NCBI RefSeq assembly: GCF_022045235.1
Contig: NW_027266343.1
Span: 27,156,001 to 27,220,000 of the forward strand
Source: Haliotis cracherodii
Taxonomy: Eukaryota
Reading direction: 5' to 3'
Length of the DNA stretch: 64,000 bases
Each line of letters starts with the position of its first letter. Position 1 is the stretch's first letter. Below the pieces are notes generated by a model, which did no database searches, was not told the DNA's origin, and saw nothing but the letters and a program-made list of their open reading frames with translations. Both the position numbers and the translations under genes were made by a program. Below are positions 1-64,000 of this stretch, one piece after another.

Positions 1-142
1 TACCATGATTTACCTCTGCCTGTGTTTGTATGCAATTCTGTGGGAACGATGATAAGCTGGGGACAAGTGATGTAATCTGAAGACCATTTGAACTGATGCA
101 CATCTTCTACCATGATTTACCTCTGCCTGTGTTTGTATGCAA
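1..142. repeat. Short direct repeat, 107-bp spacing, cut by the window edge
   Basis: TACCATGATTTACCTCTGCCTGTGTTTGTATGCAAT at 1 and 108. Confidence 0.8.
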
Positions 143-333
143 TATTCTTCTTGCATCTTACGCCTTTAGTTTCTGTTGGAAACTAAATGTAATGACTTTT
201 TTGTCACATATTCAAGATATAGTTAGGATCCTCTACTTAATGAAACAGTGTGTAATCTATTCCCTTAATTAAATTTCCATGAACAGCATTTAAGTCAGGT
301 ATGGTAATTTTATCCACATATACTAAAAATGTG

Positions 334-460
334 ACATTTTGTTTGAAACATGGTGTGATGGCATTGTTACAAGTAGGGAAAGAGAAGAACCTATTTTGTT
401 TGAAACATGGTGTGATGGCATTGTTACAAGTAGGGAAAGAGAAGAACCTATTTTGTTTGA
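334..460. repeat. 60-bp tandem duplication
   Basis: ATTTTGTTTGAAACATGGTGTGATGGCATTGTTACAAGTAGGGAAAGAGAAGAACCT occurs twice. Confidence 0.9.
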
Positions 461-700
461 TATGATACACGTGTTGTGACATAAAACCCACCTACCCCAG
501 GGATTCATGAGGATCACAAGAGCAGTGTATGACTTTACCTCCGACAACAGTCAACACTGTTGATAAGTTGCATTATTCAATGAAGCTTACATTCCTACAA
601 ACACACCATCAATGACAAAATCAGGGTTAATGTTGTTTTGGGCTCCACATGATTTCTTTAGCCCTTGATTATTTACTCACGTGTTATTCAATTTGGGGAT

Positions 701-936
701 GGATAGTTTTCTGTGGATATTCAAAATACTTTTACTCCCTTGGGTCCAGTCTATTGGATAGTTTTCTGTGGATATTCAAAATACTTTTACTCCAGTGGGT
801 CCAGCCTATTGGATAGTTTTCTGTGGCTTTTCAAAATACTTTTACTCCCGTGGGTCCAGTCTATTGGATAGTTTTCTGTGGCTATTCAAGATACTTTTAC
901 TTCCGTGGGTCCAGTGACCAGTCTATTGGATAGTTT
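701..936. repeat. 55-bp tandem repeat, about 4 copies
   Basis: GGATAGTTTT recurs at 701, 756, 811, 866 and 928. Confidence 0.92.
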
Positions 937-1523
937 TAAACCAATGAGTCAACCTTCTTAGAACATAATTCTAATTAAAATGCTTTTCCAGGTGACTTCT
1001 TGTTTGCTTCTGTCCATGTGATGGCCCAAGTGTGTCGCATATTGCATAAGTTCATCACAACAGTGATACATGTCTAAGTTACAATGAGTGACACGTAGCA
1101 CTTGTTTTTGCTTTGTTCTCTGCAGTATAGAGTTATACATTTGTGGTTTTAAACACAAAATCATGCATATTTTAAGCAACTCAAATTGATTTGTTTATGG
1201 TGTGTTATTGTGTGGTTTTTGGTGCAAATACATAAGTTATCTGGAGCTCTGAGACATTGTAGATACACCATTACAGTCGTGTTATTTAGTTTTGCCACAC
1301 AAATGCTGAAGGTTTTAATTAACTTTATTGTTCTGCTCTCTACACCTCTTTTCAATTGCTGGCTGTTGCATGTTTAGAGTCAGGAGCCACAGACAGGTGA
1401 CACTCATTAGACTGCAGGACTTTCACCACAGTCTTGTTGATCAGATTGGATAAAACTGTACACCAAAGATCCCAAAGTTTAGGTGACTATGAAAACAAGT
1501 ATGAGTAATGTCATTTTCAAGAG

Positions 1524-1688
1524 GGGCGGTCGGGTAGCCTAGTGGTTAGAGCGTTCGATCGTCACGCCTAACACCTGGGTTCGATTCCTGACATGGGTAC
1601 AATGTGTGAAGCCCATTTCTGGTGTCCCTCGCCGTGATATTGCTGGAATATTGCTAAAAGCGGCGTTCAACCATACTCACTCACTCAC
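1524..1688 (+). mobile_element. tRNA-derived SINE, family A, with target-site duplication
   Basis: A box (TAGCCTAGTGG), B box (GGTTCGATTCC), (ACTC)n tail, 13-bp TSD TCATTTTCAAGAG at 1511 and 1689. Confidence 0.92.
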
Positions 1689-3229
1689 TCATTTTCAAGA
1701 GAAGTGAATCATATCATTCACACAGACTTTAATATGTCCACTTATATGTGATAACATTGTGTATATATCCAGGGATTTGAAGGTGTGTGTCCTCTTGTGT
1801 TATGTCAGCAACACTTCCAAGAAATACATGTATACAACACAGTACTACATAAAACACTTCTTGGAATCTTTGTTCAAAAGCGTAACTTTCAGTGTATGCC
1901 TTTTGTTATTCCAGGATTTGGTACTCTTGAATTGTATGATGTAGTTGTATGATATTGTTAGTGTTAAGATTTATGACTGATATATGTCATTTACACGATT
2001 TCTGTACGATTTCATTGGCAGGATGAGATGAGGAGTTGTCACTACCCCTGCCTAGATGGCGGTGTCACATTGGCTTTCAAGCCTACCCCATCTGCAGCTG
2101 TGTAATCAACATGTCCACATCAGTACATTGTATGTCAATGACATGAATATCAGAACACTCCTTGGAATGTATAGTTTACAATTTACATACATTTAACTAT
2201 GTTGCTATATACACTTTACTGTGTAGAGTGTGTGTATCTACTACACAATGTAATACAATGTATATATATGATCAGAAATAATTAGGCAGTCAGGTGAAAG
2301 TGTTGTTAATTATATCCAGGTAACCAAGATTCTCCTTGTAAAACACAGTGTTTCTTTACTTCTAATCTCTTACACATCCCATACAGTTTTCCTCATGACT
2401 ACTTTCTTATAGAAACAATACACCCTTCATTCGATACCACTACTTATTTTTGGTAAAGAATTATGAAAGAATGTAAATTAGATTATGTATATGTAGACAT
2501 TTATATGATGAATAAATGTGAAGACAAGTTATCGTTATTTTTGTTATTTCACTGCTGTTGGAGAGCCAAGGAAGGGAGATAAACTCTTCAGACTTGATGT
2601 CCACCTCTTGTCCACAGTCTAGTACTGTTACTTGTATCCTATTATAATTCTAAGTAGATCTATGCTTGATTTTGATAGTTGATAAAGTAAAATTTGCCTA
2701 GTGCCTAGTGCCTAGTGCCAGGTTAACTAGGGTCTTCCTAACATGCACTGGACACTCCAAGGTGATGACTAAAGCTTGATAAACTGTGAATTCAAATTAT
2801 TTGTACAAATGGAAAAGATCGCTTGACGATTAAGGACTGTCAGCTGTGCCATCCAATCCTCAGATATTACAGCCTTTATTGGAACAAAGTGGGTCTTTGT
2901 TCCCCAGTATTGGTTTAGTTTAAACATATGTTATTCACTAATGGAAAAGGATTAGGAACAAGTTATCCAACATAGGACACCCTCTCCTTGGTATCTACAT
3001 ACACTATATACGTATGCACAAAAGATGATGTAGGATGACAAGTACAATGAGGGATGATGAGAATAGGAAGAACAAATATAGAAGAAAAGAGAGAAAATGG
3101 ACAAAGCGTTTATCTGACTGATGTAAGATTGTCTTAAATACATATATTATGACTTGTTCTGCACTTCCCCTTAATAAAAGTTTCACATTGGTTGGTACGC
3201 TTGTGTTTCTTGTAAGTATGCGTCTTAAG

Positions 3230-3869
3230 CCCCACCCTGACTATAAATAGCCCTCAAGCCACTAGCCAAACCTTAAATCCTACACCCCTCTAAAAAAATG
3301 ACAGATTAATTACAAAACTCCAAACAGGACACACTAACCTAAATAACCACCTAAAACAACTTAAAAGACACACCACAGGCAACTGCCCCCACTGCAAACA
3401 ACCCGAAACCACAGAACACGCACTCATTCACTGCACCCACTATCATGCAAACACACAGAACCACACTACAAACCACCCTCAATCTAAATAAGGTTCCTAC
3501 TCTAGATGAAATACTAAACCCTCAAAATAAACTAGAAAACTTCAAGGCCCTAGGCGTATTCCTAATCAAAACAGACCTAATTAAGCGCATCTAAAAATTA
3601 ATTAATCTACCAATCCAAAATCCAATAAACATACAAACACCCACCTCACCCGGCTCCCTTAGTTCCCTCCTCCACCCACCTCGGCATTTATTCCAAATTT
3701 AAAAATTTCAAAAAATCAATATAAGCAACCCCTTAAAGCCCCCTCTTGGGTTGCACACACCACTTTCGCCCTTCTCGGAATACACTAAATGGTCCGGCCA
3801 GGCCCGTGTGCGAAATACGCTGCAGTCGAAAAGCGCACGTTAAATCTTCTATATCAGTCAGTCAGTCAG
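3230..3869 (+). mobile_element. 3' end of a non-LTR retrotransposon (I/Nimb-like)
   Basis: Translates as KLQTGHTNLNNHLKQLKRHTTGNCPHCKQPETTEHALIHCTHY (C-terminal CCHC knuckle) and, after a frameshift, FLIKTDLIKRI*. The 3' UTR ends in (CAGT)n. Confidence 0.8.
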
Positions 3870-4484
3870 CGGTGTTTCAGTTTCGAACAATGACTGACAA
3901 TGAAAACACAACCGAGTGTCGGGAGAAGTTTTTTTTAAACCATGCGAGAACCAGATCACCATTGACCGTCAAACTTCGTATCAACTTGAATGACAAACCA
4001 TGGATAGAACAAATGGATCCATATCAAGATATAAGTCAATAAATTTTCTGTAGTTTTATCATAAAAAATCGAATCGATCGTGTTTGGCGTCTGCATCATT
4101 CACAGTGGGCGGAGCTTATTTACGGTTGCGCTATAAATAGCAAAGCACGTGGTCATGTATACATGTGACACACTCAATGCATTTGTGGTCAAAGTGTATT
4201 GTGTTGTATATTTTTACGGCAGAACATCAGTTTCAGTTAATGTAGCAGTAACGATACTTAAAGACGAAATTGACGACGCGATTCTTTCAGTTCAATCCGA
4301 AAATTACAGATATTTGTTTAGTTTTGGTCATTTGCATTCAACAGTTAGATTTGTGCCACACAATAATCAGTTTATATTCATAAAACGTAAATTATTACAG
4401 AGATTTTTCAACTAGTGTTTAGGAAGGGGCATAATTTGAAGCACCAGAAGTTGCGCCAATATTTCTCAGCTTGACTACAATAGA

Positions 4485-4683
4485 GTGAGTGAGTGAGTGA
4501 GTCTGGTTTAACGCCGCTTTTAACATTATTCCAGTCATATCACGGCGTGTCAGCTTAATGTGGGAGGAAAGCCCGAAGTGATGCAGGTCTTAGACGTTTA
4601 CCACTTCGGTGAAACCCACGAGCACGGGTATGGTGCTGACAAACCTAGAAACATAATCGGGGCGAACCGGGATTCGAACCCAC
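4485..4683 (-). mobile_element. SINE family B (V-domain-like core)
   Basis: Reverse complement has a B box, GTGGGTTTCACC...TTTCCTCCCACA and the same 3' tail as family A. Homologous copies at 13541 and 26340. Confidence 0.85.
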
Positions 4684-4973
4684 AATCATTACTACAATAG
4701 ATGAATATGTTACGTGTATCAACATAACAATGCACATAAGCAACTGGTAAATAACTAAGTGAATATACTTGATGTTTTGGCCTACAGAAGGCGTATCCGG
4801 ATAATATTGTACTTACTGTCATAGCGACTGATTTATGACTACCATTGTCTGCAGTACATTTGACTTCAAGGGCAAATTTACCCTGTAGCCATGTCTCCAT
4901 AACTTAATTGTCATTACGTTTTAGGCGCTAATCCCCGTTGTTAATCCTCACCAACATTTCATTGTATTTTGAC

Positions 4974-5458
4974 TGTCAGTCAGCCTGGACTACCATATCA
5001 CTTCCCTTTAACTACTGCTTTTTATAGTATGGCATTTATTGCCCTAATTGTTCATCCCATGAACTGTGTTTGTTAATCACGCCCATATGTCCAAAGCAAC
5101 GTCGTTGTCTCTTTGTCTGTCCATTGTTGTTCATTACTATATATGTGCTACCATTACACAGTTACTAGGGTGTTAGTCAGGCTTGGTATTCCGAGTGCTG
5201 GCATAGGGACGACCTCGAGCAGGATATGCTGCTCGTAGGAAACGCCCTGAGGTGAGCTGGAGCTCCGTTCACCTCTTGTACGCCTGAGCTGGAAAGTCTG
5301 CTCATTGCTGTGTTTGTGTTGTCAGAGCAGGTATTCCGCTCATTGTGCAATTGTTGTTTATTGTTTACATGTTGTGCATAAAGCGTTCCGGGACAGTGAT
5401 GTCGATTTTGTCCTTTATTCCCCCAAGAGCTAATTCCCCGTCAACATGCACCTTGACA
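4974..5458. mobile_element. Possible solo LTR
   Basis: TGTCA...TGACA termini, imperfect 4-bp flanks (TGAC/TTAC), internal TATA-like and ATAAA motifs. Weak support. Confidence 0.3.
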
Positions 5459-5564
5459 TTACGATAAACGAAAACTCCAATACACATATTCCAAGACAAC
5501 TTTAATTATGAATTTCCTTTCCTTTCACAGAATTTTCACACGCAAAACTGAGTTTGATCATTAG

Positions 5565-5960
5565 ATCCACACTTGTCCCATGTACTTTTTGTTCGGGGTA
5601 TTTGGATAATTCGCGCACAAGTTTTAAAATATAATCTGGGATCCCTTTCCTGTTTTGTCCACACCAATCCTTCATTTGCTGCAACATTTAATTCCGTTTC
5701 TTCAAGTCCAAGTATCTACGATCTCTCCAAACACTTCGTTTATTTAGCTCAGTCCAGAAACAATGTGTTCGAATCGACGAATTTCTGCAACATGGTGGCC
5801 GCACCATTCCCTAACTGCGATTGCTTTACCGTGTCACGCATGGTTGACAAAAGAAGTGTGAACATACATATTCGGCTTCACCTGGTTCTAAAATGAAATC
5901 TAGCTGTGACACTGATTCACTAATCCCAAGAATCGGCACTGAATTTATCAAAGTTTCTGT
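5565..5960 (-). pseudogene. Decayed Cys-rich ORF resembling the P2X7 C-terminal-like domain found in transposon-associated proteins
   Basis: Across frameshifts: CSHFFCQPCVT, QSQLGNG, RNSSIR, FWTELNKRSVWRDRRYL, IPDYILKLVR, YP, YMG. Family match is recalled from memory and not searched. Confidence 0.4.
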
Positions 5961-8586
5961 TGCACTTGTAAGGGAAGGGAGGCGCCATCTTGTCGATTCG
6001 AGTTGTGAATCGGAATGATGTCATCTTGAACTGGAACTTTCTCCACGATAAAGTCACCAATGTCACAATCGAAATGACCTAAAGCTCCCTGATTATCTCG
6101 AACAATTCTTCGTCAAATTAGGCTTCACATGAAAATGTTCTGTTGCTCATATTGAAGACAAGAGAAATTGCAAAGTTCTTGACAATTGTAAGCAGCAACT
6201 CGACGCGCTCATGGGGCGTGGTTGCTAGCAGATCGCGTGTTCAGAAAGGCGAAAATAAAAAGTTTTAGAAAGTAATAAAAGAAATACCCAGTGCAATGAA
6301 AAAGTACCATGTACAGGATATTTTTTTTAATAATAATATTCACGAAAAAAATATTTTCTTAAAATGCAATATAATTTATTAATTTATCCCAAGGTCGTAA
6401 CCCTGATCACGTGGTGGGTATTTGGAAGGAATCTTTGCGATGACGCCGTGAATGAGGCCGTGTGTATATTACATTGTTGAATTCAACTGCCCATGAAGAT
6501 TGTTGAGGCATTGACATTATGACAGATGTTCGTCATGGATGGAGAGAAAAATGTATCTGAGAGAAACATTGTTGCTTTGAGCTTCGAGACAAAACACTAC
6601 TGCCGAAGTAGCCAGCGACCTGAATGTAAGCTTGATGAAAGTAATGTTGAAACCCATTTTCACGCACATGACAGAATTAATGTGAACAAATATTTATCTG
6701 AACATCGTTTCGAAGTCTATGAGGTTGTCCGTATTTGAATATTTTTATCTCCATTCCGACGTGAAATAATATATTGTTTGAGTGTCACAATTTTGCTGCC
6801 GCTGTGGAAAATTGCGCACCGATCTAATAAAAGAAATACTACTAGATCTACAATTGCGCCGTCATAAAAGAACCAGGTCAACTTTATCTTTGTTCCCATG
6901 TTCATGAAAAATTCGTTTCCGAAAAAAAAGCGAATCGATCTACATCATAAATTAATTCATAGACTAGATTCTAGTACCAAGTGTTGAACCTTTTTTAAAA
7001 TGTCACAAAATAACTTACACAATTATTGAAAGACATTTTTGGATAAGTCATATATTTTATTTCGTCCGCCCGCTCTCTGATTAGTTGAGGCTTGAGGGGA
7101 GAAACACATACAAAAAATATGGATGGCCTTATGCAAATGACACTTGGCATGCCAATCAACAGGGATCTGGGTCACTGGGACCCGCCAAGTTTCACGGATC
7201 GAGTTACTTCGGCATGAGGAGCTTCATCGGACAAGTGAGACTTTGCCAAAATAATTTGCTACTGGGCAATGAAAAAACGACAAGAAACTACTTTGATCAC
7301 TTGAAAATATGTTTGACCATTACCAGGTTTTTTACACAATCGTTGTCATCCAGATTCCAGATGAGGCAAGACGAACACAACGAAGAAAAACATTGTTGAA
7401 ATCATGCACCGATTGCCGTATATATTGTGAGAAATACTATTTATAAACTGCAGATATACCGTACACCACAGTATAACGATTGGTGCCCCAACACATATTA
7501 TGTTTCTTGTTCATTTACACTGCTCATATGCATCACGACAAACAAACGTATTTCGTTCTCGTCCAGAGATTTAGAACTATAATTTGTGTGTTGGACTGTG
7601 TTGGATAAATCGTGGACATTCCACGGTATCATTTTAAGAAGATGTGAAGACGACATGGCAGGTAGGTTTTGAAACCAAAGATGTACGCGTTTGTTGAAAA
7701 GTCTTGGAATCGTTTGGTAGATATTTTTATCATATAATGGGTAGGTTTCTCGGCAGGATAAAGCCAACGGATAAAAACGATATCTGTTGGGGTCATATGC
7801 GGATAGAGATGCAAATATCAAAGGTCAAGTAGGACTACTTTCGCTGTTTATAAACAAACATGGCGTCGCCCTCGTCATTCAGCGATCGAGTCAGAATTAA
7901 CCATCGGGAATCTGGATAAACTACAGGGATAATTCCTATCATTATCAAATGAACACTCTAATATACTGAAAATCAGTGTCTAACTGTGACGTAGCTAAGG
8001 CATTTTATAAGTTTTGGCAACTTTGGAGATATAAATTTCGAAACAATTTTGCGAGGGCACGAGGCCTAGCCAAGCGGGATCAGTAGCCATATCTGGGCTT
8101 GTAGACCTCTGCGACTTAAAACTTTCTCCACAAATTAAAGTAGTTGGATTTTGCCGAAATATGTTTGAATTGTTACCTTGTTTCGTTTAGTCGCTGTGTG
8201 TACATCTGACTACACTTCTTAACGTTATAACAGGACAGACCGACTGTCAACAACGTCTGACCGTGGCCGTGACGTTTCATAGACTAAGGTTAGAGTAGCT
8301 TCCCTTTGACAAAGGGCAGTTACTCTAGCGGACAGACCGATGGATTGCCGCGAAAGGCAATTAAAAACAACTGTTGTTTTGCTTATATGTTGTTCACCAC
8401 TGTATAAGAAACAGATTTCAGTTGGAACTATATTGGCTACTGTCACTGTCCGACTGACACATCACTTACACTGTGACGTAAAAAATATTAATGCGCCCAT
8501 TCCAGGAAAACTATATTTCGGTATTGTTTGTGAGAGAGGGAAAGCGATTTTAAAGCACAGAATTAAAGAATGACATTATATGATAA

Positions 8587-8738
8587 AGAGGTTATCACGC
8601 TTGTGTGTTTGGGGATGGTAAATATCCTGTATTAGGAATAAACACTATGTATTTTGCTCGCTAAGGCTCGCTAAATACAATGTTTATTCCTAATGCAGGA
8701 TATTTACCATCCCCAAACACACTCGCGTGATAACCTCT
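8587..8738. repeat. ~150-bp palindromic (foldback) element
   Basis: Arms AGAGGTTATCACGC..GTGTGTTTGGGGATGGTAAATATCCTG.ATTAGGAATAAACA are reverse complements with few mismatches. Confidence 0.9.
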
Positions 8739-10329
8739 ATTTATTACCATTAAAACTTACGTCCTTTACATGACGTCACCCGTTTACGCATTAACCAATG
8801 AAATGTATATGTTATCATGACGTCAAATTGACCTGTCAAATCACTTGTATAAGCTCTGGCCACTAGAGTGCGGTAGTTTCTACCGCAGATGGGGCTTTAA
8901 TGTTAATATAAGTTTTCCTCTTTGACTAGTATATAATGGACATTTTAACAAATAATGGAAAGAGTTTTCTAAGAAGTTGCCGCAGGTGCAGTTTGGGTCA
9001 GTTTTATGCCTGTTTTATATAAATCAAAATTAAGTGAACTTGTGGTATAATGTAACTTAGTGTGAAAAAGTCTTTACCAAATATAGGATGGCGCAAAAGA
9101 ATGTTGTTTTGAGATACAAGATTTGAAGGTTTTAACACTAGCACAATCACAAACATATACTGATAACGGTAAAGCGTTATACTTTTAATTAGCTGATTTA
9201 CAGATAAGCCTTCCCAACACATTACAAAACTATATATAATAATGCAATTTTGAGGCCAGTAGGTTTATCCCATTGACTTTTCAAAGTAAATTCAGTAATG
9301 AAATACCTTCAAAATAAGTCCATGTCAGAAGGGAAGTAACTTATTAATGGAAGACAAGGCCCAAGACAGTTATTCCTAACCAAGTTTATTTATGTCTTCA
9401 TTAAACATGCCATTGTTTGTTTAACTTTGATGCTATGATGTTCAATGTGGAAGTCAATGGTTACAGGAATTAACATTCAGATTATGCCTCAATCTTACAT
9501 ATGGTACCCAGGCCTAGACAGGAATAGTCACCCTGGAACAAAGTCCAGTTTGGTTTACCCCCTGCGTTAAACAACCAACCAACCAACCAACATATGGGCC
9601 TGGCCTTTGTCCATTGTAGATGTGTGCTGCTTGTGAATGTGGAAAACATCTCTTGTGCCACAAAAATGATGTTTTCAAATTTAACTTGAAGAGATGGCAG
9701 TTCTGTGTCCTTGTTACGAAGTCCATGGTTATTTAAGATCAATCATATTATCCCTAGATTTGCAACTATCTTGCATAGCAATTTAAAATGAAGCTTTGCC
9801 TTCCTGCATATGATTTCTCAAACATTTAGTTGTATTATTTTGGCACAATAGATAGGTTAATGGCCCTTTCACAAAATAATTTTACTGATGGAAATGTTGT
9901 AAAATAATTAAATTGAGTCAAAATGGAATTAAGTATTTGAAGTTTGGAAAATAACTCTTGAATTTGAATATTAAAAAAAAAATCATTCTAAAATAATTCT
10001 AAAAATTCTGTGACACACCAGTATGGCAGGAATTTAAAAAGAAATCCGAAAGAAAAAATGTAATTTTACACAATTTGGGTATAATTTTGCACCCTTAAGG
10101 TCCCAGCTATGTCCATTGCCTGTCTAACTTGTTATGATTCAAACTTTACATTGAGATAACATATAAAACTGTCAAAAACAGGTGCAATATACATGCTCTA
10201 TCATTTATGTTGCAAGGTGTTCATAAACCATTTTACATTTTTTTAATTTTTGAAAATAGTCCATGAGATCTAAATCTAGATGTTAAATCTATACTGTGCG
10301 ATTTCCAGAGGAAAATTGGAGAAAATCCA

Positions 10330-13100
10330 TAATGACTGAACTTTCACAGCTGTCCTCAGTGATGTGAAAGCTGAACAGGGTCAACTGTGGGAAGAAAATG
10401 ACAGATAAAAAAAGATAAAAGATTAGATAAAACAAACTTCTTGAGAAACTGTGGACTGGAATGAAGCTCAAATGCTCAAATGCTCTGATTTCTTCGGAAT
10501 TAGAGGAAGAAAGTGACGAAAATTTAGCCACCCATCTTGTGAAAATGAGGTAAATTCAACTAAACTGAAGATAGATAAAGCAGACACGTTTAGTTTTGAA
10601 GAGGTTATAGACTAAACACAAAGCGGAGTCCTAGACCTCTGATAGTGCAGTTCTCATTCTATAACTAAAGGGGTCAAGTGAAGACATTGTGACATATTGG
10701 GAAGTAATAGAAGCTTCAGGGTAGGGGACGACTATACTGAAGATGTTAGAAACATGAGAGGATAACTTCGTCACTACTAACGAGACAAAGGTGAAGATTG
10801 CTACTTATCATATGAAAAACTGACTGATTGTATGCTTATAACTGGTCAAATCGAAAACTGGTCAAATTGGTCAGCGCCAGTATAGTGATACAAGCAGGCG
10901 TCATGACACCCTCACCAGAGCAGACGACACACAAGAAGCGACAGGGCAAGAGATTGTAGGGAGGTAGCCGAGGCCGGAACGAAGCTGACGGCTGAACTGT
11001 GTCCACACAACGATTCGGATGACAAAGCAGTATTTATCAAATATATATGTTCATTTTTACACGTGGACCAAGGGGATGGGAACATTGTGTTTTCTTCAGG
11101 ACGAGTGATCTGATAAATGTTGTGTTAGTGTTTGTTTATATCCGACCAGAATGCTACACTTACTCTGCAAATCCCGAAGAGCTTGTTATTTGATCACTGC
11201 TTTGTCTCTTTTCCAAAGACTCCCTGCTTATTTTACTGACTTGGCACAGCGAAATCATTTGCTCATTTGACTCAAGTTTTTAATGGATATACCTCTGTGA
11301 CATCATGCAATGTCCACATCATACAATTTCACTATTACGCAATCCCTTCTATGTGAGGCTCAGAGGTGAGGTGAGGCGAAATGTGGTTTAATACCGAGCG
11401 CCTGGCAGGGTAACAAGAACCATCTTTTAACATCTTTTGGTGTGGTGCGGTCGGGAAGCGAACCCCGACCTTCCGCTCTCCCGATGGACTCTGTACCACT
11501 GAAGAGCTAGAACAGTATGTATTACACTGTTAAATGAATACCCAGGTTGTATACTTCAGCGGCCACTTTAACTCACCGAACGGAGAGGAGCAGGATTTCG
11601 TTATCAATGACTGCAGTAAACGCTTACCTCTTGATGATGACTATTATGCCATCGATACTTTTAGTCAATTTCGAATATCAAAAGGACTGAAAATAATAAT
11701 AAAAAGATATTATTAGTTAATTGTTTTGCGTCTAAATTTCAATATGCATATTGTAAATGGGGGTACAGGGTAAATTCACTATCATAGCTAGTCAGGGAAG
11801 AAGTGTCATAGACTCTGCAATTGTGTCATCAAGCGTATTCAGTATGTCAGATGCGATGTTTGACCTACATAACGAAATCGACAACACCTACCCCAGATTG
11901 AGGCTCCATGTGCACGATATCGACCAGTTCATTGAACCCAAGCAAGCGTGAAATGTTCCCTCTGTCGTTACAGGAAAGTGGGACAGAAAACATTCACCGA
12001 ATTACTGCAAGGAGACATAAATGATGTGCTGGGATTGTTACATGATATGCTTTACAAATCCTTGAATGGTATAACTAGAACTAGATGGAACTTAACCTCG
12101 AAAACAACCTCCATGTTTCGATCGAAAGTCTGAGAGAGCAAAGAGAGAAACATGATATACTGAATAAATTCCGAAAATCAGTGTCATCACGGGGATTATG
12201 TCTGTACAAAGAGAGAATTGAAGGAACTTTGCAGTTCTAAGAAGATGGATTATGAAAATAAGGTTATTGGTGAGGTATCTAATGCAGCTAAAGATAACAA
12301 CTGTCAAAAGTTCTGTGGAAATGACCGCCACACCGACACGACCATAACGCCGACTTTGATGAGCACGCAAGGAAGTATTTACATGATCATAATTTTTCTA
12401 CGTCTGAGAACGTGATAATATTTTTGAAAATAATTTTGTTATTTTCAATTTTAAGTTTTGTACATTTACCGTTTACCACAATCGTTTTATGTAAATAGGT
12501 TAAGACATGGGTTTTAAACATAGACAGGAAGAGAGTGATGGTTTTCAAAAAATGGTGACAAACTGTCAAAATATGAAGTATGGTTGTCGATGGTAAACAG
12601 GCCGCTGTGTCGTATGATAATTATTTAGCTACACACTTTTTCTTACACTTTGGCAAAGTATTCAGAAAAGGCCCTTTCTGGGGTAAAGCAATTTGTTATA
12701 CGTTTTCCAGACATGCCTATGGAGACTGCCTTAAACAATCTTTGATTGCAAAATTCAGAGAAACATATTGTAACATTAAAGACCTTTTCCAACCGGAATT
12801 ATACTTCAACTGCATCAAAACTCCATCATTACGTAGAAGTTTGGCAACGTATAGAGCAGGTTACAATGATCGTGAAATAAACAGTACAGACGTTCTGAAG
12901 AATTAAATTCACTTGATAATTTCTGTGAATAGTGTGGTGAATGTCTTGAAGATGAATATCATATGTTGTTTATCGTTATACAATATGTGCATTTAAGGTT
13001 AAAACATACCAGTATATCACGCTATCATTGTATTTTTACAAATCAACGAAAATTTGTAATTTAAGTGCCACAAACAACAAAATATATAGTTGAATTTATC
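10330..13100 (+). mobile_element. Heavily decayed LINE (CR1/L2-group-like): ORF1, endonuclease and C-terminal remnants
   Basis: ORF1-like PRPLIVQF...RVGDDYTEDVR...LSYEKL; APE-endonuclease-like SGHFNS and GKFTIIASQGRSVIDSAIVS; C-terminal LRRSLATYR...CGECLEDEYHMLF. Many stops. Confidence 0.65.
11363..11502 (-). mobile_element. Degraded tRNA-SINE (Meta-domain-like) nested in a LINE relic
   Basis: Reverse complement reads TCAGTGGTA...GGGGTTCGCTTCCCGACCGCACCACACCAAAAGATGTTAAAAGATGG...(CTCAC)n. Confidence 0.55.
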
Positions 13101-13540
13101 TCTGAATATCGATGAAGTTTTCAAGCTCAGAATAAATGGTGCTCACTGACATTGTGAACGTTTGTTGCACATACAGTGTACTGAAGGCCTTATGGCGCCA
13201 TACACGAATACAGTCTGTCTGAATGTGTCTATATTTCTGATCCGACTTTAAATATGAAAATCGTATTATACTCACCCAAAACAATCACTTCTGCTTGTTT
13301 CATAATGAAATTTGATATACAGCAATTATTTTTATTATGTTATGGCTTAAGTGATATTTGTCGTAACATAACCTTAAACCTTATTGTACCGCTATTACTG
13401 CCAATTTTAGGCGTGTGTCATTGTTATGCATATGTCATTGTGTAAGGCACCGACTAGTTCAATATTCTTGGGGAGAGTCTGTGTTTTTTGTTTGAGATAT
13501 TGTTTCACTGCATCAAAACTTGCCTTTTTCTCTGAAAGGA

Positions 13541-13818
13541 GGGGGCTCGAGTAACCTAGTCTAAGGCGCTGCAATCCACTATGCAGAGTTGCGTCCCTTT
13601 GGCACGCCAGAAACCTATGAATCCCAGTCCGCCCCGATTATGTTTCTAGGTTTGTCAGCACCATACCCGTGATCGTTTCAGCGACGCGGTAAACATCTGA
13701 GACCTGCATCACTTCAAGCTTTCCTTCCACATTAAGCTGACACGCCGTGATATAACTGGAATACTGTTAAAAGCGGAGTAATTCCAACTCACTCACTCAC
13801 TCACTCACTCACTCACTC
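13541..13818 (+). mobile_element. SINE family B
   Basis: Matches the reverse complement of 4485-4683; (ACTC)n tail. Confidence 0.85.
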
Positions 13819-13995
13819 TAAATGGAGTAGCTGAACTATGTCTCAGAACACTCTTTCTCTTCAGGACATAATTGTTTGGTTTAAGGCAAACTTATCATTT
13901 TCAAGTATTTTCGTTTTTTAGTTTACTTATCCTTCTTTCTCATGTATGCCCTTTCTGATCTAGTATAATGTTCCCGGATAATTCATGTGAGTTAC

Positions 13996-14146
13996 GGGGT
14001 GCTCGGATAGCCTAGTGGTTAAAGCGTTCGGTCGTCACGCCAAAGACCCGGTTTCGAATCCCGACATTGGTACAATGTGTGAAGCCCATTTCTGGTGACC
14101 CCCGCCGTGATGTTGCTGGAATATTGCTAAAAGCGGCGTAAAACCA
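13996..14146 (+). mobile_element. tRNA-derived SINE, family A
   Basis: Aligns along its length with 1524-1688. Confidence 0.9.
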
Positions 14147-15040
14147 TGGTTGTCTTTTCTCCCAAAATGAGCTGATACGCCGTCATATACCTGCAAAAAT
14201 GTTCGAAGCGACGTTTATCCCGCCCAACACGTGGTGTTTTCCTCGACCTCGGTCATGACACTGACGCACAACATCCCCTCTCTGTAATCAGGAAGAGGAG
14301 TGTAGAGGAGGAGCTCATCATGGGCGTGGACGTCTCCCCAGGGCAGGATAGCGTGCTGGCGCACCCTGAGGGATGCCACTGCTCCGTGATTCACTCCACT
14401 CTAGATGTCCTTCAGGCTTAAACCTGAACGAATGTATCATATACATAAAATCAGAAGTACTTAAAATGTTTGAAACCGAGCAGAATTATGTTTAGTTGTA
14501 TCTTGACGTTTGACCTGTCTGTAAATTAATTCGAAAACCTAAGCGGAAAGACGTTTCCTAATTTATATAACCCCACCAGCAAACATTTTTTCATTGAAAG
14601 AATATCCGGTTTTGCACATGTAGCTGAAAAAAATATCCAGTCGTCATACAACATCCCATCAACCCCCGCCCGGAATATCAAATGCTTAGAGAATCATCAG
14701 TGATTTCGGTTATGAGCCTTAAGAATATTGTATTATATGTTGATTTGAATATTTGTGCATCTTGCAAAATTAAAAATCGCTTCCAATGCCGTAATAATAT
14801 TTTATTTACACATAAAACAATATATTTTAAAGTAGAGATACTCTGACACATTACACAAGTGCACGTTTGGTTAAAACATCCGGGGTTGTAACGGACTGCA
14901 ACAGCTCCAGATGCTGAGAAACATATTAATGACTTGCCCCCGAGTGTAAATTTTAGCACTTAACGAGTCAATTGAAGACGTCGAAGTTATCAATTTGATT
15001 AATCATATGTCAAGATGTCTCCCTTGGCATAGGGGTGATA

Positions 15041-15112
15041 TGACGTCATCAAGACCGGTCCTTTGATTGGATGACAGAGTAAAGGACTGGTCACGTATGT
15101 TTCCTATAAATA
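15041..15112 (+). promoter_or_regulatory. Core promoter of copy 1
   Basis: TGACGTCA (CRE) at 15041, ATTGG (inverted CCAAT) at 15066, TATAAATA at 15105, ATG 71 nt after the TATA start. Confidence 0.65.
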
Positions 15113-15175
15113 TCGGCTTAATAGTACAATGTACATTCGAAGTTGCCTCCTTAGAGTCCTTAACGTTCAGCCAAT

Positions 15176-16249
15176 ATGATAAGAAATATTGTTATCTTAT
15201 TGGGAGCCATGGTGATGGTATCCACGGTAACAGCGCAGCAACAAGGCATGACTCCATGCCAGACCTCCTTTTTACAAAGCATTAATACTTGCTTTCAGAA
15301 CAGTCAGCTACTTTTCGACAATTTTGTGTGGCTTTTTACAAATGGAACAAACGGACAAGCTCCCGACAACGCCGACACGATGAAGACTAATGCCTGCGCA
15401 AAGCAAGAACCATTGGTTCAGTGCGGTGTGGAGTTCATGAGGACATTGATCAACTCTACTTCGTGTGCAGCAACTCAAACACAACAGGATCAGAGACCCC
15501 TCATCGACAGACAGTTCCGTTCCCTCTTCGGATCTCTGGATGAGATGTGCGCACACCCATGTCGACGAACACTCACGGAGGATCTACGTCAGTGTTATGT
15601 TGACGCCAACCTTGACCCCACCCTCTTCCTCTCCAACTCCACCATGGGCCGCGGTGCCATCATCGGCACCACAGCGGATCAGGCTGACACTTATTGTAAG
15701 AACAAAGACTCTCTCGTTACATGCATGAAACAGAAGAGAGACGACTGTCCTGAATCTCCCATGATTCTCCGCGCCATCGGCCTTGACATTGAATCTATGG
15801 ACAAAGGTGTTGGAGTTCTGTGCGCTCACCCTGACGTGTACCTCAACGGCATCGACTGTTTCGCCGAGCCCACAGACGCTGTTGTGTCATGTCAGCAGAC
15901 AATGAACAAGAAGACCATGGAGTTGATGATGACGGCCCAACAAGAGAAACTCAGTGAGGATGATTTCTTCAACAGATTCTGTGACGTCCGTCTGGAACAC
16001 ATCAGCTGTGATCTGGAAGCCTGGATCAAAAAGAACAACAAGTCTTGCTCGAAAGCCGTCATTGGTTTAAGGACGGAGTTGGAGTGTGGTCTTCTTCCAG
16101 ACAACTGCGGTGCTACTCACAAACAGACCATTGACGAGGTCTGTCATCCTGGTAACTTCGAGACGGACCTGAGACCCAGTGGAGCTAGCTCCGCCTCGGC
16201 AACACTGACAGTTCTGCTTGTGTCGGTTTTGGTGACGTCACTGCACTGA
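15176..16249 (+). CDS. Copy 1: intronless cysteine-rich surface/secreted protein, 357 aa, signal peptide plus GPI-type tail; most diverged paralog
   Basis: Uninterrupted ATG-to-TGA ORF. Hydrophobic leader MIRNIVILLGAMVMVSTVTA. Same Cys skeleton as the other 7 copies. Tail SGASSASATLTVLLVSVLVTSLH. TATAAATA at 15105 and ATTAAA at 16443. Confidence 0.92.
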   Translation: MIRNIVILLGAMVMVSTVTAQQQGMTPCQTSFLQSINTCFQNSQLLFDNFVWLFTNGTNGQAPDNADTMKTNACAKQEPLVQCGVEFMRTLINSTSCAATQTQQDQRPLIDRQFRSLFGSLDEMCAHPCRRTLTEDLRQCYVDANLDPTLFLSNSTMGRGAIIGTTADQADTYCKNKDSLVTCMKQKRDDCPESPMILRAIGLDIESMDKGVGVLCAHPDVYLNGIDCFAEPTDAVVSCQQTMNKKTMELMMTAQQEKLSEDDFFNRFCDVRLEHISCDLEAWIKKNNKSCSKAVIGLRTELECGLLPDNCGATHKQTIDEVCHPGNFETDLRPSGASSASATLTVLLVSVLVTSLH

Positions 16250-16634
16250 GAACAAGACATTCTAATCGGTGTATATTCTGAATACCGGGGAAGCAGAAGG
16301 CTTTCTCACATGTCCCGATGATGTCTTTACCTTGACGGAGAAAGGGACCCTTTGCTTTATGTTTCGGGACAGTGGAGTGCACTAGAGCTGGCATGCGTAA
16401 AGATAACAACTGTATATATGAACAAGTTATATGTTAGTTATCATTAAATTTCTAAGAACTCGAGATTCTTTTATTTTTTTACTTTTAACTGTATTTCGGA
16501 AGGACTGACACCTTGGGCAGATGGAATAATCTCCCCGCTTGGAAATAGTGAAAAGCAGTGACTTTTCATCTGGACCTATAACACAATTAATTTAGGTATG
16601 GGCATACATATATGTATAATAAAATGTACACCGT

Positions 16635-18940
16635 ACAGTAGAGCTATGGGACCAATACGTGCGTCTTTCAGTAGAGCTATGGGGCCAATACGTGTGTCTT
16701 ACAGTAGAGCTATGGGACCAATACGTGCGTCTTTCAGTAGAGCTATGGGGCCAATACGTGTGTCTTACAGTAGAGCTATGGGACCAATACGTGCGTCTTT
16801 CAGTAGAGCTATGGGGCCAATACGTGTGTCTTACAGTAGAGCTATGGGACCAATACGTGCGTCTTTCAGTAGAGCTATGGGGCCAATACGTGCGTCTGAC
16901 AGTAGAGCTATTGGGCCAATACGTGCGTCTGACAGTAGAGCTATGGGGCCAATACGTGCGTCTGACAGTAGAGCTATGGGGCCAATACGTGCGTCAGACA
17001 GTAGAGCTATGGGGCCAATACGTGCGTCAGACAGTAGAGCTATGGGGCCAATACGTGCGCCTTACAGTAGAGGTATGGGGCCAATACGTGCGTCTTAAAG
17101 TAGAGCTGTGGGGCCAATACGTGCGCGCCTTACAGTAGAGAAATGGGGCCAATACGTGCGCCTGACAGTAGAGCTATTGGGCCTATACGTGTGCCTTACA
17201 GTAGAGCTATGGGGCCAATACGTGCGCCTGACAGTAGAGCTATGGGGCCTATACGTGCGTCTGTTAGTAGAGCTATGGGGCCAATACGTGCGTCTGACAG
17301 TAGAGCTATGGGGCCAATACGTGCGTCTGACAGTAGAGCTATGGGGCCAATACGTGCTCCTGACAGTAGAGCTATGGGGCCAATAAGTGCGCGCCTTACA
17401 GTAGAGCTATGGGGCCAATACGTGTGCCTTACAGTAGAGCTATGGGGCCGATACGTGCGTCTGACAGTAGAGCTGTGGGGCCAATACGTGTGCCTGACAG
17501 TAGAGCTATGGCTCCAATACGTGCTCCTGACAGTAGAGCTATGGGGCCAATAAGTGTGCCTTACAGTAGAGCTATGAGGCCGATACGTGCGTCTGACAGT
17601 AGAGCTATGGGGCCAATACGTGTGCCTTACAGTAGAACTATGGGGCCAATACCTGCGCCTGACAGTAGAGCTATGGGGCCAATACGTGCGCCTTACAGTA
17701 CAGCTATGGGACCAATACGTGTGCCTTACAGTAGAGCTATGGGGCCAATACGTGCGTCTGACAGTAGAGCTATGGCTCCAATACGTGTGCCTTACAGTAG
17801 ACCTATGGGGCCAATAGTTGCGCCTTACAGTAGAGCTATGGGGCCAATACGTGTGCCTTCCAGTAGAGCTATGGGGCCAATACGTGCGTCTGACAGTACA
17901 GCTATGGGGCCAATACGTGCGTCTGACAGTAGAGCTGTGGGGCCAATACGTGCGCCTGACAGTAGAGCTATGGGGCCAATACGTGCTCCTGACAGTAGAG
18001 CTGTGGGGCCAATACGTGCTCCTGACAGTAGAGCTACGGGGCCAATACGTGCGTCTGACAGTAGAGCTATGGGGCCAATACGTGCGTCTGACAGTAGAGC
18101 TATGGGGCCAATACGTGCGTCTGACAGTAGAGCTATGGGGCCAATACGTGCGTCTGACAGTAGAGCTATGGGGCCAATACGTGCGTCTGACAGTAGAGCT
18201 ATGGGGCCAATACGTGCGTCTGACAGTAGAGCTATGGGGCCAATACGTGCGTCTGACAGTAGAGCTATGGGGCCAATACGTGCGTCAGACAGTAGAGCTA
18301 TGGGGCCAATACGTGCGTCAGACAGTAGAGCTATGGGGCCAATACGTGTGCCTTACAGTAGAGCTATGGGGCCAATACGTGCGTCTGACAGTAGAGCTTT
18401 GGGGCCAACACGTTTGCCTGACAGTAGAGCTATGGGGCCAATACGTGCGCCTTACAGTAGAGGTATGGGGCCAATACGTGCGTCTTTTAGTAGAGCTATG
18501 GGGCCAATACGTGCATCTGACAGTAGAGCTATGGGGCCAATACGTGCGTCTGACAGTAGAGCTATGGGGCCAATACGTGCTCCTGACAGTAGAGCTATGG
18601 GGCCAATAAGTGCGCGCCTTACAGTAGAGCTATGGGGCCAATACGTGTGCCTTACAGTAGAGCTATGAGGCCGATACGTGCGTCTGACAGTAGAGCTATG
18701 GGGCCTATACGTGTGCCTTACAGTAGAACTATGGGGCCAATACCTGCGCCAGACAGTACAGCTATGGGGCCAATACGTGCGCCTGACAGTAGGGCTATGG
18801 GGCCAATACGTGCGCCTTACAGTAGAGATGGGGCCAATACGTGCGCCTGACGCTAAAGCTTTTGGGCCGACACGTGTGCCTTTCACTGGAGCTATGGGGC
18901 TATTACGTGCGCCGTACATTTATGCTTTGGGTCTTATACA
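16635..18940. repeat. 33-bp minisatellite, about 70 units, consensus ACAGTAGAGCTATGGGGCCAATACGTGCGTCTG
   Basis: Directly visible tandem array that degenerates at the right end. Confidence 0.97.
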
Positions 18941-20061
18941 TGCACGATAGAATTCCGTTGTAAGGCCAATCTGGCCTAAGGGGCCAAATATATTCTGGTT
19001 TGCAGGACTAATTCGGATTTGCTAGACCAAACTTTTCCCGGGCCCAGATAGTTTTGTAAGTGGTATTTTAATTAGATTAAATTTAATTTAATTAAGTCGT
19101 TCTTAAGGATTACATTCAATATTGTGATGGCCATCACGAAGAATGTATATTTATTAATGTATCTAAATTGTAAAATTTATAGTTATGACAGGTTGTAAAT
19201 ATTTAGAAAGCAAGACATATTTCATAAATATTTCCCTGTTGTATTTTTTATGCTTATATGACAGTGCACGAATTATATGATAATTATCCTGTAAACTGTA
19301 ATTAGTTTTGCAGGTACATACAAAACTATCAAAATAAGTGGTCCCTTCGAGTTCGTTATAACCGTAGTTTACTATAGTATATTATTGCCAACCTCGTTTT
19401 CACGTAATTCAATGTTTTAAAATTCGTTTTGGTCAGAAATCTATCAGGTGATCATAGCATGCAGTTATAGAGCTTCATAGCATACTGATATCTCGTAAAA
19501 TAATTATATATCAATGCCACCATGTTACGCATATTGATCAGGATATGTCAGTACCTCATAGGCGTCGATGTCGATAACGTGCCTGTCAATCGATCTTATT
19601 TACTTTTCAAGAGTTTTCCAATGACCGCAACTTTTGAAGAATTCATCGTTCTAAGCATACTCAGTATCAGTTATAGATAAATCATACTTTCGTTCTTAAA
19701 CAAACAGTTCACAATGCCTTGGCAGCTCAATTTCCGCCATTTTAACTTTGTGACAGCTGGCTTGGGTCGCAATGAAGTTAAAGCTAAGCAATTGTGCTTT
19801 ATACAGTTTATTTAACCTAATGAATTACGTACAGAGGAACCAAGAATCGTACTTGATGTTATGTCATACTTGACAAGTCTACACATTTTCATAAACAAAT
19901 GTCAAAGAATGGTTACGGTTGATTAAGAAAGTATTCCTTATTTGTGAAAATCTACTTGTTTTTGCGTAGTTATCCTTTGTTTACATTGGTTGTACGGATC
20001 CACGTGCTGTCATCGAAGCCCAACGGAGAGCTAGCGATACGGTCACTTTGGTATATACATA

Positions 20062-21568
20062 TACTCACACGAAAAATAAACGCAAGTGGTTTTCAGCAAA
20101 TAGGTAACAAACACGGAACCATAAATTGATACGAGTTTTAGCATGTAGTGAAGCCTGATGGTGTTATCAATATTTTTGGCTGCATTTTGGAAGCCCCGAG
20201 TAAAAACGCAACATAAAAAACGAATCGACAAAACGCACCATTTCAATGAATATGTGGGTATCATGCACCCATTTCTCGCGAAATCGAAAATGCACTAACT
20301 GTCACGAACTGTAGTGGGTATAAAACTGTGGCCGATTCTTAGACCTACCACTCCTTGGTCAACAATGCCACGCCTAACTCAAATTCAGAGAAACCAGGCT
20401 ATCGGACGTTTGGAAGATGGAGACTCTGTCCAAGATGTTGCCCGTCATTTCAACATAACCACAATTTACCGTCACCTGCATCAATACAATGCTACACAGA
20501 CCACAGATGACCTTCCTCGGAGCGGTCGTCCTAGGGTCACCACATCTCGACAAGATCGGCAGATTACCCGTCAACACCCGTCGACATCCGTTCCTAACTG
20601 CAAGTGAAAGTGCTCGACAGACCATAGGAACACATAATCGACATATTAGCCGGGACACTGTTATCCGACGTCTACGATTCCAACAACCTCAGATGTCGCC
20701 GACCAGCACGTCGTCCTGCTCTCCAACCACGGCATCGACAAGCACGATTTGGCGTCATCGTGAGTGAAGGCGTGTCATCTTCTCTGATGAAAGTCGCTTT
20801 TGTGTCTCCCATGCAGACGGAAGAGTCAGAATTTGGCGGCGTCGAGGTGATCGTTTCGCTGACAGAAACGTTGTGGAAAGGGATCCATGGGGTGGACCTA
20901 GCGTCATGATATGGGCAGGGATTGGTCTTAATGTCAGACTTGGACCCATGTGCTTTCTGAATGTTGGTCAAGGTCGGGGACACGGCGTCACTGCTCAGCG
21001 GTATATCGACCAAGTGATGAGACCCCACGTTGTTCCATTGTTTGCACAACATCAACAACACATTTTCCAGCAGGACAACTCTCGTCCTCGAGCTACCATG
21101 GCCTTTTTGCAACAACGCAACATCCGTGTTCTACCGTGGCCAGCCCTCAGCCGTGATCTGAACCCCATCGAACACTTGTGGGATGAGGTTCAAAGGCGTC
21201 TGCACAATGCGCTCAGTCCCTACAACTGCCGATGAACTACGCACAGCTGCTCTGGATGTGTGCAGGAGGATCCCTAGGGCCTTCACAAATCGTCTGATCC
21301 ATTCAATGTACATGAGATGTGTGGCAGTGATCAATGCTAATGGTGGTCACACCAGGTATTGACTGACATTTTGGGTATTGACCCGAAACTGTGTAAGCCC
21401 TTAACATTTGAAAAAAAACAATTATGTCATCCGCCTTTAAATCCATTAAACTGTCTTCAGTCAAATTTTTTGGCAATTTTGCCCTATTAGTATTTCTTGT
21501 CTTTACTGTTGAAAATAAATAACATGTATATTGCATACTCGACTTGCGTGCTTTTTTTCTTGTGAGTA
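20062..21568 (+). mobile_element. Full-length, inactivated Tc1-like DNA transposon
   Basis: Imperfect TIRs (TACTCACACGAAAAATAAACGCAAGT / ACTTGCGTGCTTTTTTTCTTGTGAGTA) flanked by TA. Frameshifted transposase at 20365-21362 with HTH region, RSGRPRVT, FSDES, QQDN, DLNPIEHLW and GGHTRY*. Confidence 0.93.
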
Positions 21569-24167
21569 TATATATTGTCATGCAACTCACTGTTGCAGTT
21601 GTAGTAGCATATCTATATATAAATATGCGAAACAATATGTAAAACTTCCACTGACCTCGTCCTATTGTTATCTTGTCGAGTTAAATCTCCAAAACGGGGA
21701 TGTTGTAATGTACCCGGGAATATTTAGGATACTCCAGGCCTGTTTGCTATGTAATGTCTAATAATATCCCGGTCGTTTTATAACTAAAACTTCCGTTCAG
21801 ATTGTAACATGTAATGAAATGTAAAATCGAATTACAAATGAGTGTACCACTAGGCTACGGAGGCGCTGATAAATCGCAGTGCCTTTGTCAAGAACCGTAT
21901 GGTTCTGGGCGCATGGAAAGTATGTTTGAAACATAAAAAATGTTAATAAACGCTGTTTTAAGTTTCATTTTGTTCGGTTTATAAGTTAGATAAAACAATT
22001 CTCCTGTTATTTTTAATGATATTTGAAACTCTTATCCTTGCTATTCGGGGCTTACGTCCCTCGGTTTTAAATATCATAAAAACCCTCGGACGTGCTTTAT
22101 CTTACACGTAAATGCAGTATATGTGATCAGATTGGAACGGTTCGTCTACAATGTGATGAAGGCCTGAGTGCCATTGACTTGCTTCAAAGCGAGAGCTTGC
22201 CTTTATATTCCATGTTTCCCAGTCTGTGATTTGCAGACTTTGGAATAGGTCTCTGTGGACACAAAATGTTCGAACTGGGCGATGCGCTGCAAGAGGTGTG
22301 GACAAGGCTCCCTCGAGTTGTCATTGGGAGATTGACTATTCCAACTGTTAATGTAAGTAGAAGAACACTGCCTTGACATGTAGGAAACAGATGAGAGGCG
22401 ACTGTCCGGAAGCTGCCACCACTCCCATGCCACGCCCTATAAACAAATGTTTGACCAATTGAGGGGGCATGACCCATTGTTGATCAAACGTTTATTTAAG
22501 ATTACCCACCCTGTCGGGACTGTCTTGTTGATTTTCATGTTACACCTGGTCCCTCCTATTCGTTATCCATCAGTCACCACCACCACTCGATACCTCGTTG
22601 TATTTCTGTAACCATGAGTCATGTCGAATATCCCCTCCAGGGTTTAAGAGTAAACGTCCCTGATCAGGATTGGGATAACCTGAAAGCGGCGTTAAACCAT
22701 ACTCACTAACTCACTCACTCAATCAATTAGTTTAGGACATGGACTTTATATCCACATGCAACTTCTTCCGTCCTCAAAAGGCCTCATGAAACATTGGACA
22801 ATCGTGTTTGTACACAACAAACAGGAATATATATATCACATGTAGAGCTATGAGGTATGTACGAGGTAGATCGCAAAGAACAATGAAAAACGAAGCGTGG
22901 TTTATTTCACTGTTCTATCATGACGTACTTTCTGGAGATTCGAACATTCGCTCGCAACTTGACGTTTTAAATTGAACGAAGTTGTTTTGAGAGGGAAGTG
23001 TCTACTGTGTTGTTTCCCTTAGATGTAGCTGAGCAACGTAGATAAATGCAATGGCCGAATGATCGCATCCCAAAGTGGGCGAGATATGACATTCGGTATA
23101 GGGACAAATAGGTACAGATAATCGACGTGAAACTTGAAACGTGAAACTCCGACATCGCCGAGATCCAATTTTATTCAGGGAGACATCATTATTTAAATAC
23201 GGGTAAACAGTTTCAAACCTTGTGCATAGTTTAACATCCTTGAATAGACTATACATAATGCTGATGTCTCATATACGAAATAAAACACTGCAGGGGAGAT
23301 AAACCACTACATTGTACGATAAACAATTTCCACTCGTCGTTTATTTCTTAAGTAGACCATACGCGGTTTCAGACGGAGCCGCTTACCCGTGCACATGCAT
23401 CATCAGGTACGACGCGTGAGTCGTGGATGGAGTGAGCGAATCTGTTCTGTGCAAGGCTATCCCCAGGTACTATTATCAAGGCATACCAAGGAGGGATTGC
23501 AGATAGTGAGTGTGTTGGGTTTAACGTCGACTTCACCTGTACTCAAGTTCTATCGTGACGTACCAGATTAATGCGGGGGGAATTCCCGAAATGACCCTTG
23601 TCGTGGACGTTACAATATGTATGAGACCCACGAGCACTGTCATGGAAAACCCCTAGGATACTAATCTGAACGAATAGGGATGCGAACGCAACAAAACTCG
23701 GTATTGTTTCCCAAAAGGTCGATCTTACGGCTCCAAGTAACAGCTTGCCACTTTTGTTTGCCCAGAACAGTACAAATAGGCTAAACTCCACTTGAAACAT
23801 AAAAAAACATTAGTTCTTCAAAACATGTTGAAATGAATATCTGTGTTTCTTTATCCACCTCTGTTGTCTTTTGTCGGTTTGTCATTCGTTCATCTTGTTT
23901 TCAAAATTCAGGTCATTTAACTTACAATACTACACTTTAACCTTGCTTGCTTATACAAAACTAGAGTCCATAATCGTTTGTATGATAGTCTCTCAAAAAC
24001 AGTAAAGACGGATGACAAAAATGACATGATAGCCATTATAAGTGTTAAAAAATATATTTCATAAAACAATTTACTAAATAATCATTATATTTAAACACAT
24101 GAAGTCTATGAGTAAATTATGGATTTGCTTTCTAAAAGCAAAGGATTCATCTCAAGTCACCATGATG

Positions 24168-25253
24168 TCAGTGAAAAGGGATCACATTTGGAATTATCCA
24201 AATTAGAAATGTACCAATTGTAGCTGAAGCTGTGGTGCCACTGTTAAAAGGTCTTGTGTCCTTCTTAAAGTTTTCATGGTGACAGACCTTGTCAATGGTC
24301 TGTTTATGCGTTGAACCACAGTTGTCTGGAAGAAGACCACACTCCAACTCCGTCCTCAAACCAATGACGGCATCCGCACAAGACTTGTGGTTCTTTTTGC
24401 TCCAGGCTTCCAGATCACAGCTGACGTGCTCCAGGCGGACGTCACAGAATCTGTTGAAGAACTGGTCCTCTTTGAGGTTCTGTTGTTCTGCCGTCATCAT
24501 CAACTCCATGGTCTTCTGGTTCATTATCTGCTGGCACGACACAACAGCGTCTGTGGGTTCCGCAAAACAGTCGATGCCGTTGAGGTACACGTCAGGGTGA
24601 GCGCACAGAACTCCAACACCTTTGTCCATAGATTCAATGTCAAGGCCGATGGCGCGGAGAATCATGGGAGATTCAGGACAGTCGTCTCTCTTCTGTTTCA
24701 TGCATGTCACGAGAGAGTCTTTGTTCTTACAGAAAATGTCAGCCTGATCCACTGTTGTGCCGATGATGGCACCGCGGCCCATGGTGGAGTTGGACAGGAA
24801 GAGGGTGGGGTCAAGGTTGGCGTCAACATAACACTGACGTAGATCCTCGGTGAGTGTTCGTCGACATGGGTGTGCGCACATCTCATCCAGAGATCCGAAG
24901 AGAGAACGGAACTGTCTGTCGATGAGGGGTCTCTGATCCTGTTGTGTTTGGCTCGGGGCACACATCGTAGAGTTGATCAATGTCCTCATGAACTCCACAC
25001 CGCACTGAAGCAACGCCTCCTGCTTGCTACAAGCATCTTGTCTGAACGCGTCGGGACTGTCGGGCGCTTGTCCGTTTGTTCCGTTTGACAATAAGTATAA
25101 GAAGTTATTAAAGTTCATCTGACTATTTTGAACACAGGTGTTGAGGTTTTGAACAAAGTTATTTTGACACGGGGTCATCCCTTGTTGACTTTGAGCCATT
25201 GTCATGGAAACAAGAACCATGGCAACACAACAAGACAATGTTTTTCCAAACAT
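24168..25253 (-). CDS. Copy 2: cysteine-rich signal-peptide/GPI-type protein, 361 aa
   Basis: First ATG is at 25253 (MFGKTLSCCVAMVLVSM); the ORF-track start at 25286 is not ATG. TATATAAA on the minus strand at 25303-25310. Paralogous to the other copies. Confidence 0.92.
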   Translation of the reverse strand: MFGKTLSCCVAMVLVSMTMAQSQQGMTPCQNNFVQNLNTCVQNSQMNFNNFLYLLSNGTNGQAPDSPDAFRQDACSKQEALLQCGVEFMRTLINSTMCAPSQTQQDQRPLIDRQFRSLFGSLDEMCAHPCRRTLTEDLRQCYVDANLDPTLFLSNSTMGRGAIIGTTVDQADIFCKNKDSLVTCMKQKRDDCPESPMILRAIGLDIESMDKGVGVLCAHPDVYLNGIDCFAEPTDAVVSCQQIMNQKTMELMMTAEQQNLKEDQFFNRFCDVRLEHVSCDLEAWSKKNHKSCADAVIGLRTELECGLLPDNCGSTHKQTIDKVCHHENFKKDTRPFNSGTTASATIGTFLIWIIPNVIPFH

Positions 25254-25302
25254 GCTGATGTACCGATTGAGAAATGTGAAAAACAAGTGAAGTCCAGGGT
25301 AC

Positions 25303-25506
25303 TTTATATACTTGAACTCGAATATTTGTTATTACGGGGGTGTGACTTTTCCTCCAATCAAGGGGCAGGAGACAGATTATGTCACAATGGATGCTGACAT
25401 TCTGTTGATGAAGGTACCATATTAGTTACTGAATTTATCACAATCACTTCCTCAACTGAATGTGAGATTGTAAAGGGCCGTGTGAACTTCCCTGATTGTT
25501 ACGTCA
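25303..25506 (-). promoter_or_regulatory. Promoter of copy 2
   Basis: On the gene strand, TGACGTAA, GGGAAGTTCAC, GAGGAAGT, ATTGG and TATATAAA occur in the same order as in copies 3-8. Confidence 0.65.
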
Positions 25507-26339
25507 CACTGGGTTGGCCGCGACTGCCCCGGAGATAATGAGATATTATAACACCGGCCAATCATTGTTTGATCTACTAAATCATTACGCTTTAATGATA
25601 AACGTATAATGACAGACTCAAAGTCACCAACAAAAAGAATATGCACCAAACAGGAGAAACAGCAGAACCGCAGTTGTGTCAATTTATAAGAAACAAACTT
25701 TATTTCAACGTGTATATTAATATAAACGTTCGAAAATATATATTTGTAACTAAAACATATTTCTTTAAAGTGTTACCTGTTCGGAAATGAAACCTAGAAA
25801 CAATATAAACACCCTTTTAGAAACATCTAATCTAAACAGGTAATGGTACCTCCCAACTTAAAGATACGTGTTAGAATTTCTCTTCACCAACCCATGCTTG
25901 TCGTAAGAGTCGGAAAACGGATCGTGCGATCAATGTGTGGTTAATGTATGTCGTCGCATCCGCATTACGTACGCCGATGCTCATGATATCAATCAGTGGT
26001 TTGCCTGGTACAGTACCGCACTACATACCCACAAAATCACCTATTCTACGTGTTTAAAGCCCATACATGTTTAGAATGGTGTTTAACAATCGCAATGTTT
26101 GTTGGACTCAAAGTTGTTCACTAGTTAGTCAGGAGAGATATGTTGACCATCATTGTTCACACAAACACATTTCAATAATATCCTTACATTCACAAACGTA
26201 TATTCACATCAACTACTTCAATATCATCTGAATAGTGAATAGGTAAGTTTGCTTTTATAAATACAGCAGCATGCGAGAGTCAATGATTTTCAAAAATGTA
26301 CTTATTTGAACTGAAGTGTTAAGGCACAGCAATTCGATC

Positions 26340-26551
26340 TGCAGGGTTGCGTCCCTTGGGCACGCCACTAACCTATGATTCAAGTAGGAATCCCGGTTCG
26401 CCCCCATTATGTTTCCTGGTTTGTCAGCACCATACCCCTGCTCGTGGGTTTCACCAAAGTGAGACTTATGTCACTTCGGGTTTTCCTCCCACATTAATCT
26501 GACACACGGTGATTTAACTGGAATACGGCGTTAAGCCAAACTTACTCACTC
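26340..26551 (+). mobile_element. SINE family B, degraded
   Basis: GTTGCGTCCCTT...ATTATGTTTC...GTTTGTCAGCACCATACCC shared with the copy at 13541. Confidence 0.8.
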
Positions 26552-27813
26552 AATTTAGCCCTTAGTCTTCACGTTGTCCTGATGAAATGCATCTATTTTA
26601 TAGAGACACTATACCAGATAAGTTCGTTGAAATTCAAGACGATCTAAATACTTCGAACATATTTTTCTATTTTAATATTCATATATTGAAACACAATTCT
26701 TAGAATATTCACGAAAAAAACATTTGTGGGCCACTAGAGGGACAAGGAACATGCTGAGATTTATGTTTAGAATCTGAACACACTTTCCTCAGTGTTGCGG
26801 TCGTCCCAACAAGGTCCGGTGTCGGCAGATTCCATTGTCTGCATTTATACAAATTAACATACAAATTCATTGAGATTGAAGTACATTTCTTCAATGGTAA
26901 TTGCGACGGACACATAGTATTGTGTGTATGCAGGCCTTCTCTTTATGACTTGTTTGGATAAAGTTGATAAGTATGGAGTTTCCTTGTATGAATACAACTA
27001 AATGAAAAGTTCACTTCAACTCAAGTTTCAACAACAGTAAACACAATGTAGATTTGTTCATAACTAAGTACATCGTATATTGTTTATACCATTATGGCAT
27101 CTGTTGTGTATGTAATTAGGTATCCCTGTAGAAGCAAATGTTTTTGGTAACACACCCACTGATACAAATGGTTTGCAAGAGATAAAACATTAATATTGTG
27201 TGAACTCCAACGCTGTATGCAATGCGTTCCACTGAAGCCGGCATCATACAAGGAGCAGTTATGTGTACTTATCGAGACAAGTACAGAGTATTACAGTAAA
27301 TGTATATAGAAATGAAGTCAGCATACTGGATGAACAATTTTATTCTTATGTTTTAATTCAATTTCAACCTGGCATCACTACTGTTCCGCTGCTTCAAGGT
27401 CAGTTCCCAAATACACATCTTAATATGTACAGTACGAAAATGCATCAAGACAATTTCTCTCCACAGGTTAATGTGTTACACACTTAACTAGGACCTGTTG
27501 ACAAGAAGCATGATCACAGCCTGCGAGTCTGTGACCTTAACCTTTACTGTTATGTTTCCATAGTTCCTGTCAACCCACTGTCCTTCTACTTTGAATATGT
27601 GCAGATTGTAGATGTAAAAATATACTTGAGGACACTGCATCACGACAAATAAGTATAACAGCCTGCGGCATACACATCAATATAATCTGTTGATTTAACC
27701 AAGTCTTTGAATATTCGGGTGGTATAATGGTCAATCAATTAAGGGTGTGTAAAACATGTGACGTGTAACCACACCGACCGGAGGACCCCTGGGCAGTCGC
27801 GGCCACCAATGTA

Positions 27814-27995
27814 TGACGTAACATCGAGGGAAGATCACACGACGCTTCACAATCTCAGATTCAGTTGAGGAAGTGAATCAAGGACGCATAATTTAAGTGA
27901 TGTCATACCCCGTTCTGATTGGAGGAAGAGTCATGACCTCGAAATAACAATGATTCAAGTATAAATAGTACACAGAAGACTGTCAACAATCAGTT
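27814..27995 (+). promoter_or_regulatory. Promoter of copy 3
   Basis: TGACGTAA 27814, GAGGAAGT 27867, ATTGG 27918, TATAAATA 27960, TCAGTT 27990. Confidence 0.65.
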
Positions 27996-28026
27996 GTTTT
28001 ACACATTCCTCAACCAGTACATCAAC

Positions 28027-29124
28027 ATGTTTGGGAAGACAATGTCAGGTTGTATTGCCATGGTGCTTGTTTCCATGGCAACGGCTCAAAGTCAACAAGG
28101 AATGACCCCGTGTCAAAATAACTTTGTTCAAAACCTCAACACATGTGTTCAAAATAGTCAGATGGTCTTCAATAACTTCTTATACTTGTTGACAAACGGG
28201 ACAAACGGACAAGCGCCCGACAGTCCGGACACGTTCAGACAAGATGCTTGTAGCAAGCAGGAGGCGTTGCTTCTGTGCGGTGTTGAGTTCATGAGGACAT
28301 TGATCAACTCTACGATGTGTGCCCCGAGCCAAACACAACAGGATCAGAGACCCCTCATCGACAGACAGTTCCGTTCCCTCTTCGGATCTCTGGACGCGAT
28401 GTGCGCACACCCATGTCGCCGAACTCTCACCGAGGATCTACGTCAGTGTTATGTTGACGCCAACCTTGACCCCACCCTCTTCCTGTCCAACTCCACCATG
28501 GGCCGCGGCGCCATCATCGGGACCACAGCGGATCAGGCTGACATTTTCTGTAAGAACAAAGACTCTCTCGTGACATGCATGAAACAGAAGAGAGACGACT
28601 GTCCTGAATCTCCCATGATTCTCCGCGCCATCGGCCTTGACATTGAATCTATGGACAAAGGTGTTGGAGTTCTGTGCGCTCACCCTGACGTGTACCTCAA
28701 CGGCATCGACTGTTTTGCGGAACCCACAGACGCTGTTGTGTCGTGCCAGCAGACAATGAACCAGAAGACCATGGAGTTGATGATGACGGCAGAACAACAG
28801 AACCTCAAAGAGGACCAGTTCTTCAACAGATTCTGTGATGTCCGTCTGGAGCACGTCAGCTGTGATCTGGAAGCCTGGAGCAAAAAGAACCACAAGTCTT
28901 GTGCGGATGCCGTCATTGGATTGAGGACGGAGTTGGAGTGTGGTCTTCTTCCAGACAACTGTGGTGCTACACACAAACAGACAATTGACCAAGTCTGTCA
29001 CCATGAAAACTTTAAGAAGGACATGAGACCTTTTAACAGTGCCACAACATTTTCAATTGGGACAATGTCATGTTTTATGTTACGCTCTGTTCTCACTTAC
29101 TCTTTAAACTTCATACACATCTAG
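28027..29124 (+). CDS. Copy 3: cysteine-rich signal-peptide protein, 365 aa, with an altered C-terminal tail
   Basis: ATG at 28027 in atcaacATG context. TATAAATA at 27960 and TCAGTT at 27990. Head-to-head with copy 2. Confidence 0.92.
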   Translation: MFGKTMSGCIAMVLVSMATAQSQQGMTPCQNNFVQNLNTCVQNSQMVFNNFLYLLTNGTNGQAPDSPDTFRQDACSKQEALLLCGVEFMRTLINSTMCAPSQTQQDQRPLIDRQFRSLFGSLDAMCAHPCRRTLTEDLRQCYVDANLDPTLFLSNSTMGRGAIIGTTADQADIFCKNKDSLVTCMKQKRDDCPESPMILRAIGLDIESMDKGVGVLCAHPDVYLNGIDCFAEPTDAVVSCQQTMNQKTMELMMTAEQQNLKEDQFFNRFCDVRLEHVSCDLEAWSKKNHKSCADAVIGLRTELECGLLPDNCGATHKQTIDQVCHHENFKKDMRPFNSATTFSIGTMSCFMLRSVLTYSLNFIHI

Positions 29125-29827
29125 AAATTGTATGCTTGGACTGTAATTATTTATCTGACGCATTTAGTTGTTTTATATAACATATATATTTCCCACCTTC
29201 TCATGTATTCCCATTGTTTTGAATACTTGCCGCCAGGCAATGTATTGATATGTATCGGTATATGCGATTTTTCAAGTAAAGCAATATTTTATAATAGTTA
29301 ACTTTACTTTCTTTCTTTAAACGACATTTGATAGTCCACAGGCGTGGGATCGTCAAGTCAAGTCAAGTCGTCTCAGGCAAGCTATAGGCGGCCAATCTTA
29401 GACTAGTACAATTTATTAATCAGTTAGTGGAGATTACTATCCATCTTTCAAAGAAATTTACTAAGGCAATGGTGTATTTACTAAACTTGTAGTAAGTTTC
29501 ACTACACTTTTGTAAATGCTCGTTTCTTGGTCATTTTGCGCTCTCTGTTGACAGCTGTTTAAATACTATTTGCAAAAAACGAGCAAATAACAATGCATAA
29601 ACAATACTTGTGAAAGATAACATATGATAATTTACAGTGGCAATAATTTTAAAGCTGAACCGTTCGGATCCGATGTTTTACCGTTGACATGGTCAGTTTA
29701 ACCCCTAGGCTTGGAGCGCCGAAAAGGTCCTAAGTATCTAAACCACGGTTAACATTCAGTGAACCCTAGCATCTAAATGTTCCAAAAGACATGGTTTTGA
29801 TAACCTTATTTAAAAACGTAATCACAC

Positions 29828-30089
29828 CCGTGAACACCCGTGTTAGAATAGGTCTTCAGCAACCCATGCTTGCCTTAAAATGCGACTGTACTTGTCGAAA
29901 GAGGCGACTTACGGGATCAGGCGGTCAGGCTCGCTGAATCAGTTGATCCATGTCATCGTATACCAATTGCGCGGATCGATGCTCATGATGTCAATCACTG
30001 GATTGTATGGTCCAGTCTTGATTATTGACAGACCGCCGTCATATAGTCGGAATATTGCTAAGTGCGGCGTTAACAACAAACAAACAAAC
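29828..30089 (+). mobile_element. SINE family C (Nin-domain-like); shorter relic at ~25864-26012
   Basis: CCATGCTTG...GTCG(T)AAGAGGCGACT core, tail GGAATATTGCTAAGTGCGGCGTTAA followed by (CAAA)n. Confidence 0.7.
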
Positions 30090-30111
30090 GTAATATTCAA
30101 GAACAATATAA

Positions 30112-30252
30112 GGCGGTGGGGTAGCCTAGTAGTAAAAACGTTCGCTCGTCATGCTGCCGAAGACCTACATCGATCCACATCGATTCCCCACAATGTGTGA
30201 AGCCCATTCCCGTGATAGTGCTAAAGGCGGCGTAAAACAATATCCACTCACC
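30112..30252 (+). mobile_element. tRNA-derived SINE, family A, internally deleted
   Basis: Head GGCGGTGGGGTAGCCTAGT and tail GCGGCGTAAAAC are recognisable. Confidence 0.8.
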
Positions 30253-31087
30253 CGCTTAGGAATTCTACACTCATCTGTCAGAACACTGTGTGAGTAGGGC
30301 ATGCGTGACGCACGTGAAATTTGTTCCCCGAATCTTTGCACGTGCACCTCGCTTTGTGGCCACTCGGGTGTCCCGGGGCAAGTGTACAATTCATACAGAA
30401 CCAATCTGAGCATATTTGTCATTCACCTAAACATTCATAGCCCTTGTTGACTGACTCATGAGCACCACTCATACCACTGATCAGGATAAGAGAAATTTCT
30501 TTTCTATCGGTTCCTGGAAATTGTTCTGTCATCAAGTTGTATGATAAGAAGTTCCGTCATTGCCAAGTGGTGTTTAACTGACAATTCAGTCAGTTAATGC
30601 CCGTTCGAAGACAAAGAAGCCATGGTTTAAGTTTAGTTACACAATACGACAAACAGCAATTGGCTGCCGCGTGCAGTCTTCCAAGCAGGACAGAAATTTG
30701 CTCTCTACTAACATTCTGACCGCTGTTACTAATTAAGTTAGTAGAATTCACTTGACTTTATTCTCAGTGTCGTGGGTTTAACCAATTAAAGCGATGGACG
30801 TCTGATGTGTTAGGCCTGCATCGCTTCATTAATTTCTCCCGTTAGTTGACACGCCAAGAAAATAAATGGAATATTTCCCAAAACGGCTGAAGTCACTCTG
30901 GAACATAAGAAACAAAATCCCCCAATTTGACTGGTATATATGTACCCGTATTTTTTTCAGGTGAGCAATTGACTTGCCTTTGCATGTGTTTGTGACGGAT
31001 GCCACAGGTGGGGCAACATACGCTCACCTTTTCGCGAACACCTTGTATCATCACTATTTAATAGTGATTAATACTTGCTCGTGATAT

Positions 31088-31355
31088 TGAGCGTTGTCAT
31101 GGAAACAAGAGCCATTGCAGTACATCATGACACAATTCTCCAAACCATGTTGAGATATGTTCATTCACTGGAGGGAAGTGGATGGCTGGCAAAACTTCAA
31201 GTTACTATTTATACTTGAATCTGGAATCTATTGTACAGAGGGTGTGACACCTTCACCTATGATGGTACAGAGTTTTAGCGTGATGGAGGCTATAGGTATA
31301 GTTACTTCCTGCACTGAATCTAAGATTGTTTATGGGCGTGTCAACTTCCATTATT
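31088..31355 (-). pseudogene. Truncated ninth paralog: promoter plus signal-peptide codons only
   Basis: The minus strand from ATG at 31148 reads MVWRIVS*CTAMALVSMTT (compare MFGRTLSCCVAMVLVSMTT), after which homology is lost. Upstream sequence aligns to the copy 2 promoter (TATAAATA 31206-31213, CAGGAAGT 31304-31311). Confidence 0.8.
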
Positions 31356-31826
31356 GTCATCTCCTGATCTCCGTGCCTGCCCTTGGGGTGGCCTTCAGCC
31401 CTATGCTCATATAGTTCCTCGCACCTTTAATTGAACATACAATGAGGAACTACCTGAACCAATTATTATGTGAATTAACGAAGAGTGCCAACCTTACTCA
31501 CTCTTTGTCACAGTGTTTGTTCTTACAGTTTGGGCATTTAAAACAAACAGAGCTGTATTCGGCAACCTTTTTTCACGAAAGATTTGTAATAACTAAAGTA
31601 ATTATTGCGAATACTGTGAGGCAAGAGAACACAAGAATTTTCATATATTTTTTTGTTCGTTTTTCAACATTGCATTACTTTCTACATTATTTAAGCCGTT
31701 GTCTCAATGTGTCTTCTCATTGTCTCAAGTATAAAAGATGACGTAATTTCTTGTGATCAATGTTTTATCAATCGTGACTAGATTTTTTGTGATGAGTGGC
31801 GCGCACCCGATGTCATAAACATGCTG

Positions 31827-31871
31827 CAACAGAACAGAACAGAACAGAACAGAACAGAACAGAACAGAACA
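31827..31871. repeat. (AACAG)n microsatellite
   Basis: About 9 perfect pentamers. Confidence 0.95.
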
Positions 31872-32974
31872 AAACCTTATTGCGTTTCAGGCCGCGTGTA
31901 ACGGCATATGAAGGACAACATAATTTAATAACATGACAGAAAATGAAAGAACGTACACATATAAAGGTAGAGTTAAACAGATTTTTTGTTTGAAAAGAAA
32001 TCACAAAGCTTTCTTAAAATGCTCGCCTTTCCACTATTAAACCGATTACTAAATATATAAATATTTGGCTTGTTATGTACAATATCCTATGCTAACTGTA
32101 ATGGTACAATCTGTGGTATTCAGTCCCTATTCCATCGAGGTGACATAAATTGCTTTGCTGATCAACATACATTAAATATTGTTTTGGATATAAGTACGAA
32201 ATGTGTACATCTTAACGGATGGCATTGGTAATGTTGCCGTTTTAATAAGCCATTTGCTGGGCATTCTGCGATTTTTGTATACACTTGTTTAACACATACT
32301 AATCAATTCACGTGAGCATTGCTTATCATACACTACAAACTGAAAGACCTGTGAAAACAATGATGTAGAGTATAAATGTCGACCACAGGAAATTCCCAGA
32401 GATAGTGGAAATGAGAATGATTGTGTGCAATGCTAGAGCGAATGACTGAAATGCAAACATCGTTATTAAAACCGATAAATGTTACATGTAAAATATTACG
32501 TACATGTTTTGTTCGAGGAATATATCCGTGAGTGTCAGCAGAAATGAACACTAGCCCATACATTTACATCCACGCAAAGACGATATCACGTATCTTTACA
32601 AATACCTATTATTTAAAACAATATAAATATAATATATTATGACGCGCGTACTTTCTCATCTGGTCACGTCACTTGTCAGTTTGGCCTACCTTTAGAATAC
32701 AGTACCACAAACTTTTCAAACACGTCACAGTAACCTGTGACGTAATTTGTAGTATTTGCCACACCGGCGAAACAATGCCCTGTGACGTCAGGGGACATCG
32801 AGGGTGCATAAGCTTGTTTATGAAAGCACTTTTATTTTCAATAGTTAGTTAGTTTCATGTTTTTCAGATAGGTGTCAAGTTTGATTAGTTAACTGAGGCA
32901 ACTCACGTGACAAGTATGGGGATACGAGAAGATGTGAAATTAATAGAAGACAATCCATTACCTCAACAACAAAA

Positions 32975-33765
32975 TATATGATGTATGGTGAACTTGGGAG
33001 ATGTCATCTGAGCATAACAATAATGAAAAGTGATTTCTGTTAGAAACTAGAATGCAATGATAACCCAACTGAGTTGTTCAAAGCCACCTACACGTCTGTA
33101 AAAGTGTACTCTGATGTTAATTATATTCATTATAATTGGGCGATATTTTCTTGACAAAATTCTTGACTACTGTGTCTTATCATATGTGAATAACTATGCA
33201 CCAAGTTACAAAAGATAAGGCTTATATCTCTACAGTAGAAAAAATACTTATAAATCAATCTATTAAATCCTGGTACAGCGATATAATTTAAAAGATATAT
33301 ACTATAAAGTTTCGAAAACATACCCTCTTGTGAGGAATACCTTTTGCTTTCAGTTCCTTATTATATCCATTTTTAGCATTGCAAACCGCTGATCACTATC
33401 TACCTGTAGAGGTTGGCTATTGGAGTGGTATACCACATGCAGAAAGGACTTGTCCTATCTGTGGTTTGTCAACTTTTGCTGACTAATTCCACTTTCGATT
33501 CAAATGTAACGCCTTCGTAAGCTCTAGATACTTTCCATCCAACAACATGTATTATTAGTGGCCGAACGTGTATACATACAAGAAACGCTTGTGTACTGGA
33601 GATGTTTCAATGTTATAAAACCGTGTAAATTTTTGCAATTGTACATCGTACTTAAGAACTAAATGTCAAACGAAACGGCAAATGCGAACATGTTACTTTT
33701 TGTGATCGCTATAAATATATGTACCAACGTCGGTGTTGATTTGAGAGTAAAAGAATTGAATTGAA
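32975..33765 (+). mobile_element. 3' fragment of a CR1/L2-group-like LINE, present only in unit 4
   Basis: MYGELGR, DHYLPVEVGYWSGIPHAERTCPICG..D*FHF..KC, and a short (AATTG)n tail. Confidence 0.7.
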
Positions 33766-35331
33766 AAATGACAAACTATTTTCTTGATGTCCACCTTTCT
33801 TTACAAAAATCGAATTATATAACAACAGTCAGTCAATTAATGTATCATTTGCCAAAAATTTGAACACTGCATATGCACTTCACGCCAGGAAATGGGCGTA
33901 CCCTGTCTGCTCTAGTAAAACTGCATATAAAAACAATTACTTTCGACAAATCCACTGTGCTGATAACAGTGATAATCAACGCATTACCGACTTATCATTT
34001 GATCAATGCATTTGTACATTTTAAATTGGGTGTGGTTGCCTTATGATGGGAACACCAATGTTGCTGAGCCCCTCGGTTAAATAAAAAACTAATTGAAACA
34101 CCTAGATTAGGTTTATGTCATACTTCAATCTTCCTGACCATAGTGTAAAGAACTACAACACATTGTGTAAGGAATGAGATATACCTATGTACACATGTCA
34201 CACCCACATCACACACATCTTCATTATGGCATCTAATCATCAGAAGAAACAAAAAGTACCTTTACCAGTAGCAACTAATCAGTCATACATGTGATTTAAT
34301 AACAGCATAATAGTCAGCGCACAGGGGAATACACACATATACATTAGGGGCTGCAGTTAGTTCTCACCATCACTTATTTAATTAGTATAACGCCTTAAAA
34401 ATGTTAACACTGTTATTATTGTGTTTCTGTCCTAAATAGAATTAACATTTGGTGTGTTCTATCTGATGTTTAGGGTCTAAACACATGAAATGAGTTATCG
34501 CCTTATAGCATAGCATATATAGCATATAGCATATAAACGCCACCTAAACACAGCATCCCCATAATCCAAACATATACCATTTAATCACCCTTAAACATGT
34601 TTAGAACGTAAATATGTTTAATAAAGTGTACGTCATCAGGCTATAAGTCAAATATATATATATATATTGAAATCAGATGTGATTCACAGGCACTTGCGTA
34701 ACATATATACCATAAGGACTTGGTAACAATATTAACTATTAAAATGTACAAGCAAACTAAGCTAATAGTGACTAGTAAAATTACAACTAGTGACGAAAAC
34801 AGTCTCCGTAGAACAGGGCGTAGCGTGAGAAAATACAAATCTAGAGGTTGCAGGTGCGAATTCCATCGAAAGTTTAAAATTCTTTCAGTTCACCAATGTG
34901 TTATTGCTGTATGCCAAATAATATTTCTCTCATACAGGCAGCTGACGATGAAAGTACACCTGATTACTACTTAACCTTTTTTAGTTAGTGACCATAGGCT
35001 ACATGGTAACAAAATACAAACTGATCAGTAAAATCTACTAACATGTTAGTGTCTGATGGGTCAGTAACTTAGTTAACTTCCATAATTCCTGTCAACCCAA
35101 ATTGTCCTTCTACTTTGAATATCTGCAGATTGTAGATGTTAAAGTATACTGTAGGACACTGCATCACGACAAATAGGTATAACAGCCTGCAGCATATACA
35201 TCAATATAATCTTTTGATATTTTGTAACTCCTTCAATGATCGGATTGAATAATGGTCCATCAATTAAGGGTGTATAAAACATATGACGGGTAACAACAAC
35301 ACAAGGCTTAGGCCGGAGTACCCCCGGGGTA

Positions 35332-35520
35332 CACGTAACAATCAGGGAAGTTCACACGACGCGTCACAGTCTCACATGCAGTTGAGGAAGTGATTGCGAA
35401 ATGTTATCGACAGCACATAAAATCTTTGACTTCATTAGCGTAGTGTTCTCCGATTGGTGGAAGAGTCACACCTTCGGCCCGCTTATGATAAATAGTCTCT
35501 GTTGATCAGAGCCATCAGTT
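35332..35520 (+). promoter_or_regulatory. Promoter of copy 4 (repeated at 41680-41868, 47334-47522, 54940-55128, 62219-62407)
   Basis: GGGAAGTTCAC 35345, GAGGAAGT 35384, ATTGG 35453, GATAAATA at the TATA position 35487, TCAGTT 35515. Confidence 0.65.
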
Positions 35521-35555
35521 GTTTTTCACATTCCTCTTCCAGTAAGTACATCAAC

Positions 35556-36641
35556 ATGTTTGGAAGAACCTTGTCTTGTTGTGTTGCCATGGTGCTTGTT
35601 TCCATGACAACGGGTCAAGGTCAACAAGGGATGTCCCCGTGTCAAAATAACTTTGTTCAAAACCTCAACACATGTGTTCAAAATAGTCAGATGGACTTTA
35701 ATAACTTTTTATACTTGTTGACAAACGGGACAAATGGACAAGCGCCCGACAGTCCGGACACGTTCAGACAAGATGCTTGTAGCAAGCAGGAGGCGTTGCT
35801 TCAGTGCGGTGTGGAGTTCATGAGGACATTGATCAACTCTACGATGTGTGCCCCGAGCCAAACACAACAGGATCAGAGACCCCTCATCGACAGACAGTTC
35901 CGTTCCCTCTTCGGATCTCTGGACGCGATGTGCGCACACCCATGTCGCCGAACTCTCACCGAGGATCTACGTCAGTGTTATGTTGACGCCAACCTTGACC
36001 CCACCCTCTTCCTCTCCAACTCTACCATGGGCCGCGGTGCCATCATCGGGACCACAGCGGATCAGGCTGACATTTTCTGTAAAAACAAAGACTCTCTCGT
36101 GACATGCATGAAACAGAAGAGAGACGACTGTCCTGAATCTCCCATGATTCTCCGCGCCATCGGCCTTGACATTGAATCTATGGACAAAGGTGTTGGAGTA
36201 CTGTGCGCTCACCCTGACGTGTACCTCAACGGCATCGACTGTTTTGCGGAACCCACAGACGCTGTTGTGTCGTGCCAGCAGACAATGAACCAGAAGACCA
36301 TGGAGTTGATGATGACGGCAGAACAACAGAACCTCAAAGAGGACCAGTTCTTCAACAGATTCTGTGATGTCCGTCTGGAGCACGTCAGCTGTGATCTGGA
36401 AGCCTGGAGCAAAAAGAACCACAAGTCTTGTGCGGATGCCGTCATTGGTTTGAGGACGGAGTTGGAGTGTGGTCTTCTTCCAGACAACTGTGGTACAACT
36501 CATAAACAGACCATTGACAAGGTCTGTCACCATGAAAACTATAAGAAGGACATGAGACCGTTTAACAGTGGCACCATACTTTCAGCCACAATGGGGACAG
36601 TGTCATGTTTGTTCTTTCATGTTCTTTCTTCATTTCACTGA
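35556..36641 (+). CDS. Copy 4: cysteine-rich signal-peptide/GPI-type protein, 361 aa
   Basis: ATG at 35556; the ORF-track start at 35502 is TTG, upstream of the Inr-like TCAGTT. Intact ORF. AATAAA at 36737. Confidence 0.92.
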   Translation: MFGRTLSCCVAMVLVSMTTGQGQQGMSPCQNNFVQNLNTCVQNSQMDFNNFLYLLTNGTNGQAPDSPDTFRQDACSKQEALLQCGVEFMRTLINSTMCAPSQTQQDQRPLIDRQFRSLFGSLDAMCAHPCRRTLTEDLRQCYVDANLDPTLFLSNSTMGRGAIIGTTADQADIFCKNKDSLVTCMKQKRDDCPESPMILRAIGLDIESMDKGVGVLCAHPDVYLNGIDCFAEPTDAVVSCQQTMNQKTMELMMTAEQQNLKEDQFFNRFCDVRLEHVSCDLEAWSKKNHKSCADAVIGLRTELECGLLPDNCGTTHKQTIDKVCHHENYKKDMRPFNSGTILSATMGTVSCLFFHVLSSFH

Positions 36642-37087
36642 GTGTAGAACATTGTTAAAGAATGTCATGGTTCATAGTTTGTGATCACTTACAGATCTGT
36701 ACGTGTGTATATTCATATATAAGTTTTTTGTATCTGAATAAAACCCTACTTTTACACTTTGTTCTCAATACTTGAAATACATTAATAGAGCGTATATATT
36801 GTTTAACAATCCTTATGGGCTGTTCAGAACACCTGGGTGAAGGTGATGCGAACACTTTTTACAAGAAGGTATACATTTGTAATGTTAAGTTGACACGATA
36901 TACGACTTTTCCATTCAACGAGAGTTAGGTCACAAGACCGCGAAATTGAGGTTCGTAAGAGACTGTATTCTTGAAATGACCCGTACACTGACGGATACTT
37001 CCACATTCCCGGGGGAACCCCTGGGAATTCCCTAGCACGAATACAGAAGCGTTATCGCTGATTATTTAGACCCTTTAATTTTAAGGA

Positions 37088-37163
37088 TGAAGCCCATTTC
37101 TGGTGTCCCCCGCCGTAATATTGCTGGAATATTGCTAAAAGCGGCGGAAAACCATACTCACTC
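37088..37163 (+). mobile_element. 3' half of SINE family A (also at ~56580-56655 and ~63859-63933)
   Basis: TGAAGCCCATTTCTGGTGTCCCCCGCCGT...GCTAAAAGCGGCG...CCATACTCACTC. Confidence 0.85.
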
Positions 37164-38024
37164 AAATTTAATTTTGAACTCAGCGGTTTAGAATACATCC
37201 AAAAATGTCAGAGAGCTTAACTGCATGATCGTTTACGAATATCCTCACTACGACCCATCCCAGTGAATAAATCGAAGAAATGAACATCCAAACTATCGTA
37301 GTATCGACTCGATCCCTGTCTGGGGCTGACAGTGACAGTCTACAGCAATCCATGCATTTACTTTAATATCAATTTGACATACCTTTATAATCAACTTTCA
37401 ATGATCGGCCAATTGAACAATGATGATTGACACATGTAACCGCCACAGATTCTTCGGAAATCTCTTCCTTCACGATTATCATGTCTGCCATTTTGACGTC
37501 TTGTACGTGATGTAAATGTATTAAGACGCGCTATCATTGCGACTGATTTACTGAGGTAGTTCCTAACATACTTTTTTCATCTAATGGTGTTATAATTTGA
37601 ATTTATTACCTACGAGAGGTCATAAAAGGATTGACTGTGTATTTTTACGGGTTTTCCGGGTAGCGAATTCTTACAAAAAATTCTAGTCCGCTTCGGTGGG
37701 CGTGGCTTAATATTTTACATTCATTGGGAAATGAATAACACGTGACCAATTCAGCTGATCAGAATGAAGGCATTTCAATGAACACAACAAAAATTTAATT
37801 CTAAAACGTCACGAGACAACTGTGTAGTGTTTCCGTTATCCGGGCGGCATTGTTGACGTCATTCGAATCTTATCGTGACGTGACGTCACACTAGAAACGA
37901 AGTCATAGCTGTTGACGTCATTCGACAAATTGTGGTTCCGCCGCTGTTGCGACTCGCTCTCCTTATAAGTAAACACTAAAATGCGTTTCTGTATGTAGAC
38001 ATAATCTTCGGTAATAATTAGAAC

Positions 38025-38130
38025 ATTATATTCGAGTTCATGTCATACTATGTTTACGACACTCGGGTCTAAATTCCGGAATTTAGACACTCGTGTCGTA
38101 CGCATAGTATGGCATGAACACGAATATAAT
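38025..38130. repeat. 106-bp spacerless palindrome centred on AATTCCGGAATT (copies at 44037-44142, 49691-49796, 57516-57621)
   Basis: Two 53-bp arms are reverse complementary with a handful of mismatches. Confidence 0.92.
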
Positions 38131-38577
38131 ATACTCTATATATATTTGTAGTGAACAAACTATGTAAAAATGTAACAAACAGATATAAAGCAAGTTGGGC
38201 ATACATACGTCTCCTCTCTTTTTGAGGAACTATTTTATTCCACAATACAGCTGGTTGTTGTTTGGCTGTCAGTGTAAACATGAAGTCACAGGAACCACTT
38301 TAAATACAGTTGTGTATAGATCTAGCACTACACCCTTCGATGTAAAAATAGTATTTCTGCCAAATGCTCACATTGAGTGAGTGAGAGGGTGAGTGAGTGA
38401 GTGAGTGAGTGAGTGTTGAACTGTATTTCAGTTATATGACTACATTTAAGCTTAATACAATGCAGCTACCAGGCATATATAATTCCCATTAGCAAGAAAG
38501 TGGTGCTAATGATAATTCTGTCCAGTCAAAACATAACAGCTGATTCGTTCACTAATCTATGCCTGTTTTGTACTCAA

Positions 38578-40116
38578 CCATCACAATCTCCATCAGAAGC
38601 CCCACCACAATCCGCAACTCAATTCCCAGCACAATCCTCATCACAAGGCCAATCATAATCCCCATCACAATCTCCATCACAATCCCCATCACAATCCCCA
38701 TAACAAGGCCCATCACAATCCCAATAACAAGGTCCATCACAATCTCCATCACAACCCCATCACAATCCCAATTACAAAGCCCATCACAATCTCCATCACA
38801 ATCCCCATCACAATCCCCATAACAAGGCCCATTTCAATCCCAATCACAAGCCCCATCACAATCTCCCATCACAATCACAATCACAATCCCCATAACAAGG
38901 CCCATCACAATCTCCATCACAAGCCCCATCACAATCCCCATTACAACCCTATAACAAGGCTAATCTCAATCCCAATCATAAGCCCAATCACAATCTCCCA
39001 TCACAAGCCCCATCACAATCCCAATAACAAGGCCCATCACAAGACCCATAACAATCCCCATCACATTCCCCATAACAAGGCTTATCACAATTCCCATCAT
39101 AATCCCCATTACAACCCCAAACACAATCTGTAACTCAATTCCTATCACAATCCTCATAGCAAGGACCATCTCAATCCCCATCACAATCTCCATCACAATC
39201 CCCATAACAAGGCCCATCACAATCTCCATCACAATCCCGATCACAATCCCCATAATAAGGCCCATCTCAATCCCAATCACAAGCCCTATCACAATCACCC
39301 ATCACAAGCCCCATCACAATCCCCATAACAAGGCCCATCACAATCTCCATCACAAGCCTCATCACAATCCCTATAACAAGGCCAATCTCAATCCCAATCA
39401 CAAGCCCAACCACAATCTCCCATCAAAAGCCCCATTACAATCCCCATAACAATCCCCATCACAATCCCCATAACAAGGCCTATCACAAGCCCCATCATAA
39501 TCCCCATCATAATCCCCATCACAATCCCAAACACAATCAGTAACTCAATTCCCATCACAATCCTCATAGCAAGGCCCATCTCAATCCCCATCACAATCTC
39601 CATCACAATTCCCATAACAAGCCCCATCACAATCCCGATAACAAGGCCTATCACAATCCCCATTACAAGGCCATCACAATCTCCCATCACAATCCCCATC
39701 ACAATCCCCATAACAAGGCCAATCATAATCCCCATAACAAGCCCCATCACAATCCCCATAACAAGGCCCATCACAATCTCCCATCACAAGCCCCATCGCA
39801 ATCACAATAACAAGGCCCATCACAATCTCTCATCACAATCCCCATCACAATCCCCATTACAAGCCCCATCACAATCCCCATAACAAGGCCCATCTCAATC
39901 CCCCTAACAAGGCCCATCACAATCTCCATCACAATCCCCATCACAATCCCTATAACAAGGCCAATCTCAATCCCAATCTCAATCCCAATCACAAGCCCCA
40001 TCACAATCTCCCATCACAATCCCCATAACAATCCCCGTCACAATCCCCATCACAAGCCCCATCACAAGCCCCGTCACAATCTCCATAACAAGGCCAAACT
40101 CAATCCCAATCACAAG
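38578..40116. repeat. 12-bp minisatellite (CCATCACAATCC / CCATCACAAGCC / CCATAACAAGGC variants), unit 4
   Basis: Visible tandem array of about 1.5 kb. Confidence 0.97.
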
Positions 40117-41903
40117 CAGTGAGTGAGTGAGTATGGTCTTTGTTCGAGGAATATATCCGTGAGTGTCAGCAGAAATGAACACTAGCCTAGACATCTACAG
40201 CCACGCAAAGCTGATATCACGTATCTTTACAGATACCTATTATTTAAAACAATATAAAAATAATATATTATGACTCGCGTACTTTCTCATCTGGTCACGT
40301 CACTTTTCTGTTTGGCCTACCTTTAGAATACAGTACCACAAACTTATCAAACACGTCACAGTAACCTGTGACGTAATTTGTAGTATTTTGTTGCCAGTCA
40401 CACCGTCGAAACAATGCCCTGTGGCGTCAGGGGTCATCGAGGGTGCATAAGCTAGTTTATGAAAGCACTTTTATTTTCAATAGTTAGTTAGTTTCATGTT
40501 TTTCAGATAGGTGTCAAGTCTGATTAGTTAACTCAGGCAACTCAGGTGAAAAAGTATGGGGATACGAGAAGTTGGAACTAATAATTAGTAACAGCGGCCA
40601 GAAGGTTAGTAAACAGCGAATTTACTATCCTGGTAGATTTCAGGAAGATGCTGAAGATTGGTAATATCACTTATTCAATAAGTATAATACCTTAAAAATG
40701 AAAACACTGTTATTTTTGTGTTTCTATCCTAAACGGAATGCACATTTGGTGTGTTCTATCTGAACATGTTTAGGGTCTAAACACATGAAATGAGTTATCG
40801 CCTTATAGCATATAAACGCCACCTAAACACAGCATCCCCATAATCCAAACATGTACCATTTAATCACGCTTATACATGTTTAGAATGTAAATATGTTAAA
40901 AAAGTGTACGTCATCAGGCTATAAGTCAAATATGAATGTGATGTATAATAATATATATATTGAAATTAGATGTGCAAATCTGATTCACAGGCACTTGCAT
41001 AACATATATACCATAAGGACTTGGTAACAATATTAACAATAAAAATGTACAAGCAAACTAAGCTAATAGTGACTAGTAAAATTACAACTAGTGACGAAAA
41101 CAGTCTCCGTAGAACAGGGCATAGCGTGAGAAAATACAAATCTAGAGGTTGCAGGTGCGAATTCCATCGAAAGTTTAAAATTCTTTCAGTTCACCAATGT
41201 GTTATTGCTGTATGCCAAATAATATTTCTCTCATACAGGCAGCTGACGATGAAAGTACATCTGATTACAACTTAACCTTTCAGATCAGTAAAATGTACTA
41301 ATATGTTAGTGTCTGATGGGTCAGTAACTTAGTTAGAAAACTTTACAAACTCTTTCTGTCAGTGTTGTTGACAAGAAGCATGATCACAGCCCGCGAGTCT
41401 GTGACCTTAACCTTTACTGTTATGTTTCCATAGTTCCTGTCAACCCAAATTGTCCTTCTACTTTGAATATGTGCAGATTGTAGATGTTAAAGTATACTGT
41501 AGGACACTGCATCACGACAAATAGGTATAACAGCCTGCAGCATACACATCAATATAATCTGTTGATATTTGGTAACTCCTTCAATGATCGGATTGTATAA
41601 TGGTCCATCAATTAAGGGTGTATAAAACATATGACGGGTAACAACAACACAAGGCTTAGGCCGGAGTACCCCCGGGGTACACGTAACAATCAGGGAAGTT
41701 CACACGACGCGTCACAGTCTCACATGCAGTTGAGGAAGTGATTGCGAAATGTTATCGACAGCACATAAAATCTTTGACTTCATTAGCGTAGTGTTCTCCG
41801 ATTGGTGGAAGAGTCACACCTTTGGCCCGCTTATGATAAATAGTCTCTGTTGATCAGAGCCATCAGTTGTTTTACACATTCCTCTTCCAGTAAGCACATC
41901 AAC

Positions 41904-42989
41904 ATGTTTGGAAGAACCTTGTCTTGTTGTGTTGCCATGGTGCTTGTTTCCATGACAACGGGTCAAGATCAACAAGGGATGTCCCCGTGTCAAAATAACT
42001 TTGTTCAAAACCTCAACACATGTGTTCAAAATAGTCAGATGGACTTTAATAACTTTTTATACTTGTTGACAAACGGGACAAATGGACAAGCGCCCGACAG
42101 TCCGGACACGTTCAGACAAGATGCTTGTAGCAAGCAGGAGGCGTTGCTTCAGTGCGGTGTGGAGTTCATGAGGACATTGATCAACTCTACGATGTGTGCC
42201 CCGAGCCAAACACAACAGGATCAGAGACCCCTCGTCGACAGACAGTTCCGTTCCCTCTTCGGATCTCTGGACGCAATGTGCGCACACCCATGTCGCCGAA
42301 CTCTCACCGAGGATCTACGTCAGTGTTATGTTGACGCCAACCTTGACCCCACCCTCTTCCTCTCCAACTCCACCATGGGCCGCGGTGCCATCATCGGAAC
42401 CACAGCGGATCAGGCTGACATTTTCTGTAAGAACAAAGACTCTCTCGTGACATGCATGAAACAGAAGAGAGACGACTGTCCTGAATCTCCCATGATTCTC
42501 CGCGCCATCGGCCTTGACATTGAATCTATGGACAAAGGTGTTGGAGTACTGTGCGCTCACCCTGACGTATACCTCAACGGCATCGACTGTTTTGCGGAAC
42601 CCACAGACGCTGTTGTGTCGTGCCAGCAGATAATGAACCAGAAGACCATGGAGTTGATGATGACGGCAGAACAACAGAACCTCCAAGAGGACCAGTTCTT
42701 CAACAGATTCTGTGACGTCCGTCTGGAGCACGTCAGCTGTGATCTGGAAGCCTGGAGCAAAAAGAACCACAAGTCTTGTGCGGATGCCGTCATTGGTTTG
42801 AGGACGGAGTTGGAGTGTGGTCTTCTTCCAGACAACTGTGGTACAACTCATAAACAGACCATTGACAAGGTCTGTCACCATGAAAACTATAAGAAGGACA
42901 TGAGACCGTTTAACAGTGGCACCATACTTTCAGCCACAATGGGGACAGTGTCATGTTTGTTCTTTCATGTTCTTTCTTCATTTCACTGA
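41904..42989 (+). CDS. Copy 5: cysteine-rich signal-peptide/GPI-type protein, 361 aa
   Basis: Intact ORF, near-identical to copy 4, with the same promoter and 3' UTR. Confidence 0.92.
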   Translation: MFGRTLSCCVAMVLVSMTTGQDQQGMSPCQNNFVQNLNTCVQNSQMDFNNFLYLLTNGTNGQAPDSPDTFRQDACSKQEALLQCGVEFMRTLINSTMCAPSQTQQDQRPLVDRQFRSLFGSLDAMCAHPCRRTLTEDLRQCYVDANLDPTLFLSNSTMGRGAIIGTTADQADIFCKNKDSLVTCMKQKRDDCPESPMILRAIGLDIESMDKGVGVLCAHPDVYLNGIDCFAEPTDAVVSCQQIMNQKTMELMMTAEQQNLQEDQFFNRFCDVRLEHVSCDLEAWSKKNHKSCADAVIGLRTELECGLLPDNCGTTHKQTIDKVCHHENYKKDMRPFNSGTILSATMGTVSCLFFHVLSSFH

Positions 42990-44485
42990 GTGTAGAACAT
43001 TGTTAAAGAATGTCATGGTTCATAGTTTGTGATCACTTACAGATCTGTTCGTGTGTATATTCATATACAAGTTTTTTGTATCTGAATAAAACCCTACTTT
43101 TTACACTTTGTTCTCAATACTTGAAATACATTAATAGAGCGTATATATTGTTTAACAATCCTTATGGGCTGTTCAGAACACCTGGGTGAACTCAGCGGTT
43201 TAGAATACATCACAAAATGTCAGAGAGCTTGACTGCATGATCGTTTACGAATATCCTCACTACGACCCATCCCAGTGAATAAATCGAAGAAATGAACATC
43301 CAAACTATCGTAGTATCGACTCGATCCCTGTCTGGGGCTGACAGTGACAGTCTACAGCAATCCATGCATTTACTTTAATATCAATTTGACATACCTTTAT
43401 AATCAACTTTCAATGATCGGCCAATTGAACAATGATGATTGACACATGTAACCGCCACAGATTCTTCGGAAATCTCTTCCTTCACGATTATCATGTCTGC
43501 CATTTTGACGTCTTGTACGTGATGTAAATGTATTAAGACGCGCTATCATTGCGACTGATTTACTGAGGTAGTTCCTAACATACTTTTTTCATCTAATGGT
43601 GTTATAATTTGAATTTATTACCTACGAGAGGTCATAAAAGGATTGACTGTGTATTTTTACGGGTTTTCCGGGTAGCGAATTCTAACAAAAAATTCTAGTC
43701 CGCTTCGGTGGGCGTGGCTTAATATTTTACATTCATTGGGAAATGAATAACACGTGACCAATTCAGCTGATCAGAATGAAGGCATTTCAATGAACACAAC
43801 AAAAATTTAATTCTAAAACGTCACGAGACAACTGTGTAGTGTTTCCGTTATCCGGGCGGCATTGTTGACGTCATTCGAATCTTATCGTGACGTGACGTCA
43901 CACTAGAAACGAAGTCATAGCTGTTGACGTCATTCGACAAATTGTGGTTCCGCCGCTGTTGCGACTCGCTCTCCTTATAAGTAAACACTAAAATGCGTTT
44001 CTGTATGTAGACATAATCTTCGGTAATAATTAGAACATTATATTCGTGTTCATGTCATACTATGTTTACGACACTCGGGTCTAAATTCCGGAATTTAGAC
44101 ACTCGTGTCGTACGCATAGTATGGCATGAACACGAATATAATATACTCTATATATATTTGTAGTAAACAAACTATGTAAAAATGTAACAAACAGATATAA
44201 AGCAAGTTGGGCATACATACGTCTCCTCTCTTTTTGAGGAACTATTTTATTCCACAATACAGCTGGTTGTTGTTTGGCTGTCAGTGTAAACATGAAGTCA
44301 CAGGAACCACTTTAAATACAGTTGTGTATAGATCTAGCACTACACCCTTCGATGTAAAAAAATAGTGATATAAAAATTACAAGAATCGACTTTCAGTAAC
44401 GTTTACCATATGCATGTATAGGTTCTTTTGCCCTCCAGTTTTATTTGATCACACGCAATATATTTACACCAGGAGCATTCACGAA

Positions 44486-44803
44486 CTTCTACACTGAACG
44501 GCCATGCAGTGTGGACAAGTTCTATTCACTGACGAGTCTCGTTTTCACCCCAGCCACAGCGATGGACGGATTCGAGGGTACCGACGTCGAGGTGAACGTT
44601 ACGTCAATGATTGTGTCATGGAAGAAGATCCGTTCGGGGGCGGCAGCGTTATGGTATGGGGTGGGATTACAGCAAAACAGAGGACCCGTTTGATAGTGGT
44701 AGAGGGAAATGTCATTGGACAGCGCTACCGCGACGAGATCATCGGCACTGTTTTTCTACCGTTTTTGCGTCGTCATGGCGCAGGCATTACCTTTCAACAT
44801 GAC
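44486..44803 (+). mobile_element. Tc1-like relic with 5' deletion, unit 5
   Basis: Only the FTDESRF...FQHD segment remains. Confidence 0.85.
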
Positions 44804-45050
44804 ATATTTACTGTTTTGGTTGCACTAGTATTTCTGTCAAATGCTCACATTGAGTGAGTGAGAGGGTGCGTGAGTGAGAGAGTGAGTGTTGAACTGTATT
44901 TCAGTTATATGACTACATTTAAGCTTAATACAATGCAGCTACCAGGCATATATAATTCCCATTAGCAAAAAAGTGGTGCTAATGATAATTCTGTCCAGTC
45001 AAAACATAACAGCTGATTCGTTCACTAATCTATGCCTGTTTTGTACTCAA

Positions 45051-45726
45051 CCATCACAATCTCCATCAGAAGCCCCACCACAATCCGCAACTCAATTCCC
45101 ATCACAATCCTCATCACAAGGCCAAACATAATCCCCATCACAATCTCCATCACAATCCCCATAACAAGGCCCATCACAATCCCAATCACAAGGCCCATCA
45201 CAAGCCCCGTAACAAGGCCCGTCACAATCTCCCATCACAAGCCCCATCACAATCACAATAACAAGGCCCATCACAATCTCTCATCACAATCCCCATCACA
45301 ATCCCCATAACAAGGCCCATCACAATCCCAATCACAAGGCCCATCACAATCTCCAATCACAAGCCCCATCACAATCCCAATTACAAGGCCCATCACAGTC
45401 CCCAAAACAAGGCCCATCACAATCTCCCATCACAATCCCCATAACAAGGCCCATCTCATTCCCAATCACAAGCCCCATCACAATCACCCATTACAAGCCC
45501 CATCACAATCCCCATCACAAGGCCCATCACAACCTCCATCACAATTCCCATCACAATCCCCATCACAATCCCTATAACAAGGTCAATCTCAATCCCAATC
45601 TCAATCCCAATCACAAGACCCATCACAATCTCCCATCACAATCCTCATAACAAGGCACATCACAATCCCCATCACAAGCCCCGTCACAATCTCCATAATA
45701 AGGCCAAACTCAATCCCAATCACAAG
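45051..45726. repeat. 12-bp minisatellite, unit 5
   Basis: Same array, about 0.68 kb. Confidence 0.97.
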
Positions 45727-47557
45727 CAGTGAGTGAGTGAGTATGGTCTTTGTTCGAGGAATATATCCGTGAGTGTCAGCAGAAATGAACACTAGCCCAG
45801 ACATCTACAGCCACGCAAAGACGATATCACGTATCTTTACAGATACCTATCATTTAAAACAATATAAATATAATATATTATGACTCACGTACTTTCTCAT
45901 CTGGTCACGTCACTTTTCTGTTTGGCCTACCTTTAGAATACAGTACCACAAACTTATCAAACACGTCACAGTAACCTGTGACGTAATTTGTAGTATTTTG
46001 TTGCCAGTCACACCGTCGAAACAATGCCCTGTGGCGTCAGGGGTCATCGAGGGTGCATAAGCTAGTTTATGAAAGCACTTTTATTTTCAATAGTTAGTTA
46101 GTTTCATGTTTTTCAGATAGGTGTCAAGTCTGATTAGTTAACTGAGGCAACTCACGTGAAAAGTATGGGGATACGAGAAGTTGGAACTAAGAATTAGTAA
46201 CAGCGGCCAGAAGGTTAGTAAACAGCGAATTTACTATCCTGGTAGATTTCAGGAAGATGCTGAAGATTGGTAATATCAGTTTTTCAATAAGTATAATGCC
46301 TTAAAAATGAAAACACTGTTATTTTTGTGTTTCTATCCTAAACGGAATGCACATTTGGTGTGTTCTATCTGAACATGTTTAGGGTCTAAACACATGAAAT
46401 GAGTTATCGCCTTATAGCATATAAACGCCACCTAAACACAGCATCCCCATAATCATAAACATGTACCATTTTAATCACGCTTAAACATGTTTAGAATGTA
46501 AATATTTTAAAAAAGTTTACGTCATCAGGCTATAAGTCAAATATGAATGTGATGTATAATAATATATATATTGAAATTAGATGTGCAAATCTGATTCACA
46601 GACACTTGCATAACATATATACCATAAGGACTTGGTAACAATATTAACAATAAAAATGTACAAGCAAACCAAGCTTATAGTGACTAGTAAAATTACAACT
46701 AGTGACGAAAACAGTCTCCGTAGAACGGCGTAGCGTGAGAAAATACAAATCTAGAGGTTGCAGGTGCGAATTCCATCGAAAGTTTAAAAATCTTTGAATT
46801 CATCAATGTGTTATTGCTGTATGCCAAATAATATTTCTCTCATACAGGCAGCTGACGATGAAAGTACATCTGATTACAACTTAACCTTTTTTAGTTAGTG
46901 ACCATATGCTACATGGTAACAAAATACAAACTGATCAGTAAAATCTACTAACATGTTAGTGTCTGATGGGTCAGTAACTTAGTTAGAAAACTTTACAAAC
47001 TCTTTCTGTCAGTGTTGTTGACAAGAAGCATGATCACAGCCCGCGAGTCTGTGACCTTAACCTTTACTGTTATGTTTCCATAGTTCCTGTCAACCCAAAT
47101 TGTCCTTCTACTTTGAATATGTGCAGATTGTAGATGTTAAAGTATACATACTGTAGGACACTGCATCACGACAAATAGGTATAACAGCCTGCAGCATACA
47201 CATCAATATAATCTGTTGATATTTTGTAACTCCTTCAATGATCGGATTGAATAATGGTCCATCAATTAAGGGTGTATAAAACATATGACGGGTAACAACA
47301 ACACAAGGCTTAGGCCGGAGTACCCCCGGGGTACACGTAACAATCAGGGAAGTTCACACGACGCGTCACAGTCTCACATGCAGTTGAGGAAGTGATTGCG
47401 AAATGTTATCGACAGCACATAAAATCTTTGACTTCATTAGCGTAGTGTTCTCCGATTGGTGGAAGAGTCACACCTTTGGCCCGCTTATGATAAATAGTCT
47501 CTGTTGATCAGAGCCATCAGTTGTTTTTCACATTCCTCTTCCAGTAAGTACATCAAC

Positions 47558-48643
47558 ATGTTTGGAAGAACCTTGTCTTGTTGTGTTGCCATGGTGCTTG
47601 TTTCCATGACAACGGGTCAAGATCAACAAGGGATGTCCCCGTGTCAAAATAACTTTGTTCAAAACCTCAACACATGTGTTCAAAATAGTCAGATGGACTT
47701 TAATAACTTTTTATACTTGTTGACAAACGGGACAAACGGACAAGCGCCCGACAGTCCCGACGCGTTCAGACAAGATGCTTGTGGCAAGCAGGAGGCGTTG
47801 CTTCAGTGCGGTGTGGAGTTCATGAGGACATTGATCAACTCTACGATGTGTGCCCCGAGCCAAACACAACAGGATCAGAGACCCCTCGTCGACAGACAGT
47901 TCCGTTCCCTCTTCGGATCTCTGGACGCAATGTGCGCACACCCATGTCGCCGAACTCTCACCGAGGATCTACGTCAGTGTTATGTTGACGCCAACCTTGA
48001 CCCCACCCTCTTCCTCTCCAACTCCACCATGGGCCGCGGTGCCATCATCGGGACCACAGCGGATCAGGCTGACATTTTCTGTAAGAACAAAGACTCTCTC
48101 GTGACATGCATGAAACAGAAGAGAGACGACTGTCCTGAATCTCCCATGATTCTCCGCGCCATCGGCCTTGACATTGAATCTATGGACAAAGGTGTTGGAG
48201 TACTGTGCGCTCACCCTGACGTGTACCTCAACGGCATCGACTGTTTTGCGGAACCCACAGACGCTGTTGTGTCGTGCCAGCAGATAATGAACCAGAAGAC
48301 CATGGAGTTGATGATGACGGCAGAACAACAGAACCTCCAAGAGGACCAGTTCTTCAACAGATTCTGTGACGTCCGTCTGGAGCACGTCAGCTGTGATCTG
48401 GTAGCCTGGAGCAAAAAGAACCACAAGTCTTGTGCGGATGCCGTCATTGGTTTGAGGACGGAGTTGGAGTGTGGTCTTCTTCCAGACAACTGTGGTACAA
48501 CTCATAAACAGACCATTGACAAGGTCTGTCACCATGAAAACTATAAAACGGACATGAGACCGTTTAACAGTGGCACCATACTTTCAGCCACAATGGGGAC
48601 AGTGTCATGTTTGTTCTTTCATGTTCTTTCTTCATTTCACTGA
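47558..48643 (+). CDS. Copy 6: cysteine-rich signal-peptide/GPI-type protein, 361 aa
   Basis: Intact ORF with private changes DLVAW and YKTD. Confidence 0.92.
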   Translation: MFGRTLSCCVAMVLVSMTTGQDQQGMSPCQNNFVQNLNTCVQNSQMDFNNFLYLLTNGTNGQAPDSPDAFRQDACGKQEALLQCGVEFMRTLINSTMCAPSQTQQDQRPLVDRQFRSLFGSLDAMCAHPCRRTLTEDLRQCYVDANLDPTLFLSNSTMGRGAIIGTTADQADIFCKNKDSLVTCMKQKRDDCPESPMILRAIGLDIESMDKGVGVLCAHPDVYLNGIDCFAEPTDAVVSCQQIMNQKTMELMMTAEQQNLQEDQFFNRFCDVRLEHVSCDLVAWSKKNHKSCADAVIGLRTELECGLLPDNCGTTHKQTIDKVCHHENYKTDMRPFNSGTILSATMGTVSCLFFHVLSSFH

Positions 48644-50151
48644 GTGTAGAACATTGTTAAAGAATGTCATGGCTCATAGTTTGTGATCACTTACAGATCT
48701 GTACGTGTGTATATTCATATATAAGTTTTTTGTATCTGAATAAAACCCTACTTTTTACACTTTGTTCTCAATACTTGAAATACATTAATAGAGCGTATAT
48801 ATTGTTTAACAATCCTTATGGGCTGTTCAGAACACCTGGGTGAACTCACCGGTTTAGAATACATCCAAAAATGTCAGAGAGCTTGACTGCATGATCGTTT
48901 ACGAATATCCTCACTGCGACCCATCCCAGTGAATAAATCGAAGAAATGAACATCCAAACTATCGTAGTATCGACTCGATCCCTGTCTGGGGCTGACAGTG
49001 ACAGTCTACAGCAATCCATGCATTTACTTTAATATCAATTTGACATACCTTTATAATCACCTTTCAATGATCGGCCAATTGAACAATGATGATTGACACA
49101 TGTAACCGCCACAGATTCTTCGGAAATCTCTTCCTTCACGATTATCATGTCTGCCATTTTGACGTCTTGTACGTGATGTAAATGTATTACAACGCGCTAT
49201 CATTGCGACTGATTTACTGAGGTAGTTCCTAACATACTTTTTTCATCTAATGGTGTTATAATTTGAATTTATTACCTACGAAAGGTCATAAAAGGATTGA
49301 CTGTGTATTTTTACGGGTTTTCCGGGTAGCGAATTCTTACAAAAAATTCTAGTCCGCTTCGGTGGGCGTGGCTTAATATTTTACATTCATTGGGAAATGA
49401 ATAACACGTGACCAATTCAGCTGATCAGAATGAAGGCATTTCAATGAACACAACAAAAATTTAATTCTAAAACGTCACGAGACTACAGTGTAGTGTTTCC
49501 GTCATCCGGGCGGCATTGTTGACGTCATTCGAATCTTATCGTGACGTGACGTCACACTAGAAACGAAGTCATAGCTGTTGACGTCATTCGACAAATTGTG
49601 GTTCCGCCGCTGTTGCGACTTGCTGTCCTTATAAGTAAACACTAAAATGCGTTTCTGTATGTAGACATAATCTTCGGTAATAATTAGAATATTATATTCG
49701 AGTTCATGTCATACTATGTTTACGACACTCGGGTCTAAATTCCGGAATTTAGACACTCGTGTCGTACGCATAGTATGGCATGAACACGAATATAATATAC
49801 TCTATATATATTTGTAGTGAACAAACTATGTAAAAATGTAACAAACAGATATAAAGCAAGTTGGGCATACATACGTCTCCTCTCTTTTTGAGGAACTATT
49901 TTATTCCACAATACAGCTGGTTGTTGTTTGGCTGTCAGTGTAAACATGAAGTCACAGGAACCACTTTAAATACAGTTGTGTATAGATCTAGCACTACACC
50001 CTTCGATGTAAAAAATAGTGATATAAAAAATGACAAGAATCGACTTTCAGTAACGTTTACCATATGCATGTATAGGTACTTTTGCCCTGCAGTTTTATTT
50101 GATCACACGCAATATATTTACACCAGGAGCATTCACGAACTTGGCAAACTA

Positions 50152-51055
50152 TACTCAACAACAAAAGTTCCTGTGACACCAATATTTTAGTGTATTTTTC
50201 AAACAAGTAAAGTTCGGTTTTCAATATTGTAGTACATGTATGGAATCAAGTCACACAAACGCAACTGCTACAGAAAAGCATGCATTCCATGCAAAAGTTG
50301 ACTTTTATGCAAGCCCCATGCATTTCACTACCCAAGAATGGGTATAAAAACATGTGCGTTAACAGGAATCCATATGCATTGTTTAGCATCGCAGGATCGA
50401 GCCGACGTGATGTTGCAAGACAATTTAACGTCCACAGAAACACCATTTGGTGTTTATGGCAACGTTGGCAACAGACGAATTCAGTCAGAGACCATCCTCG
50501 GAGTGGCAGGCCAAGCGTAACCAATATTCGAGAAGACAACTGGATTCGAACAACACACCTACGAAATCGATTCTGCCAGCAACAGTTACTGCAAGAAGCA
50601 CCCCTGGCCTTCGACGAATATCTTCACAAACCGTACGTCTTCGCCTCAGATGTGCAGGGATTGTCGCCAGAAGACCCGCCTGACGTCCCATTTTGACAGG
50701 AAACCAACGTTAAGCATCACGTCTACTCTGGTGCAGACAGCTTCTACGCTGAACGGCCATGCAGTGGGGACAAGTTCTATTCACTGAGTCTCGTTTTCAC
50801 CTCAGCCACAGCGATGGACGAAATCGAGTGTACCGAAGTCGAGGTGAACGTTACGTCAATGGTTGTGTCATGGAAGAAGATCCGTTCGGGGGCGGCAGCG
50901 TTATGGTATGGGGTGGGATTACAGCAAAACAGAGGACCCGTTTGATAGTGGTAGAGGGAAATCTCAATGAACAGCGCTACCGCGACGAGATCATCGGCAC
51001 TGTTTTTCTACCGTTTTTGCGTCGTCATGGCGCAGGCATTACCTTTCAACATGAC
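50152..51055 (+). mobile_element. 3'-truncated Tc1-like relic (second family), unit 6
   Basis: Probable left end TA|TACTCAACAACAAAAGTT. Peptides DVARQFNVHRNTI, RSGRPSVT, GGGSVMVWGGI and FQHD, then truncation. Confidence 0.88.
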
Positions 51056-51302
51056 ATATTTACTGTTTTGGTTGCACTAGTATTTCTGTCAAATGCTCAC
51101 ATTGAGTGAGTGAGTGGGTGTGTGAGTGAGTGAGTGAGTGTTGAACTGTATTTCAGTTATATGACTACATTTAAGCTTAATACAATGCAGCTACCAGGCA
51201 TATATAATTCCCATTAGCAAGAAAGTGGTGCTAATGATAATTCTGTCCAGTCAAAACATAACAGCTGATTCGTTCACTAATCTATGCCTGTTTTGTACTC
51301 AA

Positions 51303-52675
51303 CCATCACAATCTCCATCACAAGCCCCACCACAATCCGCAACTCAATTCCCATCACAATCCTAATCACAAGGCCAATCATAATCCCCATCACAATCTCT
51401 CATCACAATCCCCATAACAAGGCCCATCACAATCCCCATCACAAGGCCATCACAATCTCCAATCACAAGGCCAATCACAATCCTCATCACAAGGCCAATC
51501 ATAATCCCAATCACAATCTCCATCATAATCCCAATCACAATCTCTCATCACAACCCCTATCACAATCCCCATCACAAGGCCATCACAATCTCCCACCACA
51601 AGGCCAATCACAATCCTCATCACAAGGCCAATCATAATCCCCATCACAATCTCCATCATAATCCCCATCACAATCTCTCATCACAACCCCCATCACAATC
51701 CCCATAACAAGGCCCATCACGAGGCCCATCACAAGCCCCATCACAGTCCCCATATCAAGGCCCATCACAAGCCCCATCATAATCCCCATCATAATCCCTA
51801 TCACAATCTCTCATCAAAATCCCCATAACAAGGCCCATCACAAGCCCCATCACAATCCCCATAAAAATCCCCATAACAAGGCCTATCACAAGCCCCATCA
51901 TAATCCCCATCATAATCCCCATCACAATCCCCACCACAATCCGTAACTCAATTCCCATCACAATCCTCATCGCAAGGCCCATCTCAATCCCCATCACAAT
52001 CTCCATCACAATCCCCATAACAAGGCCCATCACAATCTCCCATCACAAGCACCATCACAATCTCCCATCACAAGCACCATCACAATCCCAATAACAAGGC
52101 CCATCACAATCTCCCATCACAAGCCCTATCACAATCTCCATCACAATCCCCATAACAAGGCCCATCACAATCTCCCATCACAAGCCCCATCACAATCCCA
52201 ATAACAAGGCCCATCACAATCACCATCACAAGGCCATCACAATCCCCATCACAATCCCCATCACAAGCCCCATCACAATCTCCAATCACAAGCTCCATCA
52301 CAATCCCCATAACAAGGCCCATCACGATCCCCATCACAAGCCCCATCAAAAGGCCCATCACAAGCCCCATCACAAGCCCCATCACAAGGCTCATCACAAT
52401 CACCATCACAATCCCCATCACAAGCCCCATCACAATCTCCCATCACAAGCTCCATCACAATCCCCATAACAAGGCCCATCACAATCCCCATAACAAGGCC
52501 CATAACAAGGCCCATCACAATCCCGATCACAAGCCCCATAACAAGGCCCATAACAAGCCCCATAACAAGGCCCATCACAATCGCCATCACAATCCCCATC
52601 ACAAGCCCCATCACAATCTTCATCACAAGCCCCATCACTATCCCCATAACAAGGCCCATCTCAATCGCAATCACA
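51303..52675. repeat. 12-bp minisatellite, unit 6, block a
   Basis: Same array, about 1.37 kb. Confidence 0.97.
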
Positions 52676-52915
52676 GTCTTTGTTCGAGGAATATATCCGT
52701 GAGTGTCAGCAGAAATGAACACTAGCCCAGACATCTACAGCCACGCAAAGACGATATCACGTATCTTTACAGATACCTATTATTTAAAACAATATAAATA
52801 TAATATATTATGACTCGCGTACTTTCTCATCTCGTCACGTCACTTTTCTGTTTGGCCTACCTTTAGAATACAGTACCACAAACTTATCAAACACGTCACA
52901 GTAACCCACAGTAAC

Positions 52916-53357
52916 CCATCACAAGCCCCATAACAAGGCCCATCACAAGCCCCATCACAATACCCATTACAAGGCACATCACAACCCCCATCACAAGCCA
53001 CATAACAAGGCCCATCACAATCCCCATCACAAGCCCCATCACAAGGCCCATCACAAGCCCCATAACAAGGCCCATCACAATCCTGATCACAAGCCCCATC
53101 ACAATCCCCATAACAAGGCACATCACAATCCCCATCACAAGCCCCATCACAACCCCCATTACAAGCCCCATAACAAGGCACATCACAATCCCCATCACAA
53201 GCCCCATAACAAGGCCCATCACAAGCCCCATCACAAGGCCCATCACAATCCCCATAACAAGGCACATCACAATCCTGATCACAAGCCCCATCACAATCCC
53301 CATCACAAGCCCCATCACTATCCCCATAACGAGGCCTATCTCCATCGCAATCACAAG
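52916..53357. repeat. 12-bp minisatellite, unit 6, block b
   Basis: Second block, separated from block a by an extra copy of the unit's first ~230 bp. Confidence 0.95.
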
Positions 53358-55163
53358 CAGTGAGTGAGTGAGTATGGTCTTTGTTCGAGGAATATATCCG
53401 TGAGTGTCAGCAGAAATGAACACTAGCCCAGACATCTACAGCCACGCAAAGACGATATCAAGTATCTTTACAGATACCTATTATTAAAAACAATATAAAT
53501 ATAATATATTATGACTCGCGTACTTTCTCATCTCGTCACGTCACTTTTCTGTTTGGCCTACCTTTAGAATACAGTACCACAAACTTATCAAACACGTCAC
53601 AGTAACCTGTGACGTAATTCGTAGTATTTTGTTGCCAGTCACACCGTCGAAACAATGCCCTGTGGCGTCAGGGGTCATCGAGGGTGCATAAGCTAGTTTA
53701 TGAAAGCACTTTTATTTTCAATAGTTAGTTAGTTTCATGTTTTTCAGATAGGTGTCAAGTCTGATTAGTTAACTGAGGCAACTCACGTGAAAAGTATGGG
53801 GATACGAGAAGTTGGAACTAATAATTAGTAACAGCGGCCAGAAGGTTAGTAAACAGCGAATTTACTATCCTGGTAGATTTCAGGAAGATGCTGAAGATTG
53901 GTAATATCACTTATTCAATAAGTATAATGCCTTAAAAATGAAAACACTGTTATTTTTGTGTTTCTATCCTAAACGGAATGCACATTTGGTGTGTTCTATC
54001 TGAACATGTTTAGGGTCTAAACACATGAAATGAGTTATCGCCTTATAGCATATAAACGCCACCTAAACACAGCATCCCCATAATCATAAACATGTACCAT
54101 TTATTCACGTTTAAACATGTTTAGAATGTAAATATGTTAAAAAAGTGTACGTCATCAGGCTATGAGTCAAATATGAATGTGATGTATAATAATATATATA
54201 TTGAAATTAGATGTGCAAATCTGATTCACAGACACTTGCATAACATATACACCATAAGGACTTGGTAACAATATTAACAATAAAAATGTACAAGCAAACT
54301 AAGCTTATAGTGACTAGTAAAATTACAACTAGTGACGAAAACAGTCTCCGTAGAACAGGGCGTAGTGTGAGAAAAATACAAATCTAGAGGTTGCAGGTGC
54401 GAATTCCATATGAAATCTTTGAATTCATCAATGTGTTATTGCTGTATGCCAAATAGTATTTCTCTCATACAGGCAGCTGATGATGAAAGTACATCTGATT
54501 ACAACTTAACCTTTTTTAGTTAGTGACCATAGGCTACTGATCAGTAAAATCTACTAACATGTTAGTGTCTGATGGGTCAGTAACTTAGTTAGAAAACTTT
54601 ACAAACTCTTTCTGTCAGTGTTGTTGACAAGAAGCATGATCACAGCCCGCGAGTCTGTGACCTTAACCTTTACTGTTATGTTTCCATAGTTCCTGTCAAC
54701 CCAAATTGTCCTTCTACTTTGAATATGTGCAGATTGTAGATGTTAAAGTATACATACTGTAGGACACTGCATCACGACAAATAGGTATAACAGCCTGCAG
54801 CATACACATCAATATAATCTGTTGATATTTTGTAACTCCTTCAATGATCGGATTGAATAATGGTCCATCAATTAAGGGTGTATAAAACATATGACGGGTA
54901 ACAACAACACAAGGCTTAGGCCGGAGTACCCCCGGGGTACACGTAACAATCAGGGAAGTTCACACGACGCGTCACAGTCTCACATGCAGTTGAGGAAGTG
55001 ATTGCGAAATGTTATCGACAGCACATAAAATCTTTGACTTCATTAGCGTAGTGTTCTCCGATTGGTGGAAGAGTCACACCTTTGGCCCGCTTATGATAAA
55101 TAGTCTCTGTTGATCAGAGCCATCAGTTGTTTTACACATTCCTCTTCCAGTAAGTACATCAAC

Positions 55164-56249
55164 ATGTTTGGAAGAACCTTGTCTTGTTGTGTTGCCATGG
55201 TGCTTGTTTCCATGACAACGGGTCAAGGTCAACAAGGGATGTCCCCGTGTCAAAATAACTTTGTTCAAAACCTCAACACATGTGTTCAAAATAGTCAGAT
55301 GGTCTTCAATAACTTTTTATACTTGTTGACAAACGGGACAAATGGACAAGCGCCCGACAGTCCCGACGCGTTCAGACAAGATGCTTGTGGCAAGCAGGAG
55401 GCGTTGCTTCAGTGCGGTGTGGAGTTCATGAGGACATTGATCAACTCTACGATGTGTGCCCCGAGCCAAACACAACAGGATCAGAGACCCCTCATCGACA
55501 GACAGTTCCGTTCCCTCTTCGGATCTCTGGATGAGATGTGCGCACACCCATGTCGCCGAACTCTCACCGAGGATCTACGTCAGTGTTATGTTGACGCCAA
55601 CCTTGACCCCACCCTCTTCCTCTCCAACTCCACCATGGGCCGCGGTGCCATCATCGGGACCACAGCGGATCAGGCTGACATTTTCTGTAAGAACAAAGAC
55701 TCTCTCGTGACATGCATGAAACAGAAGAGAGACGACTGTCCTGAATCTCCAATGATTCTCCGCGCCATCGGCCTTGACATTGAATCTATGGACAAAGGTG
55801 TTGGAGTTCTGTGCGCTCACCCTGACGTGTACCTCAACGGCATCGACTGTTTTGCGGAACCCACAGACGCTGTTGTGTCGTGCCAGCAGACAATGAACCA
55901 GAAGACCATGGAGTTGATGATGACGGCAGAACAACAGAACCTCCAAGAGGACCAGTTCTTCAACAGATTCTGTGACGTCCGTCTGGAGCACGTCAGCTGT
56001 GATCTGGAAGCCTGGAGCAAAAAGAACCACAAGTCTTGTGCGGATGCCGTCATTGGTTTGAGAACGGAGTTGGAGTGTGGTCTTCTTCCAGACAACTGTG
56101 GTACAACTCATAAACAGACCATTGACAAGGTCTGTCACCATGAAAACTATAAGAAGGACATGAGACCTTTTAACAGTGGCACCATACTTTCAGCCACAAT
56201 GGGGACAGTGTCATGTTTGTTCTTTCATGTTCTTTCTTCATTTCACTGA
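55164..56249 (+). CDS. Copy 7: cysteine-rich signal-peptide/GPI-type protein, 361 aa
   Basis: Intact ORF, near-identical to copies 4-6 and 8. Confidence 0.92.
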   Translation: MFGRTLSCCVAMVLVSMTTGQGQQGMSPCQNNFVQNLNTCVQNSQMVFNNFLYLLTNGTNGQAPDSPDAFRQDACGKQEALLQCGVEFMRTLINSTMCAPSQTQQDQRPLIDRQFRSLFGSLDEMCAHPCRRTLTEDLRQCYVDANLDPTLFLSNSTMGRGAIIGTTADQADIFCKNKDSLVTCMKQKRDDCPESPMILRAIGLDIESMDKGVGVLCAHPDVYLNGIDCFAEPTDAVVSCQQTMNQKTMELMMTAEQQNLQEDQFFNRFCDVRLEHVSCDLEAWSKKNHKSCADAVIGLRTELECGLLPDNCGTTHKQTIDKVCHHENYKKDMRPFNSGTILSATMGTVSCLFFHVLSSFH

Positions 56250-57976
56250 GTGTAGAACATTGTTAAATAATGTCATGGTTCATAGTTTGTGATCACTTAC
56301 AGATCTGTTCGTGTGTATATTCATATATAAGTTTTTTGTATCTGAATAAAACCCTACTTTTTACACTTTGTTCTTTATACTTGAAATACATTAATAGAGC
56401 GTATATATTGTTTAACAATCCTTATGGGCTGTTCAGAACACCTGGTGAGGTGAGGTTCGTAAGAGACTGTATTCTTGAAATGACCCGTACACTGACGGAT
56501 ACTTCCACATTCCCGGGGGAACCCTAGCACGAATACAGAAGCGTTGTCGCTGATCATTTAGACCCTTTAATTTTAAGGATGAAGACCATTTCTGGAGTCC
56601 CCCGCCGTGATATTGCTGGAATATTGCTAAAAGCGTCGGAAAACCATACTCACTCAAATTTAAGTTTGAACTCAGCGGTTTAGAATACATCCAAAAATGT
56701 CAGAGAGCTTGACTGCATGATCGTTTACGAATATCCTCACTGCGACCCATCCCAGTGAATAAATCGAAGAAATGAACATCCAAACTATCGTAGTATCGAC
56801 TCGATCCCTGTCTGGGCTGACAGTGAAAGTCTACAGCAATCCATGCATTTACTTTAATATCAATTTGACATACCTTTATAATCACCTTTCAATGATCGGC
56901 CAATTGAACAATGATGATTGACACATGTAACCGCCACAGATTCTTCGGAAATCTCTTCCTTCACGATTATCATGTCTGCCATTTTGACGACTTGTACGTG
57001 ATGTAAATGTATTACGACGCGCTATCATTGCGACTGATTTACTGAGGTAGTTCCTAACATACTTTTTTCATCTAATGGTGTTATAATTTGAATTTATTAC
57101 CTACGAGAGGTCATAAAAGGATTGACTGTGTATTTTTACGGGTTTTCCGGGTAGCGAATTCTTACAAAAAATTCTAGTCCGCTTCGGTGGGCGTGGCTTA
57201 ATATTTTACATTCATTGGGAAATGAATAACACGTGACCAATTCAGCTGATCAGAATGAAGGCATTTCAATGAACACAACAAAAATTTAATTCTAAAACGT
57301 CACAAGACAACAGTGTAGTGTTTCCGTTATCCGGGCGGCATTGTTGACGTCATTCGAATCTTATCGTGACGTGACGTCACACTAGAAACGAAGTCATAGC
57401 TGTTGACGTCATTCGACAAATTGTGGTTCCGCCGCTGTTGCGACTTGCTCTCCTTATAAGTAAACACTAAAATGCGTTTCTGTATGTAGACATAATCTTC
57501 GGTAATAATTAGAACATTATATTCGTGTTCATGTCATACTATGTTTACGACACTCGGGTCTAAATTCCGGAATTTAGACACTCGTGTCGTACGCATAGTA
57601 TGTCGTGAACACGAATATAATATACTCTATATATATTTGTAGTGAACAAACTATGTAAAAATGTAACAAACAGATATAAAGCAAGTTGGGCATACATACG
57701 TCTCCTCTCTTTTTGAGGAACTATTTTATTCCACAATACAGCTGGTTGTTGTTTGGCTGTCAGTGTAAACATGAAGTCACAGGAACCACTTTAAATACAG
57801 TTGTGTATAGATCTAGCACTACACCCTTCGATGTAAAAAATAGTGATATAAAAAATGACAAGAATCGACTTTCAGTAACGTTTACCATATGCATGTATAG
57901 GTACTTTTGCCCTGCAGTTTGATTTGATCACACGCAATATATTTACACCAGGAGCATTCACGAACTTGGCAAACTA

Positions 57977-58883
57977 TACTCAACAACAAAAGTTCCTGTG
58001 ACACCAATATTTTAGTGTATTTTTCAAACAAGTAAAGTTCGGTTTTCAATATTGTAGTACATGTATGGAATCAAGTCACACAAACGCAACTGCTACAGAA
58101 AAGCATGCATTCCATGCAAAAGTTGACTTTTATGCAAGCCCCATGCATTTCACTACCCAAGAATGGGTATAAAAACATGTGCGTTAACAGGAATCCATAT
58201 GCATTGTTTAGCATCGCAGGATCGAGCCAACGTGATGTTGCAAGACAATTTAACGTCCACAGAATCACCATTTGGTGTTTATGGCAACGTTGGCAACAGA
58301 CGAATGCAGTCAGAGACCATCCTCGGAGTGGCAGGCCAAGCGTAACCAATATTCGATAAGACAACTGGATTCGAACAACACACCTACGAAATCGATTCTG
58401 CCAGCAACAGTTACTGCAAGAAGCACCCCTGGCCTTCGACGAATATCTGCACAAACCGTACGTCTTCGCCTCAGATGTGCAGGGATTGTCGCCAGAAGAC
58501 CCGCCTGACGTCCCATTTTGACAGGAAACCACCGTTAAGCAGCACGTCTACTCTGGTGCAGACAGCTTCTACGCTGAACGGCCATGCAGTGGGGACAAGT
58601 TCTATTCACTGACGAGTCTCGTTTTCACCTCAGCCACAGCGATGGACGAAATCGAGTGTACCGAAGTCGAGGTGAACGTTACGTCAATGGTTGTGTCATG
58701 GAAGAAGATCCGTTCGGGGGCGGCAGCGTTATGGTATGGGGTGGGATTACAGCAAAACAGAGGACCCGTTTGATAGTGGTAGAGGGAAATCTCAATGAAC
58801 AGCGCTACCGCGACGAGATCATCGGCACTGTTTTTCTACCGTTTTTGCGTCGTCATGGCGCAGGCATTACCTTTCAACATGAC
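57977..58883 (+). mobile_element. 3'-truncated Tc1-like relic, unit 7
   Basis: Same element as in unit 6; VLFTDESRF motif intact. Confidence 0.88.
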
Positions 58884-59130
58884 ATATTTACTGTTTTGGT
58901 TGCACTAGTATTTCTGTCAAATGCTCACATTGAGTGAGTGAGTGGGTGAGTGAGTGGGAGAGTGAGTGTTGAACTGTATTTCAGTTATATGACTACATTT
59001 AAGCTTAATACAATGCAGCTACCAGGCATATATAATTCCCATTAGCAAGAAAGTGGTGCTAATGATAATTCTGTCCAGTCAAAACATAACAGCTGATTCG
59101 TTCACTAATCAATGCCTGTTTTGTACTCAA

Positions 59131-60636
59131 CCATCACAATCTCCATCACAAGCCCCACCACAATCCGCAACTCAATTCCCATCACAATCCTCATCACAAG
59201 GCCAATCATAATCCCCATCACAATCTCTCATAACAAGCCCCATCACAATCCCCATATCAAGGCCCATCACAAGCCCCATCATAATCCCCATCATAATCCC
59301 TATCACAATCTCTCATCAAAATCCCCATAACAAGGCCTATCACAAGCCCTATCACAATCCCCATAACAATCCCTATAACAAGGCCTATCACAAGCCCCAT
59401 CATAATCCCCATCATAATCCCAATCACAATCTCTCATCAAAATCCCCATAACAAGGCCTATCACAAGCCCCATCATAATCCCCATCATAATCCCCATCAC
59501 AAGCCCCACCACAATCCGTAACTCAATTCCAATCACAATCCTCATCACAAGGCCCATCTCAATCCCCATCACAATCTCCATCACAATCCCCGTAACAAGG
59601 CCCATCACAATCCCCATAACAAGGCCCATCACAATCTTCCATCACAAGCCCCATCACAATCCCAATAACAAGGCCCATCACAAGCCCCATCACAATCTCC
59701 ATCACAATCCCCATAACAAGGCCCATCATAATCCCCATAACAAGGCCCATCACAATCTCCCATCACAAGTCCCATTACAATCCCAATAACAAGGCCCATC
59801 ACAATCACCATCACAAGGCCATCACAATCCCTATCACAAGCCCCATCACAAGCCCCATCACAATCTCCCATCACAAGCTCCATCAAAATCCCCATTACAA
59901 GGCCCATCACAATCCCCATCACAAGCCCCATCAAAAGGCCCATAACAAGGCCCATCACAATCTCCATCACAAGCCCCATTACAAGGCACATCACAATCCC
60001 CATGACAAGGCACATCACAAGCCCCATCACAAGCCCCATCACAACCCCCATCACAAGCCCCATCACAAGGCACATCACAATCCCCATCACAAGCCCCATC
60101 ACAAGGCCCATCACAAGCCCCATCACAATCCCCATCACAAGCCCCATCACAATCCCAATAACAAGGCCCATCACAATCACCATCACAAGGCCCCATCACA
60201 ATCCCCATCACAAGCCCCATCACAATCTCCCATCACAAGCTCCATCACAATCCCCATAACAAGGCCCATCACGATCCCCATTACAATCCCCATCACAAGC
60301 CCCATCACAATCCCCATCACAAGCCCCATCACAAGCTCCATCACAATCTCCCATCACAAGCTCCATCACAATCCCCATAACAAGGCCCATCACGATCCCC
60401 ATCACAATCCCCATCACAATCCCCATCACAAGCCCCATCACAAGCCCGATAACAAGGCACATCACAATCCCCACCACAAGCCCCATCACAAGGCCCATAA
60501 CAAGCCCCATAACAAGGCACATCACAATCCCCATCACAAGCCCCATAACGAGGCCCATCACAAGCCCCATCACATTCCCCATCACAAGCCCCATCACTAT
60601 CCCCATAACGAGGCCTATCTCAATCGCAATCACAAG
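59131..60636. repeat. 12-bp minisatellite, unit 7
   Basis: Same array, about 1.5 kb. Confidence 0.97.
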
Positions 60637-62442
60637 CAGTGAGTGAGTGAGTATGGTCTTTGTTCGAGGAATATATCCGTGAGTGTCAGCAGAAATGAAC
60701 ACTAGCCTATACATCTACAGCCACGCAAAGACGATATCAAGTATCTTTACAGATACCTATTATTTAAAACAATATAAATATACTATATTATGACTCGCGT
60801 ACTTTCTCATCTCGTCACGTCACTTTTCTGTTTGGTCTACCTTTAGAATACAGTACTACAAACTTTTCAAACACGTCACAGTAACCTGTGACGTAATTCG
60901 TAGTATTTTGTTGCCAGTCACACCGTCGAAACAATGCCCTGTGGCGTCAGGGGTCATCGAGGGTGCATAAGCTAGTTTATGAAAGCACTTTTATTTTCAA
61001 TAGTTAGTTGGTTTCATGTTTTTCAGATAGGTGTCAAGTCTGATTAGTTAACTGAGGCAACTCACGTGAAAAGTATGGGGATACGAGAAGTTGGAACTAA
61101 TAATTAGTAACAGCGGCCAGAAGGTTAGTAAACAGCGAATTTACTATCCTGGTAGATTTCAGGAAGATGCTGAAGATTGGTAATATCACTTATTCAATAA
61201 GTATAATACCTTAAAAATGAAAACACTGTTATTTTTGTGTTTCTATCCTAAACGGAATGCACATTTGGTGTGTTCTATCTGAACATGTTTAGGGTCTAAA
61301 CACATGAAATGAGTTATCGCCTTATAGCATATAAACGCCACCTAAACACAGCATCCCCATAATCATAAACATGTACCATTTATTCACGCTTAAACATGTT
61401 TAGAATGTAAATATGTTAAAAAAGTGTACGTCATCAGGCTATGAGTCAAATATGAATGTGATGTATAATAATATATATATTGAAATTAGATGTGCAAATC
61501 TGATTCACAGACACTTGCATAACATATACACCATAAGGACTTGGTAACAATATTAACAATAAAAATGTACAAGCAAACTAAGCTTATAGTGACTAGTAAA
61601 ATTACAACTAGTGACGAAAACAGTCTCCGTAGAACAGGGCGTAGTGTGAGAAAAATACAAATCTAGAGGTTGCAGGTGCGAATTCCATCTGAAATCTTTG
61701 AATTCATCAATGTGTTATTGCTGTATGCCAAATAGTATTTCTCTCATACAGGCAGCTGATGATGAAAGTACATCTGATTACAACTTAACCTTTTTTAGTT
61801 AGTGACCATAGGCTACTGATCAGTAAAATCTACTAACATGTTAGTGTCTGATGGGTCAGTAACTTAGTTAGAAAACTTTACAAACTCTTTCTGTCAGTGT
61901 TGTTGACAAGAAGCATGATCACAGCCCGCGAGTCTGTGACCTTAACCTTTACTGTTATGTTTCCATAGTTCCTGTCAACCCAAATTGTCCTTCTACTTTG
62001 AATATGTGCAGATTGTAGATGTTAAAGTATACATACTGTAGGAAACTGCATCACGACAAATAGGTATAACAGCCTGCAGCATACACATCAATATAATCTG
62101 TTGATATTTGGTAACTCCTTCAATGATCGGATTGTATAATGGTCCATCAATTAAGGGTGTTTAAAACATATGACGGGTAACAACAACACAAGGCTTAGGC
62201 CGGAGTACCCCCGGGGTACACGTAACAATCAGGGAAGTTCACACGACGCGTCACAGTCTCACATGCAGTTGAGGAAGTGATTGCGAAATGTTATCGACAG
62301 CACATAAAATCTTTGACTTCATTAGCGTAGTGTTCTCCGATTGGTGGAAGAGTCACACCTTTGGCCCGCTTATGATAAATAGTCTCTGTTGATCAGAGCC
62401 ATCAGTTGTTTTACACATTCCTCTTCCAGTAAGTACATCAAC

Positions 62443-63528
62443 ATGTTTGGAAGAACCTTGTCTTGTTGTGTTGCCATGGTGCTTGTTTCCATGACAACGG
62501 GTCAAGGTCAACAAGGGATGTCCCCGTGTCAAAATAACTTTGTTCAAAACCTCAACACATGTGTTCAAAATAGTCAGATGGACTTTAATAACTTTTTATA
62601 CTTGTTGACAAACGGGACAAATGGACAAGCGCCCGACAGTCCCGACGCGTTCAGACAAGATGCTTGTGGCAAGCAGGAGGCGTTGCTTCAGTGCGGTGTG
62701 GAGTTCATGAGGACATTGATCAACTCTACGATGTGTGCCCCGAGCCAAACACAACAGGATCAGAGACCCCTCATCGACAGACAGTTCCGTTCCCTCTTCG
62801 GATCTCTGGATGAGATGTGCGCACACCCATGTCGCCGAACTCTCACCGAGGATCTACGTCAGTGTTATGTTGACGCCAACCTTGACCCCACCCTCTTCCT
62901 CTCCAACTCCACCATGGGCCGCGGTGCCATCATCGGGACCACAGCGGATCAGGCTGACATTTTCTGTAAGAACAAAGACTCTCTCGTGACATGCATGAAA
63001 CAGAAGAGAGACGACTGTCCTGAATCTCCAATGATTCTCCGCGCCATCGGCCTTGACATTGAATCTATGGACAAAGGTGTTGGAGTACTGTGCGCTCACC
63101 CTGACGTGTACCTCAACGGCATCGACTGTTTTGCGGAACCCACAGACGCTGTTGTGTCGTGCCAGCAGACAATGAACCAGAAGACCATGGAGTTGATGAT
63201 GACGGCAGAACAACAGAACCTCCAAGAGGATCAGTTCTTCAACAGATTCTGTGACGTCCGTCTGGAGCACGTCAGCTGTGATCTGGAAGCCTGGAGCAAA
63301 AAGAACCACAAGTCTTGTGCGGATGCCGTCATTGGTTTGAGGACGGAGTTGGAGTGTGGTCTTCTTCCAGACAACTGTGGTACAACTCATAAACAGACCA
63401 TTGACAAGGTCTGTCACCATGAAAACTATAAGAAGGACATGAGACCTTTTAACAGTGGCACCATACTTTCAGCCACAATGGGGACAGTGTCATGTTTGTT
63501 CTTTCATGTTCTTTCTTCATTTCACTGA
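62443..63528 (+). CDS. Copy 8: cysteine-rich signal-peptide/GPI-type protein, 361 aa
   Basis: Intact ORF; differs from copy 7 at QMDF versus QMVF. Confidence 0.92.
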   Translation: MFGRTLSCCVAMVLVSMTTGQGQQGMSPCQNNFVQNLNTCVQNSQMDFNNFLYLLTNGTNGQAPDSPDAFRQDACGKQEALLQCGVEFMRTLINSTMCAPSQTQQDQRPLIDRQFRSLFGSLDEMCAHPCRRTLTEDLRQCYVDANLDPTLFLSNSTMGRGAIIGTTADQADIFCKNKDSLVTCMKQKRDDCPESPMILRAIGLDIESMDKGVGVLCAHPDVYLNGIDCFAEPTDAVVSCQQTMNQKTMELMMTAEQQNLQEDQFFNRFCDVRLEHVSCDLEAWSKKNHKSCADAVIGLRTELECGLLPDNCGTTHKQTIDKVCHHENYKKDMRPFNSGTILSATMGTVSCLFFHVLSSFH

Positions 63529-64000
63529 GTGTAGAACATTGTTAAATAATGTCATGGTTCATAGTTTGTGATCACTTACAGATCTGTTCGTGTGTATATT
63601 CATATATAAGTTTTTTGTATCTGAATAAAACCCTACTTTTTACACTTTGTTCTTAATACTTGAAATACATTAATAGAGCGTATATATTGTTTAACAATCC
63701 TTATGGGCTGTTCAGAACACCTGGTGAGGTGAGGTTTGTAAGAGACTGTATTCTTGAAATGACCCGTACACTGACGGATACTTCCACATTCCCGGGGGAA
63801 CCCTAGCACGAATACAGAAGCGTTGTCGCTGATCATTTAGACCCTTTAATTTTAAGGATGAAGCCCATTTCTGGTGTCCCCCGCCGTGATATTGCTGGAA
63901 TATTGCTAAAAGCGGCGGAAAACCATACTCACTGAAATTTAAGTTTGAACTCAGCGGTTTAGAATACATCCAAAAATGTCAGAGAGCTTGACTGCATGAT

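What the first reader, a model, noticed from the sequence alone, without database searches (positions are those of the whole stretch)
15176..63528. Expanding cluster of at least 8 intronless genes for an uncharacterised cysteine-rich, probably GPI-anchored surface protein
Seen: eight intact single-exon ORFs and one pseudogene in ~48 kb, in mixed orientation and then a fresh tandem array that continues past the window. All eight have a signal peptide, invariant cysteines, N-glycosylation sequons (NGT, NST x2) and a hydrophobic tail with no cytoplasmic domain. All stay open while every neighbouring transposon is decayed, which implies selection. I do not recognise the protein. Inference: a birth-and-death, copy-number-variable cell-surface family of the kind seen for invertebrate immune, allorecognition, gamete or mucus proteins. 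The layout, with genes separated by unstable short repeats, recalls the sea urchin Transformer (185/333) clusters in architecture only, not by homology.
Basis: partly seen in the sequence, partly recalled or inferred. Interest (0 to 1): 0.85.

Follow-up and report, generated by a model that had tools for sequence, protein, structure and literature searches.

The report
Amplified retrogene family for abalone surface glycoprotein
Black abalone carries at least ten intact intron-free genes for a conserved, probably membrane-anchored glycoprotein found in all molluscs; they descend from a processed copy of a multi-exon gene, and the copies make more of the same protein rather than different versions.

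Summary
The window (Haliotis cracherodii, C80:27156001-27220000) has eight intact single-exon genes of 357-365 aa. Each has a signal peptide, 20 conserved cysteines, conserved sequons and a C-terminus that looks like a GPI-attachment signal. I found no full pseudogene, only two short relics. The young array has five intact units, and a sixth, truncated unit lies just beyond the window. Two more intact copies follow.

The family is not private or diversifying. It occurs in gastropods, bivalves and a chiton, and is annotated only as "uncharacterized". All copy pairs give dN/dS of 0.06-0.37, and the mature proteins of the array are about 98-99% identical.

The new point is the origin. Three paralogues on contig C16 share five internal CDS introns at identical positions, and these mirror a three-module repeat. 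The paralogue called gene B here is sister to the intronless clade (98-99% support). The two clusters lie on different scaffolds in three Haliotis species. The cluster is therefore most likely an old retrogene that gained a conserved CRE/CCAAT/TATA promoter. It was then amplified in tandem, separately in H. asinina and H. cracherodii.

Assemblies that look like RNA place colinear contigs on the gene alone. The closest known family is DUF1397/DUF19, on weak evidence. Function remains unknown.

The parts
15176..16249 (+). Copy c1, 357 aa. It is an old, divergent member, and its centre has been homogenised with the other copies.
   Evidence: dS against c4 is saturated in codons 1-80 but about 0.2 in codons 81-320.
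24168..25253 (-). Copy c2, 361 aa. It is identical to database protein P0003.
28027..29124 (+). Copy c3, 365 aa. It has the weakest C-terminal hydrophobic tail, with an Arg inside it.
35556..36641 (+). Copy c4, 361 aa, the first gene of the young tandem array.
   Evidence: Contigs of the RNA-like runs X1 and X5 lie colinearly on 35527-36808 and 35642-36746.
41904..42989 (+). Copy c5, 361 aa, an array gene.
47558..48643 (+). Copy c6, 361 aa, an array gene.
55164..56249 (+). Copy c7, 361 aa, an array gene.
62443..63528 (+). Copy c8, 361 aa, an array gene.
35427..35495 (+). Core promoter of c4: CRE-like TGACTTCA (35427-35434), inverted CCAAT box GATTGG (35452-35457) and TATA box ATAAATAG (35488-35495, 68 nt before the ATG). 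The same order of the three elements is kept upstream of c1-c9.
   Evidence: The first RNA-like contig starts at 35527.
36737..36742 (+). AATAAA polyadenylation signal of c4, about 95 nt after the stop codon.
   Evidence: RNA-like contigs end at 36746 (X5) and 36808 (X1).
38578..40115 (.). 12-bp minisatellite (CCATCACAATCC)n that closes array unit 1. Equivalent arrays lie at 45051-45727, 51303-53327 and 59131-60637. It is a likely substrate for unequal crossing-over.
22241..22418 (+). Short decayed relic of a family member, matching codons ~147-195.
   Evidence: tblastn E 0.001-0.002, blastn E 1.7e-8
31092..31148 (-). Short relic of the 5' end of the CDS (nt 3-57 of c4).
   Evidence: blastn E 7.5e-7

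Best explanation
The cluster is a retrogene-derived, tandemly amplified gene family. It encodes a glycoprotein family found across molluscs.

The protein (inferred from sequence and a model):
- It has a signal peptide and a mature N-terminal Gln.
- It has three homologous ~95-aa all-helical modules stapled by disulfides, each with the pattern C-x10-C-x29-34-C-x8-C-x7-13-C.
- It has three conserved N-glycosylation sequons.
- Its C-terminus has the make-up of a GPI-attachment signal: a basic residue, a run of small residues, a spacer, then 12-20 hydrophobic residues and the end of the protein.

Origin (inferred from shown gene structures and trees):
- The ancestral gene is multi-exon. It survives as three tandem paralogues (A, B, C) on contig C16.
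- The introns of A, B and C mirror the module repeat.
- Before H. asinina and H. cracherodii split, a processed mRNA of the gene-B lineage was reverse-transcribed and inserted on another chromosome.
- The copy came to be driven by a CRE/CCAAT/TATA promoter and was duplicated at the DNA level together with that promoter.

Later history (shown by divergence and trees):
- One sub-lineage has since been amplified in tandem, separately in different Haliotis species. In H. cracherodii this probably happened by unequal crossing-over at the 12-bp minisatellite that ends each unit. It gave five intact units and one truncated unit.
- Gene conversion homogenises the core of the copies.
- Purifying selection keeps the mature protein almost invariant.

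Function (inferred):
- The amplification raises the dose of one product rather than creating variants.
- The product is most likely an abundant glycoprotein, GPI-anchored on an epithelial surface or shed from it.
- Its biochemical role is unknown.
For: Intact copies.

Multi-exon paralogues on C16. They share five internal CDS introns at identical alignment columns, with phases 2,1,2,1,2 and GT..AG ends. A further intron lies within the first ~7 codons. Introns 1, 3 and 5 fall just after the third Cys of each module. Introns 2 and 4 fall at the module borders.

Internal repeat: hhalign of module 1 against module 2 gives probability 90.8% and E 1.2e-6. Module 3 aligns more weakly (E 0.006-0.012), with four of its five cysteines in register against module 1.

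Sister relation: gene B orthologues of three species are sister to the intronless clade (98/96 and 99/97 support). Patella and Gigantopelta fall outside.

Different scaffolds for the two clusters:
- H. cracherodii: 60.1 Mb and 14.1 Mb
- H. rufescens: 43.8 Mb and 41.2 Mb
- H. asinina: 52.9 Mb and 49.7 Mb

Species-specific clades: four H. asinina copies with consecutive accessions group together (100/100), and c4-c8 group together (100/97). c9 pairs with H. rufescens LOC124111689.

Selection: dN/dS is 0.06-0.37 for all 45 pairs. dN is close to 0 in codons 81-320. The C-terminal tail has dN of 0.22-0.58.

Promoter: the three elements are conserved in c1-c9.

Transcription: in runs X1 and X5 contigs lie only on the gene, colinear and without joints. 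The DNA-like run X15 also covers the flanks.

Protein features: GPI-like tails occur across the family, from bivalves to gastropods. The AlphaFold model is all-helical, with mean pLDDT 81.6.
Against: - No poly(A) remnant or target-site duplication was looked for or seen. The insertion is old.
Ancestral intron presence therefore rests on the three Haliotis paralogues alone.
- That runs X1 and X5 are RNA is the tool's guess, and contigs cannot give expression levels.
- GPI anchoring rests on a rule-of-thumb reading of the tails. The tails of c3 and c4-c8 are only weakly hydrophobic, with best 12-residue Kyte-Doolittle means of 1.4-1.8. Those copies may be secreted instead.
- Array copy number is taken from one assembly and is not checked against long reads.
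Confidence: 0.72

Rival explanations
1. This is the first reader's view: a birth-and-death, diversifying cell-surface family used for immunity, allorecognition or gamete recognition. The copies would be kept because they differ.
For: - Copy number turns over, with species-specific clades.
- One unit is truncated and short relics remain.
- Unstable minisatellites lie between the genes.
- The protein has surface-protein features.
Against: - dN/dS is 0.06-0.37 in every pair.
- The array proteins differ at 1-8 of 361 residues, and most of those lie in or near the signal peptide.
- The core has dN close to 0 even between copies whose dS is 0.13-0.17.
- The family is conserved across mollusc classes.
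- Gene conversion homogenises the copies rather than diversifying them.
Confidence: 0.07
2. The five near-identical units c4-c8 are an assembly artefact. A single gene, or a few genes, would have been over-expanded in the assembly.
For: Units are 98-99% identical and contain long minisatellites, which are hard to assemble.
Against: - Units differ in length (5654-7606 bp). They also carry private substitutions that group as (c5,c6) and (c7,c8).
- The array ends in a structurally distinct truncated unit.
- H. asinina has its own run of 4-5 adjacent copies, and H. rufescens has fused multi-copy gene models.
- In the RNA-like runs the gene breaks into many short contigs. That is expected when several near-identical paralogues are present.
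Confidence: 0.06
3. The intronless state is ancestral, and the C16 genes gained their introns later. Alternatively, the introns were lost one by one without retroposition.
For: Outgroup gene structures were not read. No poly(A) tract or target-site duplication is documented.
Against: - Paralogues A, B and C are only 34-52% identical over their exons, so they are old duplicates. Yet they share all five internal intron positions and phases, and the introns follow the module repeat.
- B is sister to the intronless clade. Intron gain would therefore need identical gains in three lineages.
- Every CDS intron is missing at once, and the locus lies on another scaffold.
Confidence: 0.07
4. The products are soluble secreted proteins of haemolymph, mucus or the gut lumen, like insect DUF1397 proteins. 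They would not be GPI-anchored surface proteins.
For: - DUF1397 relatives are reported from centipede venoms and from insect peritrophic-matrix proteomes (titles found). The family is also known as the 27 kDa haemolymph protein family (automatic cluster name).
- The tails of c3 and c4-c8 are weakly hydrophobic, and the tail evolves fast.
Against: The pattern of small residues, spacer and hydrophobic end is kept across the family, from bivalves to gastropods, even though the sequence itself is not conserved. That is the behaviour of a working GPI signal. No member has a cytoplasmic tail.
Confidence: 0.2

Closest known systems
DUF1397 (Pfam PF07165), the insect 27 kDa haemolymph glycoprotein family, also reported in centipede venom and insect peritrophic matrix
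   Same: - Both are secreted, cysteine-rich proteins built from repeated modules, and neither has a known function.
- hmmscan hits PF07165 in at least five members of the mollusc family. One hit is above the gathering score: P0027, 32.9 bits against a cut-off of 25.7.
- Those hits lie on the same segments that the mollusc family profile recognises as its modules.
- Language-model feature similarity is 0.91.
   Different: - The abalone proteins themselves give no Pfam hit, even at E = 1.
- The mollusc proteins have three modules and a GPI-like tail.
- No profile-profile test against a DUF1397 alignment could be run.
DUF19 (Pfam PF01579, T20D4.11-like domain of nematodes)
   Same: - UniRef names the Lottia, Pinctada and Potamilus members 'DUF19 domain-containing protein'.
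- The best language-model neighbour cluster is a nematode DUF19 cluster, at 0.92.
   Different: The current Pfam copy gives no PF01579 hit for any of the ten members scanned at E up to 10. The name is a database label, not something I tested.
Amplified retrogene families, that is, processed copies that gain a promoter and are then duplicated in tandem
   Same: - All parental CDS introns are missing.
- The locus lies on a different scaffold from the parent.
- The parental lineage is identified by phylogeny.
- Later DNA-level tandem duplication carried the promoter along.
   Different: The insertion hallmarks, a poly(A) tract and target-site duplication, are not documented. The event predates the split of H. 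asinina and H. cracherodii.
Sea-urchin Transformer (Sp185/333) clusters
   Same: Both are small intron-poor genes in mixed orientation, separated by simple repeats, with variable copy number.
   Different: There is no homology. The abalone copies show no mosaic of sequence elements and no diversification (dN/dS 0.06-0.37, near-identical mature proteins). They are under homogenising conversion and purifying selection.
GFR-alpha / GAS1 (Pfam PF02351), GPI-anchored receptors with three cysteine-rich helical domains
   Same: The general layout is shared: signal peptide, three helical cysteine-rich domains and a GPI signal.
   Different: - No PF02351 hit appears at any threshold.
- No GFR-alpha chain appears in the listed rows of the Foldseek or VIA-align searches.
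- Each abalone module has a five-cysteine core. From my own knowledge, the GFR-alpha domain has ten.

Membership tests
Retrogene (processed gene copy) | It lacks all introns that interrupt the parental CDS. | tested here: met
   Five internal introns are shared by C16 genes A, B and C. A sixth lies near the start codon. The ten C80 copies are continuous ORFs across all these positions.
Retrogene (processed gene copy) | A parental lineage can be identified, and the copy is nested beside it in a tree. | tested here: met
   Gene B orthologues are sister to the intronless clade (98/96 and 99/97). Patella and Gigantopelta fall outside.
Retrogene (processed gene copy) | It lies at a genomic site unlinked to the parent. 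| tested here: met
For H. cracherodii, C16 is a 14-Mb contig, so an unlinked position is likely but not proven.
Retrogene (processed gene copy) | A poly(A) tract and target-site duplications flank the insertion. | not tested
   The insertion predates the H. asinina / H. cracherodii split. Flanks of c1 and c4 no longer align outside the CDS. No search for these hallmarks was made.
GPI-anchored protein | It has an N-terminal signal peptide. | tested here: met
   A hydrophobic h-region is present (best 9-residue Kyte-Doolittle mean 2.2-3.1). It is followed by small residues and a conserved Gln in all ten copies and in nearly all full-length relatives. This is a heuristic reading. SignalP was not available.
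GPI-anchored protein | It has a C-terminal attachment signal: a cluster of small residues at the attachment site, a polar spacer and a terminal hydrophobic stretch, with no cytoplasmic tail. | tested here: met
   The pattern is present in most full-length family members from bivalves to gastropods. It is weakest in c3 and c4-c8. This is a heuristic reading. NetGPI was not available.
GPI-anchored protein | The protein is released by PI-PLC, or the lipid anchor is detected. | not testable with these tools
   This needs an experiment.
DUF1397 (PF07165) | It matches the Pfam model at or above the gathering score. | tested here: inconclusive
   The window proteins give no hit. The distant family member P0027 gives 32.9 bits against a cut-off of 25.7. 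P0017, P0048 and two members of alignment A2 hit below the cut-off. The hits lie on the family's own modules.
DUF19 (PF01579) | It matches the Pfam model. | tested here: not met
   None of ten diverse members hits PF01579 at E up to 10. Only UniRef names and language-model similarity point to this family.
Transformer (185/333)-like diversifying immune family | The copies are diversified, with an excess of non-synonymous change or a mosaic of sequence elements. | tested here: not met
   dN/dS is 0.06-0.37, and the mature array proteins are nearly identical.
GFR-alpha / GAS1 (PF02351) | It matches the GDNF-receptor domain model or fold. | tested here: not met
   There is no Pfam hit. No such chain appears in the listed rows of the fold searches.

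The most novel reading that the evidence does not exclude
The proteins define an undescribed class of GPI-anchored surface glycoproteins found across molluscs. Each is built from three disulfide-stapled helical modules that are homologous to arthropod DUF1397 and nematode DUF19. That would make this one ancient extracellular module shared across protostomes.

In abalone a retrocopy would have become the main highly expressed locus. Its copy number would be re-amplified separately in each species because dose matters on an exposed epithelium, for example against gut or mantle pathogens. Copy number would then vary among individuals and could affect fitness.
Probability: 0.15. Interest if true: 0.6.

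Novelty: new member of a known kind. Interest (0 to 1): 0.4.

Why it matters
- It is a clean case of a retrogene that gained a promoter, kept its function under purifying selection for the whole history of a genus, and then served as seed for repeated tandem amplification.
- It gives a first description of a conserved mollusc protein family that has no Pfam model and no known function: three-module structure, an exon pattern that mirrors the modules, a GPI-like tail, and a likely link to DUF1397/DUF19.
- For the endangered black abalone it marks a locus that probably varies in copy number and encodes a surface glycoprotein that appears to be transcribed. This can be checked in population data.
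- It corrects an attractive but unsupported reading that this is an immune-diversity family.

Tried and rejected
Searches that gave nothing useful:
- Pfam on the window proteins: no hit, even at E = 1.
- PDB sequence search with one protein and with a 34-sequence profile: nothing below E 0.3.
- Foldseek against PDB: no match at E <= 0.001.
- VIA-align against about 48,000 chains: best Z 7.4. All hits are generic helical bundles (spectrin repeat, BAG and Bro1 domains), which is within the noise range for helical models. Module 2 was barely tested.
- Rfam on the window: nothing.
- Structure search in the ESM Atlas: no model is held for either query.
- The search for homologous proteins with the 34-sequence profile at E up to 10: only mollusc proteins, and no arthropod or nematode relative. 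The tool pre-filters candidates by shared words, so this says little.
- Literature: no paper mentions the gene identifiers I tried. The DUF1397 and DUF19 papers give no function.

Gene structures in other species could not be read.
I used the database proteins P0158, P0008, P0136 and P0015 instead. Joined translations were made only inside local scripts, to place the introns.

Readings I rejected:
- Diversifying immune-type family.
- GFR-alpha/GAS1 membership.
- The 419-aa ORF at 17409-18668 and the 150-190-aa minus-strand ORFs inside the 12-bp arrays as genes. They are translations of minisatellites.


Full report
**Where the window comes from**

The window is G000:C80:27156001-27220000. The contig is 60,096,789 bases long.

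**The observation**

tblastn with copy 4 finds exactly these eight and nothing else at E <= 1e-3. The TTG starts printed by the ORF lister are artefacts. Each gene starts at an ATG (MFG[KR]T... or MIRN...). The CDSs are:

| Copy | Coordinates | Strand |
|---|---|---|
| c1 | 15176-16249 | + |
| c2 | 24168-25253 | - |
| c3 | 28027-29124 | + |
| c4 | 35556-36641 | + |
| c5 | 41904-42989 | + |
| c6 | 47558-48643 | + |
| c7 | 55164-56249 | + |
| c8 | 62443-63528 | + |

The proteins are 357-365 aa long. Each has a hydrophobic N-terminal signal, 20 cysteines kept across relatives, three conserved sequons (NGT, NST, NST) and an uncharged hydrophobic C-terminus.

c4-c8 form a head-to-tail array. ATG-to-ATG spacings are 6348, 5654, 7606 and 7279 bp. 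Gene regions are 98.2-98.8% identical. Each unit ends in a (CCATCACAATCC)n minisatellite of 0.7-2 kb.

Two details of the observation do not hold:
- There is no full pseudogene in the window. Only a ~180-nt relic at 22241-22418 and a ~55-nt relic at 31092-31148 remain.
- The array continues past the window for one truncated unit only. That unit keeps the upstream region and the first ~318 nt of the ORF, then a rearrangement follows (C80:27225185-27226707).

Two further intact, older copies follow: c9 at C80:27239902-27240990(-) and c10 at 27244256-27245290(+). The locus therefore holds ten intact genes.

**What the protein is**

Pfam, PDB sequence search, Foldseek and an exhaustive VIA-align search give no specific match. 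An AlphaFold2 model built on 12 sequences has mean pLDDT 81.6 and is entirely helical.

The cysteines repeat three times in the pattern C-x10-C-x29-34-C-x8-C-x7-13-C. Profile-profile alignment supports the repeat. Module 1 against module 2 gives probability 90.8% and E 1.2e-6. Module 3 aligns more weakly (E 0.006-0.012), with four of its five cysteines in register against module 1.

An exhaustive profile search finds 124 cluster representatives. The named ones are all molluscs:
- Gastropods: Haliotis, Gigantopelta, Patella, Lottia, Pomacea, Nucella, Littorina, Babylonia, Bradybaena, Lymnaea, Bulinus and Plakobranchus.
- Bivalves: Saccostrea, Pinctada, Mizuhopecten, Potamilus, Sinanodonta and Solemya.
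- A chiton: Liolophura.

All are annotated as uncharacterised or hypothetical. Bivalve members carry extra copies of module 1 in series.

Across the family the C-terminus keeps one pattern while its sequence drifts freely. The pattern is a basic residue, a run of small residues (SGA, SSA, GSG), a short spacer, then 12-20 hydrophobic residues and the end of the protein. That is how a working GPI-attachment signal behaves. I take anchoring as likely but untested. The tails of c3 and c4-c8 are the weakest.

**Closest known families**

Five family members hit Pfam DUF1397. One is above the gathering score: Pinctada P0027, 32.9 bits against 25.7. These hits fall on the very segments that the mollusc profile recognises as its own modules.

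UniRef calls three members 'DUF19 domain-containing'. Language-model features put nematode DUF19 and arthropod DUF1397 clusters nearest, at 0.91-0.92. The current Pfam DUF19 model hits none of ten members.

I read this as a probable distant superfamily link, not as membership. Neither family has a known function. The DUF1397 papers found concern centipede venoms, insect peritrophic matrix and silkworm tissues.

**Why the genes have no introns**

A search of the whole genome finds the family in pieces on contig C16. There are three tandem genes, A, B and C. They correspond to XP_071110004.1, to XP_071110061.1, and to the orthologue of H. asinina XP_067659123.1.

Guided by these database proteins, I placed the splice sites. 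All three genes have five internal CDS introns with GT..AG ends and phases 2,1,2,1,2, at identical alignment columns. The first ~7 codons are not contiguous with the next exon, so one more intron lies there.

Introns 1, 3 and 5 fall directly after the third cysteine of modules 1, 2 and 3. Introns 2 and 4 fall at the module borders. The exon pattern therefore records an old triplication of a two-exon cassette.

A, B and C are only 34-52% identical over their exons, so they are old duplicates. The shared introns are therefore ancestral.

In maximum-likelihood trees the gene B orthologues of three Haliotis species form a clade. That clade is sister to all intronless genes, with Gigantopelta and Patella outside (98/96, 99/97). 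The two clusters sit on different scaffolds in H. cracherodii, H. rufescens and H. asinina.

Every CDS intron is missing at once, the locus is unlinked to the parent, and the clade is nested next to an intron-bearing parent. Together these are the signature of retroposition. I did not look for a poly(A) tract or target-site duplication. The event predates the H. asinina / H. cracherodii split, because c10 pairs with H. asinina XP_067657502.1 (100/99).

**What happened afterwards**

Copies c1 to c9 share a promoter layout upstream of the ATG: a CRE-like TGAC(G/T)TCA, an inverted CCAAT box (GATTGG) and a TATA box 55-71 nt before the ATG. Later duplications were therefore DNA-level and carried the promoter along.

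The tree shows three old lineages: c10, c1 and an 'array' lineage. Inside the array lineage:
- Four H. asinina genes with consecutive accessions form their own clade (100/100).
- c4-c8 form their own clade (100/97).
- c9 pairs with H. rufescens LOC124111689 (95/89).

Amplification, or homogenisation, has therefore happened separately in different species.

Synonymous divergence falls into three classes:

| Comparison | dS |
|---|---|
| Within c4-c8 | 0.018-0.046 |
| Between c2, c3, c9 and the array | 0.12-0.17 |
| To c1 and c10 | 0.43-0.60 |

Along the gene the pattern is mosaic. c1 against c4 is saturated in codons 1-80 but has dS of about 0.2 in codons 81-320.

**Selection**

All 45 pairs give dN/dS of 0.06-0.37. 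In 40-codon windows the mature core has dN of 0-0.02 between c2, c3, c9 and c4. The C-terminal tail has dN of 0.22-0.28 in those same pairs, and up to 0.58 against c1. The signal-peptide window also changes faster than the core.

The array proteins differ at only a few residues. This is purifying selection on one product, not diversification. The amplification is best read as a change in dose.

For c4-c8 themselves the flanks are as similar as the coding sequence. Their open frames alone therefore prove little. The argument for selection rests on the older copies.

**Transcription**

No listed run is on record as RNA. Several runs have small assemblies of 47-123 Mb, which the tool guesses to be RNA, and these hold the gene.

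Laid on 34000-38500, the contigs of X1 and X5 lie only on 35527-36808 and 35642-36746. They are colinear with the genome and have no joints, and their unique flanks are empty. The DNA-like run X15 also covers the flanks.

This extent fits a start about 30 nt after the TATA box, a 5' UTR of about 35 nt, and the AATAAA at 36737-36742. It is consistent with an unspliced mRNA of about 1.25 kb in related abalone samples. It is not proof, and it gives neither tissue nor expression level.

**Verdict**

The family is conserved across molluscs and is not a private, diversifying one. The best-supported account is an old retrogene of the gene-B lineage that has been amplified in tandem again and again. 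It encodes a glycoprotein that is probably GPI-anchored and appears to be transcribed, and its biochemical role is unknown.

Retrogene families, tandem arrays and uncharacterised lineage-wide proteins are all familiar kinds of thing. I therefore rate it a new member of a known kind, of moderate interest.

**Limits**

- Copy number rests on one assembly.
- GPI anchoring and signal cleavage are heuristic readings.

Noticed in passing
window 16635-18911: A 33-bp minisatellite of about 69 copies, 89% matching, lies directly downstream of c1. The 419-aa 'ORF' at 17409-18668 (MGPIRASDSRA...) is only its translation, not a gene.
   Followed up: partly
window 37088-37164: This is a very abundant short repeat. 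In all four runs its contig depth is 100 to 10,000 times that of the neighbouring sequence. Hundreds of contigs break at its edges, and the sequence flanking it in other copies reads GGTTCGATTCCC, which resembles a tRNA B-box. It is probably a tRNA-derived SINE, present in every array unit.
   Followed up: no
window 20873-21235 (+): A decayed fragment of a DDE_3 (Tc1/mariner-type) transposase (Pfam E 7.3e-6, below the gathering score). It is the only transposon remnant I verified.
   Followed up: partly
L009 (C80:27242756-27246790), just upstream of the c10 ATG: c10 lacks the CRE/CCAAT/TATA promoter shared by c1-c9. Instead it has a splice-acceptor-like TTTCAG 9 nt before its ATG. It may use an upstream non-coding exon and a different promoter.
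   Followed up: no
G000:C16:6226788-6256634 (L027, L031, L028): This is the parental cluster of three tandem multi-exon paralogues, A, B and C. Exon pairs of 282-285 nt with symmetrical phases (2 to 2) encode one module each. That is a textbook trace of internal duplication of an exon cassette.
   Followed up: yes
database proteins P0150 (700 aa), P0154 (901 aa), P0145 (786 aa): NCBI gene models in H. cracherodii, H. rufescens and H. asinina fuse two or more neighbouring array copies into one long protein. These are probably annotation artefacts caused by the near-identical tandem genes.
   Followed up: no
bivalve proteins P0017, P0014, P0018, P0027: Bivalve relatives are longer (579-995 aa). 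They carry two to four extra copies of module 1 before a full three-module unit, followed by a further partial unit (modules 2-3, or module 2 alone in P0027). Module number is therefore variable in this family.
   Followed up: partly
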